Virus record (IMG/VR): IMGVR_UViG_2836862175_000007
Location: 1 to 64,000 of that record
Origin: a virus
Taxonomy: Duplodnaviria > Caudoviricetes
Reading direction: 5' to 3' (one strand)
DNA length: 64,000 nucleotides
A program made the position numbers and the translations under genes. Below, piece by piece: positions 1 to 64,000 of this stretch. Numbering within the stretch: position 1 is the first letter of the stretch; each line of letters starts with the position of its first letter. Under the pieces are notes generated by a model, which worked only from the letters and a program-made list of their open reading frames with translations, was not told the DNA's origin and searched no databases.

Positions 1-1281
1 ATGCCGAAGTCTCCCCTTTTCGAACTCGATGGAGAGTCTCGTACGCTCGCGGAGTGGGCGAGGATTCGCCAGATTTCGCCGTACACGGTATGGACGCGGA
101 TTCACCAGCTTGGGTGGGACACGGCACGAGCGCTGAACACACCCGCGAAATCGCGGGGCCGGCGCGGGCGGCCGAAGGCTGGCGTTCCTCGCGCGTGCCC
201 AGAGTACAAGCGCCACCCATCAGGGCGAGCATACTGCCGATGGAAAGCAAACGGCCGGCGGCATGAACGGTACTTCGGAAAGTACGGCAGCGCGGAAGCG
301 GCAACAGCCTACCGGCGGTTTGCCGCAGAGTGGGCAAGCGGTGCCTACGAAACCCTCATCGCGGCTGGTGGACCGGACGGCACTTCTGTCGCGAGCCTGT
401 TCAAAGCCTGGGTATCTCACTGCGAGCGGCATTACGTCAAAGGCGGTGAGCAGACGAGCGAGTTGACCCACGTCCGCGCGGCGGCCCGCGTTGCGGTTAG
501 CTTGTACGGCAACACACCCGCCCAAGATTTCAAACCCGCCATGCTCCGCGTTTGCCGCGAGGAGTTTGTAAACGGCGGCCTCACCCGCGGCGTGTGCAAT
601 TCGTACACCGCTCGAATTGTCCGGTGCTTCCGCTGGTGTGCCGCACAATCCCTTGTGTCCGAGACGGTCTACAACACACTGAAATTGGTGGAGAGGCTTG
701 CGCCGGGACGCACGAAGGCGCCGGATCGGCAGCGCCGTAAGCCGACCACGGACGCGCAAATTGAGTCCGCGCTAGCGTGCATCCCCAACCGCTCCCCGGA
801 GCGCCGTTCGCGTGTCGTCGCGATGGTGAGGCTACAGAGGCTCACGGGTATGCGGCCGGGCGAGGTGTGCGCGATGGTGCCGGAGGAGATCGACCAAAGG
901 GGCGATGTGTGGTGCTACGAGGTGGGCAAGGCGAACAAGAACCTACACCGCGGACAGGGGCAAGAATACTTCCTCGGGCCGCAAGCCGTCGAGCTGCTCC
1001 GGCCGCACCTCGCCGCGACTAAGCCGGGCGAGAAGGTGTTCCCGATCGACCGCGACTGTTACCGCGCTACCGTGAAGCTCGCGGCGGTGAAAGCTGGTGT
1101 GCCCGTGTGGACACCGCACCAGTTGCGGCACGCGCTGGCAACGGCTGTTGCAGAGCGGTTCCGGAGCTTGACGCACGCGGCGGCGGCAATTGGAGACTCG
1201 GAGGCCGTGGCGGCAGCGGTCTACGTTCACGTCGATCCGAAGAGGCAGGCGAAAATCGAAGTGGCGCGGGCGATGGGGTAG
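1..1281 (+). CDS. Tyrosine recombinase / phage integrase
   Basis: TGMRPGEV (catalytic R), PHQLRH (HxxR), C-terminal VYVH (catalytic Y); arm-binding-like segment HPSGRAYCRW...YFGKYGS. Confidence 0.93.
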   Translation: MPKSPLFELDGESRTLAEWARIRQISPYTVWTRIHQLGWDTARALNTPAKSRGRRGRPKAGVPRACPEYKRHPSGRAYCRWKANGRRHERYFGKYGSAEAATAYRRFAAEWASGAYETLIAAGGPDGTSVASLFKAWVSHCERHYVKGGEQTSELTHVRAAARVAVSLYGNTPAQDFKPAMLRVCREEFVNGGLTRGVCNSYTARIVRCFRWCAAQSLVSETVYNTLKLVERLAPGRTKAPDRQRRKPTTDAQIESALACIPNRSPERRSRVVAMVRLQRLTGMRPGEVCAMVPEEIDQRGDVWCYEVGKANKNLHRGQGQEYFLGPQAVELLRPHLAATKPGEKVFPIDRDCYRATVKLAAVKAGVPVWTPHQLRHALATAVAERFRSLTHAAAAIGDSEAVAAAVYVHVDPKRQAKIEVARAMG

Positions 1282-1313
1282 GAACGCTCGCGTCGCGGTG
1301 GACTCGAACACGT

Positions 1314-1703
1314 CGTACCCTTAAGGGGTGGGTTAAGGGTTGGCTTAACCGGCGGCTCAACCCCTGCCCAACCCCAAGCTGCGATTACCCCGGAGCAGTT
1401 GGCTCGCGCGTGCGGCGAATCGTCCGAGGTGGTTCTTGACCTTCTCGACGAACTTGAAAGCGCCGGGGTGTTCTTGCGCGACGGGAACGGAGCGATCTAC
1501 TCGCGGCGAATGGTTGCGGATGAAGGACTTAGGGCGAAGGCGAGCGCGGCGGGCCGGCTCGGCGGCAACCCCGACCTTAAGGGGAGGGATAAGCCCACCC
1601 CCGGCGCAGCGGTTAAGGGCACCCTTAAGGGTGTGGTTAAGGGTGGGGATATTCCCTCAGAGATCAGAGATCAGAGATCAGATTAGGTTCCTTCGGAACC
1701 TAC
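1314..1703 (+). pseudogene. Fragment of a phage replication initiator with TTAAGGG iteron-like repeats
   Basis: ITPEQLARACG...ELESAGVF.RD..GAIYSRRMV.DE...GGNP; no N-terminus, stop at 1686; repeated TTAAGGG and (AGAGATC)n. Confidence 0.6.
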
Positions 1704-1719
1704 TGGGGCTTTTGGTGAC

Positions 1720-2057
1720 ACCCCCAAAGGCGGACAAAGGTTGCCCCAAAGGTTGGGGCAGCCCCCGGCTTAAAGGTTCTGCGCAGGCACCTTTGACCGG
1801 ACCTTTAAAGGTGTCTGCAAAGGTCATGTCGGGGGTGGTTTCGGTGTCTGGTGGGGGCGCCGACGCGCCTCGGGCGGAATTGGGCAGTCCGCCGAACGAT
1901 GTTGGCGAGAAGGCGGCGCAAAAGTCTACTCCCGGCGACACCTTTAAAGGTTCTCCAAAGGTTGCCCCAAAGGTGCAGCAAAGGTCGCCTCAAACCATGT
2001 CCAAAGCCTCAGAGATCAGAGATCAGAGTAAAGACATAGAGGTTCCTACGGAACCTC
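1720..2057. repeat. AAAGG iteron-like array ending in AGAGATC repeats and hairpin GAGGTTCC-TAC-GGAACCTC
   Basis: AAAGG recurs at about 11-12 bp spacing at 1945-1985; 2007-2057 resembles 1655-1703. Confidence 0.6.
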
Positions 2058-2111
2058 GCGACGCGCTCGTGTCGTCACGACGGACACAACGGTAGCGTCA
2101 CACGTGACATC

Positions 2112-2474
2112 ATGCGTAACGCCACCGTAGGCGCGCTGGTGGCGGTGTGGGGTGTTGCGAGACGCAGCGGGAATCGCGACGGTGACGACTTAGTAATCCG
2201 TGGGTGCGGCGCCAGCGTGATTGACGCCATCGCGGACATGCCCGGTATGGGTGTGGCTATGATCGCGGTCGGGTGGCTCGTGGAGAGTGGCGGGAACCTT
2301 GTTTTCCCGCATTTCTTCGAGGACTTTAACGTAGATCCGACAGGCGATCAGCGAGCCGCGCACGCGGAGCGCCAGAGGCGTTACCGTGAACGAAAGGCGT
2401 CTCGGAAGGCTGTCACCGGTGGCGCCACGAGTGATGTAACTGTAGCGTCACAAAGTGGCGCCAGAGAAGAGTAG
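2112..2474 (+). pseudogene. Truncated phage replication-initiator-like ORF
   Basis: GALVAVW...AM.AVGWL...FPHF...AERQRRYRERK, then a REE*RRD linker interrupted by a stop. Confidence 0.55.
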
Positions 2475-2779
2475 AGAAGAGACTAAAGACAGTGTTGCCC
2501 CTGCGGGGCCGAAGCCTGTCGCAGGGGCAACCGCCCCCGCCTCCATCAACCCACGCCCACAGCGGCACGATCCTCCGCACGCTTCGCCACACGGTCAGAA
2601 ACGGCCCTAGCACTTGCGCCAGGGCGTGAACGGGTGAACAGATAGGCAGACGGGCGGCAAAGGGTGCGTTTTCGATTTTAGACCCCTTCAATTCAAAATG
2701 GCGAGTGGCGCCGCTTGCGGCCACGAATCAGATTGCGAACCTCGACAAATACGCCCCTCAAAAGCAACACTATCGAGCT

Positions 2780-2980
2780 ATGGCACGCACTGGCACTACC
2801 GCCGGCTCGGTTGGTGGCTTGGCCACCTCCGAGCAAGAGAACGAATCCGAACCCGAATACGCACCCGAATACGAATACGAATACGGTACATCTGTTTTCA
2901 CCTGCGCACGGGTGCTTTCATCTGCCCACTTGTGCGCGCATCCGTTTTCGTCCGTGCGCATCCGTTTACAGATGCGTGTT
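2780..2980. repeat. TGGCAC, CGAATA and CATC(T/C)G short-repeat block, origin-like
   Basis: cccgaatacgcacccgaatacgaatacgaatacgg followed by repeated catctg/catccg. Confidence 0.5.
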
Positions 2981-3037
2981 GAGACGCACCCCCGGCCACT
3001 CGGCGTGGTAACGACAGACACTTTGCGAGGGCAGCGA

Positions 3038-3592
3038 ATGGGCGTGAGCGAAACGGTTCAGGTAACGGTGGCGGTTCCAGATGCCGCGATCGCAGCGGTT
3101 TACGAGTGGGCGTGCGGACACGCTCGATACCGCGCTAAGGGTGCAACCGAGGTTGAGGACGAGCTTACGGACGCGGCGACCAACGCGGTCATGTGGGCCA
3201 TCAAGAACTGCACGGACGCGACCACGTTCGAGAACTTCGCGAAGGCCGCGGTTCGGCGCTGGGTGTGGCGTCAGATGCACCGGATCAAGCGGAAGCGGGC
3301 GAACCGTCCACGGGCCGCGGACCCGACGACGGAGGGCACTATCGAGAGCATGTGCGCACGGACGGAGAAACCCGTGCGCCCGGTGCTGATGGACGACCTG
3401 CCAGAAGACCTCGCGTTCATCGTGCGCTTGTACCTAACCGACGGCTTCAGCATGCGCGAAATTGGACTGCTCACGGGCCGCTCGCCGAACACGGTGCAAG
3501 TGCACCTGACGAAGGCCGCGAAGCTCCTTCATGATGGGCCGTTGGTCACCCCATCCCGGCGGAACGGTGAGAAGCGGCTGACGGCCGGGTAA
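3038..3592 (+). CDS. Sigma-70 family (ECF-like) sigma factor
   Basis: Region-2-like FENFAKAAVRRWVW and region-4 LPEDLAFIVRLYLTDGFSMREIGLLTGRSPNTVQVHL; ATG at 3038 preferred to the 2705 start. Confidence 0.75.
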   Translation: MGVSETVQVTVAVPDAAIAAVYEWACGHARYRAKGATEVEDELTDAATNAVMWAIKNCTDATTFENFAKAAVRRWVWRQMHRIKRKRANRPRAADPTTEGTIESMCARTEKPVRPVLMDDLPEDLAFIVRLYLTDGFSMREIGLLTGRSPNTVQVHLTKAAKLLHDGPLVTPSRRNGEKRLTAG

Positions 3593-3608
3593 CCAACGTG
3601 AGGGCGTC

Positions 3609-4088
3609 ATGGGCGAACTATTCGGGCTGGTGTGCCCGTTCTATCGCGCGGGCGATGCGGGCACCGAATACGAGTTGGCTGACGGCCGCTTCGAGCGGTT
3701 CGCACCGTCGGCGTTCGAGCGCACGCTGAGCCGGCGCCGTGACGTGCGGTGCGATCTGCTCCACAACGGCGAAATCCGTCTCGGGTACACGTCGGACGGG
3801 ACCGTTCGCCTGTGGACCGATGCGGCCGGTCTGTGGTGCTCCGTGCGGCTCACGGGTGCGGGCGGCGCCTACGTCCGCGAGCTGGTCGCGGGCCGGACCC
3901 TGCGGGGCGCGTCCGTGAGCTTTTATCCGCGCGCGTCCCGGTCCTTCACCGTCGGCGGTAAGCGCGTCCTCGAACACCTCGACGTTGACCTTGTGGCCTT
4001 CTCGCCGGTGGCAAGCCCGGCGTACCTCGCAACCACGGTGACCGTGCGCGGCGCACCGCTCGAAGTGCTCGAAGGCGAGATGCTGTAA
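3609..4088 (+). CDS. HK97-family prohead protease
   Basis: ERFAPSAF, LLHN, GTVRLWTDAAGL, GASVSF, SPVASPAY motifs. Confidence 0.88.
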   Translation: MGELFGLVCPFYRAGDAGTEYELADGRFERFAPSAFERTLSRRRDVRCDLLHNGEIRLGYTSDGTVRLWTDAAGLWCSVRLTGAGGAYVRELVAGRTLRGASVSFYPRASRSFTVGGKRVLEHLDVDLVAFSPVASPAYLATTVTVRGAPLEVLEGEML

Positions 4089-4112
4089 ACCCGGCGATCC
4101 TAGTACCACACG

Positions 4113-4140
4113 ACCGCGCGGAATCCCCGCGCGGTTTTTT
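4113..4140 (+). terminator. Intrinsic terminator
   Basis: ACCGCGCGG-loop-CCGCGCGGT followed by a T run, just after the protease gene. Confidence 0.7.
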
Positions 4141-4222
4141 CGTGCGCACCAGGACGTTTCGGGCACCCGGGGAACAGTTGCGGGCGTCAGGGGGCGTCAC
4201 GAGCGGTCAGGGGTATTCACCA

Positions 4223-4447
4223 ATGCTCACCAACGCGGTTCTGCCCGAAGGCGCAACGGACCTCACCGTTCCGCAATTCGCGCGGGCGAAGCAGGTGTCG
4301 GAATCAACGGTGCGCCGGCTCATCAAGTCGGGCGCACTGGTCGTGAACCGGGTCGGGCGGCAACTGCGCATCCCGCGGGAGTTGCTTGGGGACGGCGCGG
4401 GCTTGGGTGCGACGCGAGGCGGCAAGGTGGTTGAGATTCGGGGCTGA
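4223..4447 (+). CDS. Excisionase-like HTH_17 DNA-binding protein
   Basis: LTVPQFARAKQVSESTVRRLIKSGAL...RVGRQLRIP. Confidence 0.8.
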   Translation: MLTNAVLPEGATDLTVPQFARAKQVSESTVRRLIKSGALVVNRVGRQLRIPRELLGDGAGLGATRGGKVVEIRG

Positions 4448-4464
4448 AGTCACACGGGGGCTGA

Positions 4465-4923
4465 ATGATCTACGCATCGAAAGAACACCAGCGCGGGAAC
4501 ACGGCCGGGATCGCGTCCGCGCTGCTGGACTTGGAGAAGGTGTCGCACGAGGCGGAAGCCGCGGGGGACATCGAGTTGGCGGAAGCGATCGAGACACAGT
4601 TGATGCTGGTGCAGCGCTCGCCCGGTCTGGGATTGGGGAGCACGACGTTGCACCTGCGTTCGGGCCGGCGGGTTCCGCTCGACTCGGCGCGATCGCACAT
4701 CCAGCGAAGCGGGGGCGCGCGGCCCGCTTCGACCGGGAAGAGTCAGTTGACCCGCGACATGGAACGCATCTCGGCGCAGTGCCGGGCGCTCGCCGGGTTG
4801 GCCGATCAGCAGCGTATCGCGGCGGCGCTGGCGAACACCTCGCCCCGCTGTGCTCGCCCTGCCAAAGAGGAGTTGTGCGACTTCTGCGGTGAAGAGTTTT
4901 ACGTCGATTGCCTGTGCGGCTGA
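4465..4923 (+). CDS. Hypothetical protein with C-terminal Cys cluster
   Basis: Co-directional ORF in operon; ends CDFCGEEFYVDCLCG. Confidence 0.5.
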   Translation: MIYASKEHQRGNTAGIASALLDLEKVSHEAEAAGDIELAEAIETQLMLVQRSPGLGLGSTTLHLRSGRRVPLDSARSHIQRSGGARPASTGKSQLTRDMERISAQCRALAGLADQQRIAAALANTSPRCARPAKEELCDFCGEEFYVDCLCG

Positions 4924-4983
4924 CGTGGCAACCACCCGGCCGCTGTGGTCGGGCTGAACGGCATCACGAAACGAAAGGTGATC

Positions 4984-5790
4984 ATGGCGAACGAAGCTGA
5001 GGCGGATGCGGCGGTTGTGAACGACATGCTCGCGCAGATGGCGCGGGATGTCGCGGGCGAAAGCGAGTCGGGCGCCGCGGTTGCTGAGCGAATGCGACGC
5101 GCCGAGCCGGCGCGCACCACGACGCCGCACAAGCGGCAGGGGCCGGAGCCGATGCCCGTGGCTTCCAAGGCCTCGTTACCGGCACCCGTACCCTTCCCGG
5201 CCCGCACGGGCGTAGCCATCGTGGGCTTGCCCGATCCGAACAAAGAGCCGGAGGTGGTCGAAGCGCAGGCGGGGTTAACCCGGCTCTCGGAACAGCGCCT
5301 CGCGCTGGTGGCGGAAATCACGGCGCTGGAGACCGCGTTAGGGCTGAAGCCGGGCGCGTCGGCGAAGGACGTGGAAAAGCTCGCGGTGCAGCTCTTGGCC
5401 GCGGGCCAATCCGACGCGGACATCGAGACGCTTGAACGTCTCCGGACGCGCGTCCGGCGGCTCGCCGGCGCTGAAGAGATCGCGAGCAAGAAGGTTCGCG
5501 ACGCGCGCGAGCTGGCCGTGCGTCGGCTCTCGGCGGAAGCTGCGCAACGCGAGTTGGTGCCCGCGTGCCGAGCGAAGGCGCTGGCCCTCCTGGCGCTGAT
5601 CAAATGCGATTGGGAAGAGCGCGGGGCGGCTGATCGACTCCGCGCAGGAGGCTTTAACCCGCCGCCGGCCACGTTCCACAGCGACCTCTTAGACCACTGG
5701 CAAAACCGCATCGTGTGCAACCTCGTGCAAGAGGGGCACTTGACCCGCGAAGAGGTGCTCGTGGTCATGCCGTACCTGCACGGCATCTGA
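4984..5790 (+). CDS. Hypothetical coiled-coil protein
   Basis: Long Ala/Glu/Arg-rich helical ORF; AAAGGTG upstream of ATG. Confidence 0.6.
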   Translation: MANEAEADAAVVNDMLAQMARDVAGESESGAAVAERMRRAEPARTTTPHKRQGPEPMPVASKASLPAPVPFPARTGVAIVGLPDPNKEPEVVEAQAGLTRLSEQRLALVAEITALETALGLKPGASAKDVEKLAVQLLAAGQSDADIETLERLRTRVRRLAGAEEIASKKVRDARELAVRRLSAEAAQRELVPACRAKALALLALIKCDWEERGAADRLRAGGFNPPPATFHSDLLDHWQNRIVCNLVQEGHLTREEVLVVMPYLHGI

Positions 5791-5848
5791 GATCCTTCAC
5801 ACGGGCGCCGCACCTCGCGGCGCCTTCCAACCCCAACCAAAGGAACCC

Positions 5849-6232
5849 ATGCCGCAGAACAACTTGACGGCAACGACGATGCTCGAAGGCGACCTCCAGC
5901 CGCGGCACTCGGTGCAGAGCGGGGACGGCGCAATCACCCAGTGTTCCGGCACGGTGAGCATCACGAAGGCGACGTCTGCGGCCCTCACGATCGCGGACCC
6001 GCGCGCCGGGCGCCGCGACCCGGCCGGCGGCGACGACGGGCAGGAACTCACCATCCTCTCCGAGACGGCCGCGGCCCACTATCTGAGCAACGCGGCCGGG
6101 AGCGGGTTCAACGACGGCGGGACGGCTTCCGACTTGGCGACCTTCGGCGGCGCGAAGGGGGACAACATCGTCCTGATCGCGCGAAACGGGAAGTGGTGGG
6201 TTAAGTCGGTCCGCAACGTCTCGCTCAGCTAA
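5849..6232 (+). CDS. Putative virion decoration / structural protein
   Basis: Gly/Ala/Thr-rich beta-type sequence ITKATSAALTIADP...GDNIVLIARNGKWWV; AAGGA RBS. Confidence 0.5.
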   Translation: MPQNNLTATTMLEGDLQPRHSVQSGDGAITQCSGTVSITKATSAALTIADPRAGRRDPAGGDDGQELTILSETAAAHYLSNAAGSGFNDGGTASDLATFGGAKGDNIVLIARNGKWWVKSVRNVSLS

Positions 6233-6236
6233 CAGT

Positions 6237-6584
6237 GTGGTCAGGCGCCGCGACGTTCGCGGCGCCTTCTCTCAACCCCTTCGAGGCTGGAACGTGGAAC
6301 CACAACCACAGAAGACCGAGGGCGAATACCTCGCGGAACTGCGGCAAGCCGGGCGCGACGCCGCATTGAAGTGGTCCGCGTACATCGGCGCTACTGAGCG
6401 GGCGCAACTGCTCCTGCAAGAGGCGCAGGCGGCGGGCGTCCCCGGCGCAGAGCGCATGCTGCCCGCGTGCTGCGACTTCCCCAACTCCCAAAGCCCGAAG
6501 CTGCTCGCATCCCTGCGCGAAGTCGTAGCGCGGGAGTTCGCGACCAAAGACGAAGCGCAAGCGGCATTCGATGGCGCTAACTGA
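6237..6584 (+). CDS. Hypothetical protein
   Basis: Co-directional ORF; true start may be GTG at 6294. Confidence 0.45.
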   Translation: MVRRRDVRGAFSQPLRGWNVEPQPQKTEGEYLAELRQAGRDAALKWSAYIGATERAQLLLQEAQAAGVPGAERMLPACCDFPNSQSPKLLASLREVVAREFATKDEAQAAFDGAN

Positions 6585-6614
6585 TCGAACAACCAAGCAA
6601 TACGGGGGGCACGA

Positions 6615-7553
6615 ATGTCGGTCGTCAGCGCAAACATGACGTGGACCGGTCGCGGTGGTACGGACACCTTCACCCGGCAGCGCACCTACCGCGAGCAGTG
6701 GGAGGTGATTACCGATAACCCGCTCGACGATGAGGAAATCGTTGTCGGGACTGCCGCGCTCGTGGGGCTCCCCCGCCTGGGGCAACCGCACCCACGGTTC
6801 CCGTTCGCGGTGTGTGTCGAGATCGAAGCGGCGCAAAGTGAAGAGTCTCCGTTTCACTGGCTCGTATCGATCAAGTACGACAGCAACCCTTCGCTCCCGA
6901 ACGGCACCAGCCCAGAAGGTGCCGGGCAGTCCCCCGCGGACATCCCCGAAAACCCGCTGCTGCGCCCGGTTACCTGGGAGGTGAGTTTCGAGACAACGAC
7001 GGAGGTTGCGCGCGAGTGGCGAGTCATCACGGCCGGGAACCTCGCGGCGAACTTCACACCGGTGCGCAATTCGGCCAAGCTCCCGTTTGACCCCGGGTTA
7101 CAAATCGAAGTCGCCCGGCCCGTGTGGCGGCTCACGCGGAACATCCCGTACATTTCCGGGGAGCAGTTGCTTAAATTCGAGAACGCCATTAACGACCGCA
7201 TGTGGCGGGGAATTCCTAAGTGGTGCGCAAAGGTGCGCGGCACCCGCGCCGGCTCGAAGTACGAAAACGGCGTGGCGTTCGTTGAGTTTGCCGTGGAAGT
7301 GGCGCTCAAAAACGAAACTTGGATTCCGGAGGTTCTCGACGCGGGCATGATGGAGCTTGTCCAGCTACCTACCACGCCTGACGGACAGCATCCCGTGACG
7401 TGGAGAGCAATGAGGGGGCCTTACGGTGAAGATGGGCCATTCCCGCTGGACGGGCAAGGGCGCAAGCTCGCAGCCGATGCGGAGCCGGTATTTCTCCGGG
7501 GACTGCCCAGGAGCCTTCAACTTCAGAACTTCACGGCGTTGCTGGGGATCTGA
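6615..7553 (+). CDS. Putative phage tail-tip-like protein
   Basis: Beta-rich 312 aa ORF; NAINDRMWRG segment loosely resembles NTINQYPFLG in the ORF at 36305-37450. Confidence 0.45.
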   Translation: MSVVSANMTWTGRGGTDTFTRQRTYREQWEVITDNPLDDEEIVVGTAALVGLPRLGQPHPRFPFAVCVEIEAAQSEESPFHWLVSIKYDSNPSLPNGTSPEGAGQSPADIPENPLLRPVTWEVSFETTTEVAREWRVITAGNLAANFTPVRNSAKLPFDPGLQIEVARPVWRLTRNIPYISGEQLLKFENAINDRMWRGIPKWCAKVRGTRAGSKYENGVAFVEFAVEVALKNETWIPEVLDAGMMELVQLPTTPDGQHPVTWRAMRGPYGEDGPFPLDGQGRKLAADAEPVFLRGLPRSLQLQNFTALLGI

Positions 7554-7612
7554 AGTTGCCTAACGCAAGGCCATTCCTACGTGAGCCTTACCAAAAAAGA
7601 CTTGGGTGCGTG

Positions 7613-8881
7613 ATGAACCAATTGCATCTGGCTATTGTGCAAGCGGGTAATGAAGAAATTAAAAAATGGCGTCTGGAGGCAGGTGAGGATGACCGGTTAG
7701 ATTTGACTCACTGCCAACTCAATAAAGCAAACTTTTCCAACCTTGATTTAAGCCACGTAGATTTCACCGATAGCATCTTGCCTGAGGCGGATTTTACCGG
7801 ATCGACGCTTGTGGGCGCTATATTTAGTCGGGCAGACCTGCGGGGGGCAATTTTTGATCGTTGCCACCTCTTCGCCGCCATCTTTACCAAGGCGGACCTC
7901 CAACGTTCAAAATTTCGCAGCGCTGACAACGACCGAGCACACTATAGCGGGTCCCCATCAATAGGGGGGCTGGATGTCAATTTTAGAGACGCCAACTTAA
8001 CGGGTTCTGATTTTGAAGGCTGTGTTTTTGTAAAAGCTAGCATGGAAGGCTCAGTCATTAACGGAGCGTCGTTTTTGGGGGCGCATCTGCCGAAATCGTT
8101 GTGGTGTGGCGCCCAAGGGAATCACATGACATCCTTTGCCAGCGCCAATCTCGTCGCTGCAAGTTTCTCCTTTGCGGTAATCCCGGGGGCAAACTTCGTT
8201 GATGCAAAACTTCAACAAACAATTTTTGAAAATGTCGTCATGACTGGTGCGGATGTCTCAAAAGCAAATTTCTTTGAAGCTAAGTTGACCGACGGCATTT
8301 GGTCAAGAGTTAAGGGTGCGCCACAGTCTTTACACCTTGACAAAACGCACCCCGAATCAAATGCACAATATTTCGATCATTGCGACATTAATTGGCGGGA
8401 AAGGTGGTGTAGCTGGGAGCGACTTCGGACGTTTGGACGGCTGCCTTTGTTCAGTGCGTCTTGGACCGGATTCGCCTTCGTCGCATCTTACGTATACATC
8501 ATTGCTTGGCATAATGAGCAGGTTAAAAAGCTGGCCGACAGCCCTAGCCCGCGGGGTGTATGGGTGAGTCACTATGTTCACGAATTGCCGCTGCCTTCCC
8601 AAACGCTGCTTTTATTCACCTCAACGATATTGCTTGCGGTTGCTTCGACAATCTACAGCATTTGGTGCCCAGCGCGAATACGGGAATTCTCACAAGAGAA
8701 GTGGTGCGACGAGCTTAAGCGATCGCTCCTCCACTATTGGCCGCTGGCGTGGAAAACGCCGACGTTACGTGTCATTTGTGGCACCCTTTACGTCACGGGT
8801 GCGGCGTGCGCGATCTGGGTTATCGCCGCGAAGATTTGGACCACTGGAACATACATCATCAAAAACATAAGCATCTTTTGA
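7613..8881 (+). CDS. Pentapeptide-repeat protein with C-terminal transmembrane helices
   Basis: A(D/N)(L/F)xx repeats (ADFTG, ADLRG, ANLTG); three hydrophobic C-terminal segments; lower GC. Confidence 0.85.
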   Translation: MNQLHLAIVQAGNEEIKKWRLEAGEDDRLDLTHCQLNKANFSNLDLSHVDFTDSILPEADFTGSTLVGAIFSRADLRGAIFDRCHLFAAIFTKADLQRSKFRSADNDRAHYSGSPSIGGLDVNFRDANLTGSDFEGCVFVKASMEGSVINGASFLGAHLPKSLWCGAQGNHMTSFASANLVAASFSFAVIPGANFVDAKLQQTIFENVVMTGADVSKANFFEAKLTDGIWSRVKGAPQSLHLDKTHPESNAQYFDHCDINWRERWCSWERLRTFGRLPLFSASWTGFAFVASYVYIIAWHNEQVKKLADSPSPRGVWVSHYVHELPLPSQTLLLFTSTILLAVASTIYSIWCPARIREFSQEKWCDELKRSLLHYWPLAWKTPTLRVICGTLYVTGAACAIWVIAAKIWTTGTYIIKNISIF

Positions 8882-8973
8882 ATGCTGTCAAGTTTGTCGA
8901 GCGGCTTGGGCAAGTCCCAGGCCGCTTTTCGTTTTCAGGACATGTTGAGCGCGGGCGGAAAACCACCTCCCGT

Positions 8974-9294
8974 ATGCCGAGGAAACCGCCAACGCTGAAC
9001 ACCCGGCCGCGAGGCGTCTCGACAGAAGCAATGCGCCCCTCTGCGGCGAAGCGTGGTTACGACGGGCGGTGGAATCGGACGCGGGCGGTGAAGCTCGCGC
9101 GCAATCCCCTGTGCGAGGACTGCGACGAACGCGGGCTGACTTGCGGGGCGACGGAGGTTGACCACATCGACGGGTTGGGGCCGCTCGGACCGAAAGGGCA
9201 CGACCTCGATAACCTCCGAAGCCTCTGCAAGCCGTGCCATAGCAGGAAGACGGTTCGGGAAGACGGCGGCTTGGGACGCAACGCGAAAGGGTAA
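8974..9294 (+). CDS. Phage HNH endonuclease (HK97 gp74-like)
   Basis: RGYDGRW...PLCEDC...EVDHI...NLRSLCKPCHSRKT. Confidence 0.9.
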   Translation: MPRKPPTLNTRPRGVSTEAMRPSAAKRGYDGRWNRTRAVKLARNPLCEDCDERGLTCGATEVDHIDGLGPLGPKGHDLDNLRSLCKPCHSRKTVREDGGLGRNAKG

Positions 9295-9328
9295 TCGGGG
9301 CGCCCCGACAGGTTGGTTGCTTGTGCTC

Positions 9329-9436
9329 CGTGGGGGTGGGGATACCCGGTCAGATTTTACAGCTTCGAGCTAAAAGACCGTGTGCCCCCTGACAAAAAAA
9401 TGTGACCGCTGTTTCGAGCCGAGGGGAGGGGGGTAT
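9329..9436. other. Putative cos / packaging site
   Basis: G run ... AGACCG ... CCCCC ... A7 ... G run directly downstream of the HNH gene, the usual position in HNH-type cos phages. Confidence 0.5.
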
Positions 9437-9438
9437 CT

Positions 9439-9693
9439 GTGGGCCGTACCGTTGAAGACCGAAAATGCGCGCACTGCTCCGGGCCGATCGTGCGCGTTCC
9501 GCGACGCGGGCCGCTTCCGGTCTTCTGCGGGCCTGAGTGCCGATCCAAGGCGGGCCACGTGAAAGAATCGAGCCGGCGGGCGGAACTCCGCATTGGGCTG
9601 ACCTGCAAGGGATGCGGGGCGAAGTTCGACGCGGACCGGTGGCGTCGCAAATGGTGTTCGTCGTCGTGCTGCTGGAAGCACCGAAGGCGTTAA
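9439..9693 (+). CDS. Small zinc-finger protein
   Basis: CAHC...FCGPEC and CKGC...WCSSSC. Confidence 0.6.
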   Translation: MGRTVEDRKCAHCSGPIVRVPRRGPLPVFCGPECRSKAGHVKESSRRAELRIGLTCKGCGAKFDADRWRRKWCSSSCCWKHRRR

Positions 9694-9779
9694 CGTGAAC
9701 CCGCGATAGTGCCACGCGGGTCGGGCGGCTGGGGAGTGGTTCCCCGACCTCCCAGCCTTTTGATGCACGAGCTGATCGT

Positions 9780-10172
9780 TTACGAAGCGGTTGGGGGACT
9801 CGCCGCATTGACCGCACAACCGCCGAGAGGTTGAACGTTATGTTCCGGGGCGATTTTGCGAGAATCCCAGAGCAGCCCCAAAAGGCAGCGGTGAATTGAT
9901 TCAACGACCACGTCTTCCTCACCGCAGGTATCGACCGGCAGCGCGCGAATGAAGTTCCGGATATCGCCCATCACCGCGCCCGGCGCGTATCGCGCAACGT
10001 CTCCAGGCTCTTGCACCTCAATCAGTTGCGTAAATCGCTTAGTGGCTGGGTCGCATCGACGCATCGCGACAGTGAGCTTGGCGCCGCACTTCTCACGATG
10101 AGCAAGAAACATCTCCGCAAGTTCCGTTGCCGTCACTTCTGTGGTGGTCGTGTCCGTGACATCTTCGTTCAT
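9780..10172 (-). CDS. Hypothetical protein
   Basis: ORF from MNEDVTD with AAAGGA upstream. Confidence 0.45.
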   Translation of the reverse strand: MNEDVTDTTTTEVTATELAEMFLAHREKCGAKLTVAMRRCDPATKRFTQLIEVQEPGDVARYAPGAVMGDIRNFIRALPVDTCGEEDVVVESIHRCLLGLLWDSRKIAPEHNVQPLGGCAVNAASPPTAS

Positions 10173-10465
10173 GCAATGTCCTTTTGTAATGCGGATTTTG
10201 ATTAAACATCCGCTTGATATCATCACTCCACACGGCGCGCCAAGTTGGGATTGATGTCTAGAAGTGAACACCACAGGAATCGGCCCATCAAACGCGCAAA
10301 ATCCCTCACGATCCCGATGCGTGTTATTTCGCACAGATTCGCGTATACGGGCCGATCGGGACCGCAGCGCCCGAATCCCTGTATGGAGGCCTGCTCACTT
10401 CTCCTGCGCAACGGGCGGGCCGCTCAGGTGGTCCTTTGTGACCACCTCGCGAAGCCTTCAATCAG

Positions 10466-10795
10466 GTGTCGGATATCCGCCACCTCACGAAAGAGGGGCG
10501 CGCAGAGTGGGTGGCGAAGCTCCGGGCAAAGGGTATGAGCACCAGGGCGATTGCGGATGCGGTGGGAGTGAGTCAGAGCTGCGTCATCAAGGACATGAAG
10601 GCAGGTGAACACTTGTTTTCACCTGCCCCTGAACCGGAACCCGACCCAGAACCCGAATCGCCCGATCCGACTCCCTCGCCACTTGCTGCGCCGGCCCTGC
10701 GAGGCGGTGAGGTGCGTCATGTGACGCACCTCCACCTGCTCTGGCGCATGCGACCATCCCCTTTTCAGGCGAGCTGCATGTCATGGATGCGGTAG
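10466..10795 (+). CDS. HTH protein, possibly a fragment
   Basis: RHLTKEGR...LRAKGMSTRAIADAVGVSQSCV. Confidence 0.5.
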   Translation: MSDIRHLTKEGRAEWVAKLRAKGMSTRAIADAVGVSQSCVIKDMKAGEHLFSPAPEPEPDPEPESPDPTPSPLAAPALRGGEVRHVTHLHLLWRMRPSPFQASCMSWMR

Positions 10796-11541
10796 CCTCC
10801 CTTACAAGACGGATCGCTTACGAATGACAATTTGTAATTCTGTGGCGTCCCCTGTTCACCTGTTAACGTTTCGGCGGTAACAATCAGGTAAATGGCATAC
10901 ATTGTTCCGGCGGTAAGTGGCGGGCCGGTGTGAAGCGGAATATCGCCCCCCTCAAGCGGGGTCAGATACAGCCCCGTCGGCCGTTCTTGACCAGCTCCAA
11001 CGACCCAAACCAAACTCGTATCAGCAGGCGCCCCGCCCGGCAGCACAATGTCTTGCCCAAGTGGCTTGGTGCGCCAATGTGGATCAACTCGCGACGCAAA
11101 TATTGTCCCTCCGTTGTCGCAAGTGATTTCGCGAATAATCACCTTTGGCTTAACCGGAATCTTGCAGCAGTTCGTTACCCGCAAAGAGAGGGTGCGGTAA
11201 GGCACATCAAAGATAAATGGGCCGACTGAAACGAGCGGGCGAGACATTCGCTCAACGGCGAGGCCGGCAGCAAAGATCCCACCGAAACTTGCGATCACAA
11301 CCACGAGTAAGATTGCCAGGTGCCAAGTAGCGAATGACACTTCACGGCCCCAAAATGACCAAGCCGCGAGCGTGCCAATCCCAACGCATGAGCAGATGGA
11401 ACCTATGAACTTCATGGTCGCGGGGAGTCGCTTGGCCCAAGGCCAAGCTGCCCCGATAGTCTTGATCCACGTCTGAATGAATCGCATTGCTGAATCCAAT
11501 GAGAGTGCGGAGCTTTCAGTTGCCCGCTTGGATGTCGGCAT
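10765..11541 (-). CDS. Membrane protein, lower-GC cargo
   Basis: Two N-terminal hydrophobic helices followed by a beta-rich domain. Confidence 0.55.
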   Translation of the reverse strand: MPTSKRATESSALSLDSAMRFIQTWIKTIGAAWPWAKRLPATMKFIGSICSCVGIGTLAAWSFWGREVSFATWHLAILLVVVIASFGGIFAAGLAVERMSRPLVSVGPFIFDVPYRTLSLRVTNCCKIPVKPKVIIREITCDNGGTIFASRVDPHWRTKPLGQDIVLPGGAPADTSLVWVVGAGQERPTGLYLTPLEGGDIPLHTGPPLTAGTMYAIYLIVTAETLTGEQGTPQNYKLSFVSDPSCKGGYRIHDMQLA

Positions 11542-11577
11542 TCAACCACGAGAACGACACGCAGGCGAGGTCAGTGC

Positions 11578-11787
11578 TCATCCCCCCTTAGCCGAGGGCG
11601 GGTTCTTCATCCTCTCAATGCCGTCTTCAATCGACCACTTCAGGTACGCGCGCAGCCCGACCAACAGCAGGATGCCCGCGAGCAGGGCGCCTGCGAACAC
11701 CGCGCTGAAGGTGTGAAGCCATGACGGTCCGGGGGATGAGCGGCGGTAGCGCGAGGGGCTTTCGTCATCAAAGGCGAAGTCGGACAC
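11578..11787 (-). CDS. Small single-pass membrane protein abutting the IS end
   Basis: AVFAGALLAGILLLVGL segment; probable GTG start at 11787. Confidence 0.45.
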   Translation of the reverse strand: MSDFAFDDESPSRYRRSSPGPSWLHTFSAVFAGALLAGILLLVGLRAYLKWSIEDGIERMKNPPSAKGG

Positions 11788-11854
11788 GATATAGTGGACC
11801 CCGAAAACTGGACCGCCGGTTAAGCTATACCGGAGGCCCAGGAAAGGGGAACCC

Positions 11855-12142
11855 ATGGCGGGCAAGCGGAAGAGTCACTCGGCGGCGTTCAAGGCCCAGG
11901 TCGCGCTGGCGGCCCTCAAGGGCGACAAGACCATCAACGAACTGGCGAGTCAGCACGGCGTCCACCCGACCCTGATTCATGGGTGGAAGAAGCAGTTGCT
12001 CACCGGGGCCGAGGCCGTGTTCGCCTCGGGGGCGAAGGGCACCGGCCCCCCGGAAGACAAGACGACCGAGTTGTACGAGCAGATCGGCCGCCTCAAGGTG
12101 GAACTCGACTGGGTGAAAAAAAAATCGGCCGCCCTCGGCTGA
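11855..12142 (+). CDS. IS3 transposase OrfA
   Basis: RKSHSAAFKAQVAL...LYEQIGRLKVELDWVKKK. Confidence 0.92.
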   Translation: MAGKRKSHSAAFKAQVALAALKGDKTINELASQHGVHPTLIHGWKKQLLTGAEAVFASGAKGTGPPEDKTTELYEQIGRLKVELDWVKKKSAALG

Positions 12143-12983
12143 GGCCAAGCGTGCCCGGATCGAGGCCGAGCACCCGGAGCTGAGCGTCCGGCGCCAGTGC
12201 GAGCTGATCGGATTGAACCGCTCGACGGTGTACTACGAGCCGACCCCGGAGAGCGCGGAGAACCTGACGCTGATGCGGTTGATCGACGAGCAGTACACGA
12301 CGTGCCCGTTCTACGGGAGCCGGCGCCTGGCCGCGTGGCTGGGCACCCAGGGCCACGAGGTGAACCGCAAGCGGGTGCAGCGGCTGTTGCGGATCATGGG
12401 GTTGGAGGCCCTGTACCCCAAGCCCAAGCTGTCGGTCGGGTCCGGGCACAAGGTGTACCCGTACCTGTTGCGGGGCGTGGCCATCGACCGGGTCCATCAG
12501 GTGTGGAGCACGGACATCACGTACATCCCGATGCCCACCGGGTTCATGTACCTGGCCGCAACGATGGACTGGTTCAGCCGGTACGTGGTGGCCTGGCGAC
12601 TGTCCAACACGTTGGACGGGTCATTCTGCCAGGACATGCTGGAGGAGGCCTTGGGCCGGGGCAAGCCGGAGGTGTTCAACACGGACCAGGGAGTCCAGTT
12701 CACGGCCGCCGCGTGGGTCGGGCGATTGGAGCGGGCCGGGGTCGCGGTGAGCATGGACGGGCGGGGCCGGTGCCTGGACAACGTGTTCGTGGAGCGCCTG
12801 TGGCGGAGCGTCAAGTACGAGGACGTGTACCTCAAGGGTTACGAGTCGGTGCCGGCCCTGGAGAGTGGGCTCCGGGCGTACTTCGGGTTCTACAACACCG
12901 AGCGGTTACACCAGTCCCTGGACTACCGCACCCCGGCTCAGGTGTATGGCGTCGGAGCCACGAAGGCCCCGACGAAACAGTAG
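12139..12983 (+). CDS. IS3 transposase OrfB (DDE), reached by -1 frameshift
   Basis: WSTDITY, FNTDQGVQF, DNVFVERLWRSVKYE; start approximate. Confidence 0.9.
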
Positions 12984-13098
12984 CGAAGGATAGCAACTTT
13001 TTGGTCTAGACAATGGGGTCCACTGTACAGCGAACCTCCAGAGGGTGACCGGAGGGTATTCGCGGGTGAGGGCGGGAGTTCGACAAAAACGAGCGGTT

Positions 13099-13332
13099 TT
13101 ACTTCTTCTCTTCGGTGGGCTCGACGTCTGCCAGAAGTTGGTCAACGGTTGCTCCGAGTGCCGCTGCCAGTCTCGGCAACGCATCAATTCGCGGCTCCCG
13201 GGTGCCCGCTTCCCAGTTCTGGTAGCTACGAAACGGCACTTCCGCCACCTCTGCGGTTTGCGCCTGCGTCCAGCCCTTCGCGGCCCGCAACCGTTTCAGA
13301 TTCTCTTTCAGACCCATCGACTGCGGCTCCAT
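13099..13332 (-). CDS. XRE-family (CI-like) repressor
   Basis: LKRLRAAKGWTQAQTAE...YQNWEAGTREP...LAAALG. Confidence 0.9.
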   Translation of the reverse strand: MEPQSMGLKENLKRLRAAKGWTQAQTAEVAEVPFRSYQNWEAGTREPRIDALPRLAAALGATVDQLLADVEPTEEKK

Positions 13333-13348
13333 CGGCTTGCCTCGCTCA

Positions 13349-13462
13349 AGTGTAGTGACTGCGCCGAGTCTACGTCAATCGGGTGTTCGTTGCGATCCCG
13401 GTAAGATTTACACCCAAATGGAGTACACTCACTTGACGTACACCCAAGTGGGTGCCTAGCAT
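13349..13462. promoter_or_regulatory. Divergent sigma70 promoters with operator-like repeats
   Basis: Minus TTGACG(13378)-N18-TACACT; plus TTGACG(13433)-N18-TAGCAT; TACACCCAA(A/G)TGG at 13409 and 13439. Confidence 0.65.
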
Positions 13463-13510
13463 TCCTTCGCTGTCGGATGTGCCGAACGACACGAACGCAA
13501 GGGATGTGAG

Positions 13511-13705
13511 ATGCAAGCCAAGTTCAAGACGCGGGACGGGGTTGAGAAGACGGTGGTTCACGGTGACCCGCTGTTCTGCACGCTGGACAACTGCCGGGTG
13601 CGGTTCGTGCGGATGGTGGATTCCACCAGCGTGGAGGTAATGGACGCGAACACCGGGCGCCTGCTCCCCGACTACCGGCACCCGGTCCAACTGTTCGCCT
13701 ACTGA
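13511..13705 (+). CDS. Small hypothetical protein
   Basis: First ORF after the rightward promoter. Confidence 0.55.
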   Translation: MQAKFKTRDGVEKTVVHGDPLFCTLDNCRVRFVRMVDSTSVEVMDANTGRLLPDYRHPVQLFAY

Positions 13706-13769
13706 CACCAACCGCGGCCGGGGGGACGGTTCCCCGGCCCTCTCCTCACGAACTTCGGAGTGCGCAGAG

Positions 13770-13982
13770 ATGCCCGCGGAACTGGTCGAAGTCCAGGTTT
13801 GGGTTTTGGTGGGCGAGGCCGGAGACTACGAAGTCGCGAAAGCGGCTGACGAGCTTCAGGCGGCAGCGGGCGAGGCGACGCGGTTGGTGAAACTCGTCGT
13901 GAAGGTGCCGAAGCCGAAGGCTGTCGAACTGGTCGCGACGATCGCGGACGAACCGGCCGGCGGCGAACTGAAGGGCGTGTAA
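13770..13982 (+). CDS. Small hypothetical protein
   Basis: GGAG upstream; plausible codon usage. Confidence 0.55.
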   Translation: MPAELVEVQVWVLVGEAGDYEVAKAADELQAAAGEATRLVKLVVKVPKPKAVELVATIADEPAGGELKGV

Positions 13983-14048
13983 CAGGACCTGACGCAGGCC
14001 GTGAGACTCGCCGCGGCCATTCCCCTGAACACAACTCAGAGATTCCAC

Positions 14049-14207
14049 ATGGCTACCAAACGGAAGCCCGTGCCGAAGGTGCGCGCCGCCCGCAGCGTCG
14101 CGCTAACGAACGTCGTGTGTCCGAAGTGCAACGGGCCGATCTGCTACCACCCGAAACGCTGGCTGTTCTGCCCGCGGTGCCACGCAACGAAGCTCGGAAC
14201 GAAGTAA
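14049..14207 (+). CDS. Small zinc-ribbon protein
   Basis: CPKC...FCPRC. Confidence 0.5.
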   Translation: MATKRKPVPKVRAARSVALTNVVCPKCNGPICYHPKRWLFCPRCHATKLGTK

Positions 14208-14235
14208 CCCCAATCACACCACTGAGGGCACAACG

Positions 14236-14523
14236 ATGAAGGGTAAGAGCGGGAAGGCGAAGAAGGCGGGCGACCTCACGACGGGATGGGCGAAGCTCGC
14301 GCCCGTGCTGGGGGAGATCGAAGCCGTGTTGCGCAGGATCGAGGCGTTCAACGACGACCCGGACACGCAGGCGCTACGCGAGGCCGCGCCGGCTGCTTTT
14401 CACGAGTTGGACATTATTGAGGAGGTGTTGACCGAATCAGCGGGCATCCTGGCGCGTCGGGCGGCCCTGTCGGCTTCGCAGGGTCCGTGCTTACCTTCCG
14501 CAATCGGTCTTGTGCGGTTATGA
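14236..14523 (+). CDS. Hypothetical protein
   Basis: GAGGG upstream; helical. Confidence 0.5.
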   Translation: MKGKSGKAKKAGDLTTGWAKLAPVLGEIEAVLRRIEAFNDDPDTQALREAAPAAFHELDIIEEVLTESAGILARRAALSASQGPCLPSAIGLVRL

Positions 14524-15034
14524 AACGAGCCACTTCAACCGAAGGGGATTCCAGAGGCCAGCGAGCATGATGACGCGAAAGAAGCGAAGTGCCTTTTTTG
14601 CAGCACGCACTGACCCATTCGACGGGTACGAGATTGACACCGGCGTAAGGTGGAAACGCGTCACCCCAGCCTATGTTTACCCAACGCGTTGCCACGAGCG
14701 AGCCTTTTATTTTGTGCTCGATAACGCTCCCGCACCCTCACCGTTTTCTGCGGAACGCATTCGCTTCGCGCAGGGATTCTACTGGCCGCCGGATTGGCCG
14801 CTTGTTCCTATCCCGCATTCTTGGGTCGAAGTCACAGATGACATAATATTCGATGGAGTTTTACAGAGGTTCTACCCTCGTGATGTGTACCTGCAAACGT
14901 ATCGTGCGGAAGCCGTACTAATTCTGACTCGGGAGCAGATGGTGAAGAAAATGCTTGAGTGTGTCGGAGAGTGGAATTGGATGCCCCCAGACGCCAAAGG
15001 GACTTTCGACAGACTCTTAGAACGGTATTCCTGA
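14510..15034 (+). CDS. Hypothetical protein, lower GC
   Basis: CHERA...HSWVEV...IFDG motif; followed by a hairpin. Confidence 0.5.
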   Translation: MCGYETSHFNRRGFQRPASMMTRKKRSAFFAARTDPFDGYEIDTGVRWKRVTPAYVYPTRCHERAFYFVLDNAPAPSPFSAERIRFAQGFYWPPDWPLVPIPHSWVEVTDDIIFDGVLQRFYPRDVYLQTYRAEAVLILTREQMVKKMLECVGEWNWMPPDAKGTFDRLLERYS

Positions 15035-15054
15035 CCCACTCTTTCCGCACCATT

Positions 15055-15078
15055 CGCCCGGCCCATGCCGGGTGTTTT
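15055..15078 (+). terminator. Intrinsic terminator
   Basis: CGCCCGGC-CCAT-GCCGGGTG-TTTT. Confidence 0.5.
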
Positions 15079-15324
15079 CGTTTCGCGCACCGAGTTGGAA
15101 CAAGGTAATAAGTGTACATGTGGCAGGTATGGCAGTTGCCACACCTTTCGACGCACAACCGCCATTTTCTCCGGTATTTTTCATGATGAACGGCAATACA
15201 GTACCGCTTTGGCGTTGTGCCGTAAGTGATTCAGTGTAAGATGTTAGGGCGATCCGTCCGCTTGGTGCCGTCTCAGAACCAGCACCGGAAGTGAATCATG
15301 CGGGCATTCTACCGCCCGCCGGCG

Positions 15325-15885
15325 TCAGCAGGTGGCGAGCGCCCGCACCTGGGCCACGAAGGCGTCCAGGCTCGGGAACGGCTTGCGGATGACCGCCGAC
15401 GCGCCGAGCGCACGCACCGCGGAGGGCTCGAGCGCGTCCGGCGAAGCGGACACGAACGCCGCCCGCAGGTGCGGGCAGAGCCGCCGGAGCGCGGCCAGCG
15501 TCTGGGGGCCGTCCTGGACGGGCATCCGGATGTCGATCAGCGCGAAGTCGATCCCGGCCCGGTACGCCGCGACCGCCTGGGCCCCCGACGGGGCCGTCAC
15601 CACTTCGAGCCCGGCCCGGCGGAGCACGATAGCGATCAGGTTCAGCACGTCCGGGTCGTCGTCCACGACCAGCACCGTCAGGCCCCCCGCGCCCGGTACG
15701 GGCGGCGCGGGGCTGCGGGCGTCGAGTTCCTGCTGGGGCCATTCGCCCTCACCCGGGATCGGACGCACCGGCCCCTCGGCTCGGCCGGACGACGCGCCCG
15801 CATCGGCCCAGGCGGGTGTGCCGTGAAACCGCACCGCGGACGAAAGCGACCCGCCGACCTCGTGCGCAACTCCCCGGTAACTCAT
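15325..15885 (-). CDS. Response regulator receiver protein
   Basis: VLVVDDDPD, LIDIRMPVQDG, IRKPF. Confidence 0.88.
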   Translation of the reverse strand: MSYRGVAHEVGGSLSSAVRFHGTPAWADAGASSGRAEGPVRPIPGEGEWPQQELDARSPAPPVPGAGGLTVLVVDDDPDVLNLIAIVLRRAGLEVVTAPSGAQAVAAYRAGIDFALIDIRMPVQDGPQTLAALRRLCPHLRAAFVSASPDALEPSAVRALGASAVIRKPFPSLDAFVAQVRALATC

Positions 15886-16041
15886 CGCGACCTTAATGAA
15901 TTGTGGGTAAGGAACTGAGTACACCGGGGCGAGCGGCATGAGTACACGAACACGCGGGTGTGAATGATCGCATTTTCCGAGCTTCCGGCTACCCGGGCTT
16001 TCCCCAGGTCGAACCGGGAAAACCCGCACCCATAACACGGG

Positions 16042-16809
16042 TCAGCGGGGCAGCGGGCAGCGCCCGTTCGGGCAGCTCGGTGCGAGCGGGTGACCGGAAA
16101 TCGGCGGCGGGTCCGGCGCCGCGACCGCCGCCGCCCCCGGAACTCGCTCGTAGGTGCCCCGCGCGGTGCGCCGCAGGGGGAAGCCGTCGCGGTCCCAGCA
16201 TTCGGCATCCACGGCCTTCGCAGGCGTGTCCTTCAGGTTCTTCCCGCAGTGGGGGCAGGTCTCGCAATCCGGGCACGTCGGCGGGGCGGCCGCGCGGATC
16301 TCCCAGCTCAGCGGTTTCGGCGCGGGCTTGTCGCCGGCGGGCTTCGGCGCCGGGCGGTCGATCTTCTTCGCCGCCCCGTCGATCGCGGTCTTGAGCGCAC
16401 CGTCTTCGACCGGGCACGCCATGACCGTGTGGACGAACAGCGTGCCGCCCACCGGGTAGCCGACCACCGCCGCGGGGCCGGTCACGTCGCCCAGCGCGTC
16501 GGTCCGCGCGACCACCGCCCCCGGGGCCGGGTGCGGCTCCTTGCACCCCACGAACACCACCAGCGGCCGGGACGACTCGGCCGCCGCCTTGTAGCCCGCG
16601 GCGTAGTCCTTCACGACCGCCCGCGGGGCCGGGGCCGGGGCGCCCGCGGGCGTGCCGGTCAGCGCCAGCGCGACCCGCGCGCGGCGGTCCCGCGCGGCGT
16701 CGGGGTCGGCCGCACGCGCCGGGGCGGCCAGGGCGATCAGGAGCGCGGCGCCCAGCGCCGAGCGGTACACGGTTCGCATGATCTCAACCTCCCAAGGAAT
16801 TTCAGACAC
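16042..16809 (-). CDS. Secreted hypothetical protein with Cys motifs
   Basis: Signal peptide ALLIALAAPARA; CPDCETCPHC; ends CPNGRCP. Confidence 0.65.
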   Translation of the reverse strand: MSEIPWEVEIMRTVYRSALGAALLIALAAPARAADPDAARDRRARVALALTGTPAGAPAPAPRAVVKDYAAGYKAAAESSRPLVVFVGCKEPHPAPGAVVARTDALGDVTGPAAVVGYPVGGTLFVHTVMACPVEDGALKTAIDGAAKKIDRPAPKPAGDKPAPKPLSWEIRAAAPPTCPDCETCPHCGKNLKDTPAKAVDAECWDRDGFPLRRTARGTYERVPGAAAVAAPDPPPISGHPLAPSCPNGRCPLPR

Positions 16810-16855
16810 CAGAAGGGGCGCGGGGCGGACCCGCGCCGGCCCGAGGTTACGCGGC

Positions 16856-18013
16856 TCACCACGCCAGCGCGCCGAGTGCCGGCCGCCCGGCCCCGTCGCG
16901 GCCCCCGGGCGCGCGGCTCACGAACCAGTCGATCGGCACCCGCCGCGCGGGGAACCCCTGCACGTCGGAGAGGGCGAAGCTGTCCCCCTGGCGGGCCATC
17001 CGATCGACCACGGCGGCATCGACCCAGAACCCGGCGGCCGGGGCGTCCGGCGGCCACACGGGGCCGGTGTGCGCGGCGTCGCCCCACGAGTTCAGGCAGA
17101 ACGCCCCGGGCCGGGTCCCGCCGCGCCACGCAATAAAACTCATGCAGTGCGCCCAGTTGCCCTGGGGCCGGGCGAAGCCCTGCTCGTCGCGGCTCATCGT
17201 GAAGCCCTGGTCGCTGCACACCGCCACCGGGTACCCCTGGGCCAGCGCCCGCTTCACGTCGGCCGCGGACCGCACCAGCGCCGTCTGCTTCACCGGGTGC
17301 GCCTTCGCCAGCGCCTCCAACTGGTCGGGCACCCCCACCCCGCGCTGCCCCCACTGGCGGGCGCGCGCCGGGCTGAAGGCGGTGAGGTCGGCGGGCGCGT
17401 GCCGCTCCATCGGCACCACCCCGAAGTCCCGGCACCACTGCGCCGCCCACGCCCCGACCGAGCCGTCCCCGCTGATCTGCCCCTTCCCCACCCGCACCCG
17501 CGAGCCGGCGTAGATCACCTCCGCGCTGACCGGCTTCCACTCGAACGCGGCCCCCTGGGCGATGGCGGTGGCCTGCACCACGTCGCACGCGTGCTTCCAC
17601 CCGCACCCCACGCAGCACCCGACGCTCTGCTGGTTCACGTTCGGGTACGCCGACTCGGGCAGCCGCGCGGCCCGGCGCACCGCGCGCCACAGGTACACGT
17701 CGTCGTCGCCCAGCGCGGCCCGGCCCGCCGGGGTCGCGTCGAAGTGCAGGGTCCGCGCCGGATCGAGGTTGGCGCGGATCGCGTCGTCGTCGCGCACCCA
17801 CCCCTGCGTGGGCACGTACTCGAACTCCTCTGCCCGCGGGCTCACCGGGGCCGGGGCCGGCACCTCGACCTCGCGCACCCGCTCGGGCGCGACCTGCACC
17901 CCGACGCCGGTGCCGAGCACCAGCGGCAGAATGATTTTCAGGGCCAGGATTGCCAGCCGGCGGAGCCGCTCCCGGCGCTCCGGGTCCGGTTGCCGCATGA
18001 TGTCGGTGCTCAT
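16856..18013 (-). CDS. Membrane-anchored papain-like (C1) cysteine peptidase
   Basis: QQSVGCCVG (Gln, Cys), AHCMSF (His), LNSWG (Asn); N-terminal TM helix. Confidence 0.82.
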   Translation of the reverse strand: MSTDIMRQPDPERRERLRRLAILALKIILPLVLGTGVGVQVAPERVREVEVPAPAPVSPRAEEFEYVPTQGWVRDDDAIRANLDPARTLHFDATPAGRAALGDDDVYLWRAVRRAARLPESAYPNVNQQSVGCCVGCGWKHACDVVQATAIAQGAAFEWKPVSAEVIYAGSRVRVGKGQISGDGSVGAWAAQWCRDFGVVPMERHAPADLTAFSPARARQWGQRGVGVPDQLEALAKAHPVKQTALVRSAADVKRALAQGYPVAVCSDQGFTMSRDEQGFARPQGNWAHCMSFIAWRGGTRPGAFCLNSWGDAAHTGPVWPPDAPAAGFWVDAAVVDRMARQGDSFALSDVQGFPARRVPIDWFVSRAPGGRDGAGRPALGALAW

Positions 18014-18078
18014 TCGGGGTTCCGTGTTGGGGGTTAAGAAAGTGGGGCGGACGGGTTCGTTTCGGGAACCGCGGCGGC

Positions 18079-18684
18079 TCACTTCGCCAGTTCGTCCAGG
18101 TGCGCGGCCAGCTTCCGGAACAGCTCCCCGGCCGCGGCCCGCTGCTCGGCGGTGAGGTCCGCGTCGGTGGTGGGGAGCACGGCGGCCAGTTCCGCCGCGA
18201 CCGCCTGCCGCACCTCGCGCAGCGCGGCCTCGCCGATCAGCGCGGCGGCGGCCTCCTTGAGCTTCTGCCGCAGCGTGCCGGCGGTGGTCAGCCCGGGCTC
18301 GGCGGTGAGCTTGGCGGCGGCCCGGTACAGCGCGGCCAGGTCCCGCGCCCACTCGGCCTTCTCGGCGGCGGTGCCGGCGCCGGCGTCGAGCGCCACCTTG
18401 AGCCGCGCCCGCAGCGGGTCCGCGGGGGCGGGCGGCGCCGGGGGCGCGGGCGGCTTCGGCGCGGGGCCGTCGATGCCGAGCTTCTCCAGCAGCTCGCGCT
18501 GGCGCTTCAGCTCGGCGGCGATCCCGGCCAGCGCCGCGCCCTCGGCCTTGTCGAGTTCGGCGCGCTGCCGCCGGATGCCCGCGATCTGGTCGGCGAGCTG
18601 GTCGATGGTCTGGGGCGCGGGCGGCTGGGCAACCGCCCAGGCGGGCGCGAGCAGTCCGAGGACGGGCACAAGAAGGTGGCGCAT
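18079..18684 (-). CDS. Secreted coiled-coil, Pro-rich protein
   Basis: Signal peptide MRHLLVPVLGLLAPAWAVA. Confidence 0.65.
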   Translation of the reverse strand: MRHLLVPVLGLLAPAWAVAQPPAPQTIDQLADQIAGIRRQRAELDKAEGAALAGIAAELKRQRELLEKLGIDGPAPKPPAPPAPPAPADPLRARLKVALDAGAGTAAEKAEWARDLAALYRAAAKLTAEPGLTTAGTLRQKLKEAAAALIGEAALREVRQAVAAELAAVLPTTDADLTAEQRAAAGELFRKLAAHLDELAK

Positions 18685-18705
18685 GGGTCGGGGCTCCGTG
18701 TTACC

Positions 18706-18719
18706 CCCGGCCGATGGCA
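18706..18719 (-). promoter_or_regulatory. Conserved motif TGCCATCGGCCGGG, copy 1
   Basis: 21 nt upstream of ATG at 18684. Confidence 0.75.
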
Positions 18720-19478
18720 GCGAGACGTGAACGACGAGACGGCGGGTCGTGCCCCGGTTACACGGAGGGCACGGGGCGCGCGGGGCGGAACTCATGTCCC
18801 GGTACGGGCACCCAGCTCCATCCGGTCGAACTCCGGAATCGCTACCGGAAGTTCGACTCCCCTCGGAGAGGGGCGATCGAGACCGGCCGGGGCCGGAAGC
18901 CGCGGCACCACCGCCGCGAGCAACTTTCCGCAAATCCTCACACAAACAGCACGTTACGTCGCGGCGGGCGTGGTATTCTCGGTTCCGGCCGGTTCGCGTT
19001 CGGCCACCATTCCGGGTTTTAACACCGGGATTCCGTGGTAGCGGGCGACCAGCGAACGGCCCCCGAACCGACAGCTAATGTCCCGTTGTTGCCCCACCGG
19101 AAGCCGGTACCGAAGGGATTCCCGGCTCCCCGGGCGACCGAGAATCGACCGGCCCAATGCGGTTACTTCCGATTCCGGTTCCAACTTGGGGGCCGATGCG
19201 GTACAAAGTCCGGATCACTCGCGCGGCTCGCCACTTCGCCCGGAACCGGTAACGCCGAGAAACGCCCGGTTTAACCCGAACCCGGAAGGACTTCGGGTCA
19301 AAAGTCCGATCGTCGAAAGTCGTAAGGTCACAGATCCGGTGTGAATGATGGTTCGTGACGTTACGACTTGCTGACCGGACGACTCGTGACCCGGAGCCGT
19401 AACGCTCCCCATCTATCTGATGGCACCGGGCACGTGTAACGGGGCCTGATACATGAGCCCGCCGTGGGTGTCACTTTC

Positions 19479-19542
19479 TGACGAGCCGCGACCGCCAGGG
19501 AGCGCGGTACGTGCCACCGCTCCCGGCGGTCGCGGCTCGTCA
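19479..19542. repeat. Palindromic REP/MITE-like repeat, family A
   Basis: TGACGAGCCGCGACCGCC...GGCGGTCGCGGCTCGTCA; also at 20118 and 60995. Confidence 0.85.
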
Positions 19543-19737
19543 AGAAATGCGACACGACCACCGTGTACGTGTATGAAACAAGCCCCTTGCCGCGGTCCGA
19601 GACGTGAGCTGCGGCAGCCGGCGTGCAATATCACGACCGCGGAGAGGCAAATTAAAAAAGCTTAATTCAACTCGACTTGTTCGGTATGTGTGAGTACAAG
19701 GATGAAAACCGCCCTGAATTTCACCTAGGACAATAAC

Positions 19738-19926
19738 ATGCTTGGTTTCAGCCGATCGTGTCCGAAGTGTCAGAGCCGGGATTTCTGGCTGCGGCGCAAC
19801 CCGAAGCTCCGCGCCCTGCGGCTGGTGTGCGTCCACGCGCTGCGGTGCCGCGCCTGCCACACCTGCGTCTGGCGGGTGGCCCCGTGGTGGTCCAAGCAAG
19901 GCACCACGGTAGCAACAACCCGTTAG
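19738..19926 (+). CDS. Small zinc-ribbon protein
   Basis: CPKC...RCRAC; AGGA upstream. Confidence 0.5.
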   Translation: MLGFSRSCPKCQSRDFWLRRNPKLRALRLVCVHALRCRACHTCVWRVAPWWSKQGTTVATTR

Positions 19927-20117
19927 AAGCCGGACCGCACCTCCTCTCCCCGCGACTCGCCCGTTTACAGAACTGCAGCGTTTCGATCACCTCTCGCGAT
20001 CCCGCGGCGGCGCTTCGCCCGTCACGCGGCCGGTCCACGCCTCGTCACGTCCGAGCCGCCCCCGTCGCGCCAAGCTCCCCGTTCCGAATTCACGTGCCCA
20101 CCTGCGATGTCGCTTTC

Positions 20118-20183
20118 TTGACGAGCCGCGACCGCCAGGGAGCGGGTACGTGGCACCGATCCCTGGCGGTCGCGGCTCGTCAA
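20118..20183. repeat. Palindromic REP/MITE-like repeat, family A
   Basis: Near-identical to 19479-19542 and 60995-61065. Confidence 0.85.
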
Positions 20184-20450
20184 CACAAGCGACACCGCAG
20201 ATGGGTTCATGTCTGAGACCGCGGCGGGCGCGGGGCCGCACCGCTGACGAGCAGCGCCATTCAGATTGCGCCACGGCGCGAATTATCATCCTTCATCACA
20301 AGAGCAGCGCTAACAACGATTTACGGCGCTAATTTATTGACCACTTCGGCTTCGCGATCTAGTTTCCTGTACCGCCTGAGCGACTCGCGAACGCAAGTAG
20401 GCACCCGAGTGGTCAACACCCCTGAGTCTCCGAAATCGAAAGGGTTTCTG

Positions 20451-21734
20451 ATGAAGTTCTGGAGCACCCGCCGAGCGCCCCAAGCCCCCCGCGCCGCTTC
20501 CCCCCTGCGATTCGAGGCCCTCGAAGATCGGTCGGTCCCGAGCGCCGCGGACGTGGTGACGATCGACCCCGCGTACCGCGAGTTCCTGGGCCGCGACATC
20601 GACCAAACCGGGAAGGTGTACTACGCCCAGCGGCTCGACGCCGGCGCGACGTCCGCACAGGTGGCGCTTGAGATTCAGAACTCCGACGAGGGCCAGGCGT
20701 TCAAGGTGACCGAAGCGTTCGCCGAGCTGCTCGGCCGCGCGCCGGGCGACCGGGCCGCGGGCTTCATCACCGGCCTGCGCCAGGGGATGACGCAGGACCA
20801 GATCCGGGCCGCCATCGCCGCCTCGGACGAGTTCTTCCAGCTCAAGGGCGGCGGCACCAACGCGGGCTACCTGAGCGCGCTTTACCAGGCCGCCCTGGGG
20901 CGCGACATCGGGAGCGGCGAGCTGGCGACCCGGACGGCCCAGCTCCAGTCCGGTGTGTCGCGCCTGCAGGTGGCCCGCGACGTGTACGCGAGCCAGGAGC
21001 GCGCCACCCGGGTGGTGAACGAGCTGTACGTCGATTTGCTCGGCCGCACGGGGGAAAGCGCCGGCGTGAGCAACTGGGTCGGCCAGTTACAGTCCGGGGT
21101 GCGCGTCGAGGTGATCGCGTCACGGTTCGTCGCTACGGCCGAGTACTTCGACCTCGCGATCCGCGGCCTGCTGCCCACGGGCACCGGCCCCGCGGGACCG
21201 CAAGGGCCGGCGGGACCGGCCGGAGCGGATGGTGCGGATGGCGTGGATGGCGCCCCGGGCGCGCAAGGGCCGCAGGGGCCGCAAGGGCTGCAAGGGCCGG
21301 CGGGCACGAACGGCACGAACGGCGCGGGCGTGTCGGCGAGTTTTTCGGCTTACCAGCTCGCCACCATTGCCGACTCGACCGTTGTTGGCGGGGCCGACGT
21401 TCCCTTCTCGAACAACGGCGCCGCCATCAGCGGTGATGTTACGCACACCGCCGGGACCACCACCTTCACGGTCAATACGACCGGAACGTACCGGCTGACC
21501 GCGATCTTGAACTACACCGCCGGCGTGGGTGCGGCGATCGCATTTGCGGTCAACGGCTCCTCGCGCCCCGGGTCGACCCCGCTGCTCACGGCCACCGGGC
21601 AGGTCGTACTCGATACGACAGTGACCTTCGCTGCCGGCGATGTGGTTACGCTCCGGAACAACAGCGCCACCCCCCTGGTGATGACGCTGGCGCCTGGTGC
21701 GGGGGCGACGCTCACCATCGACCGCATCGCTTGA
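20451..21734 (+). CDS. Surface protein: planctomycete leader, DUF4214-like repeats, collagen-like GXY, BclA-C-like domain
   Basis: [13 protein letters not shown]; LY..LLGR repeats; [10 protein letters not shown] run; C-terminal beta domain GDVVTLRN. Confidence 0.8.
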
Positions 21735-21825
21735 TGCCGGACCGCGGCCGTGGCTCGGTCACGGCCCGTTCGGAGGTGCGGGCACCCACACCTCCGAACG
21801 GGCCGGGTGGTTGTGTCTGTTTCTT

Positions 21826-21889
21826 GTGGCACAGACATTCCTGTCTGTGCGGCGACTGAAGGCCGCACAGACAGGAATGTCTGTGCCAC
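21826..21889. repeat. REP-like inverted pair
   Basis: GTGGCACAGACATTCCTGTCTGTGC ... GCACAGACAGGAATGTCTGTGCCAC. Confidence 0.85.
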
Positions 21890-21927
21890 GAAGGCAGCAG
21901 CCAAAGTCGGGATGCGAAGACCGTTCT

Positions 21928-21998
21928 GACGGGATCGACAGGATGAACAGGATTTAAAATCAGCCTGTCTTCATCCTGTTAATCCTGTCGATCCTGTC
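21928..21998. repeat. Inverted ACAGGAT / ATCCTGT 9-bp-period repeat
   Basis: gacaggatgaacaggat ... atcctgttaatcctgtcgatcctgtc. Confidence 0.75.
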
Positions 21999-22052
21999 AA
22001 AAACGGCCTTCCCAAGCGTGCGCCCGAACGCCCGGGTGCGGCCCGCGGGCGG

Positions 22053-22877
22053 TCACTCGGTGGCGGGGCTGAGGCCGTCCCGGCGGTCCCCCAGCGCGAC
22101 GAGCACGTCGGTCGGCAGCCCGTACCGGACGTGCCGGACGGACCCGTCGCCGAACACCGCGTTCATCCCGGTGCGGTGCGCGGAACCGAACTCGTACCCG
22201 GTGTTCTGCGCCCGGTCCCGGCCGAACGGGGCCGCCGTCAGGCTCACGATGTCGTTGTCCCACGCGTCCGCGTACCCCTGGTCGTCGCACCAGTCCCCCG
22301 TCTGGTACCGCTCCGTGTGGAGCCGCTTCTCGCCGATCACCAGCGTGTTCGACAGCCCGTCGGTGACGGACTCCGTGGTGGTCCGCAGCGGGTTCCGCAC
22401 GATCACCCCGTAGTACGGCCCCGCCTCCTCCGCGCCGCCGCCGGGACCGGTGGCGCTCGCGTAATCGATCAGCCCGCGGCCGGCGACCGCGAGGGGCGCG
22501 CGCCGGGCCGGGCAGAAGTACCCCGGCACGACCACCGAGACGACCGACGGCCCGCTCCGGTACGCCGTGTCCAGCTCCAGGTACGGGAGCAGTTGGAACG
22601 CCCAGCCGGCGTTCTGGGACGAGAGCCACGCCGGGGTTTTGCCGACGTAGGTGGGCGGCTTGGTCCAGTGCCCCCCGCCGCTCGGGAAGTAGCCGACGGC
22701 CTCGTGGTGGGTGTGCAGGGCGAGGCCGATTTGCCTCAGGTTGTTGCTGCACGACATCCGGGCGGCGGCCTCGCGCACCTTCTGAACGGCGGGCAGCAGC
22801 AGGCCGATCAAAAGGGCGACGATCGCGATGACGACCAGCAGTTCGATGAGCGTGAAGGCGCGGCGTGCGCGGGACAT
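22053..22877 (-). CDS. DUF1559 prepilin-type (PulG-like) protein
   Basis: [13 protein letters not shown]...[25 protein letters not shown]; H-X9-DG motif [12 protein letters not shown]. Confidence 0.95.
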
Positions 22878-23435
22878 CCTCGGTCTCCGGGTGACGATTC
22901 GGGGAACACCCACGACCGTAGCGCGCGTTGCCCCCCGCCGGCCGGCGGGCGAGGGGCGGGGGGCGGAAATAGGGGTCCGCCTGACGCGGAAAATGGGCCG
23001 GCAAAAGAAATGTCCACAGTCGCGCAAATGACTATCGCACGCTCGCCAACTCGATTGTTTAACTTAGGAAACATGGGCTGTTTCCGCCCGGAAGCCGTGT
23101 TAACGCCGCGTAACCGGGCACCTGAACCCCGCGGCGGCGCCCGTTCCGGCGAGCCGCGGCTGCCGAGTAACGAGGTATGCCCACACAGAAAGCGCCGCGG
23201 CAGGCGGACCCGGACGGACCCGTTGTAAACTTGCTGAGCGCCCCCGTCCGAAACCGGCGACCATTGGGGAACTTCGCACGGTGGGTTCGATGGCTTACCG
23301 CCGGCGCCACCGCTCCGCGCCCGACCGTCGCCGCATAACTCGGGAGCGGCCGGGCGCGTGCCCGCGTTCGCCGCCGCACAAGCGGGACAATAAACTCACC
23401 ACTAGCCGCCACGGAGTTGACCGGAGATCGCCCGC

Positions 23436-23947
23436 GTGAACCGTCTGCCCGCCGTCGATGCACTCCGGGGCGCGGCCGCGCTGGCGGTGGTGCTGTTCCA
23501 CTACACGGAGTTTTTCGCCCTGTTCGAGGTGCCCGCCGGTCCCGCCGGATCGGCCGTTCTCGCGGTGACGCGGTGCGGCCACCTGGGGGGGCCGGTGTTC
23601 TTCGCCCTCAGCGGGTACGTGATCGCGTCGACCGCCCAGCGGTACCAGTTCACGCCCGGCACCGGGTTCCGTTTCGTGCTGCGAAGGCTGGTCCGGACCG
23701 TGTCCCTGTGCTGGGCCATGCTGACGTTTATTACGCTGAGCATCCTGGCGGGCACGCGGTGGGGCTGTTCAAGAACACCACGGTTTCGTTCGACCAGTTG
23801 CTCGCGCACATGGTGTACGCGCAGGAGGTCCTGGGTTACACCGCGCTGGACGTGGCGTACTGGACGCTCTGCCTGGAGGTCCAGTTCTACCGGGTGTTCA
23901 CCGCGTCCGCGGTCGCGGTGCGCGCGTGGCCCGGTTCGCGGCCCTGA
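23436..23947 (+). pseudogene. Frameshifted, truncated acyltransferase-3
   Basis: DALRGAAALAVVLFH and FFALSGYVI in one frame; YWTLCLEVQFY in another. Confidence 0.75.
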
Positions 23948-24176
23948 GCGCCGCGCCGGTCGCCGCCGGACCACATCCAAAACACGAATTATGTTCACAT
24001 CAATAAATATGGCCTTATTGAGCCGGTTACGCACGGGGCCGTCGGGGTGCCCTGCGGAACGGCGGGTTGCGCGCGGCTGCACCCGGCCAGCGCCCCCCTT
24101 TTCGGGCTAAAAACCTAACAATCACACGAATCAATAAAATTACATCATTGTAGTCACAGCGTGTCAGAGGCCATTC

Positions 24177-25268
24177 ATGAGTAACGGCGTTCCCGCACCC
24201 AGTCCGGTTTCACCGCGGACACACATCCCGGCACTCGACGTGCTTCGCGCGGCGGCGATCGTGTGGGTCGTCCTGCGGCACACGCACGGGGGCGGATACC
24301 TGCCGGAGCACCTGAACCCAAATATCGGGAGGCTCCTGTCATCCGGAGATGCGGGCGTAGACCTGTTCTTTGTTTTGAGCGGCTACCTGATCGCGACGAT
24401 CGTACTGGGTGAAGCGGGGGCGAGCGGCCGGCTCGACGTCCGGCGCTTCTGGTACCGCCGCTGGATGCGCACGCTCCCGGCCTATTACGTCATGCTGGCC
24501 CTGATCGCGCTCGGCGACCTCGTTTATACGGCAGCGGGGTCGTGGTCGCCGCGGTGGAGCTACCTCGTCTTCATGCAATCAACGCTGATCGGGTTCGATA
24601 ACATGCGGTTCGCCTGGTCCTGGTCGCTTTGCGTAGAAGAGCTGTTCTACCTCATCCTGCCGGTGCTGGTGGTGGGGGCGCTGCGGCTGCGCGTTCCCGC
24701 GCGGGCGGCCCTCCGGCTGATCGCCTGCGGCGCAATCGTGATGTCCGTTGCCGGCCGGGCGGCGCTGGGGATGTACGGCGCGGCCGGCAGCCACACGCCC
24801 GGGTACGGCGTGCCGTATTGCCGGATGGACGGACTCGCGGTGGGCCTGCTGATCGCGACCCTGGGACCGGGCCGCAGCGCCGCCACCTCGACGTTCCTCG
24901 GCCTGCTCGCCACCGCGGCCCTTGCGGTTTACGTCTGGGCCGACCAGCCGGAGTGGTTCAAGGACCAGCGATTCCTCCCGCTCTCGCTGATCTTTGGTGC
25001 CATGGTCTATGCCGGCATTTCCGCGGGGCCGTGGCGCAACCTGCGGGTTCCGGGGGCGTCCGGCGTTGCGGCCCTGTCGTACGCGATTTACCTGCTGCAC
25101 CCGGTCATCGCGGTCGTAGTGATGAAGTTCGTGAGCGCCGCCTGGCCGATCAAAGTGCTCGCGTTCTGGTCCGTGTCTCTGGTCGCGGCGCTGGCGATGC
25201 GTTACGCAGTGGAGCTGCCGGCGCTCCGGTGGCGGGACCGGCGCAAGGCCGTAACCGAACAGAAGTAG
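24177..25268 (+). CDS. Acyltransferase-3 (OafA-like)
   Basis: LDVLRA, GVDLFFVLSGYLI, RRWMRTLPAY, WSLCVEELFY, SYAIYLLH. Confidence 0.93.
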   Translation: MSNGVPAPSPVSPRTHIPALDVLRAAAIVWVVLRHTHGGGYLPEHLNPNIGRLLSSGDAGVDLFFVLSGYLIATIVLGEAGASGRLDVRRFWYRRWMRTLPAYYVMLALIALGDLVYTAAGSWSPRWSYLVFMQSTLIGFDNMRFAWSWSLCVEELFYLILPVLVVGALRLRVPARAALRLIACGAIVMSVAGRAALGMYGAAGSHTPGYGVPYCRMDGLAVGLLIATLGPGRSAATSTFLGLLATAALAVYVWADQPEWFKDQRFLPLSLIFGAMVYAGISAGPWRNLRVPGASGVAALSYAIYLLHPVIAVVVMKFVSAAWPIKVLAFWSVSLVAALAMRYAVELPALRWRDRRKAVTEQK

Positions 25269-25552
25269 TTGAAGGCCGACCGCTGAAGTACGGGCTGGTA
25301 GGCTTGGTGCTGGTGGCATGCCTCCGCCGGGACACGTCCAGATCGGAGGCGAGTGTTGGGTTGGCAATCGCGCTCTCAACCGCCGCGGCGATCGGGCTTG
25401 CCTATCTGCTCTACCTCTGTGGCGAGAAGGCGGTAATCCGCTTGTCCCGCAGGGTACAAGTTTAATCGCGTCTGCCCCACAGCGACTCAGTTCAAGTGAA
25501 ATTGCCCCCATTACCGAGTTCCACCTAATAGCCTCCATTCAAATCAGCCATT

Positions 25553-26503
25553 ATGCAAAAAAATCGCGATGGCCGCTCAGACGAACTCAAGGCAGTAGCC
25601 ATTGTGGCCGTCGTATGCATCCATGCAGGTCTTCCGTATGCCGATATTCTCAGGTTTTGCGTACCAGTATTTCTGTCCATCTGGGCGTACCACTATGAAC
25701 AGGGGTTATCACGTCGCCAAGATCGCACTTGGACATACGCCCAACAGCGATTCGTCCGGTTGCTAATCCCATACTTATTTTGGACTGCTGTATACATACC
25801 ACTCTTTCACACAAGCAGCGAGTGGCGATCAGTTCCGCCGAACGTGATTGTGAATGGCTGGCTAGGCGGCTACGGCTGGTCCGGACAGTATTTCTTCATC
25901 ATACTGTTTCAATTAACATTGTTGTTTCCGCTATTGCGCCGCTACGCATCACCACTACCGCTGTGGATCGTTATAGCCGTGGGAGCGATCTGTAACCCAC
26001 TGGCCGACTATTACTTGTTCAGATCTTACGTTGCGTCAGGGGTAGGCGATAGGCTCTTCGTCTATTGGTTACCCTACGTATTCGTCGGAATTGGCCTCGC
26101 ACGTGGCACGATTCGACCGACGCTCTTACTGATGCCATTGGCTACTGCGACCCTCTTGACGCCAACTGAGTTCTCACAACTTTTGCTCACCGTCCCGCGA
26201 GCATCACCCTACCTAGTGGTCAGTGTCACAGTGGGGTCGCTTGCGATATTGCTTGCAATGGGGCCAACGACTCGTGAGCCCTCGCTGCGGCAACTGCGGT
26301 GGCGACAAGTGATCCAGTACATCGGGCGCAACAGCTTTTCGATTTTCCTATCGCACTTACTATTCTTGAATCTTGGCGGCGTCCTGTTTGACATGTCCAA
26401 TGTATCAATACGAGTTTTAATTACCGGTATTGCCATCATAGGCGGCCTGGGGCTTGGAGTTGCTCTCAAGCGAATCCGCCTGGGAATTCTGGTTGGCCAG
26501 TAA
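25553..26503 (+). CDS. Acyltransferase-3, lower GC
   Basis: DELKAVAIVAVVCIH, RFCVPVF, RLLIPY, GRNSFSIFLSH. Confidence 0.88.
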   Translation: MQKNRDGRSDELKAVAIVAVVCIHAGLPYADILRFCVPVFLSIWAYHYEQGLSRRQDRTWTYAQQRFVRLLIPYLFWTAVYIPLFHTSSEWRSVPPNVIVNGWLGGYGWSGQYFFIILFQLTLLFPLLRRYASPLPLWIVIAVGAICNPLADYYLFRSYVASGVGDRLFVYWLPYVFVGIGLARGTIRPTLLLMPLATATLLTPTEFSQLLLTVPRASPYLVVSVTVGSLAILLAMGPTTREPSLRQLRWRQVIQYIGRNSFSIFLSHLLFLNLGGVLFDMSNVSIRVLITGIAIIGGLGLGVALKRIRLGILVGQ

Positions 26504-26689
26504 TCGGCCTTATCAAGTTCGGCGCTAACGCCGGATGTCGGCGATGTGGACGATGGTCTGGGGCGCGGGCGTGGATGGTTTCGCAAGTGCTTCTGCGGCC
26601 CACAGAAGCGCCATTAAGTGTATTTAAATAAGACTTTTAAATCATCACACTTGCCTGTTTCAAACCATGCTCAGATTAGGCCGCCGCGA

Positions 26690-28003
26690 TTACATCGCCA
26701 GTGCGGTCGCCAGCCCCACCCCCACCAGACCGCCAATCGCGGTGTGCCCGGCCTGGATCGGGTGCGTGCCGTCGCCGGCGGTGCCCGCCGATGCGACGCT
26801 ACTCAAATCCACGATCACATCCCCATAAATCCCACCCGAGTTGCTCAAGAGCGCGGCGTTAGTAGCCGCCTGAGCAGCCGCAAATGCAGTGGCGTCCGTA
26901 CCACCGCTGAACAGGCTGGTGCGATTGATCACGGTGGGGCATACGCTCTTGAACCCGGCCGCCCTGGAGTCCGCCACCCACTGCGCATGAGACGCTAGTG
27001 TCGATGCGACACTAGCACCAGATGCAAGCGAGTTAGTTAGCTCCCACTGAACCGCAACGTTCTTGGTTCCGGCTTGATACCACGTCCCCCACATCGCCGC
27101 ATCGCGACTTTGGAGCGCGGACGTGGTAGCGCCAGAACTCCCCCAGTTGCGCCAATCATGGGCTGACACGCTGGCGGCGTCCGCAGCGATCGAGGCGAAC
27201 GGTGCAAATCCGGCAGACGCGCCGTATGTGATCGAGTTACCGGTGAAGATGACGTTAACGGACCGACTCGGGAGTGTGATCCCGAAGGTAGCCATACGGG
27301 CTTGAACCGCTGCCTGGAGTTGCGGGCCAGTGAGTCCGGTCGCCCACACGTCAAGCTGCGCGAGATCCCCCCCCGAATTCACCCCGGAGATGGTCCCGAT
27401 TCCGATTGCCGGCCTCGTTCCGGCGGCTAATGGCGTGGCGCTGGCGCGAGCCAACCGCCCGTTGACACACCACTGATATCCGCTCGCCACACTCGTGAAC
27501 CCGATCACCCAGAAACCGGTCAGTGGCGCGCCGTACTCGCTCGGCAGGTAGCTCCCCAAACTACCAATCTCAGGGCGCTGATATCCGTTAATCAAATGCA
27601 GCCCCGCGCTACCGAAGTTATCAGCGGTCGTGAGCACGTTCACGCATGAAGCCCGATCCGTCCGGCGCCTCTCGTAAACGATTACCATCGCGTGGTTTTG
27701 CATATCCAGGGGCGCCGGCAGCACTCCGCCGATCAGTACCGCTGCGTCGGCGCGCACCGCGTGTTTCCCAATGCCGGCCGCGTCCTTCTGATATGTGCAA
27801 AAATTCGACCCAATGTCCGTTAGTTTTCCTCCGCCTACACCTGTCCAGCACTTTACTAATTGGCCGGTCGCCGTCGCCGGGGTAGTACCGGCCGTGTCTG
27901 TGAAGTGACCGCCGGTAGACAGCCATGATTCCTGTGGCGATGGCACGGTAATGCCGCCCGTCCGCCGCAACTGATTGATCGCCAGCCCCACGCCCGATTT
28001 CAT
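26690..28003 (-). CDS. Putative head fibre with C-terminal SGNH/GDSL hydrolase domain
   Basis: FTGNSITYG, NWGSSG, DGTHP; N-terminal GVGLAI peptide; directly after the spike-base gene. Confidence 0.72.
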   Translation of the reverse strand: MKSGVGLAINQLRRTGGITVPSPQESWLSTGGHFTDTAGTTPATATGQLVKCWTGVGGGKLTDIGSNFCTYQKDAAGIGKHAVRADAAVLIGGVLPAPLDMQNHAMVIVYERRRTDRASCVNVLTTADNFGSAGLHLINGYQRPEIGSLGSYLPSEYGAPLTGFWVIGFTSVASGYQWCVNGRLARASATPLAAGTRPAIGIGTISGVNSGGDLAQLDVWATGLTGPQLQAAVQARMATFGITLPSRSVNVIFTGNSITYGASAGFAPFASIAADAASVSAHDWRNWGSSGATTSALQSRDAAMWGTWYQAGTKNVAVQWELTNSLASGASVASTLASHAQWVADSRAAGFKSVCPTVINRTSLFSGGTDATAFAAAQAATNAALLSNSGGIYGDVIVDLSSVASAGTAGDGTHPIQAGHTAIGGLVGVGLATALAM

Positions 28004-28013
28004 CGCGCTCCCC

Positions 28014-28256
28014 TCATGCGTAGGCGACGATGTCGGCGGCGGTGGTGCCCGTGGCGTTCACGCGCACGCCCTCGACCGGCAGGCACTCGCCGCCCTGGCA
28101 GTTCTTGAACGTGACCGCGGCGCCGTCCTTTCGCACCACCACCACGTCCCCGGCGGCGCCGATCCGCAAGGACCGGAACGCGCGCGGGGCGTTCGCCGTG
28201 TTGCTCGGGGTGACCGCGAAATAGTAGTCGCTCGGGTCCGATAGGCTCGCCGGCAT
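28014..28256 (-). CDS. Head spike base protein (RcGTA Rcc01079-like)
   Basis: 80 aa: FAVTPSN...RSLRIGAAGDVVV...G..VTFKN...LPV...RVNATGTTAADIVA. Confidence 0.82.
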   Translation of the reverse strand: MPASLSDPSDYYFAVTPSNTANAPRAFRSLRIGAAGDVVVVRKDGAAVTFKNCQGGECLPVEGVRVNATGTTAADIVAYA

Positions 28257-28276
28257 GTCCGCATCCTCCACAGGTT

Positions 28277-28290
28277 CCCGGCCGATGGCA
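28277..28290 (-). promoter_or_regulatory. Conserved motif TGCCATCGGCCGGG, copy 2
   Basis: 20 nt upstream of ATG at 28256; GGAGG between. Confidence 0.75.
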
Positions 28291-28300
28291 CGCGACACAA

Positions 28301-30778
28301 TCACCCGGTCGGGGCGTCCGGCCACGGCCCCCACTTCGGCGCCTGCCCCTTCTTCACCAGCCCGCACGATTCGGTTGCGAGGGGCAGCTTGGCCTCCAGC
28401 GGGCACCCGCACGCGGCGCACGCGTCCAGCGCCCGCTCCTCGCACAGCGCGCACTCCGCTTGGCGCGATTCGAGCACCTCCAGCGGCACCGTCCGGCGCC
28501 CGCCCGCCACGTGCCGCGCCATCGCCGCCGTGTAGTTCATCGCCTGGCGCCACAGCGCCGGCTTCGCCCTCACGTCCTCGGCGCACCGCGACAGAACCAT
28601 CAGCCCGTGGTTGTTCCGATCGCGGCGCTTCACCACCCAGCCCGGGTGGCGGTGGCAGAAGGTTCGCAGCGCGTGCAGCACGCCCGGGGCGTCGGGCCGG
28701 TCGCCGCTCTCCCCAAACGTCTCGGTGCAGTGAACCACGATGTACTTCGCCACCCGCTCGTGGTGCCGCTCCAGCAGGGGCATGAGCGCGTCGGCGGTGT
28801 GATCGGTGTCGATGAACAGCAGGTCCACCGGGGGCAGGTCCGCGGCCGCCGGGTCGGCGGTGCGGCCCTCGAACCGCGCGCCCAGCCAACCCCTCAACCG
28901 CTCCCACTGCGGCTTCGGCCGGGGGCACACGCTCACGAACGTGCCGTCGGCCGGGAGGCCGGCGACGAGCGCCGCGTCCGCCGGCTTCATCCACAGCGAC
29001 AGCTCCGCGGCGCTCGCGCAGCCGGCCGCCAGCGCGCGCAGCGTGCCGACGTGCTCGTGGAAGTCGGACGGCTTCGCGGCCGACGCCTCGGCCCACGCGG
29101 CGGGCGTCGGGTGCGCGTTCGCCTCGCACGCCGAGCACCCGGCCGGCTTCTGCGGTTTGAACTGCGTCACGTCCACGCTCGACACCGTCGTCATCGGGCC
29201 GGGCCACCAGTGACGCGCCTCGCCCCAGTGCGGGTGCCACAGGGACGCGCCGCGCGGCTCGTAGCACACGTCCCCGTGCGCCGTGAACCGGCCGGCGGTG
29301 TGGTTCACGTGAACGGCCGGCGTGCCGCTCATGCCCGCGGGGTCGGCGGGGTCCAGCCGCGCCCAGGCGGACCGGTCGGCCCCGTGGTCCGGTTCGAGGA
29401 CCACCGGACCACCGCCGGCCGCTTCCGTTTCGGCGCGGGTCAGGTTCGTGAGGAAGGTGTCCCACCGCAGGGCCAGCTGGTGCAGCGGCTCGTGTCGCTC
29501 GCGCACCGGCTGCCAGCCGGTGCCGTTGAGGCCGATGTAATCGAGGTGCGATACCACCGGGGCCGACGGGTGCGCGGCGAGGGCGTCGCCGAGCCGGTCG
29601 AAGTACCCGGGCGGGTACAGCACGTCGTGCTCGCAGAACGCGACGGCGTCGAACTGCGAGCCGTCCGCGATCGCCGCTGCCGCGGCGGCCCGGATCTGCG
29701 CGGCGATGGTGGCGTGCGCGCGGCGCTTTTCACCGGCGAACGTGGTCCAGTGGTCCCCGACCCGCACCCCGGCGACCGGTTCCCACCCGCACGCGCTCAC
29801 GGTCACGTCGTGCCGTAAGGTCTGGTCGCGGGCGTGGGTCACGGTCTCGGCGCTCCGCTGGAGCAGCGCGGCGGGGGCGCTGTTGTCCGTGTACCAGACC
29901 GCCAGGATGCGCTGGCGCTTCGGCCCCGGACGCGGGCCGCCGACCGGCTGCACCGCCTCGGACCGCTCCACCAGCCGCCCCCAGGTGTCCGCGGGCAGCC
30001 CCTTCCCGAAGTGCTCGCGGATCTGCGGGACCGCGTCGATTCCGAGTTCCCGGTGACCGATCAGCAGGTTCCACACGTGGTCCTCGGTGCGGAGCGGGTA
30101 CGGGGGCGGCGGGTTGTTGTGCCAGCCGGACACGTCGCGGAACTTGTGCCGCCACCGCAGCCCGGGCACGCACAGCGCCCGGCCCCCGCGGCGCCGCACC
30201 ACCTCGTGAACGTACCCTTCTTCGCCCCCGAACCCGTTGAACAGCGGGTGGAACCCGGGCCACGCCGCGGTGCGCATGAGCCACAGCCCGAGGCCCATCA
30301 TGGGGATCTCGAACGGCTCGCCGGCGGGGGCCGCGCCGCGCGGGTCCGTGTCCCAGGTGCCCCACAGCCCGCCGCCCGGGTTCGGTCGCCAGTGGGTCGC
30401 CAGCCCGCGGCCGTCGTCGTGCACCAGCGGCCCGGACACGATGTCCCGCGAGTCCGGATAACGTGAGGCGAAGTAGAGGGCCGCCTGCACCGCACCCGTT
30501 TCCAGAATCACGTGGCTGTCGATGCACAGGGCCCACGGGGTGCGAGCGAACCGGAACACGGCGTCCCGGGGCTTGGACGTACCGGTGAGGTCCGGGCGGT
30601 GCAGGTACCGGCCGCCCACGGCCCGGGTGATCGCCTCCACCCGCGGGTCCCGCTCCGGGGTATTGTCCACCACCAGGTACTCGACCCGCGGGTGGTTCGC
30701 GGCCAGGGCCGAGAGCACGAACCACACGTGGTCCGGCTCGCCCCGGGTCGCCATGCCGATCGTCAGCGGGCTGCTCAT
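28301..30778 (-). CDS. Multidomain glycosyltransferase (two GT-A domains, SAM-methyltransferase-like domain, Cys-rich tail)
   Basis: LVVDN, LCIDSH, GFGGEEG; FCEHDVLYP; DLLFIDTDH; CALC...CAACGC. Confidence 0.8.
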   Translation of the reverse strand: MSSPLTIGMATRGEPDHVWFVLSALAANHPRVEYLVVDNTPERDPRVEAITRAVGGRYLHRPDLTGTSKPRDAVFRFARTPWALCIDSHVILETGAVQAALYFASRYPDSRDIVSGPLVHDDGRGLATHWRPNPGGGLWGTWDTDPRGAAPAGEPFEIPMMGLGLWLMRTAAWPGFHPLFNGFGGEEGYVHEVVRRRGGRALCVPGLRWRHKFRDVSGWHNNPPPPYPLRTEDHVWNLLIGHRELGIDAVPQIREHFGKGLPADTWGRLVERSEAVQPVGGPRPGPKRQRILAVWYTDNSAPAALLQRSAETVTHARDQTLRHDVTVSACGWEPVAGVRVGDHWTTFAGEKRRAHATIAAQIRAAAAAAIADGSQFDAVAFCEHDVLYPPGYFDRLGDALAAHPSAPVVSHLDYIGLNGTGWQPVRERHEPLHQLALRWDTFLTNLTRAETEAAGGGPVVLEPDHGADRSAWARLDPADPAGMSGTPAVHVNHTAGRFTAHGDVCYEPRGASLWHPHWGEARHWWPGPMTTVSSVDVTQFKPQKPAGCSACEANAHPTPAAWAEASAAKPSDFHEHVGTLRALAAGCASAAELSLWMKPADAALVAGLPADGTFVSVCPRPKPQWERLRGWLGARFEGRTADPAAADLPPVDLLFIDTDHTADALMPLLERHHERVAKYIVVHCTETFGESGDRPDAPGVLHALRTFCHRHPGWVVKRRDRNNHGLMVLSRCAEDVRAKPALWRQAMNYTAAMARHVAGGRRTVPLEVLESRQAECALCEERALDACAACGCPLEAKLPLATESCGLVKKGQAPKWGPWPDAPTG

Positions 30779-30807
30779 CCCGATCCTCTCGTGAAGCTGT
30801 GGTCGAA

Positions 30808-32424
30808 TCAGTCCGGACTGGCCGTCGGGCCACCGGTGCCGGTCCCGGTGGTCACGGGCGCCGGCGGCGGTGTGGTGGTCGTGCCCCCGATCCCGCCCAC
30901 GCACGTGCCGTTGCACAACGCCAGGGACATCGGCCCCGTGACCGTGCAGCCCGCGCACTGGTTAATCGGATCGAAGGAGCACGTGTTGACCCCCAGCGGG
31001 CACTGGCAGCAGAAGTAGTCCACCACCGGGCCGGCCGTGGTGGTGGTCGGCGCGGGCGTCGTGGTCGGCGCGGTGGTGGTGACCGGCGGCGGGCCGGCGG
31101 TGGTGGTCGTTGTGCTGGTCGTCGCGGGGGCCGGGGTGGTCGTGGGGCCGGCGGTGGTGGTGGTCGGCGGCTGGCACGCGGCCACGCACGCCGCGCTGTC
31201 GCCGAGGTACGGGCCGGACTTCTGCACGCACCCGGCGGGCATCGTGGGCGTCGCGGCGCACCCCCAGAACCCGTAGCTCGGGTTCTCCGTGCAGTCGTAG
31301 CACCACCACTGGAGCGGGCCGGCGGTGGTGGTGGTGGGCGGCGCGGCGGTGGTCGTGGTCGGCACGCCCTGCACGCACGCGCCGGCGGCCTGCGAGCAGG
31401 TGCCGGCCGGGGCGTACAGCGGGCGGTCGCACACGCACCCGGCGCCCACGCACGGCCGCACGATCTGGTTCCAGCTCGCGCCGTCCGTGCTCCCCCAGAG
31501 GCAGTCCCCGCCGCACGCGGTCGGCGGGCCGGCGGTGGTCACCGTCTGGCACGGGTTGTTGCCCTGTGGGGAGTAGCACGGGGTGCTCACCTCCTGGCCG
31601 CACCGCGAGCCGGGCGCGGCCGGGCGGTCGCACGCGCAGCCCGACACCCCGTAGGACGAGCAACTGCCGGTGACCCACTCCCAGCCGAGTTCCGCGCTCA
31701 CCCACATCCACCGGCACGAGCCGGTGCAGTAGTAGGGCGGCACCTGGCACGGGGTCGTCGCCTCGGTCGCGCACTCGGACACGGTGCAGGGGCCGGCCGG
31801 GCGCGGGCACGGGCAGGCGCCCGAGCACCCGTTCGACCGCTGCACCCAGCCGCGCACCGGGTGGCAGTACCACACGCACCCGGCGGCGCACGCGCCCGGG
31901 GTCGTGGTCCCGCACGCGCCCGGGGTGGTCGTGGCGCCGGTGCAGCTCGGCGCCGGCGCGTCCGCGGCGAGGCGCCCGCACGCGGTGGTGGCGCAGGCGT
32001 CGGCGGCGGGGCACCACGTCGGGGCGAGGCAGTGACAGCCGGCGGCGCAGGTGGAGGTGGTGCGGGTCCAGGCCTTCGAGGCGGCGGAGTAGGTCCACTG
32101 GCACGCGCCGGCGCACGGGCCGGCGGTGGTGGTCGTGGTCGTTGTCGTGGAGGAAGTGGCGCCGGCGGTGACCGCGAACTCGTACCACATCTGGCCGGCG
32201 ACGAACCCCCGCTCGCGCAACCAGACCACGGTGCCGGGCGCCACCTCGCGGTCGTTCAGCTCGACCGCGGGGTTGACGCTCGTCGTGCCGCGGCGGTAGC
32301 CGAGCGGGTCCAGGTCGCCGCCGGTTCCCAGGTCGGTGCCCTGCTCCTTCCAGCCGTAGCGCCAACGGCCAGACGAGTCGTCCTTGGCGGTGATGACGGC
32401 GCGGATCAGCAGCGGTTCGGCCAT
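30808..32424 (-). CDS. Cys-rich, Thr-rich (mucin-like) putative tail fibre / adhesin
   Basis: Repeated CxGxCxW...CxCxxP modules separated by TTTTAGP linkers. Confidence 0.65.
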   Translation of the reverse strand: MAEPLLIRAVITAKDDSSGRWRYGWKEQGTDLGTGGDLDPLGYRRGTTSVNPAVELNDREVAPGTVVWLRERGFVAGQMWYEFAVTAGATSSTTTTTTTTAGPCAGACQWTYSAASKAWTRTTSTCAAGCHCLAPTWCPAADACATTACGRLAADAPAPSCTGATTTPGACGTTTPGACAAGCVWYCHPVRGWVQRSNGCSGACPCPRPAGPCTVSECATEATTPCQVPPYYCTGSCRWMWVSAELGWEWVTGSCSSYGVSGCACDRPAAPGSRCGQEVSTPCYSPQGNNPCQTVTTAGPPTACGGDCLWGSTDGASWNQIVRPCVGAGCVCDRPLYAPAGTCSQAAGACVQGVPTTTTAAPPTTTTAGPLQWWCYDCTENPSYGFWGCAATPTMPAGCVQKSGPYLGDSAACVAACQPPTTTTAGPTTTPAPATTSTTTTTAGPPPVTTTAPTTTPAPTTTTAGPVVDYFCCQCPLGVNTCSFDPINQCAGCTVTGPMSLALCNGTCVGGIGGTTTTPPPAPVTTGTGTGGPTASPD

Positions 32425-32426
32425 GC

Positions 32427-32440
32427 CCCGGCCGATGGCA
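32427..32440 (-). promoter_or_regulatory. Conserved motif TGCCATCGGCCGGG, copy 3
   Basis: 2 nt upstream of ATG at 32424. Confidence 0.75.
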
Positions 32441-32535
32441 GCGGCCCCGGTTGCCCGTTGCCCCACCCCGGCGGGTCGCTTAAGCTGGCCCGCCGCGGAC
32501 GCCTCACGCCGAGCGTCCTTCCCACGGGAGCCGAC

Positions 32536-32934
32536 ATGCGGATCGCCCCGAACGTCCTCACCGCGCTGCTGGCGGCGGCGCACCTGTTCTTCTTCGTTCT
32601 CGAGGCGGTGATCTGGAACACGCCGGCGGCCGACCGGTTCCGTGAAACGCTCAACTTCAAGAACGACCAGACCGAGGGGGCGAAGGTCGCGATCAACCAG
32701 GGGCTCTGCAACGCGTTCCTGGCGCGCGGGCTCGTACTGGGCCTGTTGCGGTTGCGGGCGGGCCGGCCCGACGGCCGGCTGGTGCTGTGCCTGTTCCTCG
32801 GGTTCATCGCCGTCGCGGGCGTTGTGGGGTACTGGTCGGTTCAGCCGGAGCCGCGCGGGGCGGTCGCGTTCCTGGTCGGGCAGACGGGGCTGGCGCTCGC
32901 CGCGCTGGTGTGCCTCTTCCGACAGCCGGCGTGA
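32536..32934 (+). CDS. DUF1304-like membrane protein
   Basis: H..FFVLE...W; NQGLCNAFLA; four TM segments. Confidence 0.8.
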   Translation: MRIAPNVLTALLAAAHLFFFVLEAVIWNTPAADRFRETLNFKNDQTEGAKVAINQGLCNAFLARGLVLGLLRLRAGRPDGRLVLCLFLGFIAVAGVVGYWSVQPEPRGAVAFLVGQTGLALAALVCLFRQPA

Positions 32935-33054
32935 TGCCGACCGGCGCACCAACGTGGCGGATTATCCACTTCGCGCCCGCCTTGCGCCCGGTTACCCTGA
33001 AACAGCCGCTCGCGACTCGCCGCAGCGGCCCCTCAGACTCAGCCCGGTCGCCCC

Positions 33055-33240
33055 ATGCATCCCTGGGAATACCTCGCCCTGGCGGCAGCGCTGCTGCTGG
33101 TCGCGTTCGCGGCGCTCGGCCCGGCCGGCCGGGCCGACTCGGGCTCCGATGAGCGGAGAGTACCGCTTTGGGTCGCCGTCGTGGCCGCGGTCAGCGCCAC
33201 GGGGGCCGTGGTAAGTGCGCTGGCCCGGGTCGCGTTCTGA
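33055..33240 (+). CDS. Small two-TM membrane protein
   Basis: Two hydrophobic segments. Confidence 0.4.
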   Translation: MHPWEYLALAAALLLVAFAALGPAGRADSGSDERRVPLWVAVVAAVSATGAVVSALARVAF

Positions 33241-33343
33241 GCCCCCGATCCCCCTTCGCGCCCGCCCGGCCCTGGATTACCCTCAGCGCCGCGGGCGCCG
33301 CGCGGGCCGGCCCCGCCGGTGCCCGGCTCGCACTCCCGGCCCG

Positions 33344-34504
33344 CTATTGCACCACCAGCCCGACCGCGTGGAGGACCGCCGCCTTGTCGGTGGTCAGCCC
33401 GATCACCGCCCGGCCGTCGCCGCCGAGCTTGGTTTCCTTTTTGCCGCTCCCGTGTGGGCCGCACCAGGGGCTCTCGTACTTGTCCGCCGGGTCGAGCCGG
33501 CCGTCCGGCCGGACCCTCATGAACGTCACCCGAATGCCGTCCACGAACTTGTTCGACTTCACGGTCAGCCCGCCGACCGCGTACCCCGGCCGGGCCATCA
33601 CCCGCTGCTGGCCGTGATCCGGCCAGTCCCGGTCGAACAGCGGCCACAGGCCGCCCAAGCAGCTCTCGCCGTCCCACCCGCCGACCGAGTAGTCGAACCC
33701 GACGACCGGCTTGCCGCCCTCCACCGTCCACCGTTTGAACTTGTGCGGCTCCGGGATGCCGGCCATCTCCGTCTCCTCGCCGGTGCCGGGGCTGGCCCAC
33801 AGCTCCTTCGGGGGCGCGGGCGGCGGGGTCCGGAGCTTGGCCGTCTCCTCCGCCGTCCACGCCCGGGCGGCCGTGATCGGGAACCGGGTCGTCCCGAGGA
33901 CCACCGAGTTCGACACCTTGAACGTCTTGCGGAACGCGACCCCGTACCCGTGCTCCTCCCGGATGACGTACAACTCGGCGTCCTTCGGCAACTCCCCGGT
34001 CCACGGCCCGCGGTAGGCAACTTCCATCTCGATGGTCCCGGCCCGGTCCCCGCCGGGCGACTGGATCGGAACGCGCATGTCCTTGCCGTTGGCCAAGCGG
34101 ATGACGACCGTCATGCCGCCGTTGGGACCGTCGGCCACCTTCTCCCAGTCCAGCATGAGGGCCTGCCCGCTGCCGGGCCGCGGGCCGAACCGGGTCGGCT
34201 TCGGGGTGCCGATGCGGGGGTTGGACAGCTTGTAGACGGTGTCGGTTTTCCGCGGCCGCAGCGGGGCGGCCGAGGTGTCGGCCGGCAGAAACGCCTCGCC
34301 GAGTTCGGGGCCGTACAGCGCCGCGCTGGGTTCCGCGGGGGCCGGCGTGCCGGCGGGGGCCGGAGTGCCGGCGGCTGCCGGAGTGGCGGCGGCACCCGCA
34401 TTCTCGGTCCGGGCCGGGTCCGGGACTTTTTTGCCACAGCCGGCCGCGAGAGCGACGGCCGCCACAGTGGCGACGAGGAAGCGGTTCCGGGAAGGGAGGC
34501 GCAC
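33344..34504 (-). CDS. Lipoprotein with C-terminal beta-prism (jacalin-like) domain
   Basis: Lipobox LAAGC; ARPGYAVGGL...VDGIRVTFMR...GGDGRAVIG. Confidence 0.7.
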   Translation of the reverse strand: MRLPSRNRFLVATVAAVALAAGCGKKVPDPARTENAGAAATPAAAGTPAPAGTPAPAEPSAALYGPELGEAFLPADTSAAPLRPRKTDTVYKLSNPRIGTPKPTRFGPRPGSGQALMLDWEKVADGPNGGMTVVIRLANGKDMRVPIQSPGGDRAGTIEMEVAYRGPWTGELPKDAELYVIREEHGYGVAFRKTFKVSNSVVLGTTRFPITAARAWTAEETAKLRTPPPAPPKELWASPGTGEETEMAGIPEPHKFKRWTVEGGKPVVGFDYSVGGWDGESCLGGLWPLFDRDWPDHGQQRVMARPGYAVGGLTVKSNKFVDGIRVTFMRVRPDGRLDPADKYESPWCGPHGSGKKETKLGGDGRAVIGLTTDKAAVLHAVGLVVQ

Positions 34505-34703
34505 GGCTTTTCCTCTCGTGCAGGGTGAGGGAATCCGCCGCCTATCGTACTCGCCTTCACGCAAACGGCATCGAGCGAAGGTTATCGGCTCGATCACGTA
34601 GGCGCCCGTCCACTTCACACCTGCCCACCCGTCGGGTAACCTCTGAGCGCGGGCGGCGCGCGGGCCGGAGCCCGCGGTTCACACCGCCCGCTCGGGTCTG
34701 CCC

Positions 34704-35150
34704 ATGCGCACGTGCCTCTTCGTCCTCTCGCTCGCCCTTCTCACCTCCGGTTGTAAACCGAAGTCGGCGCCGACACCACCTCCCGCCGTTGCACAGCAAC
34801 AACCGGAGCACGACCCACGATCCGCGCCCGCGCCGCACGTCGCACCGGGCGATAAGCCCGAAAAGTCCGAAAAGCCCAAGAAAGACGATAAGCCCGACTT
34901 GGGCCTACCTTGGTCCGAAGGCACCGCGAACAAGAAGCTGATCGGGCTGACGGACGACGAAGTGAAGGCGCTGATTGGCAAACCTGATCACGTGAGCCCT
35001 TCTTCGGATCTTCAGTTCACCGAGTGGCGATACACTCAAAACAAGTGGCTGAGCCCGCCGGAAGGCTCAACTGACTTGCGACCCACAGGGTTTGTCCTTT
35101 GCATGCGGGGTGGGAAGGCGAGGCAAATTTACCGCCTCCCCCCGTATTAG
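34704..35150 (+). CDS. Lipoprotein, SmpA/OmlA-like, copy A
   Basis: Lipobox LTSGC; GLTDDEVKALIGKP...WRY. Confidence 0.75.
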   Translation: MRTCLFVLSLALLTSGCKPKSAPTPPPAVAQQQPEHDPRSAPAPHVAPGDKPEKSEKPKKDDKPDLGLPWSEGTANKKLIGLTDDEVKALIGKPDHVSPSSDLQFTEWRYTQNKWLSPPEGSTDLRPTGFVLCMRGGKARQIYRLPPY

Positions 35151-35657
35151 ATTACCCCGCCCGGCTGCTGATACAGTGGGTCGGTAAACAGCAGTTGGAA
35201 CGGGAACGAATCGAAGCTCGGGTGCCGGCCCGCATCCGAGCCGAGTGTGGGCTCCGTGGCGGTGTAGTAGTACCGCCGATCGCTGTAGTTGATGAGCAGG
35301 TTGTGCCCCGCCGCAACGCGGTTCCGGTTCGCCGTCAACAGCGGGTTCGACGAGTCGGGCACGTCTGTGCCCTCCCGCGAGGTGTACAGGAACCGCAGCT
35401 TCACGTTGCACAGCAGCCCGGCGTCGGCACCGGTTTCCAGCCCCTGCGTGTACAGCTTCGCATCGGGCGTCACCGGGATGTAGCTCGTCGGCGTCGCCCC
35501 CAGGAACAGCAAGGAGCCGGCACCGAACCCCAGGAACGGGTACTGGTTGATGGTGTTCTGGAACCGCGTCAAATAGGGCTTTGAATCGCCGTACTGCTGG
35601 AAGTACCGGAACGGAACCATGAACCAGTTCAGCTCAATCATCCCGTTCGGAAGGTAC
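35147..35657 (-). pseudogene. Duplicated 3' end of the tail gene at 36305-37450
   Basis: Near-identical to 36305-36815. Confidence 0.9.
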
Positions 35658-35859
35658 AGGTACGATCGGGCCGGCGGGGCCGGCGCTCGCCGCGCTGGTG
35701 TGCCTCTTCAGACAGCCGTCGTGACACCCGTCGCCACCGCCTGCGCACCAAAGTGACCATTCGACCACTTCACACCTGCCCACCCATCGGATAACCTCTG
35801 AGCGCGGGCGGCGCGCGGGCCGGACGCCCGCGGTTCACACCGCCCGCTCGGGTCTGCCC

Positions 35860-36303
35860 ATGCGCACGTGCCTCTTCGTCCTCTCGCTCGCCCTTCTCAC
35901 CTCCGGTTGTAAACCGAAGTCGGCGCCGACACCACCTCCCGCCGTTGCACAGCAACAACCGGAGCACGACCCACGATCCGCGCCCGCGCCGCACGTCGCA
36001 CCGGGCGATAAGCCCGAAAAGTCCGAAAAGCCCAAGAAAGACGATAAGCCCGACTTGGGGTTGCCGTGGAGCGAGGGCACGGCCACAAAGAAGCTGATCG
36101 GGCTGACGGACGATGAGGTGAAGGCGCTGTTGGGAAAGCCGAACTCATCAGGTCTGGATACCGACGGAATTCACACCCTCTGGATCTATTGGGAGCCGAA
36201 ATGGCTGAAGCCCACAGAGTCGTCGATTGATCGTTCCCCTACTGGGATGTTTATTCAGTTGAAAGATGGGATCGTCCGTGGTGTGCAACGGCGACCGAAT
36301 TAG
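35860..36303 (+). CDS. Lipoprotein, SmpA/OmlA-like, copy B
   Basis: First about 94 aa almost identical to copy A; C-terminus diverged. Confidence 0.75.
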   Translation: MRTCLFVLSLALLTSGCKPKSAPTPPPAVAQQQPEHDPRSAPAPHVAPGDKPEKSEKPKKDDKPDLGLPWSEGTATKKLIGLTDDEVKALLGKPNSSGLDTDGIHTLWIYWEPKWLKPTESSIDRSPTGMFIQLKDGIVRGVQRRPN

Positions 36304-36304
36304 A

Positions 36305-37450
36305 TCAAATCGCCCCGCCCGGTTGTTGGTACAGAGGGTCGGTGAACAGTAGCTGGAACGGGAACGAATCGAAGCTCGGGTGCCGGCCCGCATCCGAGCC
36401 GGGTGTGGGCTCCGTGACGGTGTAGTAGTACCGTCGATCGCTGTAGTTGATGAGCAGGTTGTGCCCCGCCGCAACGCGGTTCCGGTTCGCCGTCAACAGC
36501 GGGTTCGACGAGTCGGGCACGTCTGTGCCCTCCCGCGAGGTGTACAGGAACCGCAGCTTCACGTTGCACAGCAGCCCGGCGTCGGCACCGGTTTCCAGCC
36601 CCTGCGTGTACAGCTTCGCATCGGGCGTCACCGGGATGTAGCTCGTCGGCGTCGCCCCCAGGAACAGCAAGGAGCCGGCACCGAACCCCAGGAACGGGTA
36701 CTGGTTGATGGTGTTCTGGAACCGCGTCAAATAGGGCTTTGAATCGCCGTACTGCTGGAAGTACCGGAACGGAACCATGAACCAGTTCAGCTCAATCATC
36801 TCGTTCGGAAGGTACGCGTAGACCTGCCCGGTGTAGTTGCGGTTGTGTGGTGCAACGGTTCCGGTCTGCGTTTTGAACATCATCGAACCCAGGCTCGCGG
36901 ACACCGTTTCGCCGGTCGGCGTGCGCGTGAGCGTCGTGAACCGCCGCCACTCCTCCGCGTAGGTGACCGTTTTGCCCGCGCTGCCGTCGGGTGGGTAGTA
37001 CGTCAGGTCGCTCTTGACCGCGATGTTCTCGTTCTTCACCAGCGGGTACGGCCGCTTCTGGAAGCGGACCTTCAGGTCGTACGCGGTCCAGTGGGGGTAC
37101 TGCACCGTCACCGCCGACAGCCCGGTGGGCTTCGAGTCGGCCGCCTGGCTCTTGCCGATGCCGGAAATCGTGATCGCGGAGGCGGACAGTTCCGGCCGGA
37201 ACGGGTGAACGACAGGGAGCACGCGGTTGATCTTGCCCGCCTCCGCGTACTGTTGGCCGACGACACGCGCCTTCAGGTTCAGCACGCCGCCCAGGAAGCC
37301 GTCAACCACGGTGCGCAGCGTGTCCGCGTCCGGGGGCTGGTCCTGCGTGTCACCGATGATGCGGTACGTCGCCTCGGCGGACCCATCTTCCTGCGAAATT
37401 GCGGTGGACATACGCTCGCTGTCGCCGGTCAGCTCCATCATCAGTGCCAT
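36305..37450 (-). CDS. Putative tail-tip / distal tail protein
   Basis: Directly follows the tape measure gene; beta-rich. Confidence 0.6.
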   Translation of the reverse strand: MALMMELTGDSERMSTAISQEDGSAEATYRIIGDTQDQPPDADTLRTVVDGFLGGVLNLKARVVGQQYAEAGKINRVLPVVHPFRPELSASAITISGIGKSQAADSKPTGLSAVTVQYPHWTAYDLKVRFQKRPYPLVKNENIAVKSDLTYYPPDGSAGKTVTYAEEWRRFTTLTRTPTGETVSASLGSMMFKTQTGTVAPHNRNYTGQVYAYLPNEMIELNWFMVPFRYFQQYGDSKPYLTRFQNTINQYPFLGFGAGSLLFLGATPTSYIPVTPDAKLYTQGLETGADAGLLCNVKLRFLYTSREGTDVPDSSNPLLTANRNRVAAGHNLLINYSDRRYYYTVTEPTPGSDAGRHPSFDSFPFQLLFTDPLYQQPGGAI

Positions 37451-37451
37451 C

Positions 37452-38696
37452 TCAGCTCCCCCCAAACATCGCGCCGCGCAGTCCGCCGGCCGCGAACCGG
37501 GTCAGCAACCCGGCCGCGCCGGCCGCCCCGCCCCCGCGTCGGCTCCCGCCGCTGCTGGCGTCACCCATTCCGACGAAATCCAGCAGCGCCGCCGGCCCGG
37601 GCGGCAGGGCGTCGCGGACCGCGTCGGTTATCATCTGCTTCCAGTTCAACGGGTTCGCCTGGATCTGCCCCACCACCTTCACAAGGTCTTCCAGGTACTC
37701 GGTGTCCGTCTGTTTGGTGGTGGCGCCCGAGGTCGCGACAAACGCCCGCTCGTTCAGCCGCTTCAGCACGTCCTCGATCGAACCCGTGCCGGCGTCGGAC
37801 GGCGCCGCGGTGAGGCCGCTTTTGGGCGCCTTTCGGGCGTCAACTGCGCCCTGCAGCGAGTCCTTGAACCGCTTCAGCGACTCGGTGGCACCCGCCAGTT
37901 GTAGCAGCCGCGCGGTCGCGATTACGAGGGCGGTGACGAGCTTCCGGAACGCCTCGGCGGTGAACTTGAGCAGCTCCCGGTTCAGATCGTTCTTCACGCC
38001 CAAGAGCTGCCCGAGGCCGGACGCCGCCAGCACGTCCGTAATGGCCTGCTGGACCTCGCCGAACGCCGCGGCCGTCGAGACCAGGCTCTCGATCACCGGC
38101 AGCACGCCCTCGAGCCCCTTGGCGAAGCCGTCGATGAGCTTCCCCACCAGGCGGACCGGGCCGATCAGGTACCCGCTCACGGCCGCCGAGATGCGTTCCA
38201 CCACCGGGCGCAGTTGCTGGATCGACGGGAGCAGGATGCCGGCCCAGTCTTTGAGCGATTTGGTCGCGTACGCGATGATCGGCTGCAGCCCGTACCCGAT
38301 GGTCGCGCGCAGGTCGTTCTGCGCCCGATCGTACTGCTCGACGGCGGACGGGTTGAGGGCGCCGACGTACGACGCCGACGCCTGAACGACGCCGACGATC
38401 GCCATCGGGATCGCGGTGAGCGCGGCGACCACGCCGCTGACGACCGCGCCGGCGACGCCCAGCACCTTGCCGAACTTGCCGACGAACCCGCCGATCATCT
38501 CGAGCGGGTTCGTTCCTTTACCCTTACCACCGCCAGCGCCCCCGCCCCCCGCGCTGGGGAGCTTGGGTCCCGGCGCCTTCAGCCCCTTCAGTTGCCCGTT
38601 GATCTGACCGACGGCGCCCTGAATCAGCTTCAGGGTGCCGAGCTGTTGCGCGGTGAGCCGGGTGAGGGCCTCAAGCTGTTGGTCCGGTGTCGCCAT
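37452..38696 (-). CDS. Short tape measure protein (414 aa)
   Basis: Ala/Gly/Leu-rich amphipathic helical sequence after the frameshifted chaperone. Confidence 0.78.
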   Translation of the reverse strand: MATPDQQLEALTRLTAQQLGTLKLIQGAVGQINGQLKGLKAPGPKLPSAGGGGAGGGKGKGTNPLEMIGGFVGKFGKVLGVAGAVVSGVVAALTAIPMAIVGVVQASASYVGALNPSAVEQYDRAQNDLRATIGYGLQPIIAYATKSLKDWAGILLPSIQQLRPVVERISAAVSGYLIGPVRLVGKLIDGFAKGLEGVLPVIESLVSTAAAFGEVQQAITDVLAASGLGQLLGVKNDLNRELLKFTAEAFRKLVTALVIATARLLQLAGATESLKRFKDSLQGAVDARKAPKSGLTAAPSDAGTGSIEDVLKRLNERAFVATSGATTKQTDTEYLEDLVKVVGQIQANPLNWKQMITDAVRDALPPGPAALLDFVGMGDASSGGSRRGGGAAGAAGLLTRFAAGGLRGAMFGGS

Positions 38697-39039
38697 CGGT
38701 TACGGCCCCCAGTCGGCGCTTCAGTTCCTCGATCTGCTCCGGCGGCACGCCCAGCGCCGGCCCGAGCGCGATCAGTTGGGCCAGTCGCGCCGTCCGGTCG
38801 GCCGGCTCGTCCCCGGCCCCTTCCGGGAGTTGGATCGCCCCGTCCCGGTCCCGCGGGTGGAAGTACAACTCGTGGACCTGGCGCGGGGTCAGGTCTAGCA
38901 CCTCGTGCATCCGCAGCCGGTGGACGTTCACGAGGACGGCGTACCGGGCGGTCAGCGCCCCCGGCGTCCTCACCGGCGCTTCGGGCGCGGCCGGTCGCCC
39001 CGCGGCTCCGGCGCCGGCCGCGGGGGCGATCCTTTTGGG
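38671..39039 (-). CDS. Tail assembly chaperone, -1 frame extension (gpT-like)
   Basis: Open -1 frame after CCCAAAA; EVLDLTPRQV motif. Confidence 0.75.
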   Translation of the reverse strand, partial: PKRIAPAAGAGAAGRPAAPEAPVRTPGALTARYAVLVNVHRLRMHEVLDLTPRQVHELYFHPRDRDGAIQLPEGAGDEPADRTARLAQLIALGPALGVPPEQIEELKRRLGAVTDGDTGPTA

Positions 39040-39437
39040 AAGCTCAGCTCCACCGCCTCGTCGAGCAGCTCGCGCACGTCCGCCTCGCGCTCGGTGAGGA
39101 GCTGGAGCACCTCCCCCAGGTCGGCGTCCATCATGCACGAGAGCAGCAGCGCGGCGCCCTCGGTGGTGCCCAGGTGCGCCAGCGTCTTCTCGCTGGAGAA
39201 CGCGAACTCGCCGGCCTCGTGCCGCGCCCGCAGCTTCGCCACCTCGGCCGCGTACTCCGCGTCCGCGTACAGCTCGCGGGCGCCCTTCAGCGCCGCCCGG
39301 GCGCGCTCGTACAGCCGCTCCTCCACCCGGAGCAGCGTGCCCTCGGTCATGACGGGCGCGACGCGGTACGTCTTGCCCCGGTGTTCGATCACCTTCGGCG
39401 GGTTCAGCGCGCCGAAGGCTGCCGCGCGTTCGCTCAT
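38970..39437 (-). CDS. Tail assembly chaperone (gpG-like)
   Basis: Between tube and tape measure; slippery CCCAAAA at 39039-39033. Confidence 0.78.
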   Translation of the reverse strand: MSERAAAFGALNPPKVIEHRGKTYRVAPVMTEGTLLRVEERLYERARAALKGARELYADAEYAAEVAKLRARHEAGEFAFSSEKTLAHLGTTEGAALLLSCMMDADLGEVLQLLTEREADVRELLDEAVELSFPKGSPPRPAPEPRGDRPRPKRR

Positions 39438-39448
39438 ACCGGCTCCGG

Positions 39449-39826
39449 TCAGGTGAAGTTGATGGTGAACTCGCCGTCGGTCTCGAACCCGACGGAGCAC
39501 TGGGCCGGGTCCCCCCCGGCGCTGATCTCGCTGCTGTACTCGATGGTGGACACCCGGGCGTTGACGGCGAGCTCCACGCCCGCCGCGAACCCCAGGTGCA
39601 GCACCACCAGGGCGCCGAGCGCGAGCGGCATGTTGCCCGCGTTGTACGGCCCCTCGCACACCGGCGCGCCCGCGACCCCGCCGGGCAGCGTGCGCTGGAA
39701 GTTGTGCCCGAAGGCGAAGAACTTCTTCACGCCCCCGTCGAGCGGCAGGCGCCACTTGTTGAAGCTGAACGCGACCGCGCCGAGCTTCACGTAACTGTTG
39801 TTGCCGCTGATAAAGTTGTCCGGCAT
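39449..39826 (-). CDS. Tail tube protein
   Basis: 125 aa beta-rich; ISGNNSYV...SVGFETDG; position in cluster. Confidence 0.7.
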   Translation of the reverse strand: MPDNFISGNNSYVKLGAVAFSFNKWRLPLDGGVKKFFAFGHNFQRTLPGGVAGAPVCEGPYNAGNMPLALGALVVLHLGFAAGVELAVNARVSTIEYSSEISAGGDPAQCSVGFETDGEFTINFT

Positions 39827-39833
39827 GGGCCCC

Positions 39834-40337
39834 TCACGTGTGGCCGATGATGACGATGGTCACCGTCGCGGCGTCGGCCCCGGCGTTGGCGACCTTCAGC
39901 GTCCTGTGCGTACCGCCGACGGCCCCGCCGCCGCCGGCCGGGGCGCCCATCTTTACGACCGACTCGCCCGCGCCGAGCGCGACCGCCCCGGCCCCGGCGA
40001 GCCACTGGAACCCGTTCGCGTCCCCCGGCCCGACGCGGACGGCGATGTCGCTGTTGTCCGGGTCGGCCGGCTCGGCCCGCGCGATCAGCCCCAGCACCGC
40101 GGCGAGCGCGACACCGGTCTGACCGGTCAGGTCGGTGAAGTTCGTCAGATCGATCGTTGCGGCGCCGCCCCCCGCGACGGTGAGGACGCCGGCGTACGCC
40201 TGGTCCCACGCGGCCGGGTCGAGGGCGCCGCCGAACGCGACCTGGTTGGTCCCCTGCTCCAGGGCCGCCCAGCCGGCCACCGGCCGGGCGAACGAGAAGC
40301 GGCAGGCGGCACTGAGGCTGACGGCGTCGAGCGGCAT
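39834..40337 (-). CDS. Putative virion structural protein
   Basis: TIDLTNFTD..G...VGPGDANGF; tightly coupled in operon. Confidence 0.55.
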   Translation of the reverse strand: MPLDAVSLSAACRFSFARPVAGWAALEQGTNQVAFGGALDPAAWDQAYAGVLTVAGGGAATIDLTNFTDLTGQTGVALAAVLGLIARAEPADPDNSDIAVRVGPGDANGFQWLAGAGAVALGAGESVVKMGAPAGGGGAVGGTHRTLKVANAGADAATVTIVIIGHT

Positions 40338-40339
40338 GG

Positions 40340-40720
40340 TCACAGGTCCAGCAGGGTGCGGATCTCGATCCCCGTTGCGGCCGCGGTGGTCACGTACCCC
40401 GCGGTCACGGCGCCCGCGGTCCCGACGAACGGGTACGCCACCCCGCTGTCCCGCACCCAGCAGAACGGGGCGCCGGGCTTGAGGGCGATGGTGTCCGTCG
40501 GGCTGCCGCTGCTGTTCAGCTTCAGCGTGCAGTCCGCGTCGACCACGATGAAGATCGCGAGCAGCTTGGCCGCGGCCCATTCGAGGTCGATCAACTGGTG
40601 GGTCACGGTCCCGAGCCCGAGCGAAAAGTTCTGCTCGATCCCGCCGGTCTTGCTCACGGCGGTGCCGATCAGGTCGCCACCCGCGCCCCAGGTCAGGCTA
40701 ATCGAATGCGTAAACGGCAT
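40340..40720 (-). CDS. Putative virion structural protein
   Basis: Beta-rich; tightly coupled in operon. Confidence 0.55.
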   Translation of the reverse strand: MPFTHSISLTWGAGGDLIGTAVSKTGGIEQNFSLGLGTVTHQLIDLEWAAAKLLAIFIVVDADCTLKLNSSGSPTDTIALKPGAPFCWVRDSGVAYPFVGTAGAVTAGYVTTAAATGIEIRTLLDL

Positions 40721-40721
40721 C

Positions 40722-41183
40722 TCAGGTGCTCCGGGGTTCCACGACCGCCACGTTGAACGTTTGTGCCGAGTAATCGAGGTCGCGCGGGATCAGGCTGCCG
40801 TCGAACGGGGCCTTCCCGATCGTCGCCGTGAACAGCCACCCGGGGACGGTCGCGAAACACCCCCGGGAGTCGCCCACGGCCTGCTCGATGAGCGTGCGCC
40901 ACTCCCGCACCCGCTCGCCGTCCGCCAGCACGCGCCCGTCGCCCGCTCCGATGATGACGACGGTGGTCGGGTAGCGGTTGATCTTGTGCCGGTACGTGAG
41001 AATCGTCGTCTGCCCCTCTTCGCCGCCCTCGCCCACGCACACGGCGATGAACGGCGGGTCCACCCCGCTCGGCAGGCTCGGGGTCTTGAGCTTCTGCACC
41101 TTGTTGCCGGGCACGAGGTTCAGCGCCCGGACGGCGGCCACCACGGCGTCGGCGATCAGGTTCGGGCTCACCGGGTTCGGCAC
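40722..41183 (-). CDS. Putative tail terminator / neck protein
   Basis: Size and position; IADAVVAAV...PFIAV. Confidence 0.5.
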   Translation of the reverse strand: MPNPVSPNLIADAVVAAVRALNLVPGNKVQKLKTPSLPSGVDPPFIAVCVGEGGEEGQTTILTYRHKINRYPTTVVIIGAGDGRVLADGERVREWRTLIEQAVGDSRGCFATVPGWLFTATIGKAPFDGSLIPRDLDYSAQTFNVAVVEPRST

Positions 41184-41187
41184 GGGC

Positions 41188-41535
41188 TCACCTCTTCCTC
41201 GTGACCGGGCACCGCACGATGCGGCCCGCCACCTCGTTCACCTCGGCAACCACCCACACCGTGCCGTCGCCTTCGGTGATCCGGTCCACCGGCTTCAGCA
41301 CGAACCCGAGCCGGTCCGTGCGGAGCCAGAACTCGTTCTGCGTGGTGTGGACCTCGCCCGACCGGGCCGGCCCGGTGGAGCCCTTGCGGATCAGCTTCGC
41401 GGCTGTAACCCCCGTTACAGTGACCGCCGCTACCCCGCTGATGGCATCGACGCTCGCCACCGCGACCGGGGCGGTTCCCTGCGCGAGCGCCTCAAAGTCG
41501 GCGCCGAAGTCGATGCCGTCCAGTTCGTCGGCCAC
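41188..41535 (-). CDS. Putative head-closure protein
   Basis: LKPVDRITEGDGTVWVV...RCPV; position. Confidence 0.5.
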   Translation of the reverse strand: MADELDGIDFGADFEALAQGTAPVAVASVDAISGVAAVTVTGVTAAKLIRKGSTGPARSGEVHTTQNEFWLRTDRLGFVLKPVDRITEGDGTVWVVAEVNEVAGRIVRCPVTRKR

Positions 41536-41537
41536 GG

Positions 41538-41765
41538 CTACCTCACGATGCTGGTCTGGGTGAACACGGGGTTGGTGTCCGGGGCGGCCCCGGGGATGGC
41601 CCGCAGGCTCTTCTCCTGGTCCAGCAGGCTCTCGTAGTAGGTCTTGCGGTCCACCCGCACGCCCCCGGGGAGCGTGTAGTCCGGCAGCGGGTTCGCCAGC
41701 ACCTCGGCGATCTTCGCGCACACGTCGCGGTACGCGGCCTGCAAGTTCTGAAGGGGCGTCGGCAT
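41538..41765 (-). CDS. Head-tail adaptor (gpW-like)
   Basis: 75 aa helix-hairpin-helix YTLPGGVRVDR...L. Confidence 0.55.
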   Translation of the reverse strand: MPTPLQNLQAAYRDVCAKIAEVLANPLPDYTLPGGVRVDRKTYYESLLDQEKSLRAIPGAAPDTNPVFTQTSIVR

Positions 41766-41870
41766 GGGCGACCTCGTACCAACTCGTGTGAGTGAGAAAC
41801 CGCTGACGGCGCGTGTGTTCGCGGGGCGACCGATCGCCCGGCCCCGCGAGCACCCAGTTCCACCCCCACC

Positions 41871-42161
41871 TCAGTCCGGCAGCTCGGTCGCCACCACCCG
41901 GACGCCCGCGCCGTCCACGTCGCCCGGGTCGATGCCCTCCGCCCGCAGGTACTCGCCCACGGCGCTGTCGCGGTCCGGGGCGAGCACGTACCGCTGGGTG
42001 CGTGCCCCGAAGGGGTGCCCTTCCAGACGCAGCTTGAACCGCTTGAGCCCCTCCCCCGCCCGCTCGGTCGGATCGCACACCCGCGCGCCGGGCTTCGGGG
42101 CGGGCGGTTCGCCCTTCGCGTGCCCCGCCCGCGCGCCCGCCTTCTTGGTCTCGTCGGCCAT
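41871..42161 (-). CDS. Hypothetical protein
   Basis: ORF following the capsid gene. Confidence 0.55.
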   Translation of the reverse strand: MADETKKAGARAGHAKGEPPAPKPGARVCDPTERAGEGLKRFKLRLEGHPFGARTQRYVLAPDRDSAVGEYLRAEGIDPGDVDGAGVRVVATELPD

Positions 42162-42201
42162 AATCGGTTCCCGTGGTGTCTGTTTTCCCGGTGCCCGCAC
42201 C

Positions 42202-43407
42202 TCACGCGGTGCATTTGCACATGCGGCGCGGCTGGACCGTGTTGAACGTGCTGCGCTTGGACACTTTGCTCTGGAAGATGATGTCCTGATCGAACTCCAG
42301 TTGGCTGCCGGCGCCCATCGTGGTGACCGTCAGCGGCCAGTTCTCGATCTGCTCGAAGGCGCCGCCCAGGTCGCCCAGGAACCACGTGGTGTCGGACCCG
42401 GACACGGCCCGGAACAACTGGCTGCTCATCACCTGGATCTGCCCGATGATGTCGCCGGTCGGGTTCGGGATCTCGCTGCCCACCGGGTTCCCCGAGGTCG
42501 CGTACCCCGGGGCGGTGCGGCGCACCATCCCCTTGAGCGCGAACGGCACGGTGAACGCCAGCGCCGGCGGCACGCAGATGTGCTTGACCGTGACGTTCTG
42601 CGGCTCGCCCGTGGCCGGGTCCAGGATCTCGACGAGGGCCTGCCACGCGGCCTGCACGTCCGTGTAATCGACCAACGCGTTGGCCGTCACCAGGTTGTCC
42701 CAGGTGTGCGCGCCGCTGTTGTCCCCGTAGGTGGGGATCGGCCCCAGGTTGCGCCACCGGTACCGGTACTGGTTCTTGGGGGTTTCGCCGGCGTCCACCA
42801 CGCAGGTGATGGCCCGCTTCTCGTCGCTCACCCCCTGCCACTCGCCCAGGGAGTCGAGCTTGGTCATGAACTCGCCGGTCTGGTCGAAGAACACCGCCTC
42901 CTTCGTCGCTCGCGCGATCATCCCGCGCTTGCGGGTCTCCGGGGTGTCGGTCCAGTCCTCGCCGACGCCCACCTCCGGGTACGGCTTCCCCTCCTCCACC
43001 ACGTCGCTCTCGTCCCCGACGTGGGTGACGCCCGCGATGCGCTCGAACTTGAACTTGCTGGGCCGGGTCGGGATGGCGTTCACGAAGACGCGGGCGGGCA
43101 CGTCGTAGGCGGCCAGCACCCGCTCGTAGGCGAACTGCTGGGTGATGTTGAGGAACGCCGCGGTGCTGTTGGCCCCGGCGGCCTCCTCCACCCGGGCGCG
43201 CTGGAGCACCCCGTGCGCGCGCTCGGCGCAGTCGCCCAGGTTCTTGCGGCAGTGGTTGAAGTTGTTCCACCCGAAGCACTCGACGAACAGGTCGCCGAGG
43301 TCCAGGTCTTCGGTGCGGATCGCGCCCCCGCGGAGCGAGGCCCGCAGCCCGGCCTCCGTCTCCGCCGGGTGCCGCTTGTACGATTCGACCAGTTTGGCAG
43401 TGTTCAT
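42202..43407 (-). CDS. Major capsid protein (Mu gpT-like)
   Basis: VEEGKPYPE, RKRGMI..TKEAVFFDQTG, ICVPPAL, TTWFLGD. Confidence 0.82.
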   Translation of the reverse strand: MNTAKLVESYKRHPAETEAGLRASLRGGAIRTEDLDLGDLFVECFGWNNFNHCRKNLGDCAERAHGVLQRARVEEAAGANSTAAFLNITQQFAYERVLAAYDVPARVFVNAIPTRPSKFKFERIAGVTHVGDESDVVEEGKPYPEVGVGEDWTDTPETRKRGMIARATKEAVFFDQTGEFMTKLDSLGEWQGVSDEKRAITCVVDAGETPKNQYRYRWRNLGPIPTYGDNSGAHTWDNLVTANALVDYTDVQAAWQALVEILDPATGEPQNVTVKHICVPPALAFTVPFALKGMVRRTAPGYATSGNPVGSEIPNPTGDIIGQIQVMSSQLFRAVSGSDTTWFLGDLGGAFEQIENWPLTVTTMGAGSQLEFDQDIIFQSKVSKRSTFNTVQPRRMCKCTA

Positions 43408-43411
43408 AGGT

Positions 43412-43644
43412 AATTCGGAATGTGGAGTTCGGAATGCGGAACGTTCCCAATTCGGAACGCGGAATTCGGAATTCGGAATAGAACCAACCAACCAACAAAC
43501 AAACAAACAAAATACAAGACAACGAGCAAGCGGGACGCAATTCGGTGCGGAACAGCCGCAATGCGGAACATCGAACAGGTGCCTGGGCGATATTGTTCTT
43601 GTTGTCTTCAATTCCGCATTCCGAATTCCGCACTCCGCATTTCC
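43412..43644. repeat. Inverted heptamer arrays (CGGAATN / ATTCCGN) around a CAAA microsatellite
   Basis: ttcggaatgtggagttcggaatgcggaa ... aaacaaacaaac ... attccgcattccgaattccgcactccgcatt. Confidence 0.8.
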
Positions 43645-44358
43645 TCAGCGCGCCTGCCAGCAGCCGGCGTAATCGACGTTGGTGGTTTCGAGGTTGGCGC
43701 CGCCGTTCTTGGCGCCCACGAACAGGCTCGCGGGGGCGAGGCCGGTGAGCAGGAGCTGGTGCCGGATCGGCTGGCCGGTGACGGCGTCGCGCATGAGCCG
43801 GCCGTCCACGGTGGGGACGCAGGTGGCGTAGCTGCCGAAGGCGTCGAGGACCTCGATCCCGAGCTGCTGGTAGCCGGCCCCGCCGGCGCTCTCCTGGCTC
43901 TGGCTCACGGTCACGTCCGAGCCGTTGCGGGTGACGAACCGCCACGCCGTGTCGCCGTCCACCTTGTAGATGGCAACGACCGTCCCGCTGGCGCGGAGCC
44001 CGGCGCCGTCGTCCAGGATCAGGTTCGCCCCCACCGACGACGCGAGCCCGAACGCCACGTTGGCGTCGTCGGTTGCGGCCTCGGTGAACTGGATCAGGGC
44101 TTCGGCGTATAGCGGCTTGTTGGCGGCGGGCTTGAACAGGGCGATGGTGGTAGCGAGGTACGATTCGTCGTTGTCGGCCACGCTCCCGTCGGAGCTGGTG
44201 AGGGTGGCGATCCCGCCGACGCCGGCGGCCACGACGGTGCCGGAGTCGGTGAGGGTGGCGGTCCACAGGTGCGGGCTGATGTACCACGGGAAGTCGTCGT
44301 AGACCCCGTGCAGGTCTTTGGCTTCGCGCAGGGCTTGCGGCATGCGGACGATGTTCAC
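43645..44358 (-). CDS. Putative head decoration / cement protein
   Basis: Between protease and capsid genes; DDF...VKNG-like...VDY beta-sandwich pattern. Confidence 0.55.
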   Translation of the reverse strand: MNIVRMPQALREAKDLHGVYDDFPWYISPHLWTATLTDSGTVVAAGVGGIATLTSSDGSVADNDESYLATTIALFKPAANKPLYAEALIQFTEAATDDANVAFGLASSVGANLILDDGAGLRASGTVVAIYKVDGDTAWRFVTRNGSDVTVSQSQESAGGAGYQQLGIEVLDAFGSYATCVPTVDGRLMRDAVTGQPIRHQLLLTGLAPASLFVGAKNGGANLETTNVDYAGCWQAR

Positions 44359-44420
44359 GTTCGGGCCTCGTTATGTTGGGGGGCGGTGTGCGGGTGCGGC
44401 CGTGCCGGTCCGAGGGGCGG

Positions 44421-45569
44421 TCACTCGATCCACTCGGCGAACGCCTTCGGGTCGGCGGGCGGCTTCGATTCGCTGGCCCGGGTGAGCGCCCCGAGGCGCC
44501 CGCGGCCGGCGCTGGTGGGCCGCTCGGGCGCGGGCGCGGCGGCCCACTGGAGCCGGGCGGCCAGTGCGGCGCGGCGGTCGCGCGGGGCGGCGGCGATCAG
44601 CTCCAGGTCCTCGCGCCCGGGGCGGTAGCCGAGCCGCTCGCACACGTCCAGCGCTTCCAGCACGGCCCCGGCCCGGCGCCGCGCGCTCTCCGGCTTCGGG
44701 GCGCCGTCGTCGGTGTCGGTGTCGTCGTCGAGCGGCTCGGTTTCGGGCGCGTCGGCGTCGGTGTCGGTGTCGTCAGTGGTGATGTCGGCGTGCGCGCGGA
44801 GCATCTTCTTGAGCTTGGCGAGGCACTTGCCGAGCGCCTTCGGGTCGCCCTTGGCGGCCATGCACGCCTTGAGTTCGTCGGTGGCCGCGGCGAGGAACGC
44901 GGCGTCGAGCGGGGCGGCGGCGCCGGCGTCGGGCGGCGGGGGCGCGTCGGCGGCCGGCATGTCGGTGCCGTCGGTGCCGTCCGGGCCGTCGATCTCGGCG
45001 AGCCGGCGGGCGGCGGTGAGTTGGCGGCGGGTGGACGCCGGGTGCGCGGCGAGCCACTCGACCAGTCGGGCGCGGGTGAACGGCACGGGTGCTCCTTCGA
45101 ACAGGCCTTTGGTGGTAGCGGGTTGTGCGACGAGGTCGATGGACTCGACGGCCCGGATGGCTTCGACGACCTCGCGCCCGTCGGGTCCGGGCCGGGTGTC
45201 GCAGAGCGCGACGTGGCTGAACCCGTACAGCGCGGGGTTGCGCTCGGCGGCCTCCATGACGCGCTCGTACATGGGGTGCGAGCGGAGCAGGTTGAGGGTG
45301 CCGCGGGGCCGCCCGTCGGGTCCGGGGCGGACGTTGGTGAACCACCCGAGCCGCCGCTCCACGGTGCTCTCGCGGCCGTGGTCGCAGTTGACCGGCCGGC
45401 CCTCGTAGCGGGCGCAGTCGCGGCGCAGCACGGCGACGGGGTAGTCGCGCCCGTTGGCGCTGGCGGTGCCGCAGATGAGCACGCCGTCGATGGTGCCCGA
45501 CTCGCGGTTCGGGCGGGCGCCGCGGAACGGAGCGCGGACGTGTTCGGTGATGCGCCGGGGTGTGGTCAT
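44421..45569 (-). CDS. Prohead protease with scaffold-like C-terminus
   Basis: SANGRDYP, VNCDH, GFSH, VESIDLVAQPAT; acidic helical tail. Confidence 0.8.
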   Translation of the reverse strand: MTTPRRITEHVRAPFRGARPNRESGTIDGVLICGTASANGRDYPVAVLRRDCARYEGRPVNCDHGRESTVERRLGWFTNVRPGPDGRPRGTLNLLRSHPMYERVMEAAERNPALYGFSHVALCDTRPGPDGREVVEAIRAVESIDLVAQPATTKGLFEGAPVPFTRARLVEWLAAHPASTRRQLTAARRLAEIDGPDGTDGTDMPAADAPPPPDAGAAAPLDAAFLAAATDELKACMAAKGDPKALGKCLAKLKKMLRAHADITTDDTDTDADAPETEPLDDDTDTDDGAPKPESARRRAGAVLEALDVCERLGYRPGREDLELIAAAPRDRRAALAARLQWAAAPAPERPTSAGRGRLGALTRASESKPPADPKAFAEWIE

Positions 45570-45570
45570 G

Positions 45571-45584
45571 CCCGGCCGATGGCA
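45571..45584 (-). promoter_or_regulatory. Conserved motif TGCCATCGGCCGGG, copy 4
   Basis: 1 nt upstream of ATG at 45569. Confidence 0.75.
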
Positions 45585-45599
45585 GCGGGCGGAAAATGC

Positions 45600-46088
45600 A
45601 GACCTAACCCCCCAGCCCCCTTCCCTGAAGGGAAGGGGGTGGCGCCGGGAGGAGTGATCCCGGGGCGGTAGGGGCGCGCGGGGCGACCCACCCCCCAGCC
45701 CCCTCCCTGAAGGGAGGGGGAGGAAAGGCAACCTAACCCCCCGGCCCCCTTCCCTAAAGGGAAGGGGGTGGCGCCGGGAGGAGTGATCCCGGGGCGGTAG
45801 GGGCGCGCGGGGCGACCCACCCCCCAGCCCCCTCCCTGAAGGGAGGGGGAGGATGGTTGATCCGCGAAGCGAACGTGATTCGCGATGCGGAACCGAAGTG
45901 CCTTCCTCCCCTCCCTTCAGGGAGGGGCTGGGGGTGGGTTGTCTTCGGTTTTGCTCCCCTCCCTTCAGGGAGGGGCTGGGGGTAGGTTGCCTTCCTCCCC
46001 TCCCTTCAGGGAGGGGTTGGGGGTGGGTTGTCTTCGGTTTTGCTCCCCCTTCCCTTTAGGGAAGGGGGCCGGGGGGTTAGGTCTTCGC
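45600..46088. repeat. Cluster of CCCCTCCCTGAAGGGAGGGG-type palindromic repeats, left copy
   Basis: Multiple hairpin units; ends AGACCTAACCCC / GGGGTTAGGTCT. Confidence 0.88.
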
Positions 46089-46193
46089 GCCGGGGCATTC
46101 CGGCGAAATCGCGCGAGAGTCGCACGCGCCCGCGGGACGGCCCGTACAGTAGTGTGGACCCGTCTACTGACGACGTTGCGCAACGGAGAACGC

Positions 46194-48377
46194 ATGTCCT
46201 CGGCCATGAGCACGGTCGATCTGGTCACCTGCGAGAGCGAGCCGATCCACATCCCCGGGCGGGTCCAGCCGCACGGGGCGCTACTGGCCGTTTCCGAACC
46301 CGACGGGGTCGTGGTTCAGGCCAGCGCGAACTGCGCCGACCTCCTCGGGCTGCCGGAACTGCCGCTCGGGCGCCCACTCGCCGACGTGCTGGGCCGCGAC
46401 CTCACCGCCGCGCTCGCCGCGCCCGACCCGCGCCCCCTCGCCCCGCTCCCGGTGAGCGTCGGCGGGCGCGCGTTCGATGTCATCGCGCACCGGCACGCCG
46501 GCCGCCTCATCGTGGAACTCGAGCCCGCCGGGGGCGCGACCACGGACCCCGACCGGCTCGTGCGGTTCACCCTCGCGAACCTGCGCAACGGCCTTCACCT
46601 GCAACCCTTCTGCGAGGTGGTCGCGCGTGAGGTGCGGGCGCTCACCGGGTACGACCGGGTCATGGTGTACCGGTTCGACCCGGACTGGAACGGCGAGGTG
46701 TACGCCGAGGTCAAGCGCGAGGACCTGGAGCCGTTCCTCGGGCTGCACTACCCGGCGTCGGACATCCCCGCCCAGGCGCGCCGGCTGTACCACCTGAACC
46801 TCGTGCGACACCTCCCGGACATCACCTATGCGTCCTCCGCCCTCGTGCCGGAGCTGGACCCGGGCACCGGCGCCCCGCTGGACCTGAGCCACGCGGTGCT
46901 GCGGAGCGTGTCCCCGATCCACGTCGAGTACCTCAAGAACATGGACGTGGCCGGGACGCTCACCATCTCCCTCTTGAAGGACGGGCGGCTGTGGGGGCTG
47001 GTCGCGTGCCACCACTACGCCCCCCTGTTCCTGCCGTACCGGGTGCGGGCCGCGTGCGAGTCGCTCGGGGTGCTCGTGTCCCTCCAACTGTCCGCCAAGC
47101 AGGACGCCGAGGACCTGCGGTGCCGGGCGGCGGCCCAGGAGCGGCTCGGCCGGCTGGCCGCAGCACTCGTCGGCGACGACCCGGTCGCGGTGCTGGCCGA
47201 GCGACCCGACGAGCTGATCGGGCTGACGCGCGCCGCCGGCGCGGCCGTCGTGTCCGGCGGGCGGGTGACCCTCGCCGGCGCGACCCCGGGCGCGGAGCAG
47301 GCCGCCCGGGTGGCGCAGTGGCTGCGGGACGGCAACCGCGGCGAGTACGACACGCACGCGCTGCCCGCCGCCGTGCCCGGCACCGACCCGGCGACCGCCA
47401 GCGGGCTCCTCGCCGTCCCGCTGGGCGGCGGCGACTACCTGCTGTGGTTCCGCCCGGAGCTGATCGCCTCCGTGCGCTGGGCCGGCGACCCGCACTACAA
47501 GCGGGTGGTGACCGGCCCGAACGGCCCGCGGCTCTCGCCGCGCGGGTCGTTCACGCTGTGGCGCGAGGAGCAGCGCGGGAAGTCCGAGCCGTGGGGCGCG
47601 TGCGACCGGGACGCGGCCCACACGCTCCACGAGATGGTGCTCACCGCGCTCGCCCGGCGCGGGGCCGGGCTGGAGGCCGAGGCCCGGCGCCGCGACGACT
47701 TCCTCGCCGCCGTGGCCCACGAGTTGCGGAACCCGATCGCCCCGATCCAGAACGCCGCGCAGCTCGTTCGCATGAGCGCCGGGGGGAACGCGGTCGCCGC
47801 CCGGGCGGCCGACATGATCGAGCGGCAGACGGGCGCCCTGCGGCGCATCGTGGAGGACCTGCTCGACGCCAGCCGCGCCGGCCAGGGCAAGCTCCGGGTC
47901 GATCTCGTCCCGCTCGACCTCGCCCCGCTCGTGCGGGCCGCGGTGGAGGACGCCCGCGCGGCGCTGGAGGCGAACGGGATCGCGCTCGCGGCCCGCACCC
48001 CGGCGGCCCCGGTGCGGGTGCGGGGCGACGCGGTCCGGCTGCGCCAGGTGATCAGCAACCTGCTCACCAACGCCGGGAAGTTCACCGACCGGGGCGGCCG
48101 GGTCACCGTCGCGCTCGGCGCCGACGCCACCGCCGCGTCCCTGTCCGTCGCCGACACCGGCATCGGGATCGCCGCGGCGGACCTGCGGCGCGTGTTCCAG
48201 GCGTTCGCCCAGTCCGAGGGGTCGCTCGAGCGCAGCCGCGAGGGGCTCGGGCTCGGGCTGGCGCTCGTGCGGTCGATCGCCGAGTTGCACGGCGGCAGCG
48301 CCTCCGCGGCCAGCGACGGCCCCGGGCACGGCACCACGTTCACGGTCCGGCTCCCGCTCGACACCTCGGCCCCGTGA
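46194..48377 (+). CDS. bphP: Bacteriophytochrome histidine kinase (PAS-GAF-PHY-HisKA-HATPase)
   Basis: CESEPIHIPGRVQPHG (bilin Cys), YPASDIP, LRSVSPIH, LSPRGSF, AHELRNP, GLGLGL. Confidence 0.95.
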   Translation: MSSAMSTVDLVTCESEPIHIPGRVQPHGALLAVSEPDGVVVQASANCADLLGLPELPLGRPLADVLGRDLTAALAAPDPRPLAPLPVSVGGRAFDVIAHRHAGRLIVELEPAGGATTDPDRLVRFTLANLRNGLHLQPFCEVVAREVRALTGYDRVMVYRFDPDWNGEVYAEVKREDLEPFLGLHYPASDIPAQARRLYHLNLVRHLPDITYASSALVPELDPGTGAPLDLSHAVLRSVSPIHVEYLKNMDVAGTLTISLLKDGRLWGLVACHHYAPLFLPYRVRAACESLGVLVSLQLSAKQDAEDLRCRAAAQERLGRLAAALVGDDPVAVLAERPDELIGLTRAAGAAVVSGGRVTLAGATPGAEQAARVAQWLRDGNRGEYDTHALPAAVPGTDPATASGLLAVPLGGGDYLLWFRPELIASVRWAGDPHYKRVVTGPNGPRLSPRGSFTLWREEQRGKSEPWGACDRDAAHTLHEMVLTALARRGAGLEAEARRRDDFLAAVAHELRNPIAPIQNAAQLVRMSAGGNAVAARAADMIERQTGALRRIVEDLLDASRAGQGKLRVDLVPLDLAPLVRAAVEDARAALEANGIALAARTPAAPVRVRGDAVRLRQVISNLLTNAGKFTDRGGRVTVALGADATAASLSVADTGIGIAAADLRRVFQAFAQSEGSLERSREGLGLGLALVRSIAELHGGSASAASDGPGHGTTFTVRLPLDTSAP

Positions 48378-48480
48378 GGCCGCGGGGCGAAAATCGGCAC
48401 CACGTCCTTGCGTCCGCCGGCGCCGCGCGGTACTGGTCGAAGCGTGCCGGGCGCCGCCCGGTCCGTCCGGAGTCGCCCCC

Positions 48481-48828
48481 ATGTGGTACGCCCTCGCGAT
48501 CGTCGCCGCTCTGGTCGGGTACTGGTCGGCGCGCTACTGGCTCGCGTTCCGCCGGGTGCGGGCACTCCAAGCGGGGCTCGACAAACTCGGCGACCCGCTC
48601 GGCCGCACCCGGGCCGAAGTCGCGGCGGCGCTGGGGCCGCCCACCCGCGTACCGGAGCCCACCGCCGACGAGGAGCTGATGATCTGGGTCGAGAAGGGGC
48701 GGTTCTCCCTGCTCGACGCCTACACCGTCTCCGCCCACGTGGAGGCCCGGATGCGCTTCCGGGACGGCGTGTGCGTCGCGCTCAACGACCACGACGAGCC
48801 CGAGCCCGGCCCCGACCGCCGGATCTGA
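48481..48828 (+). CDS. Membrane-anchored hypothetical protein
   Basis: N-terminal TM; GRTRAEVAAALGPP. Confidence 0.55.
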   Translation: MWYALAIVAALVGYWSARYWLAFRRVRALQAGLDKLGDPLGRTRAEVAAALGPPTRVPEPTADEELMIWVEKGRFSLLDAYTVSAHVEARMRFRDGVCVALNDHDEPEPGPDRRI

Positions 48829-48891
48829 CCCGCGCGGGACGCCTCGAAGTCCCGATGCCCGGCACACCGTTCGCCCCCCGGAGATGACCGT

Positions 48892-49314
48892 ATGCGGTAC
48901 TTGGCTGTTGCGGCGGCCCTGCTCGTGACCGTCCCGCGCCTCGGCGCGGACGAGCCGACGGCCGCCCGCGTTCTGGAGAAGGTGAAGACGACGTACCCCG
49001 CGAAGTCGGTCGCCGAGGGCGCGCGGCTGCTCGGCGGCGTCCTCGAATCCTGCCACGCCGTCGGCGCCGGCACCGCCGCCGAGCTGGCGGCCGCGCGGAA
49101 GGGCGACCACGTCCGGTTCCTGTTCCCGAAGCCGCTCCGGGTCGAGGTCGGGGGCCGGACCCTGGAGGCGTCGGAAGTGGTCTACGCGGACGGGGTGCTC
49201 TGGCTCGCCTGCGGCCCGCGCGTCGTCCGCTGCACCAAGTACACGCACCTCCAAATGGAACCGTTCCGGAAGTGGTACGAGCAGACGCTGCCGGCCGACC
49301 CGCCGCGCCCGTGA
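48892..49314 (+). CDS. Secreted hypothetical protein
   Basis: Signal peptide; GGAG upstream. Confidence 0.6.
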   Translation: MRYLAVAAALLVTVPRLGADEPTAARVLEKVKTTYPAKSVAEGARLLGGVLESCHAVGAGTAAELAAARKGDHVRFLFPKPLRVEVGGRTLEASEVVYADGVLWLACGPRVVRCTKYTHLQMEPFRKWYEQTLPADPPRP

Positions 49315-49336
49315 GCCCCGCCGCCGGAGCCCCGAC

Positions 49337-49747
49337 ATGGCACTGGTCCTGATCCCCGCCGTCTTCGTGCTCCTCGCCTGGGCCAACACCGCGGCCGTGC
49401 GCGCGCTCCGGGCTCGGCGCGCCCCCGGCGGCTGGTGGGCCGCCCTAGCGGTGCTCTGGCTGGCCGGGGCCGCGGCCGGCGCGTGGGGCGGGTTCTTCGC
49501 GAAGTACCAGGCGTCGCCCACGCTCCGGGTGTACGGTCTGCCGCTGCCGATCGGGGCCGCAATCCTGGTGGGGCCGCCGGGACGGGAGCAGTGGGTGGGG
49601 TACGCCTCACCCGCCGGGGTTCTGCTCGCCGCCGCGAACGTGCCGCTCGTCGCGCTGCTGGCCGGGAGCGCCGTCGGCCCGGTGTTCTGGTTGCGGCACA
49701 GGAGCCGCTTCCGAACCGCGGGCGGGCACGGAGGGCACAGCGGATGA
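49337..49747 (+). CDS. Membrane protein
   Basis: Three to four TM segments. Confidence 0.6.
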   Translation: MALVLIPAVFVLLAWANTAAVRALRARRAPGGWWAALAVLWLAGAAAGAWGGFFAKYQASPTLRVYGLPLPIGAAILVGPPGREQWVGYASPAGVLLAAANVPLVALLAGSAVGPVFWLRHRSRFRTAGGHGGHSG

Positions 49748-50130
49748 AACCCACATCGCGAAGGCAGTCGGCCGCGGCGGTCGGCGTGCTGGTCGTCGGG
49801 CTCGCGGCCGTCCTGATTTCCTTTCGCGCCCCGGCCCCCGCCGCCCCGCGGGTCGAGCAAATGGAGCGGGTCGTACCGGGACTGACCGAGGCCGAAGTCG
49901 TCGCGCTGCTCGGGGCGCCCCCGGGCGACTATTGCAGCGACCCGGGCCGCTTCACCGTCGACCACCGCAGCCTCCCCCAGGTGCCCATCGACCTCGAGCG
50001 CGGCCCGCACCGCACCGTGTTCTGGCGGAGCGACGAGGCCCGGCTCGAGGTGCGGTTCGGGGCCGACGGCCGGGTCGTATACCGCCGCGTCTGCGAGTCG
50101 GTCGATCAGCGGCCCCGCGCCCGCCGGTAA
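49744..50130 (+). CDS. SmpA/OmlA-like membrane-anchored protein
   Basis: TM followed by PGLTEAEVVALLGAPPG; ATGA overlap with the previous gene. Confidence 0.6.
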   Translation: MKPTSRRQSAAAVGVLVVGLAAVLISFRAPAPAAPRVEQMERVVPGLTEAEVVALLGAPPGDYCSDPGRFTVDHRSLPQVPIDLERGPHRTVFWRSDEARLEVRFGADGRVVYRRVCESVDQRPRARR

Positions 50131-50143
50131 CCGCCCCCGCCCG

Positions 50144-50599
50144 CTACTGCGCCGCTTGCGCGCGTTCGGACTGCTTCTGCCGCACCGCCCACGAGTGCCA
50201 CAGCTTGTCCACCACCGTGACCAGTTGGTGCGGGTCCACCGGCTTCACCAGGTGGAGGTCGAACCCGGCCGCCGCGATGCGCCGCCGGCTGTTGTCGTCG
50301 CTCATCGCCGTGAGCGCGACCAGCACCACCGGCCCGGCGTCCGGGTCCGGGCGCAGCCGCCGCGCCAGCTCGTCGCCGTCCATGCCCGGCATGTTCAGGT
50401 CCAGCAGGCACACCCCCGGGTGGAACGTTGCCGCCAGCGCCAGCGCCGTCGGACCGCTGTAACAGGCCCGCGCCTCGAACCCGACGGCGCACAGCAGCTC
50501 GACGGTCGTGTCGGCGGCGTCGTTGTTGTCGTCCACGCAGAGCACCCGCAGCGGCGGTTCCGATTCGGTCGTGCTCTCGCTCGGTGGTACAGGGCACAT
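50144..50599 (-). CDS. Response regulator receiver protein
   Basis: VLCVDDN, LLDLNMPGMDG, AGFDLHLVKPV. Confidence 0.9.
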   Translation of the reverse strand: MCPVPPSESTTESEPPLRVLCVDDNNDAADTTVELLCAVGFEARACYSGPTALALAATFHPGVCLLDLNMPGMDGDELARRLRPDPDAGPVVLVALTAMSDDNSRRRIAAAGFDLHLVKPVDPHQLVTVVDKLWHSWAVRQKQSERAQAAQ

Positions 50600-51164
50600 T
50601 GCGACACCTTCCGGTTGTGGATCGGAGGCTACGCGGGATGCCGCACCGTCCGCCGCTATAAGCAAAAGCAACTCCCAGGCCGAGCCAAAACGGAATTTGT
50701 GTGGAGAGAACAAGTTACACGCTCCTTGCTCCCGCTTAATATTTGCCCGACACTCATGGCAGGCGCGAATCTTACGCCCCTACCTGCGAAACTGCTGCCC
50801 ACCGGTGCGCCGGTCATTTCCCAACTACTTTTTCCCTGTGTGGTAGTTCTGGCAGCTCGAACCTCGTCTCTGCCCACACCGGAGGGATTCTGGCGCGTGA
50901 TTGCCGTCCGGGAAGCGAAGCGGTCCGCACGGATCGCAATCGCTATAAGCACAAAAGCATCAAAGCGTTACGACACAGAACTCGACCATCACCGATAGCG
51001 CACCCGCTCGTCTCCTGCCGCATTGGGGGGGCTTTGGGGGCGTGATTCGTGGGTAGCGACCGCCCAGCACCCGACCAGCGAACCGGCAGTCGATCGGCAG
51101 CGAATGTCCCGTCGGTGCCCCATCGGAAGCCGACCGGCCCACCTGCTGTAACGGGGGTTACAGG

Positions 51165-51573
51165 AGGAAAGGCAACCTAACCCCCCGGCCCCCTTCTGAA
51201 GGGAGGGGGAGCAGAACCGAAGACAACCTACCCCCCGGCCCCCTTCCCTAAAGGGAAGGGGGTGGCGCCGAGAACGCTGGTCCCAGCGCGAGAGGCGCGC
51301 GCGGGGCAACCCACCCCCCAGCCCCCTCCCTGAAGGGAGGGGGAGCAAAACCGAAGACAACCCACCCCCAGCCCCTCACTGAAGGGAGGGGAGGAAGGCA
51401 CTTCGGTTCCGCATCGCGAATCACGTTCGCTTCGCGGATCAACCATCCTCCCCCTCCCTTCAGGGAGGGGGCTGGGGGTGGGTCGCCCCGCGCGCACCTC
51501 CCGCCCCGGGATCACTCCTCCCGGTGCCACCCCCTTCCCTTCAGGGAAGGGGGCCGGGGGGTTAGGTCTTCGC
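51165..51573. repeat. Cluster of CCCCTCCCTGAAGGGAGGGG-type repeats, right copy, inverted relative to 45600-46088
   Basis: Unique core at about 51390-51450 is the reverse complement of about 45850-45910. Confidence 0.88.
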
Positions 51574-51654
51574 CTCCGCGCACCCGCACCGTCCCCCGAG
51601 CGACATGCGCCGCATACCGGCGGGCCAGAGGCCCGCGCTCCAGTACCACCGCCG

Positions 51655-52248
51655 CTAACCTTCGCCCCGCGCCGGCGCGAGGCGCGTCACCGTACGGGTG
51701 GCGCGGACCACACCGCCGCGCGTCGCCTCCGGCACCCAGAACGTCCCCACCGGCCCCGACCCGGTGTAACGGGGGTTACAGCACCAGAACACGTGCGTCC
51801 GCTTGTTGTGCGCCCCGGCCCGCATCGCCACCGGCGTAAACCCCAGCGCCGACCAGAACCCGCCCGCCTCCAGGTCCGCGGCGCACCACAGGGACACCTG
51901 CCCGACCGTCGCCGGCAACCGCTCCGCGAACGCCCGCACCAGACCGGTGCCCAGGTGCCGGCGCCGCGCATCGAAGCTCACCGCCGCCTGATAGATCACG
52001 GCCACGTCCGCCCGCCGGTGGTAGCGCGGCGCGGCGTACAGGTACCCGGCCGGCAAGCCGTTCTCCAGCGCCAGCAGCACCCGCCCGCGGTCGATGGCCT
52101 CGCCCAGCGCGGCACGTGACAGGAACCCGATGGCGTGGTGGTGCAACCGCTGGAGGTGGTCGAGGAACGTCCAGTCACCCGGCACCGCCGGGCGGACCGC
52201 CACGGGCGCAGGATCGGGAACCGGAGCCGGCGCAAGAAGGGTGCTCAT
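51655..52248 (-). CDS. GNAT-family acetyltransferase
   Basis: VRPAVPGD, AAVSFDARRRHLGTGL, FWSALGF. Confidence 0.85.
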   Translation of the reverse strand: MSTLLAPAPVPDPAPVAVRPAVPGDWTFLDHLQRLHHHAIGFLSRAALGEAIDRGRVLLALENGLPAGYLYAAPRYHRRADVAVIYQAAVSFDARRRHLGTGLVRAFAERLPATVGQVSLWCAADLEAGGFWSALGFTPVAMRAGAHNKRTHVFWCCNPRYTGSGPVGTFWVPEATRGGVVRATRTVTRLAPARGEG

Positions 52249-52249
52249 C

Positions 52250-52263
52250 CCCGGCCGATGTCA
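52250..52263 (-). promoter_or_regulatory. Conserved motif variant TGACATCGGCCGGG, copy 5
   Basis: 1 nt upstream of ATG at 52248; one mismatch. Confidence 0.7.
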
Positions 52264-52395
52264 CCGGCCGGCCGGGGAGAAGTGCTTGTCAGAGTTGGCC
52301 GATATTGCGTTTCTTTTGCAGTTTCTTGAGCCTTGAGGATTGCTTAGCGGTTCGACTAGAGGATGAATTTGCATGCACCTCTGTCCCTTGTCACA

Positions 52396-52947
52396 TCATC
52401 CTCTCTTCAAGTCGGGGTGCGGCTCTGGTTCATGCGACTTCGGCGGATCATTGCGGATGGAGCACTGCTCGTTCGGACGAATCATCACTTCGCACGCTTC
52501 GAGCAGAGTTGCTCGCCATTCAAGGTGAAGATCCTCCGGCAGCACGCTCTCCTTCGAATCAAGGTGTCTCTCACCGTCGAAGGCTCTCACCTCGCTGTGC
52601 GGATAGTCATAGTCCAGTGGTACATGAACCACGCGATAGGTAAATAACGGGCCACCATCCGGCTGACACATGGGTGGTACCAACCGGACTCGCACGCCGA
52701 TCACCCCCCAGTTCTTCCGAGGGATGTTGGCATGCATATCAAGCCTCAACCACTCCGGGTGGCCGAGAGAACTGCGAGCCATCGAAATGTCAGGAAGGTT
52801 CATCGCATCGACGGTAAGCGGAGCGTCCACCGCCGGCCAGATTCTGGTCGGAACGCGCCGGTAGAGGTACTCATCGTCGTGGAATTCATCAATAACGGGA
52901 CGGCCGGCTCGTTTCATCAATTCGGGCTGTGGCGGCATCTTGCTCAT
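52396..52947 (-). CDS. Hypothetical protein, possible ADP-ribosyltransferase-like fold
   Basis: EYLYRRV...DISMAR...HVP...PHSEV pattern; lower GC. Confidence 0.55.
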   Translation of the reverse strand: MSKMPPQPELMKRAGRPVIDEFHDDEYLYRRVPTRIWPAVDAPLTVDAMNLPDISMARSSLGHPEWLRLDMHANIPRKNWGVIGVRVRLVPPMCQPDGGPLFTYRVVHVPLDYDYPHSEVRAFDGERHLDSKESVLPEDLHLEWRATLLEACEVMIRPNEQCSIRNDPPKSHEPEPHPDLKRG

Positions 52948-53776
52948 ACAAGTGCGTCTCGGTCTGGTGCATCACGGCCCGGAAGCCATCCGCGTCCTGG
53001 ATGACCTTCTCGACGCGAGGCTTACCCGCGCCCATAAAAGCGGCGTGTGCGTTTCCGGTATTCCGAAACTCAATATACACTGACCGCTTGCCGTCGCGAA
53101 AGGTGAAGCCCACTCCGCCCACCGCCGAGGGATTTAGCGCGTCAGGTTCCTTGAAGTTCGTCCTGAGAAATGCCACGAAGGCGCGAGCGTTACCGATCGA
53201 TTGTTGGCTCGGTGGCTCAGCGCCGTAGCTGTCCCAGTCACGCTCAAAGGTTTGGAGATCGTCCAGTCGTTTTTCCCATTTGTCCTTATGATCCACTGGA
53301 CGAATAGCCAAATTATTAACGATCACCGACACCGGCATCGGTCTAGCCGCGTTCGCTACCAGTTCGTCGTGTGCGTGCGCCACTGCAGTGGCGTATTTCA
53401 CCACCTCGGCAAGGTATTTAACCGGCTCCCCTCTCGCCTCACGCGGCACCGGCTCCGATTTTAACAATACAACGGAAACCGTTGGCGCAGAGGGCCGCTT
53501 CTCAACCTTACGGGCACCGTAGTAGCCCTTCTCCTGAACGCTCGGAATCAGTTCGAAGCCACCAGCGTCGTCGGCACCGTACCACACTACCTGCTGCACC
53601 CAGTTTTGGGAGCCGACACCACGTGAGTAGAGCGCACAGTCTGACGTATGCACCCCGAGACGCGAACCAGAGCTGCTATGGCCTGCCGGCATGTGCGACA
53701 GCGTGGTGTAAACGGAGTTGAATCCGATAATACGGTTCGTCTGTGTGTCGTATTCGTTGGAGAGGGTGGTGTTCAT
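52889..53776 (-). CDS. Hypothetical protein (DWDSYGA motif)
   Basis: ATGA overlap with the upstream gene; LDDL...DWDSYGAEPP. Confidence 0.6.
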   Translation of the reverse strand: MNTTLSNEYDTQTNRIIGFNSVYTTLSHMPAGHSSSGSRLGVHTSDCALYSRGVGSQNWVQQVVWYGADDAGGFELIPSVQEKGYYGARKVEKRPSAPTVSVVLLKSEPVPREARGEPVKYLAEVVKYATAVAHAHDELVANAARPMPVSVIVNNLAIRPVDHKDKWEKRLDDLQTFERDWDSYGAEPPSQQSIGNARAFVAFLRTNFKEPDALNPSAVGGVGFTFRDGKRSVYIEFRNTGNAHAAFMGAGKPRVEKVIQDADGFRAVMHQTETHLYEQDAATARIDETSRPSRY

Positions 53777-54435
53777 AGCTGTTCCCGGAAGCCAACGGTC
53801 TTGATGGTCTTGACGGTCTCAGTGCGAACCGCGTTCCACTGACCGATCAGGTCAAAGAGCGCGTCAGGGGCGTTACGCTCTGCGGGTAGGTCGTGGTGGA
53901 AGTTAAACGCGAACTGGATGCGATCCCCCTTTACCCCTTCCATCTCGACCAAGATCGGCTTCACATCCAATTTCATGCGAAATGGTCCAAAATCCTTACT
54001 CAAGTACGCACCAAACCTTGCATTCGGCTCGGTAAAGCAGGAGTAAATCCCGTCCGTTCGCCCTGCAAACAACTGACGGGTTTCCTCAGCCAAGCGGTTC
54101 GCATCCAGCGCGTTATGCCAGTTAAAGTTCAGCCCGACCGCACGATACGGCACTTCTGGAAGCTTCCGGATTAATGTGCCAACTTTCTCCTCAATCAGTA
54201 CCGAATGCCTTTCTGGCGAGGCGAGGAGAATGAATTGCATCTGATCATTGGTCACAACCAATACAAAATCATCCGTCACCACCTGGACCAGTTGGCCGGT
54301 GAATACCGAGTCCGGCTTGTAATCTCCGGTTTCGTTTAGGATACCGTGCTTGGCAAGCCAGACTGGGTTAAAGATGCTGGGATTAAAATGGCGAGCCAGC
54401 ACGACGACGACGGGGGGGTTTTCAGTCCAGCTCAT
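53773..54435 (-). CDS. TIGR04255-like protein
   Basis: FNPSIFNPVWL, P.RAVGLNF, FNFHHD. Confidence 0.6.
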   Translation of the reverse strand: MSWTENPPVVVVLARHFNPSIFNPVWLAKHGILNETGDYKPDSVFTGQLVQVVTDDFVLVVTNDQMQFILLASPERHSVLIEEKVGTLIRKLPEVPYRAVGLNFNWHNALDANRLAEETRQLFAGRTDGIYSCFTEPNARFGAYLSKDFGPFRMKLDVKPILVEMEGVKGDRIQFAFNFHHDLPAERNAPDALFDLIGQWNAVRTETVKTIKTVGFREQL

Positions 54436-54695
54436 ATCATTTGCCTTGCGGTCCCGCCGCCGTAGCGTTCGTTTTTCTCTGAATTGTGGGGCGCACCGTA
54501 ATTCAGGGAAAAGACATCCAATATAAATTGGCAGATGAATTTTTCAATGCCCGTAGAGAGCCCATGAAATTATAGGAGAGTCAAGCCCCCCTTGTCCAGT
54601 GCTGTTTGCGTAACCCATGGCCTGACAGCAGTTTAGCACCATCGATTTTCCGGCAATGCTCACGACATGCGAAGCGCGGTGAAGCGGCTAACAGG

Positions 54696-54974
54696 TTACC
54701 TCTTGCGCCTTTTCTTCGTCTTCGCGGGCGGTGGCGGACCGGGCACCTCAACCGGTTTCGGTGCTTCGGTCTCCGGGTTCGAAGCACCCTGCGTAGCGTC
54801 GTACTCCGCCAGCAACCGACGGGCCTCAGCCAGCGTCTCAGGGTTCTGGAGGATACCACGAGCCAGAGCGGCTACCTCTTCGGGTGTGGACGACTCCCCG
54901 AACCGTTCGTACCACGCGACCCGCTCCTCGTCGCTCATCTCGCTCCACAATTTTGCCACGCTGTTCCCGCGCAT
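54696..54974 (-). CDS. Small hypothetical protein
   Basis: Helical with basic tail; W..MSDEER motif. Confidence 0.4.
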   Translation of the reverse strand: MRGNSVAKLWSEMSDEERVAWYERFGESSTPEEVAALARGILQNPETLAEARRLLAEYDATQGASNPETEAPKPVEVPGPPPPAKTKKRRKR

Positions 54975-55132
54975 CGCTCGTCCCCGGTTCGCTTCCACCC
55001 GGCCACCACGTCGTGGCCGTTGAGGCCACCAGACTGAAACAACCCGTGCCACGCCTGGAGCCTTAACGTTGCTGCAAACGACCGCACCCCGAGGGGCGTG
55101 GGCACGTCTCTTATGCGCGACGTTCAGCTCGG

Positions 55133-55732
55133 CTAGTTCGGCTCAGCGGCGCCCCTGTCGGCGCGCCCGCCGCCGGCGCCGTCCGCCGCCAGCGCGCTCA
55201 GCTCCAGACTCACGTATGCGATGTCGAGCTTCTGGCGGATGTCCTGGGCGCGGGGCACGCCGAGCATCTCCAGCCGGCCGAAGTCGTCACGCACCCGGTC
55301 CAGGTACTTCGCCTCGAACGCCTGGATCGCGGCGTCGTGTCGCGAGGGGCAGTCGTCGCGGAACAACTGGCGCGGCGCGACCCCGAGCCGGTGAATGATC
55401 TGGTCGAGCCGGGCGTGGAGCGCGGCGTCCGCGGTGCGGAGCTGCGACAGGAGCGCGAAGTTGCCGTCCTCGATCGCGTTGAGGACGACCGCGGCTTGAT
55501 CGTCAGTGACGTGGCCCAGGGTCTCGATCAGCCGTTCGAGGCCGGTGAGTTGCTCGCCGACCACATCGAAGCGCCCGAGGGCTTCGGCGTGGTCGCGGCG
55601 CCGGCAGGCTTCGATGTAATCGCGGAGGGTCTTGGTTTCCTCGCCGCTCTTGCGGTCCCGGCGGAGCTTGATGAAATCCGCGAGCGCTTTGGAGAGGGAA
55701 CCGATTCCGGCGACGGCGGCGAGATCGAGCAT
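55133..55732 (-). pseudogene. N-terminal fragment of a NACHT-type NTPase
   Basis: FEAKYLDRV...GRLEMLG...LDIAYVSL, ending before any Walker A motif. Confidence 0.55.
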
Positions 55733-55857
55733 GGGCGGTGCGGGTGCTCACGGGCGGGTTCGGCGCGCGGGTCGCACCGGGTTAGCGATACCGTAACCGG
55801 GCGAACGACCGTCGGAAAGCGCATTCCGAGCGCCGGCCGGTACGTGCGCGCGGCACA

Positions 55858-56020
55858 ACCCACCCCCGGCCCCTTGTCGTGCAGGGAGGGGAGGAAGGCA
55901 ACCTACCCCCAACCCCTCCCTGAAGGGAGGGGAGTAAGAACCACGGCGTGCCCGAGGCGGGATCGGCGCGCGAGCGGCTTTGCTCCCCTCCCTTCAGGGA
56001 GGGGTCGGGGGTGGGTCGCC
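55858..56020. repeat. CCCCTCCCTGAAGGGAGGGG-type repeats
   Basis: Same unit as the 45600 and 51165 clusters. Confidence 0.8.
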
Positions 56021-56147
56021 CCGCGAGCGCATGAACGCCCCGGGGTCGTGCGTGCGGCTCAGCCCTTGCGCGCCTTCTGTAACGTTGCCACAAACGACCG
56101 CGCCCCTGCACGGAACCGGGGCGCGGGGGATACGTCTTGTATGTGGA

Positions 56148-56774
56148 GTTCAGCCCGGCGGGTTCGGCGGAGCGGTGCCCCGGGCGGCGGCGAGCAGCCG
56201 CTCCAACACGGCCAGTTGCTCGGCGCTCAGGCTCCCCGGGTTCAGCCCGGCCAACCCGCCCGTCAGCACGGCCGCCTTCTGCCCCTCGTCCGTCAGCCCG
56301 CTCAGCACCGCCGCCGCCGCGCCCGCCTGCTCGGCCGCCGGGGCACCCGCCACCACCGCCGCCACGTGGGCCGTCATCACGGCTGGTGACGCGCCAGCCA
56401 GCGCGCGGGCCAGACCGATCCCGACGGCATCCGGGTGCGCCCCCGCCGCCAGGTGCGCCTGGGCCTCCATTCGTGCCTCAGCCGCCGCCGCCGTCAGATT
56501 CGTGAGCGCTTGCTCCTTCGCATCCATTGCTGGCCCCTTCGTTCGTGTATGTTCAGCCCGGCGGGTTCGGCGGAGCGGTGCCCCGGGCGGCGGCGAGCAG
56601 CCGCTCCAACACGGCCAGTTGCTCGGCGCTCAGGCTCCCCGGGTTCAGCCCGGCCAACCCGCCCGTCAGCACGGCCGCCTTCTGCCCCTCGTCCGTCAGC
56701 CCGCTCAGCACCGCCGCCGCCGCGCCCGCCTGCTCGGCCGCCGGGGCACCCGCCACCACCGCCGCCACGTGGGC
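56148..56774. repeat. 224-bp direct repeat (56148-56371 and 56551-56774)
   Basis: Both copies translate to HVAAVVAGAP...PPNPPG*. Confidence 0.92.
56150..56527 (-). CDS. Ala-rich protein sharing its C-terminus with the portal fusion
   Basis: AAGGGG upstream; last about 72 aa identical to the end of 56553-59351. Confidence 0.6.
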   Translation of the reverse strand: MDAKEQALTNLTAAAAEARMEAQAHLAAGAHPDAVGIGLARALAGASPAVMTAHVAAVVAGAPAAEQAGAAAAVLSGLTDEGQKAAVLTGGLAGLNPGSLSAEQLAVLERLLAAARGTAPPNPPG

Positions 56775-59351
56775 ATTCCGGACCGCCGCGTTGGCCCCGC
56801 TCAGCGCGGCGGCCGTTTGCTTCCCGACGGCCTTCGGATCCACGGCGTGCTTTTGCGACGCCTCAACCATCTCACTCAGCTTATCCGCGGCCTTACCCGT
56901 TTGCGCCACGTCGTCAAGTTGCTCTTGGGCCTTGTACCGCTTGAGATCGATCGCCGTGAGCCGCTGAGTCAGGTTGTCGCGCAGCGCCTGCACGGCTTCC
57001 GGCTTGCCTTCGCGTAAGGCCGCGTACTGGTCCTTGTTCAGAATCCGAAACGGGCCGAACTCCCGCGCCCGCTTCACCACGCTGTCGGACACGTTAATCA
57101 CCTGCGGCATCGCGCCGATGCGCAAGTATACCCCGTCTTCCGCTACACCGCCGTTGCCCGTTGCCGGCGTGTGGTACGCCACGACGTAGGCGACGACCGT
57201 GTTCTCGCCGTGCTGGGCCGAGTCCTTTAACTTGTTCTGCACCGCGTCCGGGAGTTGATCGTACGCCGCCCCGACGGCGACGCTGAACTTCCCGTCGAGC
57301 ACAACGCGACACGGCTTACCGTCGATCTCTAGACTACCGGTCACGTCGGCCGCAGCGTTCGACGACGTGCTGACCACCCACCCCGACCCCAGCACCCGGG
57401 CAATAACCTGCTCCCACCTCTTCTCAACCTTGTCCTCGTGCTTCCCGCCCTTCGGGATGCCGTTCGCGCGGATCTCGTTCAGCTCGTTCTCATCGGGCAC
57501 CAGCTTCTCATCCACCAACTGCTTCCCCACCGCCGCCGCGTCGAAACCGTCCTTCGCGCCGGCTTCCGGTTCCCCATCCGCAGCATCATCGCCAGAGCAT
57601 GCAACGCGCTCTCCATCCGAATAGCAAATCCGCCGACCGAGCGAGTCTTTTGTTTCCCCGTTCGCTGGCGCGTCTGTGCCGCCCGTGCTCTCCCGCGCGA
57701 GCCCGTGGCACGCGCACGGCTTGCGCCCCTCCCCCACCGGCGCGTTCGGGCTGCTCCCGTCCCCGCCGGCGCTGCCCGGCGGCGACGGGCTCGGGCCGCC
57801 GCCCGGCGTCCCCCCGGCGCCCCCGCCGCCGCCCGGCCCCGGGGGCTCGAACCGCGCCTTCCACGCCCGGATGTTCGCCGCCACCTGCTCCGGGTCCGCG
57901 CCCGTCGAGCGCACGAACTCCAGCGGGTCCGCGCAGTTCTGCTGGTACAAGGCCAGGAACGTCCGCGCCTTCTTCTCCTCGTCCGCGATCACTACCGGCC
58001 CGCACGTGCCCACCGCCCGCACCCACTTCGACACCCCACGCGGGAGCCGGCCCGAACGCTCACAGAACTCCACCACCCGCGACGCCACACGGCACGCGAA
58101 CGCCTTCACCCGCTCCTGGCGCGCCTGCGTCAGACGCACGAACGGCGACCCCGTCACCAGCACGCTTGCGAAGCTGGCGTCACCGTCGCCGCTGAAGTAG
58201 CTCGGGCACCCCCACCGGAACCCGACCCCGCGCAGCACCATCCGCTCCACCGCCTCGAACCCGGCCGTCCCGCTCGACACCGGCCCCGGCTTCACCTCCC
58301 GCCCGCCCTCCGTCCGCACCACCGTCCCGGCCTCGTACCCGGTCACCTCCGTGCCCGCCCCGGCCGAACCCGGAGCCCCCTTGGGCCGGTGGTAGTCCGC
58401 CCCCAGCCGCACCTGCGCCGCCACCTGCTCGGCCGTCGCCGCCGGGTACTGTTCCCACCACGCGATCGCCGCCTGGACGCGGGCCACGTGGGCCATGTTG
58501 TCCAGCAGCCCCAGCACCTTCCGCAACTGCTCGCCCACCGGCAGGAAGTCCGACAGGCCCCGCTTCACCGTGCGGTCCACGTTCCCTTTCACCCGCACGT
58601 ACTCGGACGCCGGCACCTCGCGCCCGCGCGACACGTCCGCCGGGTCGCACACCCACAGCCCCTCCTCGCGCTCGTCGTCCCCCTCGGCCGTCACCACGCC
58701 CCACCCGCACCGGTCCGCGGTGCTGCCCCCGGGCGGGGTGCGGATCAGTTCCGGCTCCACGTGGCGCGCGTACGGCAGCCCGTCCGACGCCTCGTCGCCC
58801 ACGAAGAACCGCAGGGTGGTTTCGCCCTCCACGATGAGCCGGCGCCGGCACTCCTCTTCGCGGTCCTCTTCACCCTGCCCCCACTCGGCGAACTCGCACC
58901 ACTCGGCCCACGCGCGGGTACACGCCGACACCAGCCCCGGGGCGGTGTCGCGTGCGGCGCCGCGGGCGCGGGGCACGAAGCTGATCTGAACGGGGCCGAT
59001 GAAGTTGGAGACGTGGTCGCGGAACCCGAGCGCCAGGTGGTTGCGGGTACACAGGTCGCGGGCCAGGGCGACGTGCTGGCGCCACTCCTCCTCGTTCAGG
59101 TACGAGAGGGGCGCGCGGGTGCGGTCCTGGGTCCGCTGGGCCGGGCGGTTCACCCGCCAGCAGCCGGGGCCGGGGAACCCGTCGCCGGCGTCCAGCCAGT
59201 CCTGCGGGGCCAGCAGGTTGTCGAGCGACAGGAGGGTTTCTTCGAGCCGCCGCACCTTGGCGGCCAGCTCGGTGCGGAGGTGCGCGTGCGCGTCCGGCTC
59301 GGGGAGCGGGGCGGGAACGTCGAGGGCCGTCAGGGTGATCGCCGGGTACAT
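56553..59351 (-). CDS. Portal protein with about 420-aa C-terminal extension
   Basis: RRLIVEGE, HVEPELI, KRGLSDF, FAS.LV..SPF portal-like features in the first about 500 aa; G/P linker; divergent C-terminus. Confidence 0.78.
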   Translation of the reverse strand: MYPAITLTALDVPAPLPEPDAHAHLRTELAAKVRRLEETLLSLDNLLAPQDWLDAGDGFPGPGCWRVNRPAQRTQDRTRAPLSYLNEEEWRQHVALARDLCTRNHLALGFRDHVSNFIGPVQISFVPRARGAARDTAPGLVSACTRAWAEWCEFAEWGQGEEDREEECRRRLIVEGETTLRFFVGDEASDGLPYARHVEPELIRTPPGGSTADRCGWGVVTAEGDDEREEGLWVCDPADVSRGREVPASEYVRVKGNVDRTVKRGLSDFLPVGEQLRKVLGLLDNMAHVARVQAAIAWWEQYPAATAEQVAAQVRLGADYHRPKGAPGSAGAGTEVTGYEAGTVVRTEGGREVKPGPVSSGTAGFEAVERMVLRGVGFRWGCPSYFSGDGDASFASVLVTGSPFVRLTQARQERVKAFACRVASRVVEFCERSGRLPRGVSKWVRAVGTCGPVVIADEEKKARTFLALYQQNCADPLEFVRSTGADPEQVAANIRAWKARFEPPGPGGGGGAGGTPGGGPSPSPPGSAGGDGSSPNAPVGEGRKPCACHGLARESTGGTDAPANGETKDSLGRRICYSDGERVACSGDDAADGEPEAGAKDGFDAAAVGKQLVDEKLVPDENELNEIRANGIPKGGKHEDKVEKRWEQVIARVLGSGWVVSTSSNAAADVTGSLEIDGKPCRVVLDGKFSVAVGAAYDQLPDAVQNKLKDSAQHGENTVVAYVVAYHTPATGNGGVAEDGVYLRIGAMPQVINVSDSVVKRAREFGPFRILNKDQYAALREGKPEAVQALRDNLTQRLTAIDLKRYKAQEQLDDVAQTGKAADKLSEMVEASQKHAVDPKAVGKQTAAALSGANAAVRNAHVAAVVAGAPAAEQAGAAAAVLSGLTDEGQKAAVLTGGLAGLNPGSLSAEQLAVLERLLAAARGTAPPNPPG

Positions 59352-59352
59352 G

Positions 59353-59366
59353 CCCGGCCGATGGCA
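59353..59366 (-). promoter_or_regulatory. Conserved motif TGCCATCGGCCGGG, copy 6
   Basis: 1 nt upstream of ATG at 59351. Confidence 0.75.
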
Positions 59367-59395
59367 CCGGCGCGGGGAGAGGCGGCGGGTGTTGT

Positions 59396-59528
59396 GAGTG
59401 TGGTCCGCTCACTCCGTGAGCGGTCGCCCGGGGCATCGGGTGGCGTGGAGCGCGGTAACGGGCCGGCACGCCCGCGGAGCCAGTCATATGCGCGGAGCGA
59501 CCGCTCACGGCGTGAGCGGACCACACTC
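59396..59528. repeat. REP-like inverted pair
   Basis: GTGGTCCGCTCACTCCGTGAGCGG ... CCGCTCACGGCGTGAGCGGACCAC. Confidence 0.85.
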
Positions 59529-59600
59529 CGAACCAGGACGCGCCGCATGAACTTGAAACTACTGAAACCCGGCCGCGGCATGCGGCATCACCGGCGCGCG

Positions 59601-59831
59601 TCAGTCGGCCTTGGTTTCAGCGGCCGGCGACCCGCCCTCGGTGGCGCGGGAGCGGGACGGCAGCACCACCCAGCGCGAGTCGCCCGGGCTCTCGGGCATG
59701 GCCCGGAGGGCCTCGTCGCGGGTGGGGAACCGGCCCTCGGACAGCCAGCTCTCGCCCGGGCGGCGGGACAGCAGTTCGTAGCTCAGGTCAACGGCCAGCA
59801 CCGCGTCGATGGCGGCTTGTGAAAGGAACAT
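59601..59831 (-). CDS. Small hypothetical protein
   Basis: GGAG upstream of ATG. Confidence 0.4.
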   Translation of the reverse strand: MFLSQAAIDAVLAVDLSYELLSRRPGESWLSEGRFPTRDEALRAMPESPGDSRWVVLPSRSRATEGGSPAAETKAD

Positions 59832-60128
59832 GGTTGGGCTCCGTCGGGGGCGTCTTGCGCTACCAGAAGTTATCGGTGAGCGCTAACGAATGTTGCCCGG
59901 AATTCTCCCGACACCGCCGCCGCGAACCGGTGCGCCGGCCGCACGCGGTGCGGAGGCGTCAGCCTAACGGAACCTCGAACGTGACACCGCCCCCGAACCG
60001 GCACGCCAGCAGGGCGTCCGCCCGGCGGCCGGCGCGGCGCAGACGAATTGCCCCCAGGCTGGGCGCACCCCTGATCGGCGGGTGCGCGTACCGCTGGGGG
60101 TTGGTAAGACTCGGTTAACCGGCGGGGC

Positions 60129-60377
60129 TCAGGTGTTGTCGTAGAACTGCTGGTCAGTAACTCCGTCTTCGGCGGTCAGCTTGAACTTTCGGCGAGCCGC
60201 CCGGGCGTAAGCGGTGGGAAGAGTGTCGTGGCTCGTCGGGACCGGGAAGCTCACCTTGTGACCATCGATGTACTTATAGAACATCGTATGAGAGCCCTTT
60301 CCCCGGCCGGTATCCTCAAACACCCCAAAAGCGAACAAGGCTCGTCTGAGTTGACGCAATGAGAGCGGACGGTCCAC
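60129..60377 (-). CDS. HicA-like toxin
   Basis: GRGKGSHTMF motif; 82 aa. Confidence 0.75.
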   Translation of the reverse strand: MDRPLSLRQLRRALFAFGVFEDTGRGKGSHTMFYKYIDGHKVSFPVPTSHDTLPTAYARAARRKFKLTAEDGVTDQQFYDNT

Positions 60378-60392
60378 GGGCGACTCCTCGCA

Positions 60393-60752
60393 TCAGGCCG
60401 TCGCGCACTCGGCGTCCTCGTCCTCGTACTCGCGGGCGCTCACGCCTTCGATCTTGTAGTCCGGCGCCTCGAATTCGATCGCCATTTCGCCGATCGCCAC
60501 GTCCTTGCCCTTCGCAAACATGACGTAGTATTCGCTCGGTGCGGGCGTGAAAAGGACGTTCGGCGATTGTTCCTTGACCGCGCTGCTGACCTGAAGTTCG
60601 ATCGCCTCGCACAACATGTTCATGGCTTCGTGCTTGGTGTCACCGAAGCCGAGCAGATCGAACTCCAGACAGTGGGCAACAACGACACTGCGGTCGGCCT
60701 TGTCACGGTAAAACACAATTCGGAGTGGTGTTCGGGCGGTAATCTGTTTCAT
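60393..60752 (-). CDS. HicB-like antitoxin
   Basis: VAHCLEFDLLGFGDTKHEAMNMLCEAI; GGAGG RBS. Confidence 0.75.
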   Translation of the reverse strand: MKQITARTPLRIVFYRDKADRSVVVAHCLEFDLLGFGDTKHEAMNMLCEAIELQVSSAVKEQSPNVLFTPAPSEYYVMFAKGKDVAIGEMAIEFEAPDYKIEGVSAREYEDEDAECATA

Positions 60753-60994
60753 CGGCCACCTCCGCCAGCCACGCGTTTCCTCCTGCCTCACGAATCGCGA
60801 GGCGCACCGGGCGTTGGGATAACCACGGTGCCGCGAAAATTGTAGCTGAAAGTCATTCGCACCGCAGTCTTCGCCGCAAAACATTTTTCCGGCGGTCTTC
60901 GCGAGCGCGGCATTCTGTTGCTACTACGCACGCATACGGTGCCCCGCGCCCGGCACACGCCGCCTCACACACGCACCCGGTAATACCGCCGCTT

Positions 60995-61065
60995 TCTTGA
61001 CGAGCCGCGACCGCCAGGGAGCGGGAGACGTGGCACCGCTCCCTGGCGGTCGCGGCTCGTCAAGA
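60995..61065. repeat. Palindromic REP/MITE-like repeat, family A
   Basis: Same as 19479 and 20118. Confidence 0.85.
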
Positions 61066-61103
61066 GAGCGACACCGCGGGTGGACTCATGTATCAGGGGC
61101 GTG

Positions 61104-61889
61104 TCAGTGCAACGGGACTTCGAAATCGACACCGTCTCCGAACCGGCACGCCAGCAGGACGCCCACATCCGGGTTGTATTCGGAGGCGCTCGGGTCCGGC
61201 TCGCCGGGCGGGGCGTGCGCCGCGCAGCCGGCCCGGTACTCGGCCCAGGTGATGCGCCGGGCGGCCGGGTCGCGGGCGAACGCGAAGTAGCCGTCGCGCC
61301 CGTGCGCCGGCGGCACCCAACCGACCTCCGGCACCGTCGTCAGCCGCACGGCGGTGACCGGGTGCCGGGCGCGGATCGCGTCCCCGTGGGCGATCCAGGT
61401 CGCGGCGTCGCAGGTGACCGCCGCGATCCAGCCGCCGCGGGAATCGAGCACACAGTTGTAGGGGTTGATGCCGAGCCCGCGGAGCCAGTCGAAGGTGGGC
61501 CAGATCTCGCGCGGGTAGACGGTCATGGTCAGTTGCCCCTCGCGCCGCCGGAGCGCCTCCAGCCGCTCGGCGTCCGCGGGGGTCGCGTCGCCGCGGCGGT
61601 GCCGGTCGTTCAGCGCCGCGAGTTCGCACTGCACGCGAATGAACTCGGCCCGGCCCGCGCGGCCGTCGGTGAGGCGGCCGGACCCGCCGCACCGGCGGCA
61701 GGTGTGCCACGCCCCGGCGGGCCGGAGCGACTGCACGTCGCGGCCGAACACGCGGCCGGCGTCGCACTCGCCGCAGGTGGCGTCGGCGGCCTGCTCCTGG
61801 AGCCAGTCGGCGTACACGAGGCGCGGGGTGTCGTCGGCGGGCGCGGCGATGATGGCGGCCAGCAGCGCGGCCTCGTCGGGGTCCGTCAT
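61104..61889 (-). CDS. TIGR02996-domain protein
   Basis: ALLAAIIAAPADDTPRLVYADWLQE...RAEFIRVQC. Confidence 0.9.
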   Translation of the reverse strand: MTDPDEAALLAAIIAAPADDTPRLVYADWLQEQAADATCGECDAGRVFGRDVQSLRPAGAWHTCRRCGGSGRLTDGRAGRAEFIRVQCELAALNDRHRRGDATPADAERLEALRRREGQLTMTVYPREIWPTFDWLRGLGINPYNCVLDSRGGWIAAVTCDAATWIAHGDAIRARHPVTAVRLTTVPEVGWVPPAHGRDGYFAFARDPAARRITWAEYRAGCAAHAPPGEPDPSASEYNPDVGVLLACRFGDGVDFEVPLH

Positions 61890-61893
61890 GGTG

Positions 61894-62601
61894 CTACTCG
61901 CCCGGGTGCGCTCGCAGGAACGCTTCCACCTCGGGCGTCGTCGGGATGATCCCGCACGCCTCCAGCATCACCACCTCCCCCGGCGCCTCACGGGAGAGGC
62001 GGCACGGCCCCGGCACCACCGCGAAGTCGAACAGCGTCAGACGACCGCCCTCCCACGAGTAGATCTGACGCGCCTTCCCCAGCACCACTTCCCGCCCGTG
62101 GTGACCCCGGTACTCACCGCACACGCAGCCCTGATCCCGCGAACGCACGATCACATACGTACCGGGTGAAGGCATGGGAAACTCCTCGTGTGTAATGTGG
62201 GGCTTGTTTGGGGTTCCGTAGCCGCCGTGGCCGTAGCCCCCGCCGTTCCCGTAGCCGCGGGCGTAACCGCCTTCCAAGCCGCTACCGGTGCCGGCGATGT
62301 CGCAGTAGCCGAAACCGCCGCGGCCTTCACCGCTGCCGGCGCCGTCGCCGGGGCCGTTGTTGAGGTCGCCGTGGCCGCGGTCATTGTCACCATCGCCGCC
62401 GCCGTCACCCGCACCAGCGCCTTCACCGTCACCGGCAAGGTCGGTCACCCACGGCGGGGCCGTGCCCTCGTCGCGCACCCAGGCGGCTTCGAGGCCGCGG
62501 CCGTGCTCGTCGAGCCAGTCCGCATACGCGAGCCGGGCCGTCACCTCGCCCGGGTAGGCGCCGATGGCGCGAAGCAGCGTGGCTTCGTCGGGGTCGGTCA
62601 T
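61894..62601 (-). CDS. TIGR02996 + Gly-rich + DUF6948-like fusion
   Basis: RLAYADWLDEHG; GDG/GYG low complexity; YVIVRSRDQG...ARQIYSWEG. Confidence 0.8.
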   Translation of the reverse strand: MTDPDEATLLRAIGAYPGEVTARLAYADWLDEHGRGLEAAWVRDEGTAPPWVTDLAGDGEGAGAGDGGGDGDNDRGHGDLNNGPGDGAGSGEGRGGFGYCDIAGTGSGLEGGYARGYGNGGGYGHGGYGTPNKPHITHEEFPMPSPGTYVIVRSRDQGCVCGEYRGHHGREVVLGKARQIYSWEGGRLTLFDFAVVPGPCRLSREAPGEVVMLEACGIIPTTPEVEAFLRAHPGE

Positions 62602-62606
62602 GGGTG

Positions 62607-63410
62607 TCACTCGCCCGGGTGCGCCCGCAGGAACGCCTCGACCTCGGGCGTGGTCGGGATGATCCCGCACGCCTCCAGCATCACCACCTCCCCGGGCGCC
62701 TCACGCGACAGCCGGCACGGACCCGGCACCACCGCGAAGTCGAACAGCGTCAGCCGACCGCCCTCCCACGAGTAGATCTGGCGCGCCTTCCCCAGCACCA
62801 CCTCACGGCCGTGGTGCCCCCGGTACTCACCGCACACGCAACCCTGATCCCGCGAACGCACGATCACGTACGCACCCGACTCCGGCATGTGAACCTCCTG
62901 GTGGGGGATCAGGTGTTGCAGATTGTGCGCGGCGATGGGGTTGTAGCCGTGGCCTTGACCGTTGCCGTCGCCGTCGCCGTCGCTGTCGCCGTAGCAGTAA
63001 CCGTAGCCGCGGCCGTAGCCGTGGTTGCCGCCGCGGATGCTGTAGTCGTGGATTTCGCTGCCCCCGCCGCCGGCGCCGTAGCCGCGGCCGTCACCGCGGC
63101 CGGCGCCGTCGCCGCAGTTCGTACCGTCGCCGTAGCCGTCGCCGTTGCTGTCACCGTAGCCGTCGCCGTCACCATCGCCGTTACCGCTGCCGTGGTCATC
63201 GCCGGTGCCGGTGCCGTCGGCGTCGCAGCCACCGTCACCATCGCCGCCGCCGAGTTCGGTCACCCACGGGGCCGTGCCCTCGTCGCGTACCCAGGCGGCT
63301 TCGATCCCGCGGCCGTGCTCGTCGAGCCAGTCCGCATACGCGAGCCGCGCGGTGACCTCGCCCGGGTGCGCGGCGATGGCGCGAAGCAGCGCGGCCTCGT
63401 CGGTGGTCAT
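62607..63410 (-). CDS. TIGR02996 + Gly-rich + DUF6948-like fusion (tandem paralogue)
   Basis: Same architecture; C-terminal about 85 aa identical to the neighbour. Confidence 0.8.
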   Translation of the reverse strand: MTTDEAALLRAIAAHPGEVTARLAYADWLDEHGRGIEAAWVRDEGTAPWVTELGGGDGDGGCDADGTGTGDDHGSGNGDGDGDGYGDSNGDGYGDGTNCGDGAGRGDGRGYGAGGGGSEIHDYSIRGGNHGYGRGYGYCYGDSDGDGDGNGQGHGYNPIAAHNLQHLIPHQEVHMPESGAYVIVRSRDQGCVCGEYRGHHGREVVLGKARQIYSWEGGRLTLFDFAVVPGPCRLSREAPGEVVMLEACGIIPTTPEVEAFLRAHPGE

Positions 63411-63583
63411 ACTCGCCCCGATGGTTCCAGGCGCCACGTGCCGGCGGCGCGCCGCTCGACGAGCCCGGGATCACGCGCGCGGGCGAGCACCGTCTCGTGT
63501 ACCAGCGTCGTACCCGTAAATGAGGAGCGATCCGGCAGCCCAAGACCCTACGATGTGTCCCACGGATCAGTGGTGCAGAGGTG

Positions 63584-64000
63584 CTACGCGCCGGCCGTGG
63601 CGCTCGGCCCCGCCGGCGGGCCGCCGGACCCGATGGCCCCGTGTGACGGCGCGCCCGGGTGGTACCGCAACAGGCCGTCGCCGAACAGCGCGTACAGCAC
63701 CCCGAGCGGGTTGTTGTACGCCCGGACCATGTGCTGCCGCGCGGCCAGCAGAGCCGCCCCCACCGGTTCCCCGCCCGCCCCCGGTGCGGCGGGGAGCACC
63801 TGCTTCCAGAACTCCTGGCCCAGTTCGAGCCCGAATGTGATGGGCGCCTCGTGGACGACCGCCACGCACCGCACCCGGTGCCCCCGGACCGGCCCATTGT
63901 TGGTGAACTGCCCGAAGACGGTCGTCGGTCCTAACCCGTCCAGCGGACCGGTCCCGCACCCGTTGAGGAACACCAGCACCGGCTTGCGCTGGTACTTCGG
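63584..64000 (-). CDS. C-terminal part of a CHAT-domain (caspase-like) protein, truncated by the window edge
   Basis: VLVFLNGC, VGAALLAAR, NPLGVLYALFG. Confidence 0.65.
   Translation of the reverse strand, partial: PKYQRKPVLVFLNGCGTGPLDGLGPTTVFGQFTNNGPVRGHRVRCVAVVHEAPITFGLELGQEFWKQVLPAAPGAGGEPVGAALLAARQHMVRAYNNPLGVLYALFGDGLLRYHPGAPSHGAIGSGGPPAGPSATAGA

Follow-up and report, generated by a model that had tools for sequence, protein, structure and literature searches.

Gene transfer agents (GTAs) of the RcGTA type are found in Alphaproteobacteria, where they are encoded by a locus of ~15 kb. The lambda/HK97 group consists of temperate siphoviruses which produce the G/GT tail assembly chaperones through a frameshift. 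Cryptic or ‘grounded’ prophages, and lateral transduction, which involves in situ packaging, are also known concepts.

The phages of Planctomycetes are almost unknown. According to PMC5707555, isolation of a Gemmata phage had not been achieved by 2017; the paper notes prophage-like genes in the genomes of Gemmata and, in G. massiliana, an incomplete region of prophage type. It also describes a 26.9-kb metavirome contig attributed to Gemmata, for whose TerL a similarity of only 31% to Gemmata genes is reported. A literature search of titles and abstract openings returned nothing on Gemmata GTAs or phage particles.

The window analysed here is a stretch of 64,000 nt from an IMG/VR record and contains part of a minus-strand element, termed copy A, of the host genome G132. 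Copy A runs past the end of the window, from ~16.0 kb in the window to ~79.7 kb in the record, a length of ~64 kb. On balance it is considered to be a resident prophage that does not excise and that belongs to a new lineage of Gemmata siphoviruses, temperate and with a long non-contractile tail. The original prediction was drawn from 16042-59366, the structural two thirds of copy A, and the genes for TerL, TerS, an HTH protein and a primase-helicase lie beyond the window in the same record (70.3-77.5 kb). Its statement that replication, integrase and repressor genes are missing is true of that span only, because the span ends at 59366; there is indeed no integrase, but the primase-helicase and the HTH protein are located past this point. 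The HTH protein is conserved, has 313 aa and is encoded at 73129-74070, between the primase-helicase and TerS. The housekeeping genes aat and gyrA start at 82.1 kb, to the right of copy A, and response-regulator genes are found at both of its ends. The GC content of the core is 0.70-0.76 compared with 0.69-0.70 in the host flanks (six stretches), which bears out the host-like high GC noted at first. An IS3 element and a second island lie beside copy A.

Read along the minus strand, the gene order begins with primase-helicase, HTH protein, TerS, TerL, portal, head assembly genes and capsid. Connectors, tube, G/GT chaperones, tape measure and tail tip come next, then a Cys/Thr-rich protein linked to a glycosyltransferase, and last a block that includes a membrane-anchored peptidase (Table 1). 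All of the genes looked for as marks of a tailed phage (portal, major capsid protein, large and small terminase) are present in copy A. With portal, capsid, head-tail genes and frameshift pair on the minus strand, the co-oriented head and non-contractile tail set with intact ORFs that had been proposed is upheld. All relatives have a homolog of the 382-aa head-assembly gene upstream of the capsid gene. The order of the connector and tube genes is also kept in relatives, and these genes have a weak ‘tail protein’ match (phrog_16194, E 0.007). The chaperone gene contains the slippery heptamer C CCA AAA at 39033-39039, in frame, and the shifted frame extends to 38673. The shifted product ends at the start of the tape measure, a hallmark of long tails, and there is no sheath-sized ORF between the capsid and the tape measure. 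Of the short tape measure predicted earlier, the ORF and its position after the frameshift stand, and its family match is weak.

This order from TerS to tail tip and the -1 slippery heptamer are shared with the lambda/HK97 group, as is the tyrosine integrase in a tRNA gene of a sibling element, copy B. Unlike that group, the portal is 932-1465 aa in length, a 14-nt motif is repeated close to gene starts, copy A has neither integrase nor att site, and the major capsid protein matches none of 50,697 deposited phage records. The locus and its relatives define a family of Gemmata siphoviruses with this distinct capsid.

Table 1. Features of copy A in minus-strand order; positions above 64,000 lie beyond the window in the same record.
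Feature	Position	Strand	Remarks
Primase-helicase, 907 aa	74814-77537	-	intact; AEP/D5_N/DUF5906; 2.3 kb upstream of TerS
TerS	71748-72503	-	
TerL	70298-71833	-	phrog_38 E 1e-76; headful, Mu-like type
Motif copy 1 (TGCCATCGGCCGGG)	59353-59366	-	portal ATG 1 nt past the 14-mer
Portal, 932 aa	56553-59351	-	phrog_21 E 2e-107; PF05136 E 2.5e-13
125-aa ORF	56150-56527	-	duplicate of portal 3' end (264 nt, 93% identity; repeat family D6)
Low-GC block (GC 0.60), ORFs of 295, 220 and 199 aa	52264-55900	-	no family matches; unmatched in G. algarum
Motif copy 2 and GNAT acetyltransferase, 197 aa	51655-52263	-	
Cargo cassette	45821-51478	+	common to G. algarum
Response regulator	50144-50713	-	within 45821-51478 cassette
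Bacteriophytochrome histidine kinase	~46200-48377	+	within 45821-51478 cassette
382-aa head-assembly gene and motif copy 3	44421-45584	-	scaffold/protease role by position only
237-aa head gene	43645-44358	-	candidate scaffold by position
Major capsid protein, 469 aa	42202-43611	-	PF25209 E 1.8e-10, 42 bits vs cut-off 27
Head-tail connector and tail-tube genes, 109, 75, 115, 153, 126 and 167 aa	39834-42200	-	
Tail assembly chaperone pair	38673-39437	-	155-aa ORF (38970-39437) and -1 frameshift extension
Tape measure candidate, 414 aa	37452-38696	-	weak match phrog_1533 E 2.4e-4; directly after frameshift pair
Tail-tip candidate, 386 aa	36305-37465	-	after tape measure; nearest Atlas clusters viral, without family
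Tandem duplication, ~1.16 kb	34619-36304		repeat families D3, D4
424-aa protein	33344-34618	-	no family match; G. algarum homolog 94% identical, on another contig
538-aa Cys- and Thr-rich repeat protein	30808-32424	-	after motif copy 4 (block 28301-32440)
~825-aa protein with GT2 glycosyltransferase domain	28301-30778	-	68-88% identity in all relatives
Motif copy 5, 80-aa ORF (28014-28256), 437-aa ORF	26690-28290	-	in this order; 437-aa ORF without family match
Cargo block	18946-26503		common to G. algarum; ~1.1 kb in its place in copy B
DUF1559/N-methyl protein	22053-23027	-	within 18946-26503
DUF4214-collagen-BclA_C protein	20337-21734	+	within 18946-26503
Two acyltransferase_3 genes	within 18946-26503	+	
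201-aa secreted coiled-coil protein	18079-18684	-	after motif copy 6 (block 16042-18719)
385-aa membrane-anchored papain-like peptidase	16856-18013	-	same block as motif copy 6
255-aa protein	16042-16809	-	after the peptidase gene

The block at 16042-18719 is the last one common to copies A and B. The Q, C, H and N-S-W-G positions of its papain-like peptidase are invariant in 4/4 sequences. This protein has no Pfam match; in the Atlas it lies next to viral clusters, 14-20% of whose members carry PF00112. Neither a holin nor a classical endolysin could be recognised in copy A. Sequence and profile searches of the PDB with the 386-, 424-, 255- and 385-aa proteins returned nothing related, and a PDB search with a 498-aa ORF gave two chance-level matches only (E 0.5-0.7). 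The AlphaFold2 models of the 386-aa protein (mean pLDDT 31, 3-row alignment) and of the peptidase (33, 4 rows) are uninterpretable.

The TerL of copy A resembles the headful terminases of Mu-like and related phages (RcWaterboi, RcapMu and Mushuvirus), with 33-37% identity over 90-97% of its length (36-37% for RcapMu and RcWaterboi). A transposable phage of this type was rejected despite the related TerL, as copy A encodes no transposase and has the primase-helicase for its replication, and its sibling uses a tyrosine recombinase as integrase.

Copy B is a compact element of 46.1 kb in the same genome (G132:8440316-8486456) and is colinear with copy A from the primase through the 255-aa gene. 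It contains a 400-aa tyrosine integrase adjoining tRNA-Ile(GAT), and an exact 50-bp direct (att) repeat is present at its ends. These three features demonstrate that the lineage is temperate. The capsid proteins of copies A and B are ~90% identical, so that copy A, with its ~64 kb, may not fit its own head. It is ~28 kb larger than its sibling across three gaps filled with cargo and host repeats, the insertions measuring 9.2, 12.2 and 10.9 kb in copy A against 1.1, 3.1 and 0.7 kb in copy B. The breaking up of the locus by host-type genes and repeats was confirmed for the DUF1559, acyltransferase, phytochrome kinase and response-regulator genes and the palindromic repeats. Three small ORFs on the plus strand also lie in the 45821-51478 cassette, which is flanked by inverted repeats of 139 nt (99% complementary) and clusters of the palindromic host repeat (12 matches versus 0.01 expected). 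The tandem duplication carries plus-strand lipoprotein ORFs at 34704-35150 and 35860-36303, together with an incomplete, 164-aa copy of the 386-aa gene's 3' end. A GNAT gene downstream of the portal is also found in the genomes G154, G153 and G002, with 59-63% aa identity. With one copy bounded by att repeats and another that lacks a recombinase and is laden with cargo, the G132 genome offers a natural experiment on prophage stranding.

No tyrosine recombinase (PF00589) is encoded within 16-82 kb. The G132 genome has 29 matches to this family, the nearest being the integrase of the neighbouring island and one ~31 kb past the right end of copy A. No serine recombinase (PF00239) was found near copy A, and recombinases of either type are absent within about 30 kb in G132 and near the related elements of G154, G153 and G002 scaffold 2. 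The integrase at 1-1281 was discounted as that of copy A; it belongs to a separate island, which is bounded by 26-bp repeats and absent from G. algarum. No remnant of the integrase or early genes of copy B was seen in copy A. The search for an att repeat at the ends of copy A (exact words of at least 13 nt; blastn-short) yielded nothing beyond GC-rich chance matches no longer than 16 nt. The same search detected one 60-nt repeat, far outside copy A. A tRNA-Arg(CCT) call at 51253-51328 was dismissed as an att site, as it overlaps a repeat family and Rfam gives no tRNA at the gathering score. Two contig sequencing runs contained only repeat-related joints. In the search for an empty site at the aat locus of G154, G153 and G175, only aat and one neighbour, on the element side, were common with G132, and no insertion point is definable because sharing is limited to these two genes.

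Copy A departs from a working temperate phage in three ways, namely the lack of recombinase and att, the additional ~28 kb, and the same flanks in two species, which leads to the reading as a resident prophage. The earlier view that the locus is not an excisable prophage fits copy A on the first and third of these points, and fits its purifying selection. As a resident of the chromosome, the element would no longer be able to excise by itself, and it may still make particles on induction. A non-excising prophage is expected to decay, so the intactness of copy A needs explanation; we infer that its genes stay intact through selection together with exchange with active relatives. Cryptic and in situ-packaging prophages are likewise resident and non-excising; their late genes are intact, and their headful terminase lies beside chromosomal genes. 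The conservation of copy A across species is above the usual descriptions of cryptic prophages. Should stranded copies make transducing particles, GTA-like biology would reach a new phylum.

The distribution of the family is patchy. TerL relatives were found in 11/29 Gemmata genomes, in 1-3 copies of 49-100% identity at different loci, and the capsid in 7/151 Gemmataceae genomes (E <= 1e-20). The locus of copy A, with its flanks and most of the insertions, is common to G132 and G. algarum only, and copy A does not show inheritance by descent at a single site throughout a broad clade. Between copy A and its G. algarum ortholog, dS is 0.035-0.11 for the core and 0.01-0.10 for the flanking host genes. 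The corresponding dN/dS values are 0 for TerS, 0.03 for TerL, 0.09 for the portal, 0.125 for the capsid and 0.26 for the primase. There are no stops in the 35 genes compared and no core gene is broken. A strain-specific locus under relaxed selection, the outcome named in advance as speaking against host maintenance, was not what was found, with two species carrying the locus and dN/dS of 0-0.13 for the four packaging and head genes. The synteny and dN/dS comparison suggested at the outset gave purifying selection and flanks common to two species, and a patchy, multi-copy family.

No counterpart of the tail module at 34.6-40.7 kb was detected in G. algarum, where the ortholog has a B-type tail with 40-45% aa identity, and the A-type tail is present in G154 and G153. 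This swap of tail modules points to continuing exchange with the phage pool. A second recombinase-free set (G154, G153 and G002 scaffold 2) is colinear (82-95% nt identity). For the capsid of this set, dN/dS is 0.02-0.07 with dS reaching 0.47, and its genes are likewise intact and constrained at dS up to 0.69. The primase-helicase is open in all relatives, and in G153 the nearest primase homolog is 55 kb from TerL.

It is possible, if unlikely, that copy A is a fully active temperate phage, in which a novel recombinase or a host system would carry out an unrecognised integration and excision function and the cargo would represent morons in a larger head. The genes recognisable as virion, packaging or replication genes are all intact, and the many ORFs without family match (506, 472, 437, 424 and 261 aa) leave room for such a function. 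The copy-A-like architecture, with GNAT after the portal and long gaps, recurs in four more genomes, and site-specific integration would likewise give the same flanks in related species. However, copy A has no direct repeats at its ends, no recognised recombinase lies near it or the second set, and its divergence from G. algarum matches that of the flanks. The 55 kb in G153 is too far for one headful, if the primase homolog is part of the element. IMG/VR yielded no complete genome of a relative, with only 3 distant short contigs for a TerL query and only 3 provirus records for a capsid alignment query, and neither did a metagenome scan, which gave 3 contigs of 1.9-5.7 kb.

The locus was originally proposed to encode a host-maintained particle, a GTA or a delivery capsid. 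Its resemblance to RcGTA-type GTAs lies in the head and non-contractile tail set, the short tape measure, the host-like GC, the lack of an integrase in the locus, the purifying selection and the response regulators nearby. A domesticated GTA-like or lateral-transducing system, which the host keeps as the particles package chromosomal DNA, is nevertheless a doubtful explanation. In such a system the locus could not leave the chromosome, and the particles would take random headfuls, or headfuls that start at a pac site and continue into the gyrA flank, under host two-component control. The missing recombinase and att are in agreement with such a system, as are the flanks and flank-like dS in two species, the low dN/dS of packaging and head genes, and the second orthologous set under purifying selection in three other species. 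The size of copy A relative to its 46-kb sibling, the headful-type TerL, the response regulators at both ends and the phytochrome kinase and regulator inside also argue in its favour. The comparisons with G. algarum and within the second set, and the size, agree with domestication no less than with the resident prophage. As in a GTA, the structural genes of copy A are under purifying selection in a locus that would not excise; linked replication genes, which a GTA lacks, are retained in the form of the intact primase-helicase, which is constrained. Selection of this kind would be equally expected for genes overwritten from active phages. The tail swap also speaks against domestication. Copy A also differs from RcGTA in its length, in being confined to two species at its site and in having att-bounded temperate siblings, with which it shares motif and gene order. 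Pfam searches of ~50 proteins of the record matched no RcGTA-associated family; the virion and packaging families found were Phage_capsid_4, Phage_portal_2 and Terminase_2, with Peptidase_S78 in the neighbouring island. Sequence searches of the PDB with four proteins returned nothing related, and the RcGTA-like spike base/fibre pair of the original prediction was not borne out. Its particle hypothesis loses several premises with the retained primase-helicase and TerS/TerL, the temperate sibling, the motif present in that sibling, the patchy family, the tail swap and the absence of an RcGTA link.

A broader form of this idea, that the recombinase-free elements (copy A and the G. algarum ortholog; the G154/G153/Gemmata sp. 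IIL30 set) are phage-derived particle systems kept in place by selection and packaging chromosomal headfuls from their fixed loci, as GTA-like systems or by lateral transduction, seems quite improbable as well. The accompanying suggestion that host two-component signals serve as the switch, with the red/far-red sensor of copy A between the portal and head genes, is just as tentative. If true, these systems would be the first such in the PVC superphylum.

An inert, decaying remnant that owes its intact look to the short time elapsed is very improbable; the missing recombinase, the many insertions, the neighbouring IS3 element and island and the duplicated gene ends are what such a remnant would show, but neutral evolution at dS 0.05-0.11 predicts dN/dS of ~1 and frameshifts, against the 0-0.26 and intact 35 genes observed, and the same constraint holds in the second set at its higher dS.

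In copy A, the 14-nt motif TG[AC]CATCGGCCGGG has six exact minus-strand copies versus 0.17 expected, at 18706, 28277, 32427, 45571, 52250 and 59353. The same motif had been noted upstream of every unit of the broken-up locus; six copies do precede six blocks, and the feature is not peculiar to the broken-up copy. Copy B has six motif copies at the equivalent genes, which identifies the motif as a signal belonging to the phage lineage. It is the phage’s own cis signal at the starts of successive late gene blocks. We infer a promoter-like element that would give rise to mRNAs with little or no leader, possibly read by the conserved HTH protein. A sigma-54 or Shine-Dalgarno reading was rejected by eye, as spacing and letters misfit. 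As a lineage-specific motif beside the start codon, it may help to map late operons. The G132 genome contains 18 matches, of which 12 are within copies A and B, and the reversed-pattern control gave 1. With one mismatch allowed, there is one additional match, on the plus strand. Across six elements, an ATG is located 2-3 nt past the 10-nt core of the motif at 14/21 sites, 12 of which were counted by script and 2 read from the sequence, their ORF running past the scanned stretch.

The ~64-kb element that runs from ~16.0 kb of the window to ~79.7 kb of the IMG/VR record (copy A) belongs to a temperate phage lineage and is read, with moderate confidence, as a resident, non-excising prophage. The ‘provirus’ record is 77,537 bp long, and its bases 1-64000 form the window. 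It matches C1:1409010-1486546 of the complete 9.0-Mb Gemmata genome G132, reversed, base for base. As the record starts and stops at gene starts (integrase ATG at 1, primase ATG at 77537), its limits were set by the prediction program and not by the element. On the right, a 179-aa gene, an HTH_17 and receiver protein and two small plus-strand ORFs come after the primase of copy A, and then aat (leucyl/phenylalanyl-tRNA protein transferase) and gyrA. On the left, homology to a sibling element of the same genome (copy B) stops within the 255-aa gene, and a response regulator comes next.

Genes were called by codon bias, chosen because of the GC content of 58-76%, and were scanned against Pfam and PHROGs. 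The TerL is 36-37% identical to that of the Rhodobacter phages RcWaterboi and RcapMu, and the head genes are closest to those of copy B. The head, neck and non-contractile tail anatomy of the original prediction is borne out: between capsid and tape measure there is no sheath-sized ORF, and the 414-aa tape measure candidate is a real ORF. By the usual rule of 0.15 nm per residue, 414 aa would give a tail of ~60 nm. The 538-aa protein contains Cys- and Trp-containing modules with poly-threonine linkers between them, and many of its Cys and Trp residues do not vary among five homologs. Of all late genes of the family, the GT2 glycosyltransferase-domain gene, which starts 30 nt after it, shows the strongest conservation; together, the two products may form a glycosylated fibre or adhesin. 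The DUF6948 paralogs carry the domain at the C-terminal (E ~1e-26 each; phrog_18306, E 3e-138) and have glycine-rich, repetitive middles. Their first ~34 residues are also found in a 261-aa gene, and the 179-aa gene and a 239-aa gene of copy B match their N-terminal family. A 472-aa ORF located between these paralogs resembles, over its first 90 residues, the ribosomal protein L10 family (PF00466, E 9e-9); no match to this ORF was found in Gemmata algarum.

Features of copy A, its surroundings and its insertions, in record coordinates (identical to the window up to 64,000); element genes are listed from high to low coordinates, and L004 is the stretch covering the record beyond the window
Feature	Position	Strand	Remarks
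Primase-helicase, 907 aa	74814-77537	-	AEP, D5_N, DUF5906 domains
HTH protein, 313 aa	73129-74070	-	
TerS		-	PF03592, E 7.5e-26
TerL		-	phrog_38, E 1e-76
~11 kb after TerL		-	four DUF6948 paralogs; genes without assigned family
DUF6948 paralogs	61894-63437; 67970-68725; 69446-70297	-	last two: L004 8970-9725, 10446-11297
472-aa ORF	65171-66589		L004 6171-7589
Portal		-	phrog_21, E 2e-107
Cargo, ~11 kb			after portal, before head genes
382-aa gene, 237-aa gene, capsid		-	capsid by PF25209
Six small genes		-	between capsid and chaperone ORF
Chaperone ORF		-	in-frame C CCA AAA heptamer; -1 frame reaches start of next gene
Tape measure candidate, 414 aa		-	phrog_1533, E 2.4e-4
386-aa protein, 424-aa protein		-	after tape measure candidate
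Cys/Thr-rich repeat protein, 538 aa	30808-32424	-	
Glycosyltransferase-domain protein		-	
80-aa ORF, 437-aa ORF		-	
Cargo, ~9 kb			between 437-aa ORF and last block
Last block		-	secreted coiled-coil protein, membrane-anchored papain-like peptidase, 255-aa protein
Upstream motif	18706, 28277, 32427, 45571, 52250, 59353	-	
Response regulator	15325-16038		
Island	1-15299		
Island tyrosine integrase	1-1281		
Island sigma70_r4-like HTH protein	2705-3592		
Island Peptidase_S78 prohead protease	3609-4088		
Island pentapeptide-repeat protein	7556-8881		
Island IS3-type transposase	11855-12983		
Island, other ORFs			several, without assigned family
Phytochrome cassette	45821-51478		bacteriophytochrome histidine kinase, response regulator
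Palindromic and inverted repeats	45600-46100; 51160-51580; 55846-56045; 59391-59533		
tRNA-Arg(CCT) call	51253-51328		ARAGORN
Copy of portal 3′ end	56150-56527		93% over 264 nt
Copy of 386-aa gene 3′ end	35147-35641		95% over 300 nt
Lipoprotein ORFs	34704-35150; 35860-36303	+	signal peptide and Cys
27-nt word	19478-20183; 60997-61063		

A capsid search turned up copy B, a second copy in G132 whose capsid is 90% identical, and 120 kb around it were taken for comparison. It is compact and colinear with copy A from the primase through the 255-aa gene; three large gaps of 9.2, 12.2 and 10.9 kb in copy A measure 1.1, 3.1 and 0.7 kb in copy B. Upstream of its primase are a DNA methylase, small phage-type genes and a 400-aa tyrosine integrase abutting tRNA-Ile(GAT). 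An exact 50-bp repeat at 8440316 and 8486407, which takes in the 3′ part of the tRNA, is a textbook attL/attR pair around 46.1 kb. The portal ORF of copy B (7520-11917 of its stretch, L027) encodes 1465 aa versus 932 aa in copy A. Over the first 504 residues it shares 79% identity with the copy A portal, and the ORF had no Pfam match at E 0.01.

Copy A has six gene-strand copies of the motif TG[AC]CATCGGCCGGG, with 0.17 copies expected. The span originally proposed as a domesticated GTA-like particle system ends, at 59366, with the end of the motif copy before the portal. At four of the six sites an ATG comes 2-3 nt after the 10-nt core CATCGGCCGG, and this spacing was used to set the starts of the 382-aa head gene and the 538-aa protein. 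Conservation upstream of the motif was looked for and not found. Copies A and B, together ~1.2% of the genome, hold 12 of its 18 exact matches; the reversed control gave one. In copy B there are likewise six gene-strand copies, before the portal, a 390-aa head gene, a 74-aa gene, the 528-aa protein, the 80-aa ORF and a 204-aa secreted protein. The common upstream motif of the proposed six units is therefore real but is no tie between scattered units: given its six copies in a compact element, it is the phage’s own punctuation and did not arise to hold such units together. It would serve as the start signal of late gene blocks. Counted from the first base of the start codon, the TG occupies -15/-14 and the A-T -11/-10, a pattern similar to an extended -10 element that may point to a transcript without a leader; a candidate activator is the conserved HTH protein encoded upstream of TerS.

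No match to PF00589 lies within 16-82 kb; G132 has 29, the nearest other being ~31 kb past the right end. The serine recombinase family PF00239 was not found in copy A, and its five members in G132 are all distant. A remnant of the copy B integrase and end repeats were also looked for in copy A and not found.

Gemmata algarum JC673 (G001), a fragmented assembly, has an ortholog of copy A (identity 100% for TerS, 99.6% for TerL, 97% for the capsid and, over the 481 residues on one contig, 97% for the portal). The right flank is common to both genomes as far as the epimerase gene past gyrA, and so is the left neighbour. Also present in G001 are the phytochrome-regulator cassette and a DUF4214-DUF1559-acyltransferase block; a match was found neither for 52.3-55.9 kb nor for the ORFs at 63.6-67.6 kb, and the DUF6948 copy number is not equal. 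The tail module at 34.6-40.7 kb was not found in G001 among the best 40 of 942 and of 555 candidates scored, and its place is taken by genes 40-45% identical to the copy B tail genes. In 35 gene pairs of copy A and its flanks, compared by the Nei-Gojobori method, the G001 sequences contain no stops. The dN/dS was 0 for TerS (dS 0.047), 0.03 for TerL (0.082), 0.09 for the portal (0.112), 0.125 for the capsid (0.088) and 0.26 for the primase (0.072). Host flank dS was 0.045 for gyrA, 0.011 for aat, 0.018 and 0.034 for the two small ORFs and 0.10 for the epimerase gene; divergence is higher in the left third of the element (dS 0.13-0.97). With dS near the flank values and low dN/dS, the element has diverged to a similar extent as its flanks and under constraint throughout, which is the strongest point for the original prediction.

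Relatives of TerL occur in 11 of 29 Gemmata genomes (1-3 copies, 49-100% identity), and 7 of the 151 Gemmataceae genomes sampled have the capsid at E <= 1e-20. Five more elements, from G154, G153, G175 and scaffolds 2 and 6 of Gemmata sp. IIL30, were compared, and in none of them is the primase homolog interrupted. Those of G154, G153 and IIL30 scaffold 2 are mutually colinear (82-95% nt identity) and have in common with copy A a GNAT gene and a gap of ~9-13 kb from portal to head genes. No tyrosine or serine recombinase was found in >100 kb around these three, nor any recombinase among eight ORFs scanned upstream of the G154 primase. Their dN/dS is 0.02-0.07 for the capsid and 0.04-0.14 for TerL, at dS up to 0.48. 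An integrase is encoded ~19 kb upstream of TerL in IIL30 scaffold 6 and in G175. Tail modules are mosaic, with one type in copy A, G154 and G153 and another in copy B, G001 and IIL30 scaffold 2.

The state of copy A, constrained yet lacking a recombinase, has two ordinary explanations. The first is that recombination with active relatives has overwritten it repeatedly, to which the tail swap bears direct witness. The second is an unrecognised mobility function; that copy A is an active phage with an integration function of such a kind is unlikely. Domestication, the third explanation, is less likely again: divergence matching the flanks and constraint throughout speak for a GTA-like system, but copy A is at its site in two species only. 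By the strain-specificity check that came with the original prediction, this distribution argues against an old GTA, although the relaxed selection named in that check is not seen. Copy A also retains replication and packaging genes, has the signals and gene order of its att-bounded sibling and has exchanged modules with other phages. An inert remnant is very improbable, as the recombinase-free, apparently oversized, flank-inherited and strongly constrained copy A is unlike a dying prophage.

For the resident prophage, gene order, frameshift site, motif placement, lack of a recombinase and insertions are direct observations. TerS and TerL would carry out headful packaging, and the block with the anchored peptidase may bring about lysis. 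Among titles and abstract openings in the literature, no paper was found on GTA or phage particles in Gemmata.

The first 15,299 bases are a separate integrative island of ~15.4 kb (GC 0.62), fused with the prophage in the IMG/VR record. The two copies of an exact 26-bp repeat that delimit it lie at 15274-15299 and 135-160 nt to the left of the first window base. In G. algarum, which lacks the island, the response regulator is ~1 kb from the gene left of the island in G132. The island may be satellite-like, or it may be what is left of another prophage.

The phytochrome cassette, between portal and head genes, is framed by 139-nt inverted repeats (99% complementary), an arrangement suggestive of a mobile cassette. 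Palindromic repeats that stand in clusters (core CCCCTCCCTKMAGGGAGGGG) and an inverted repeat of 46 nt upstream of the portal match dozens of contigs throughout the G. algarum genome at 78-90% identity; both are thus host REP- or MITE-like elements, and assembly breaks in G. algarum coincide with them. The tRNA-Arg(CCT) call, within a repeat cluster, is probably false or a tRNA-like repeat: Rfam gave zero tRNA at gathering score across the window, and two repeat copies at 45.6-45.9 kb, 85% similar to it, were not called tRNA.

Two ORFs copy the 3′ end of the gene directly upstream, with foreign DNA next after both, which suggests that insertions brought along a replacement gene end. The two lipoprotein ORFs of the tail module are near-identical and were made by a 1.16-kb tandem duplication. 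Five copies of the 27-nt word TTGACGAGCCGCGACCGCCAGGGAGCG are present against 0 expected, with two hairpin pairs among them; one site is upstream of a 163-aa gene and the rest are in the cargo block near 19.5-20.2 kb.
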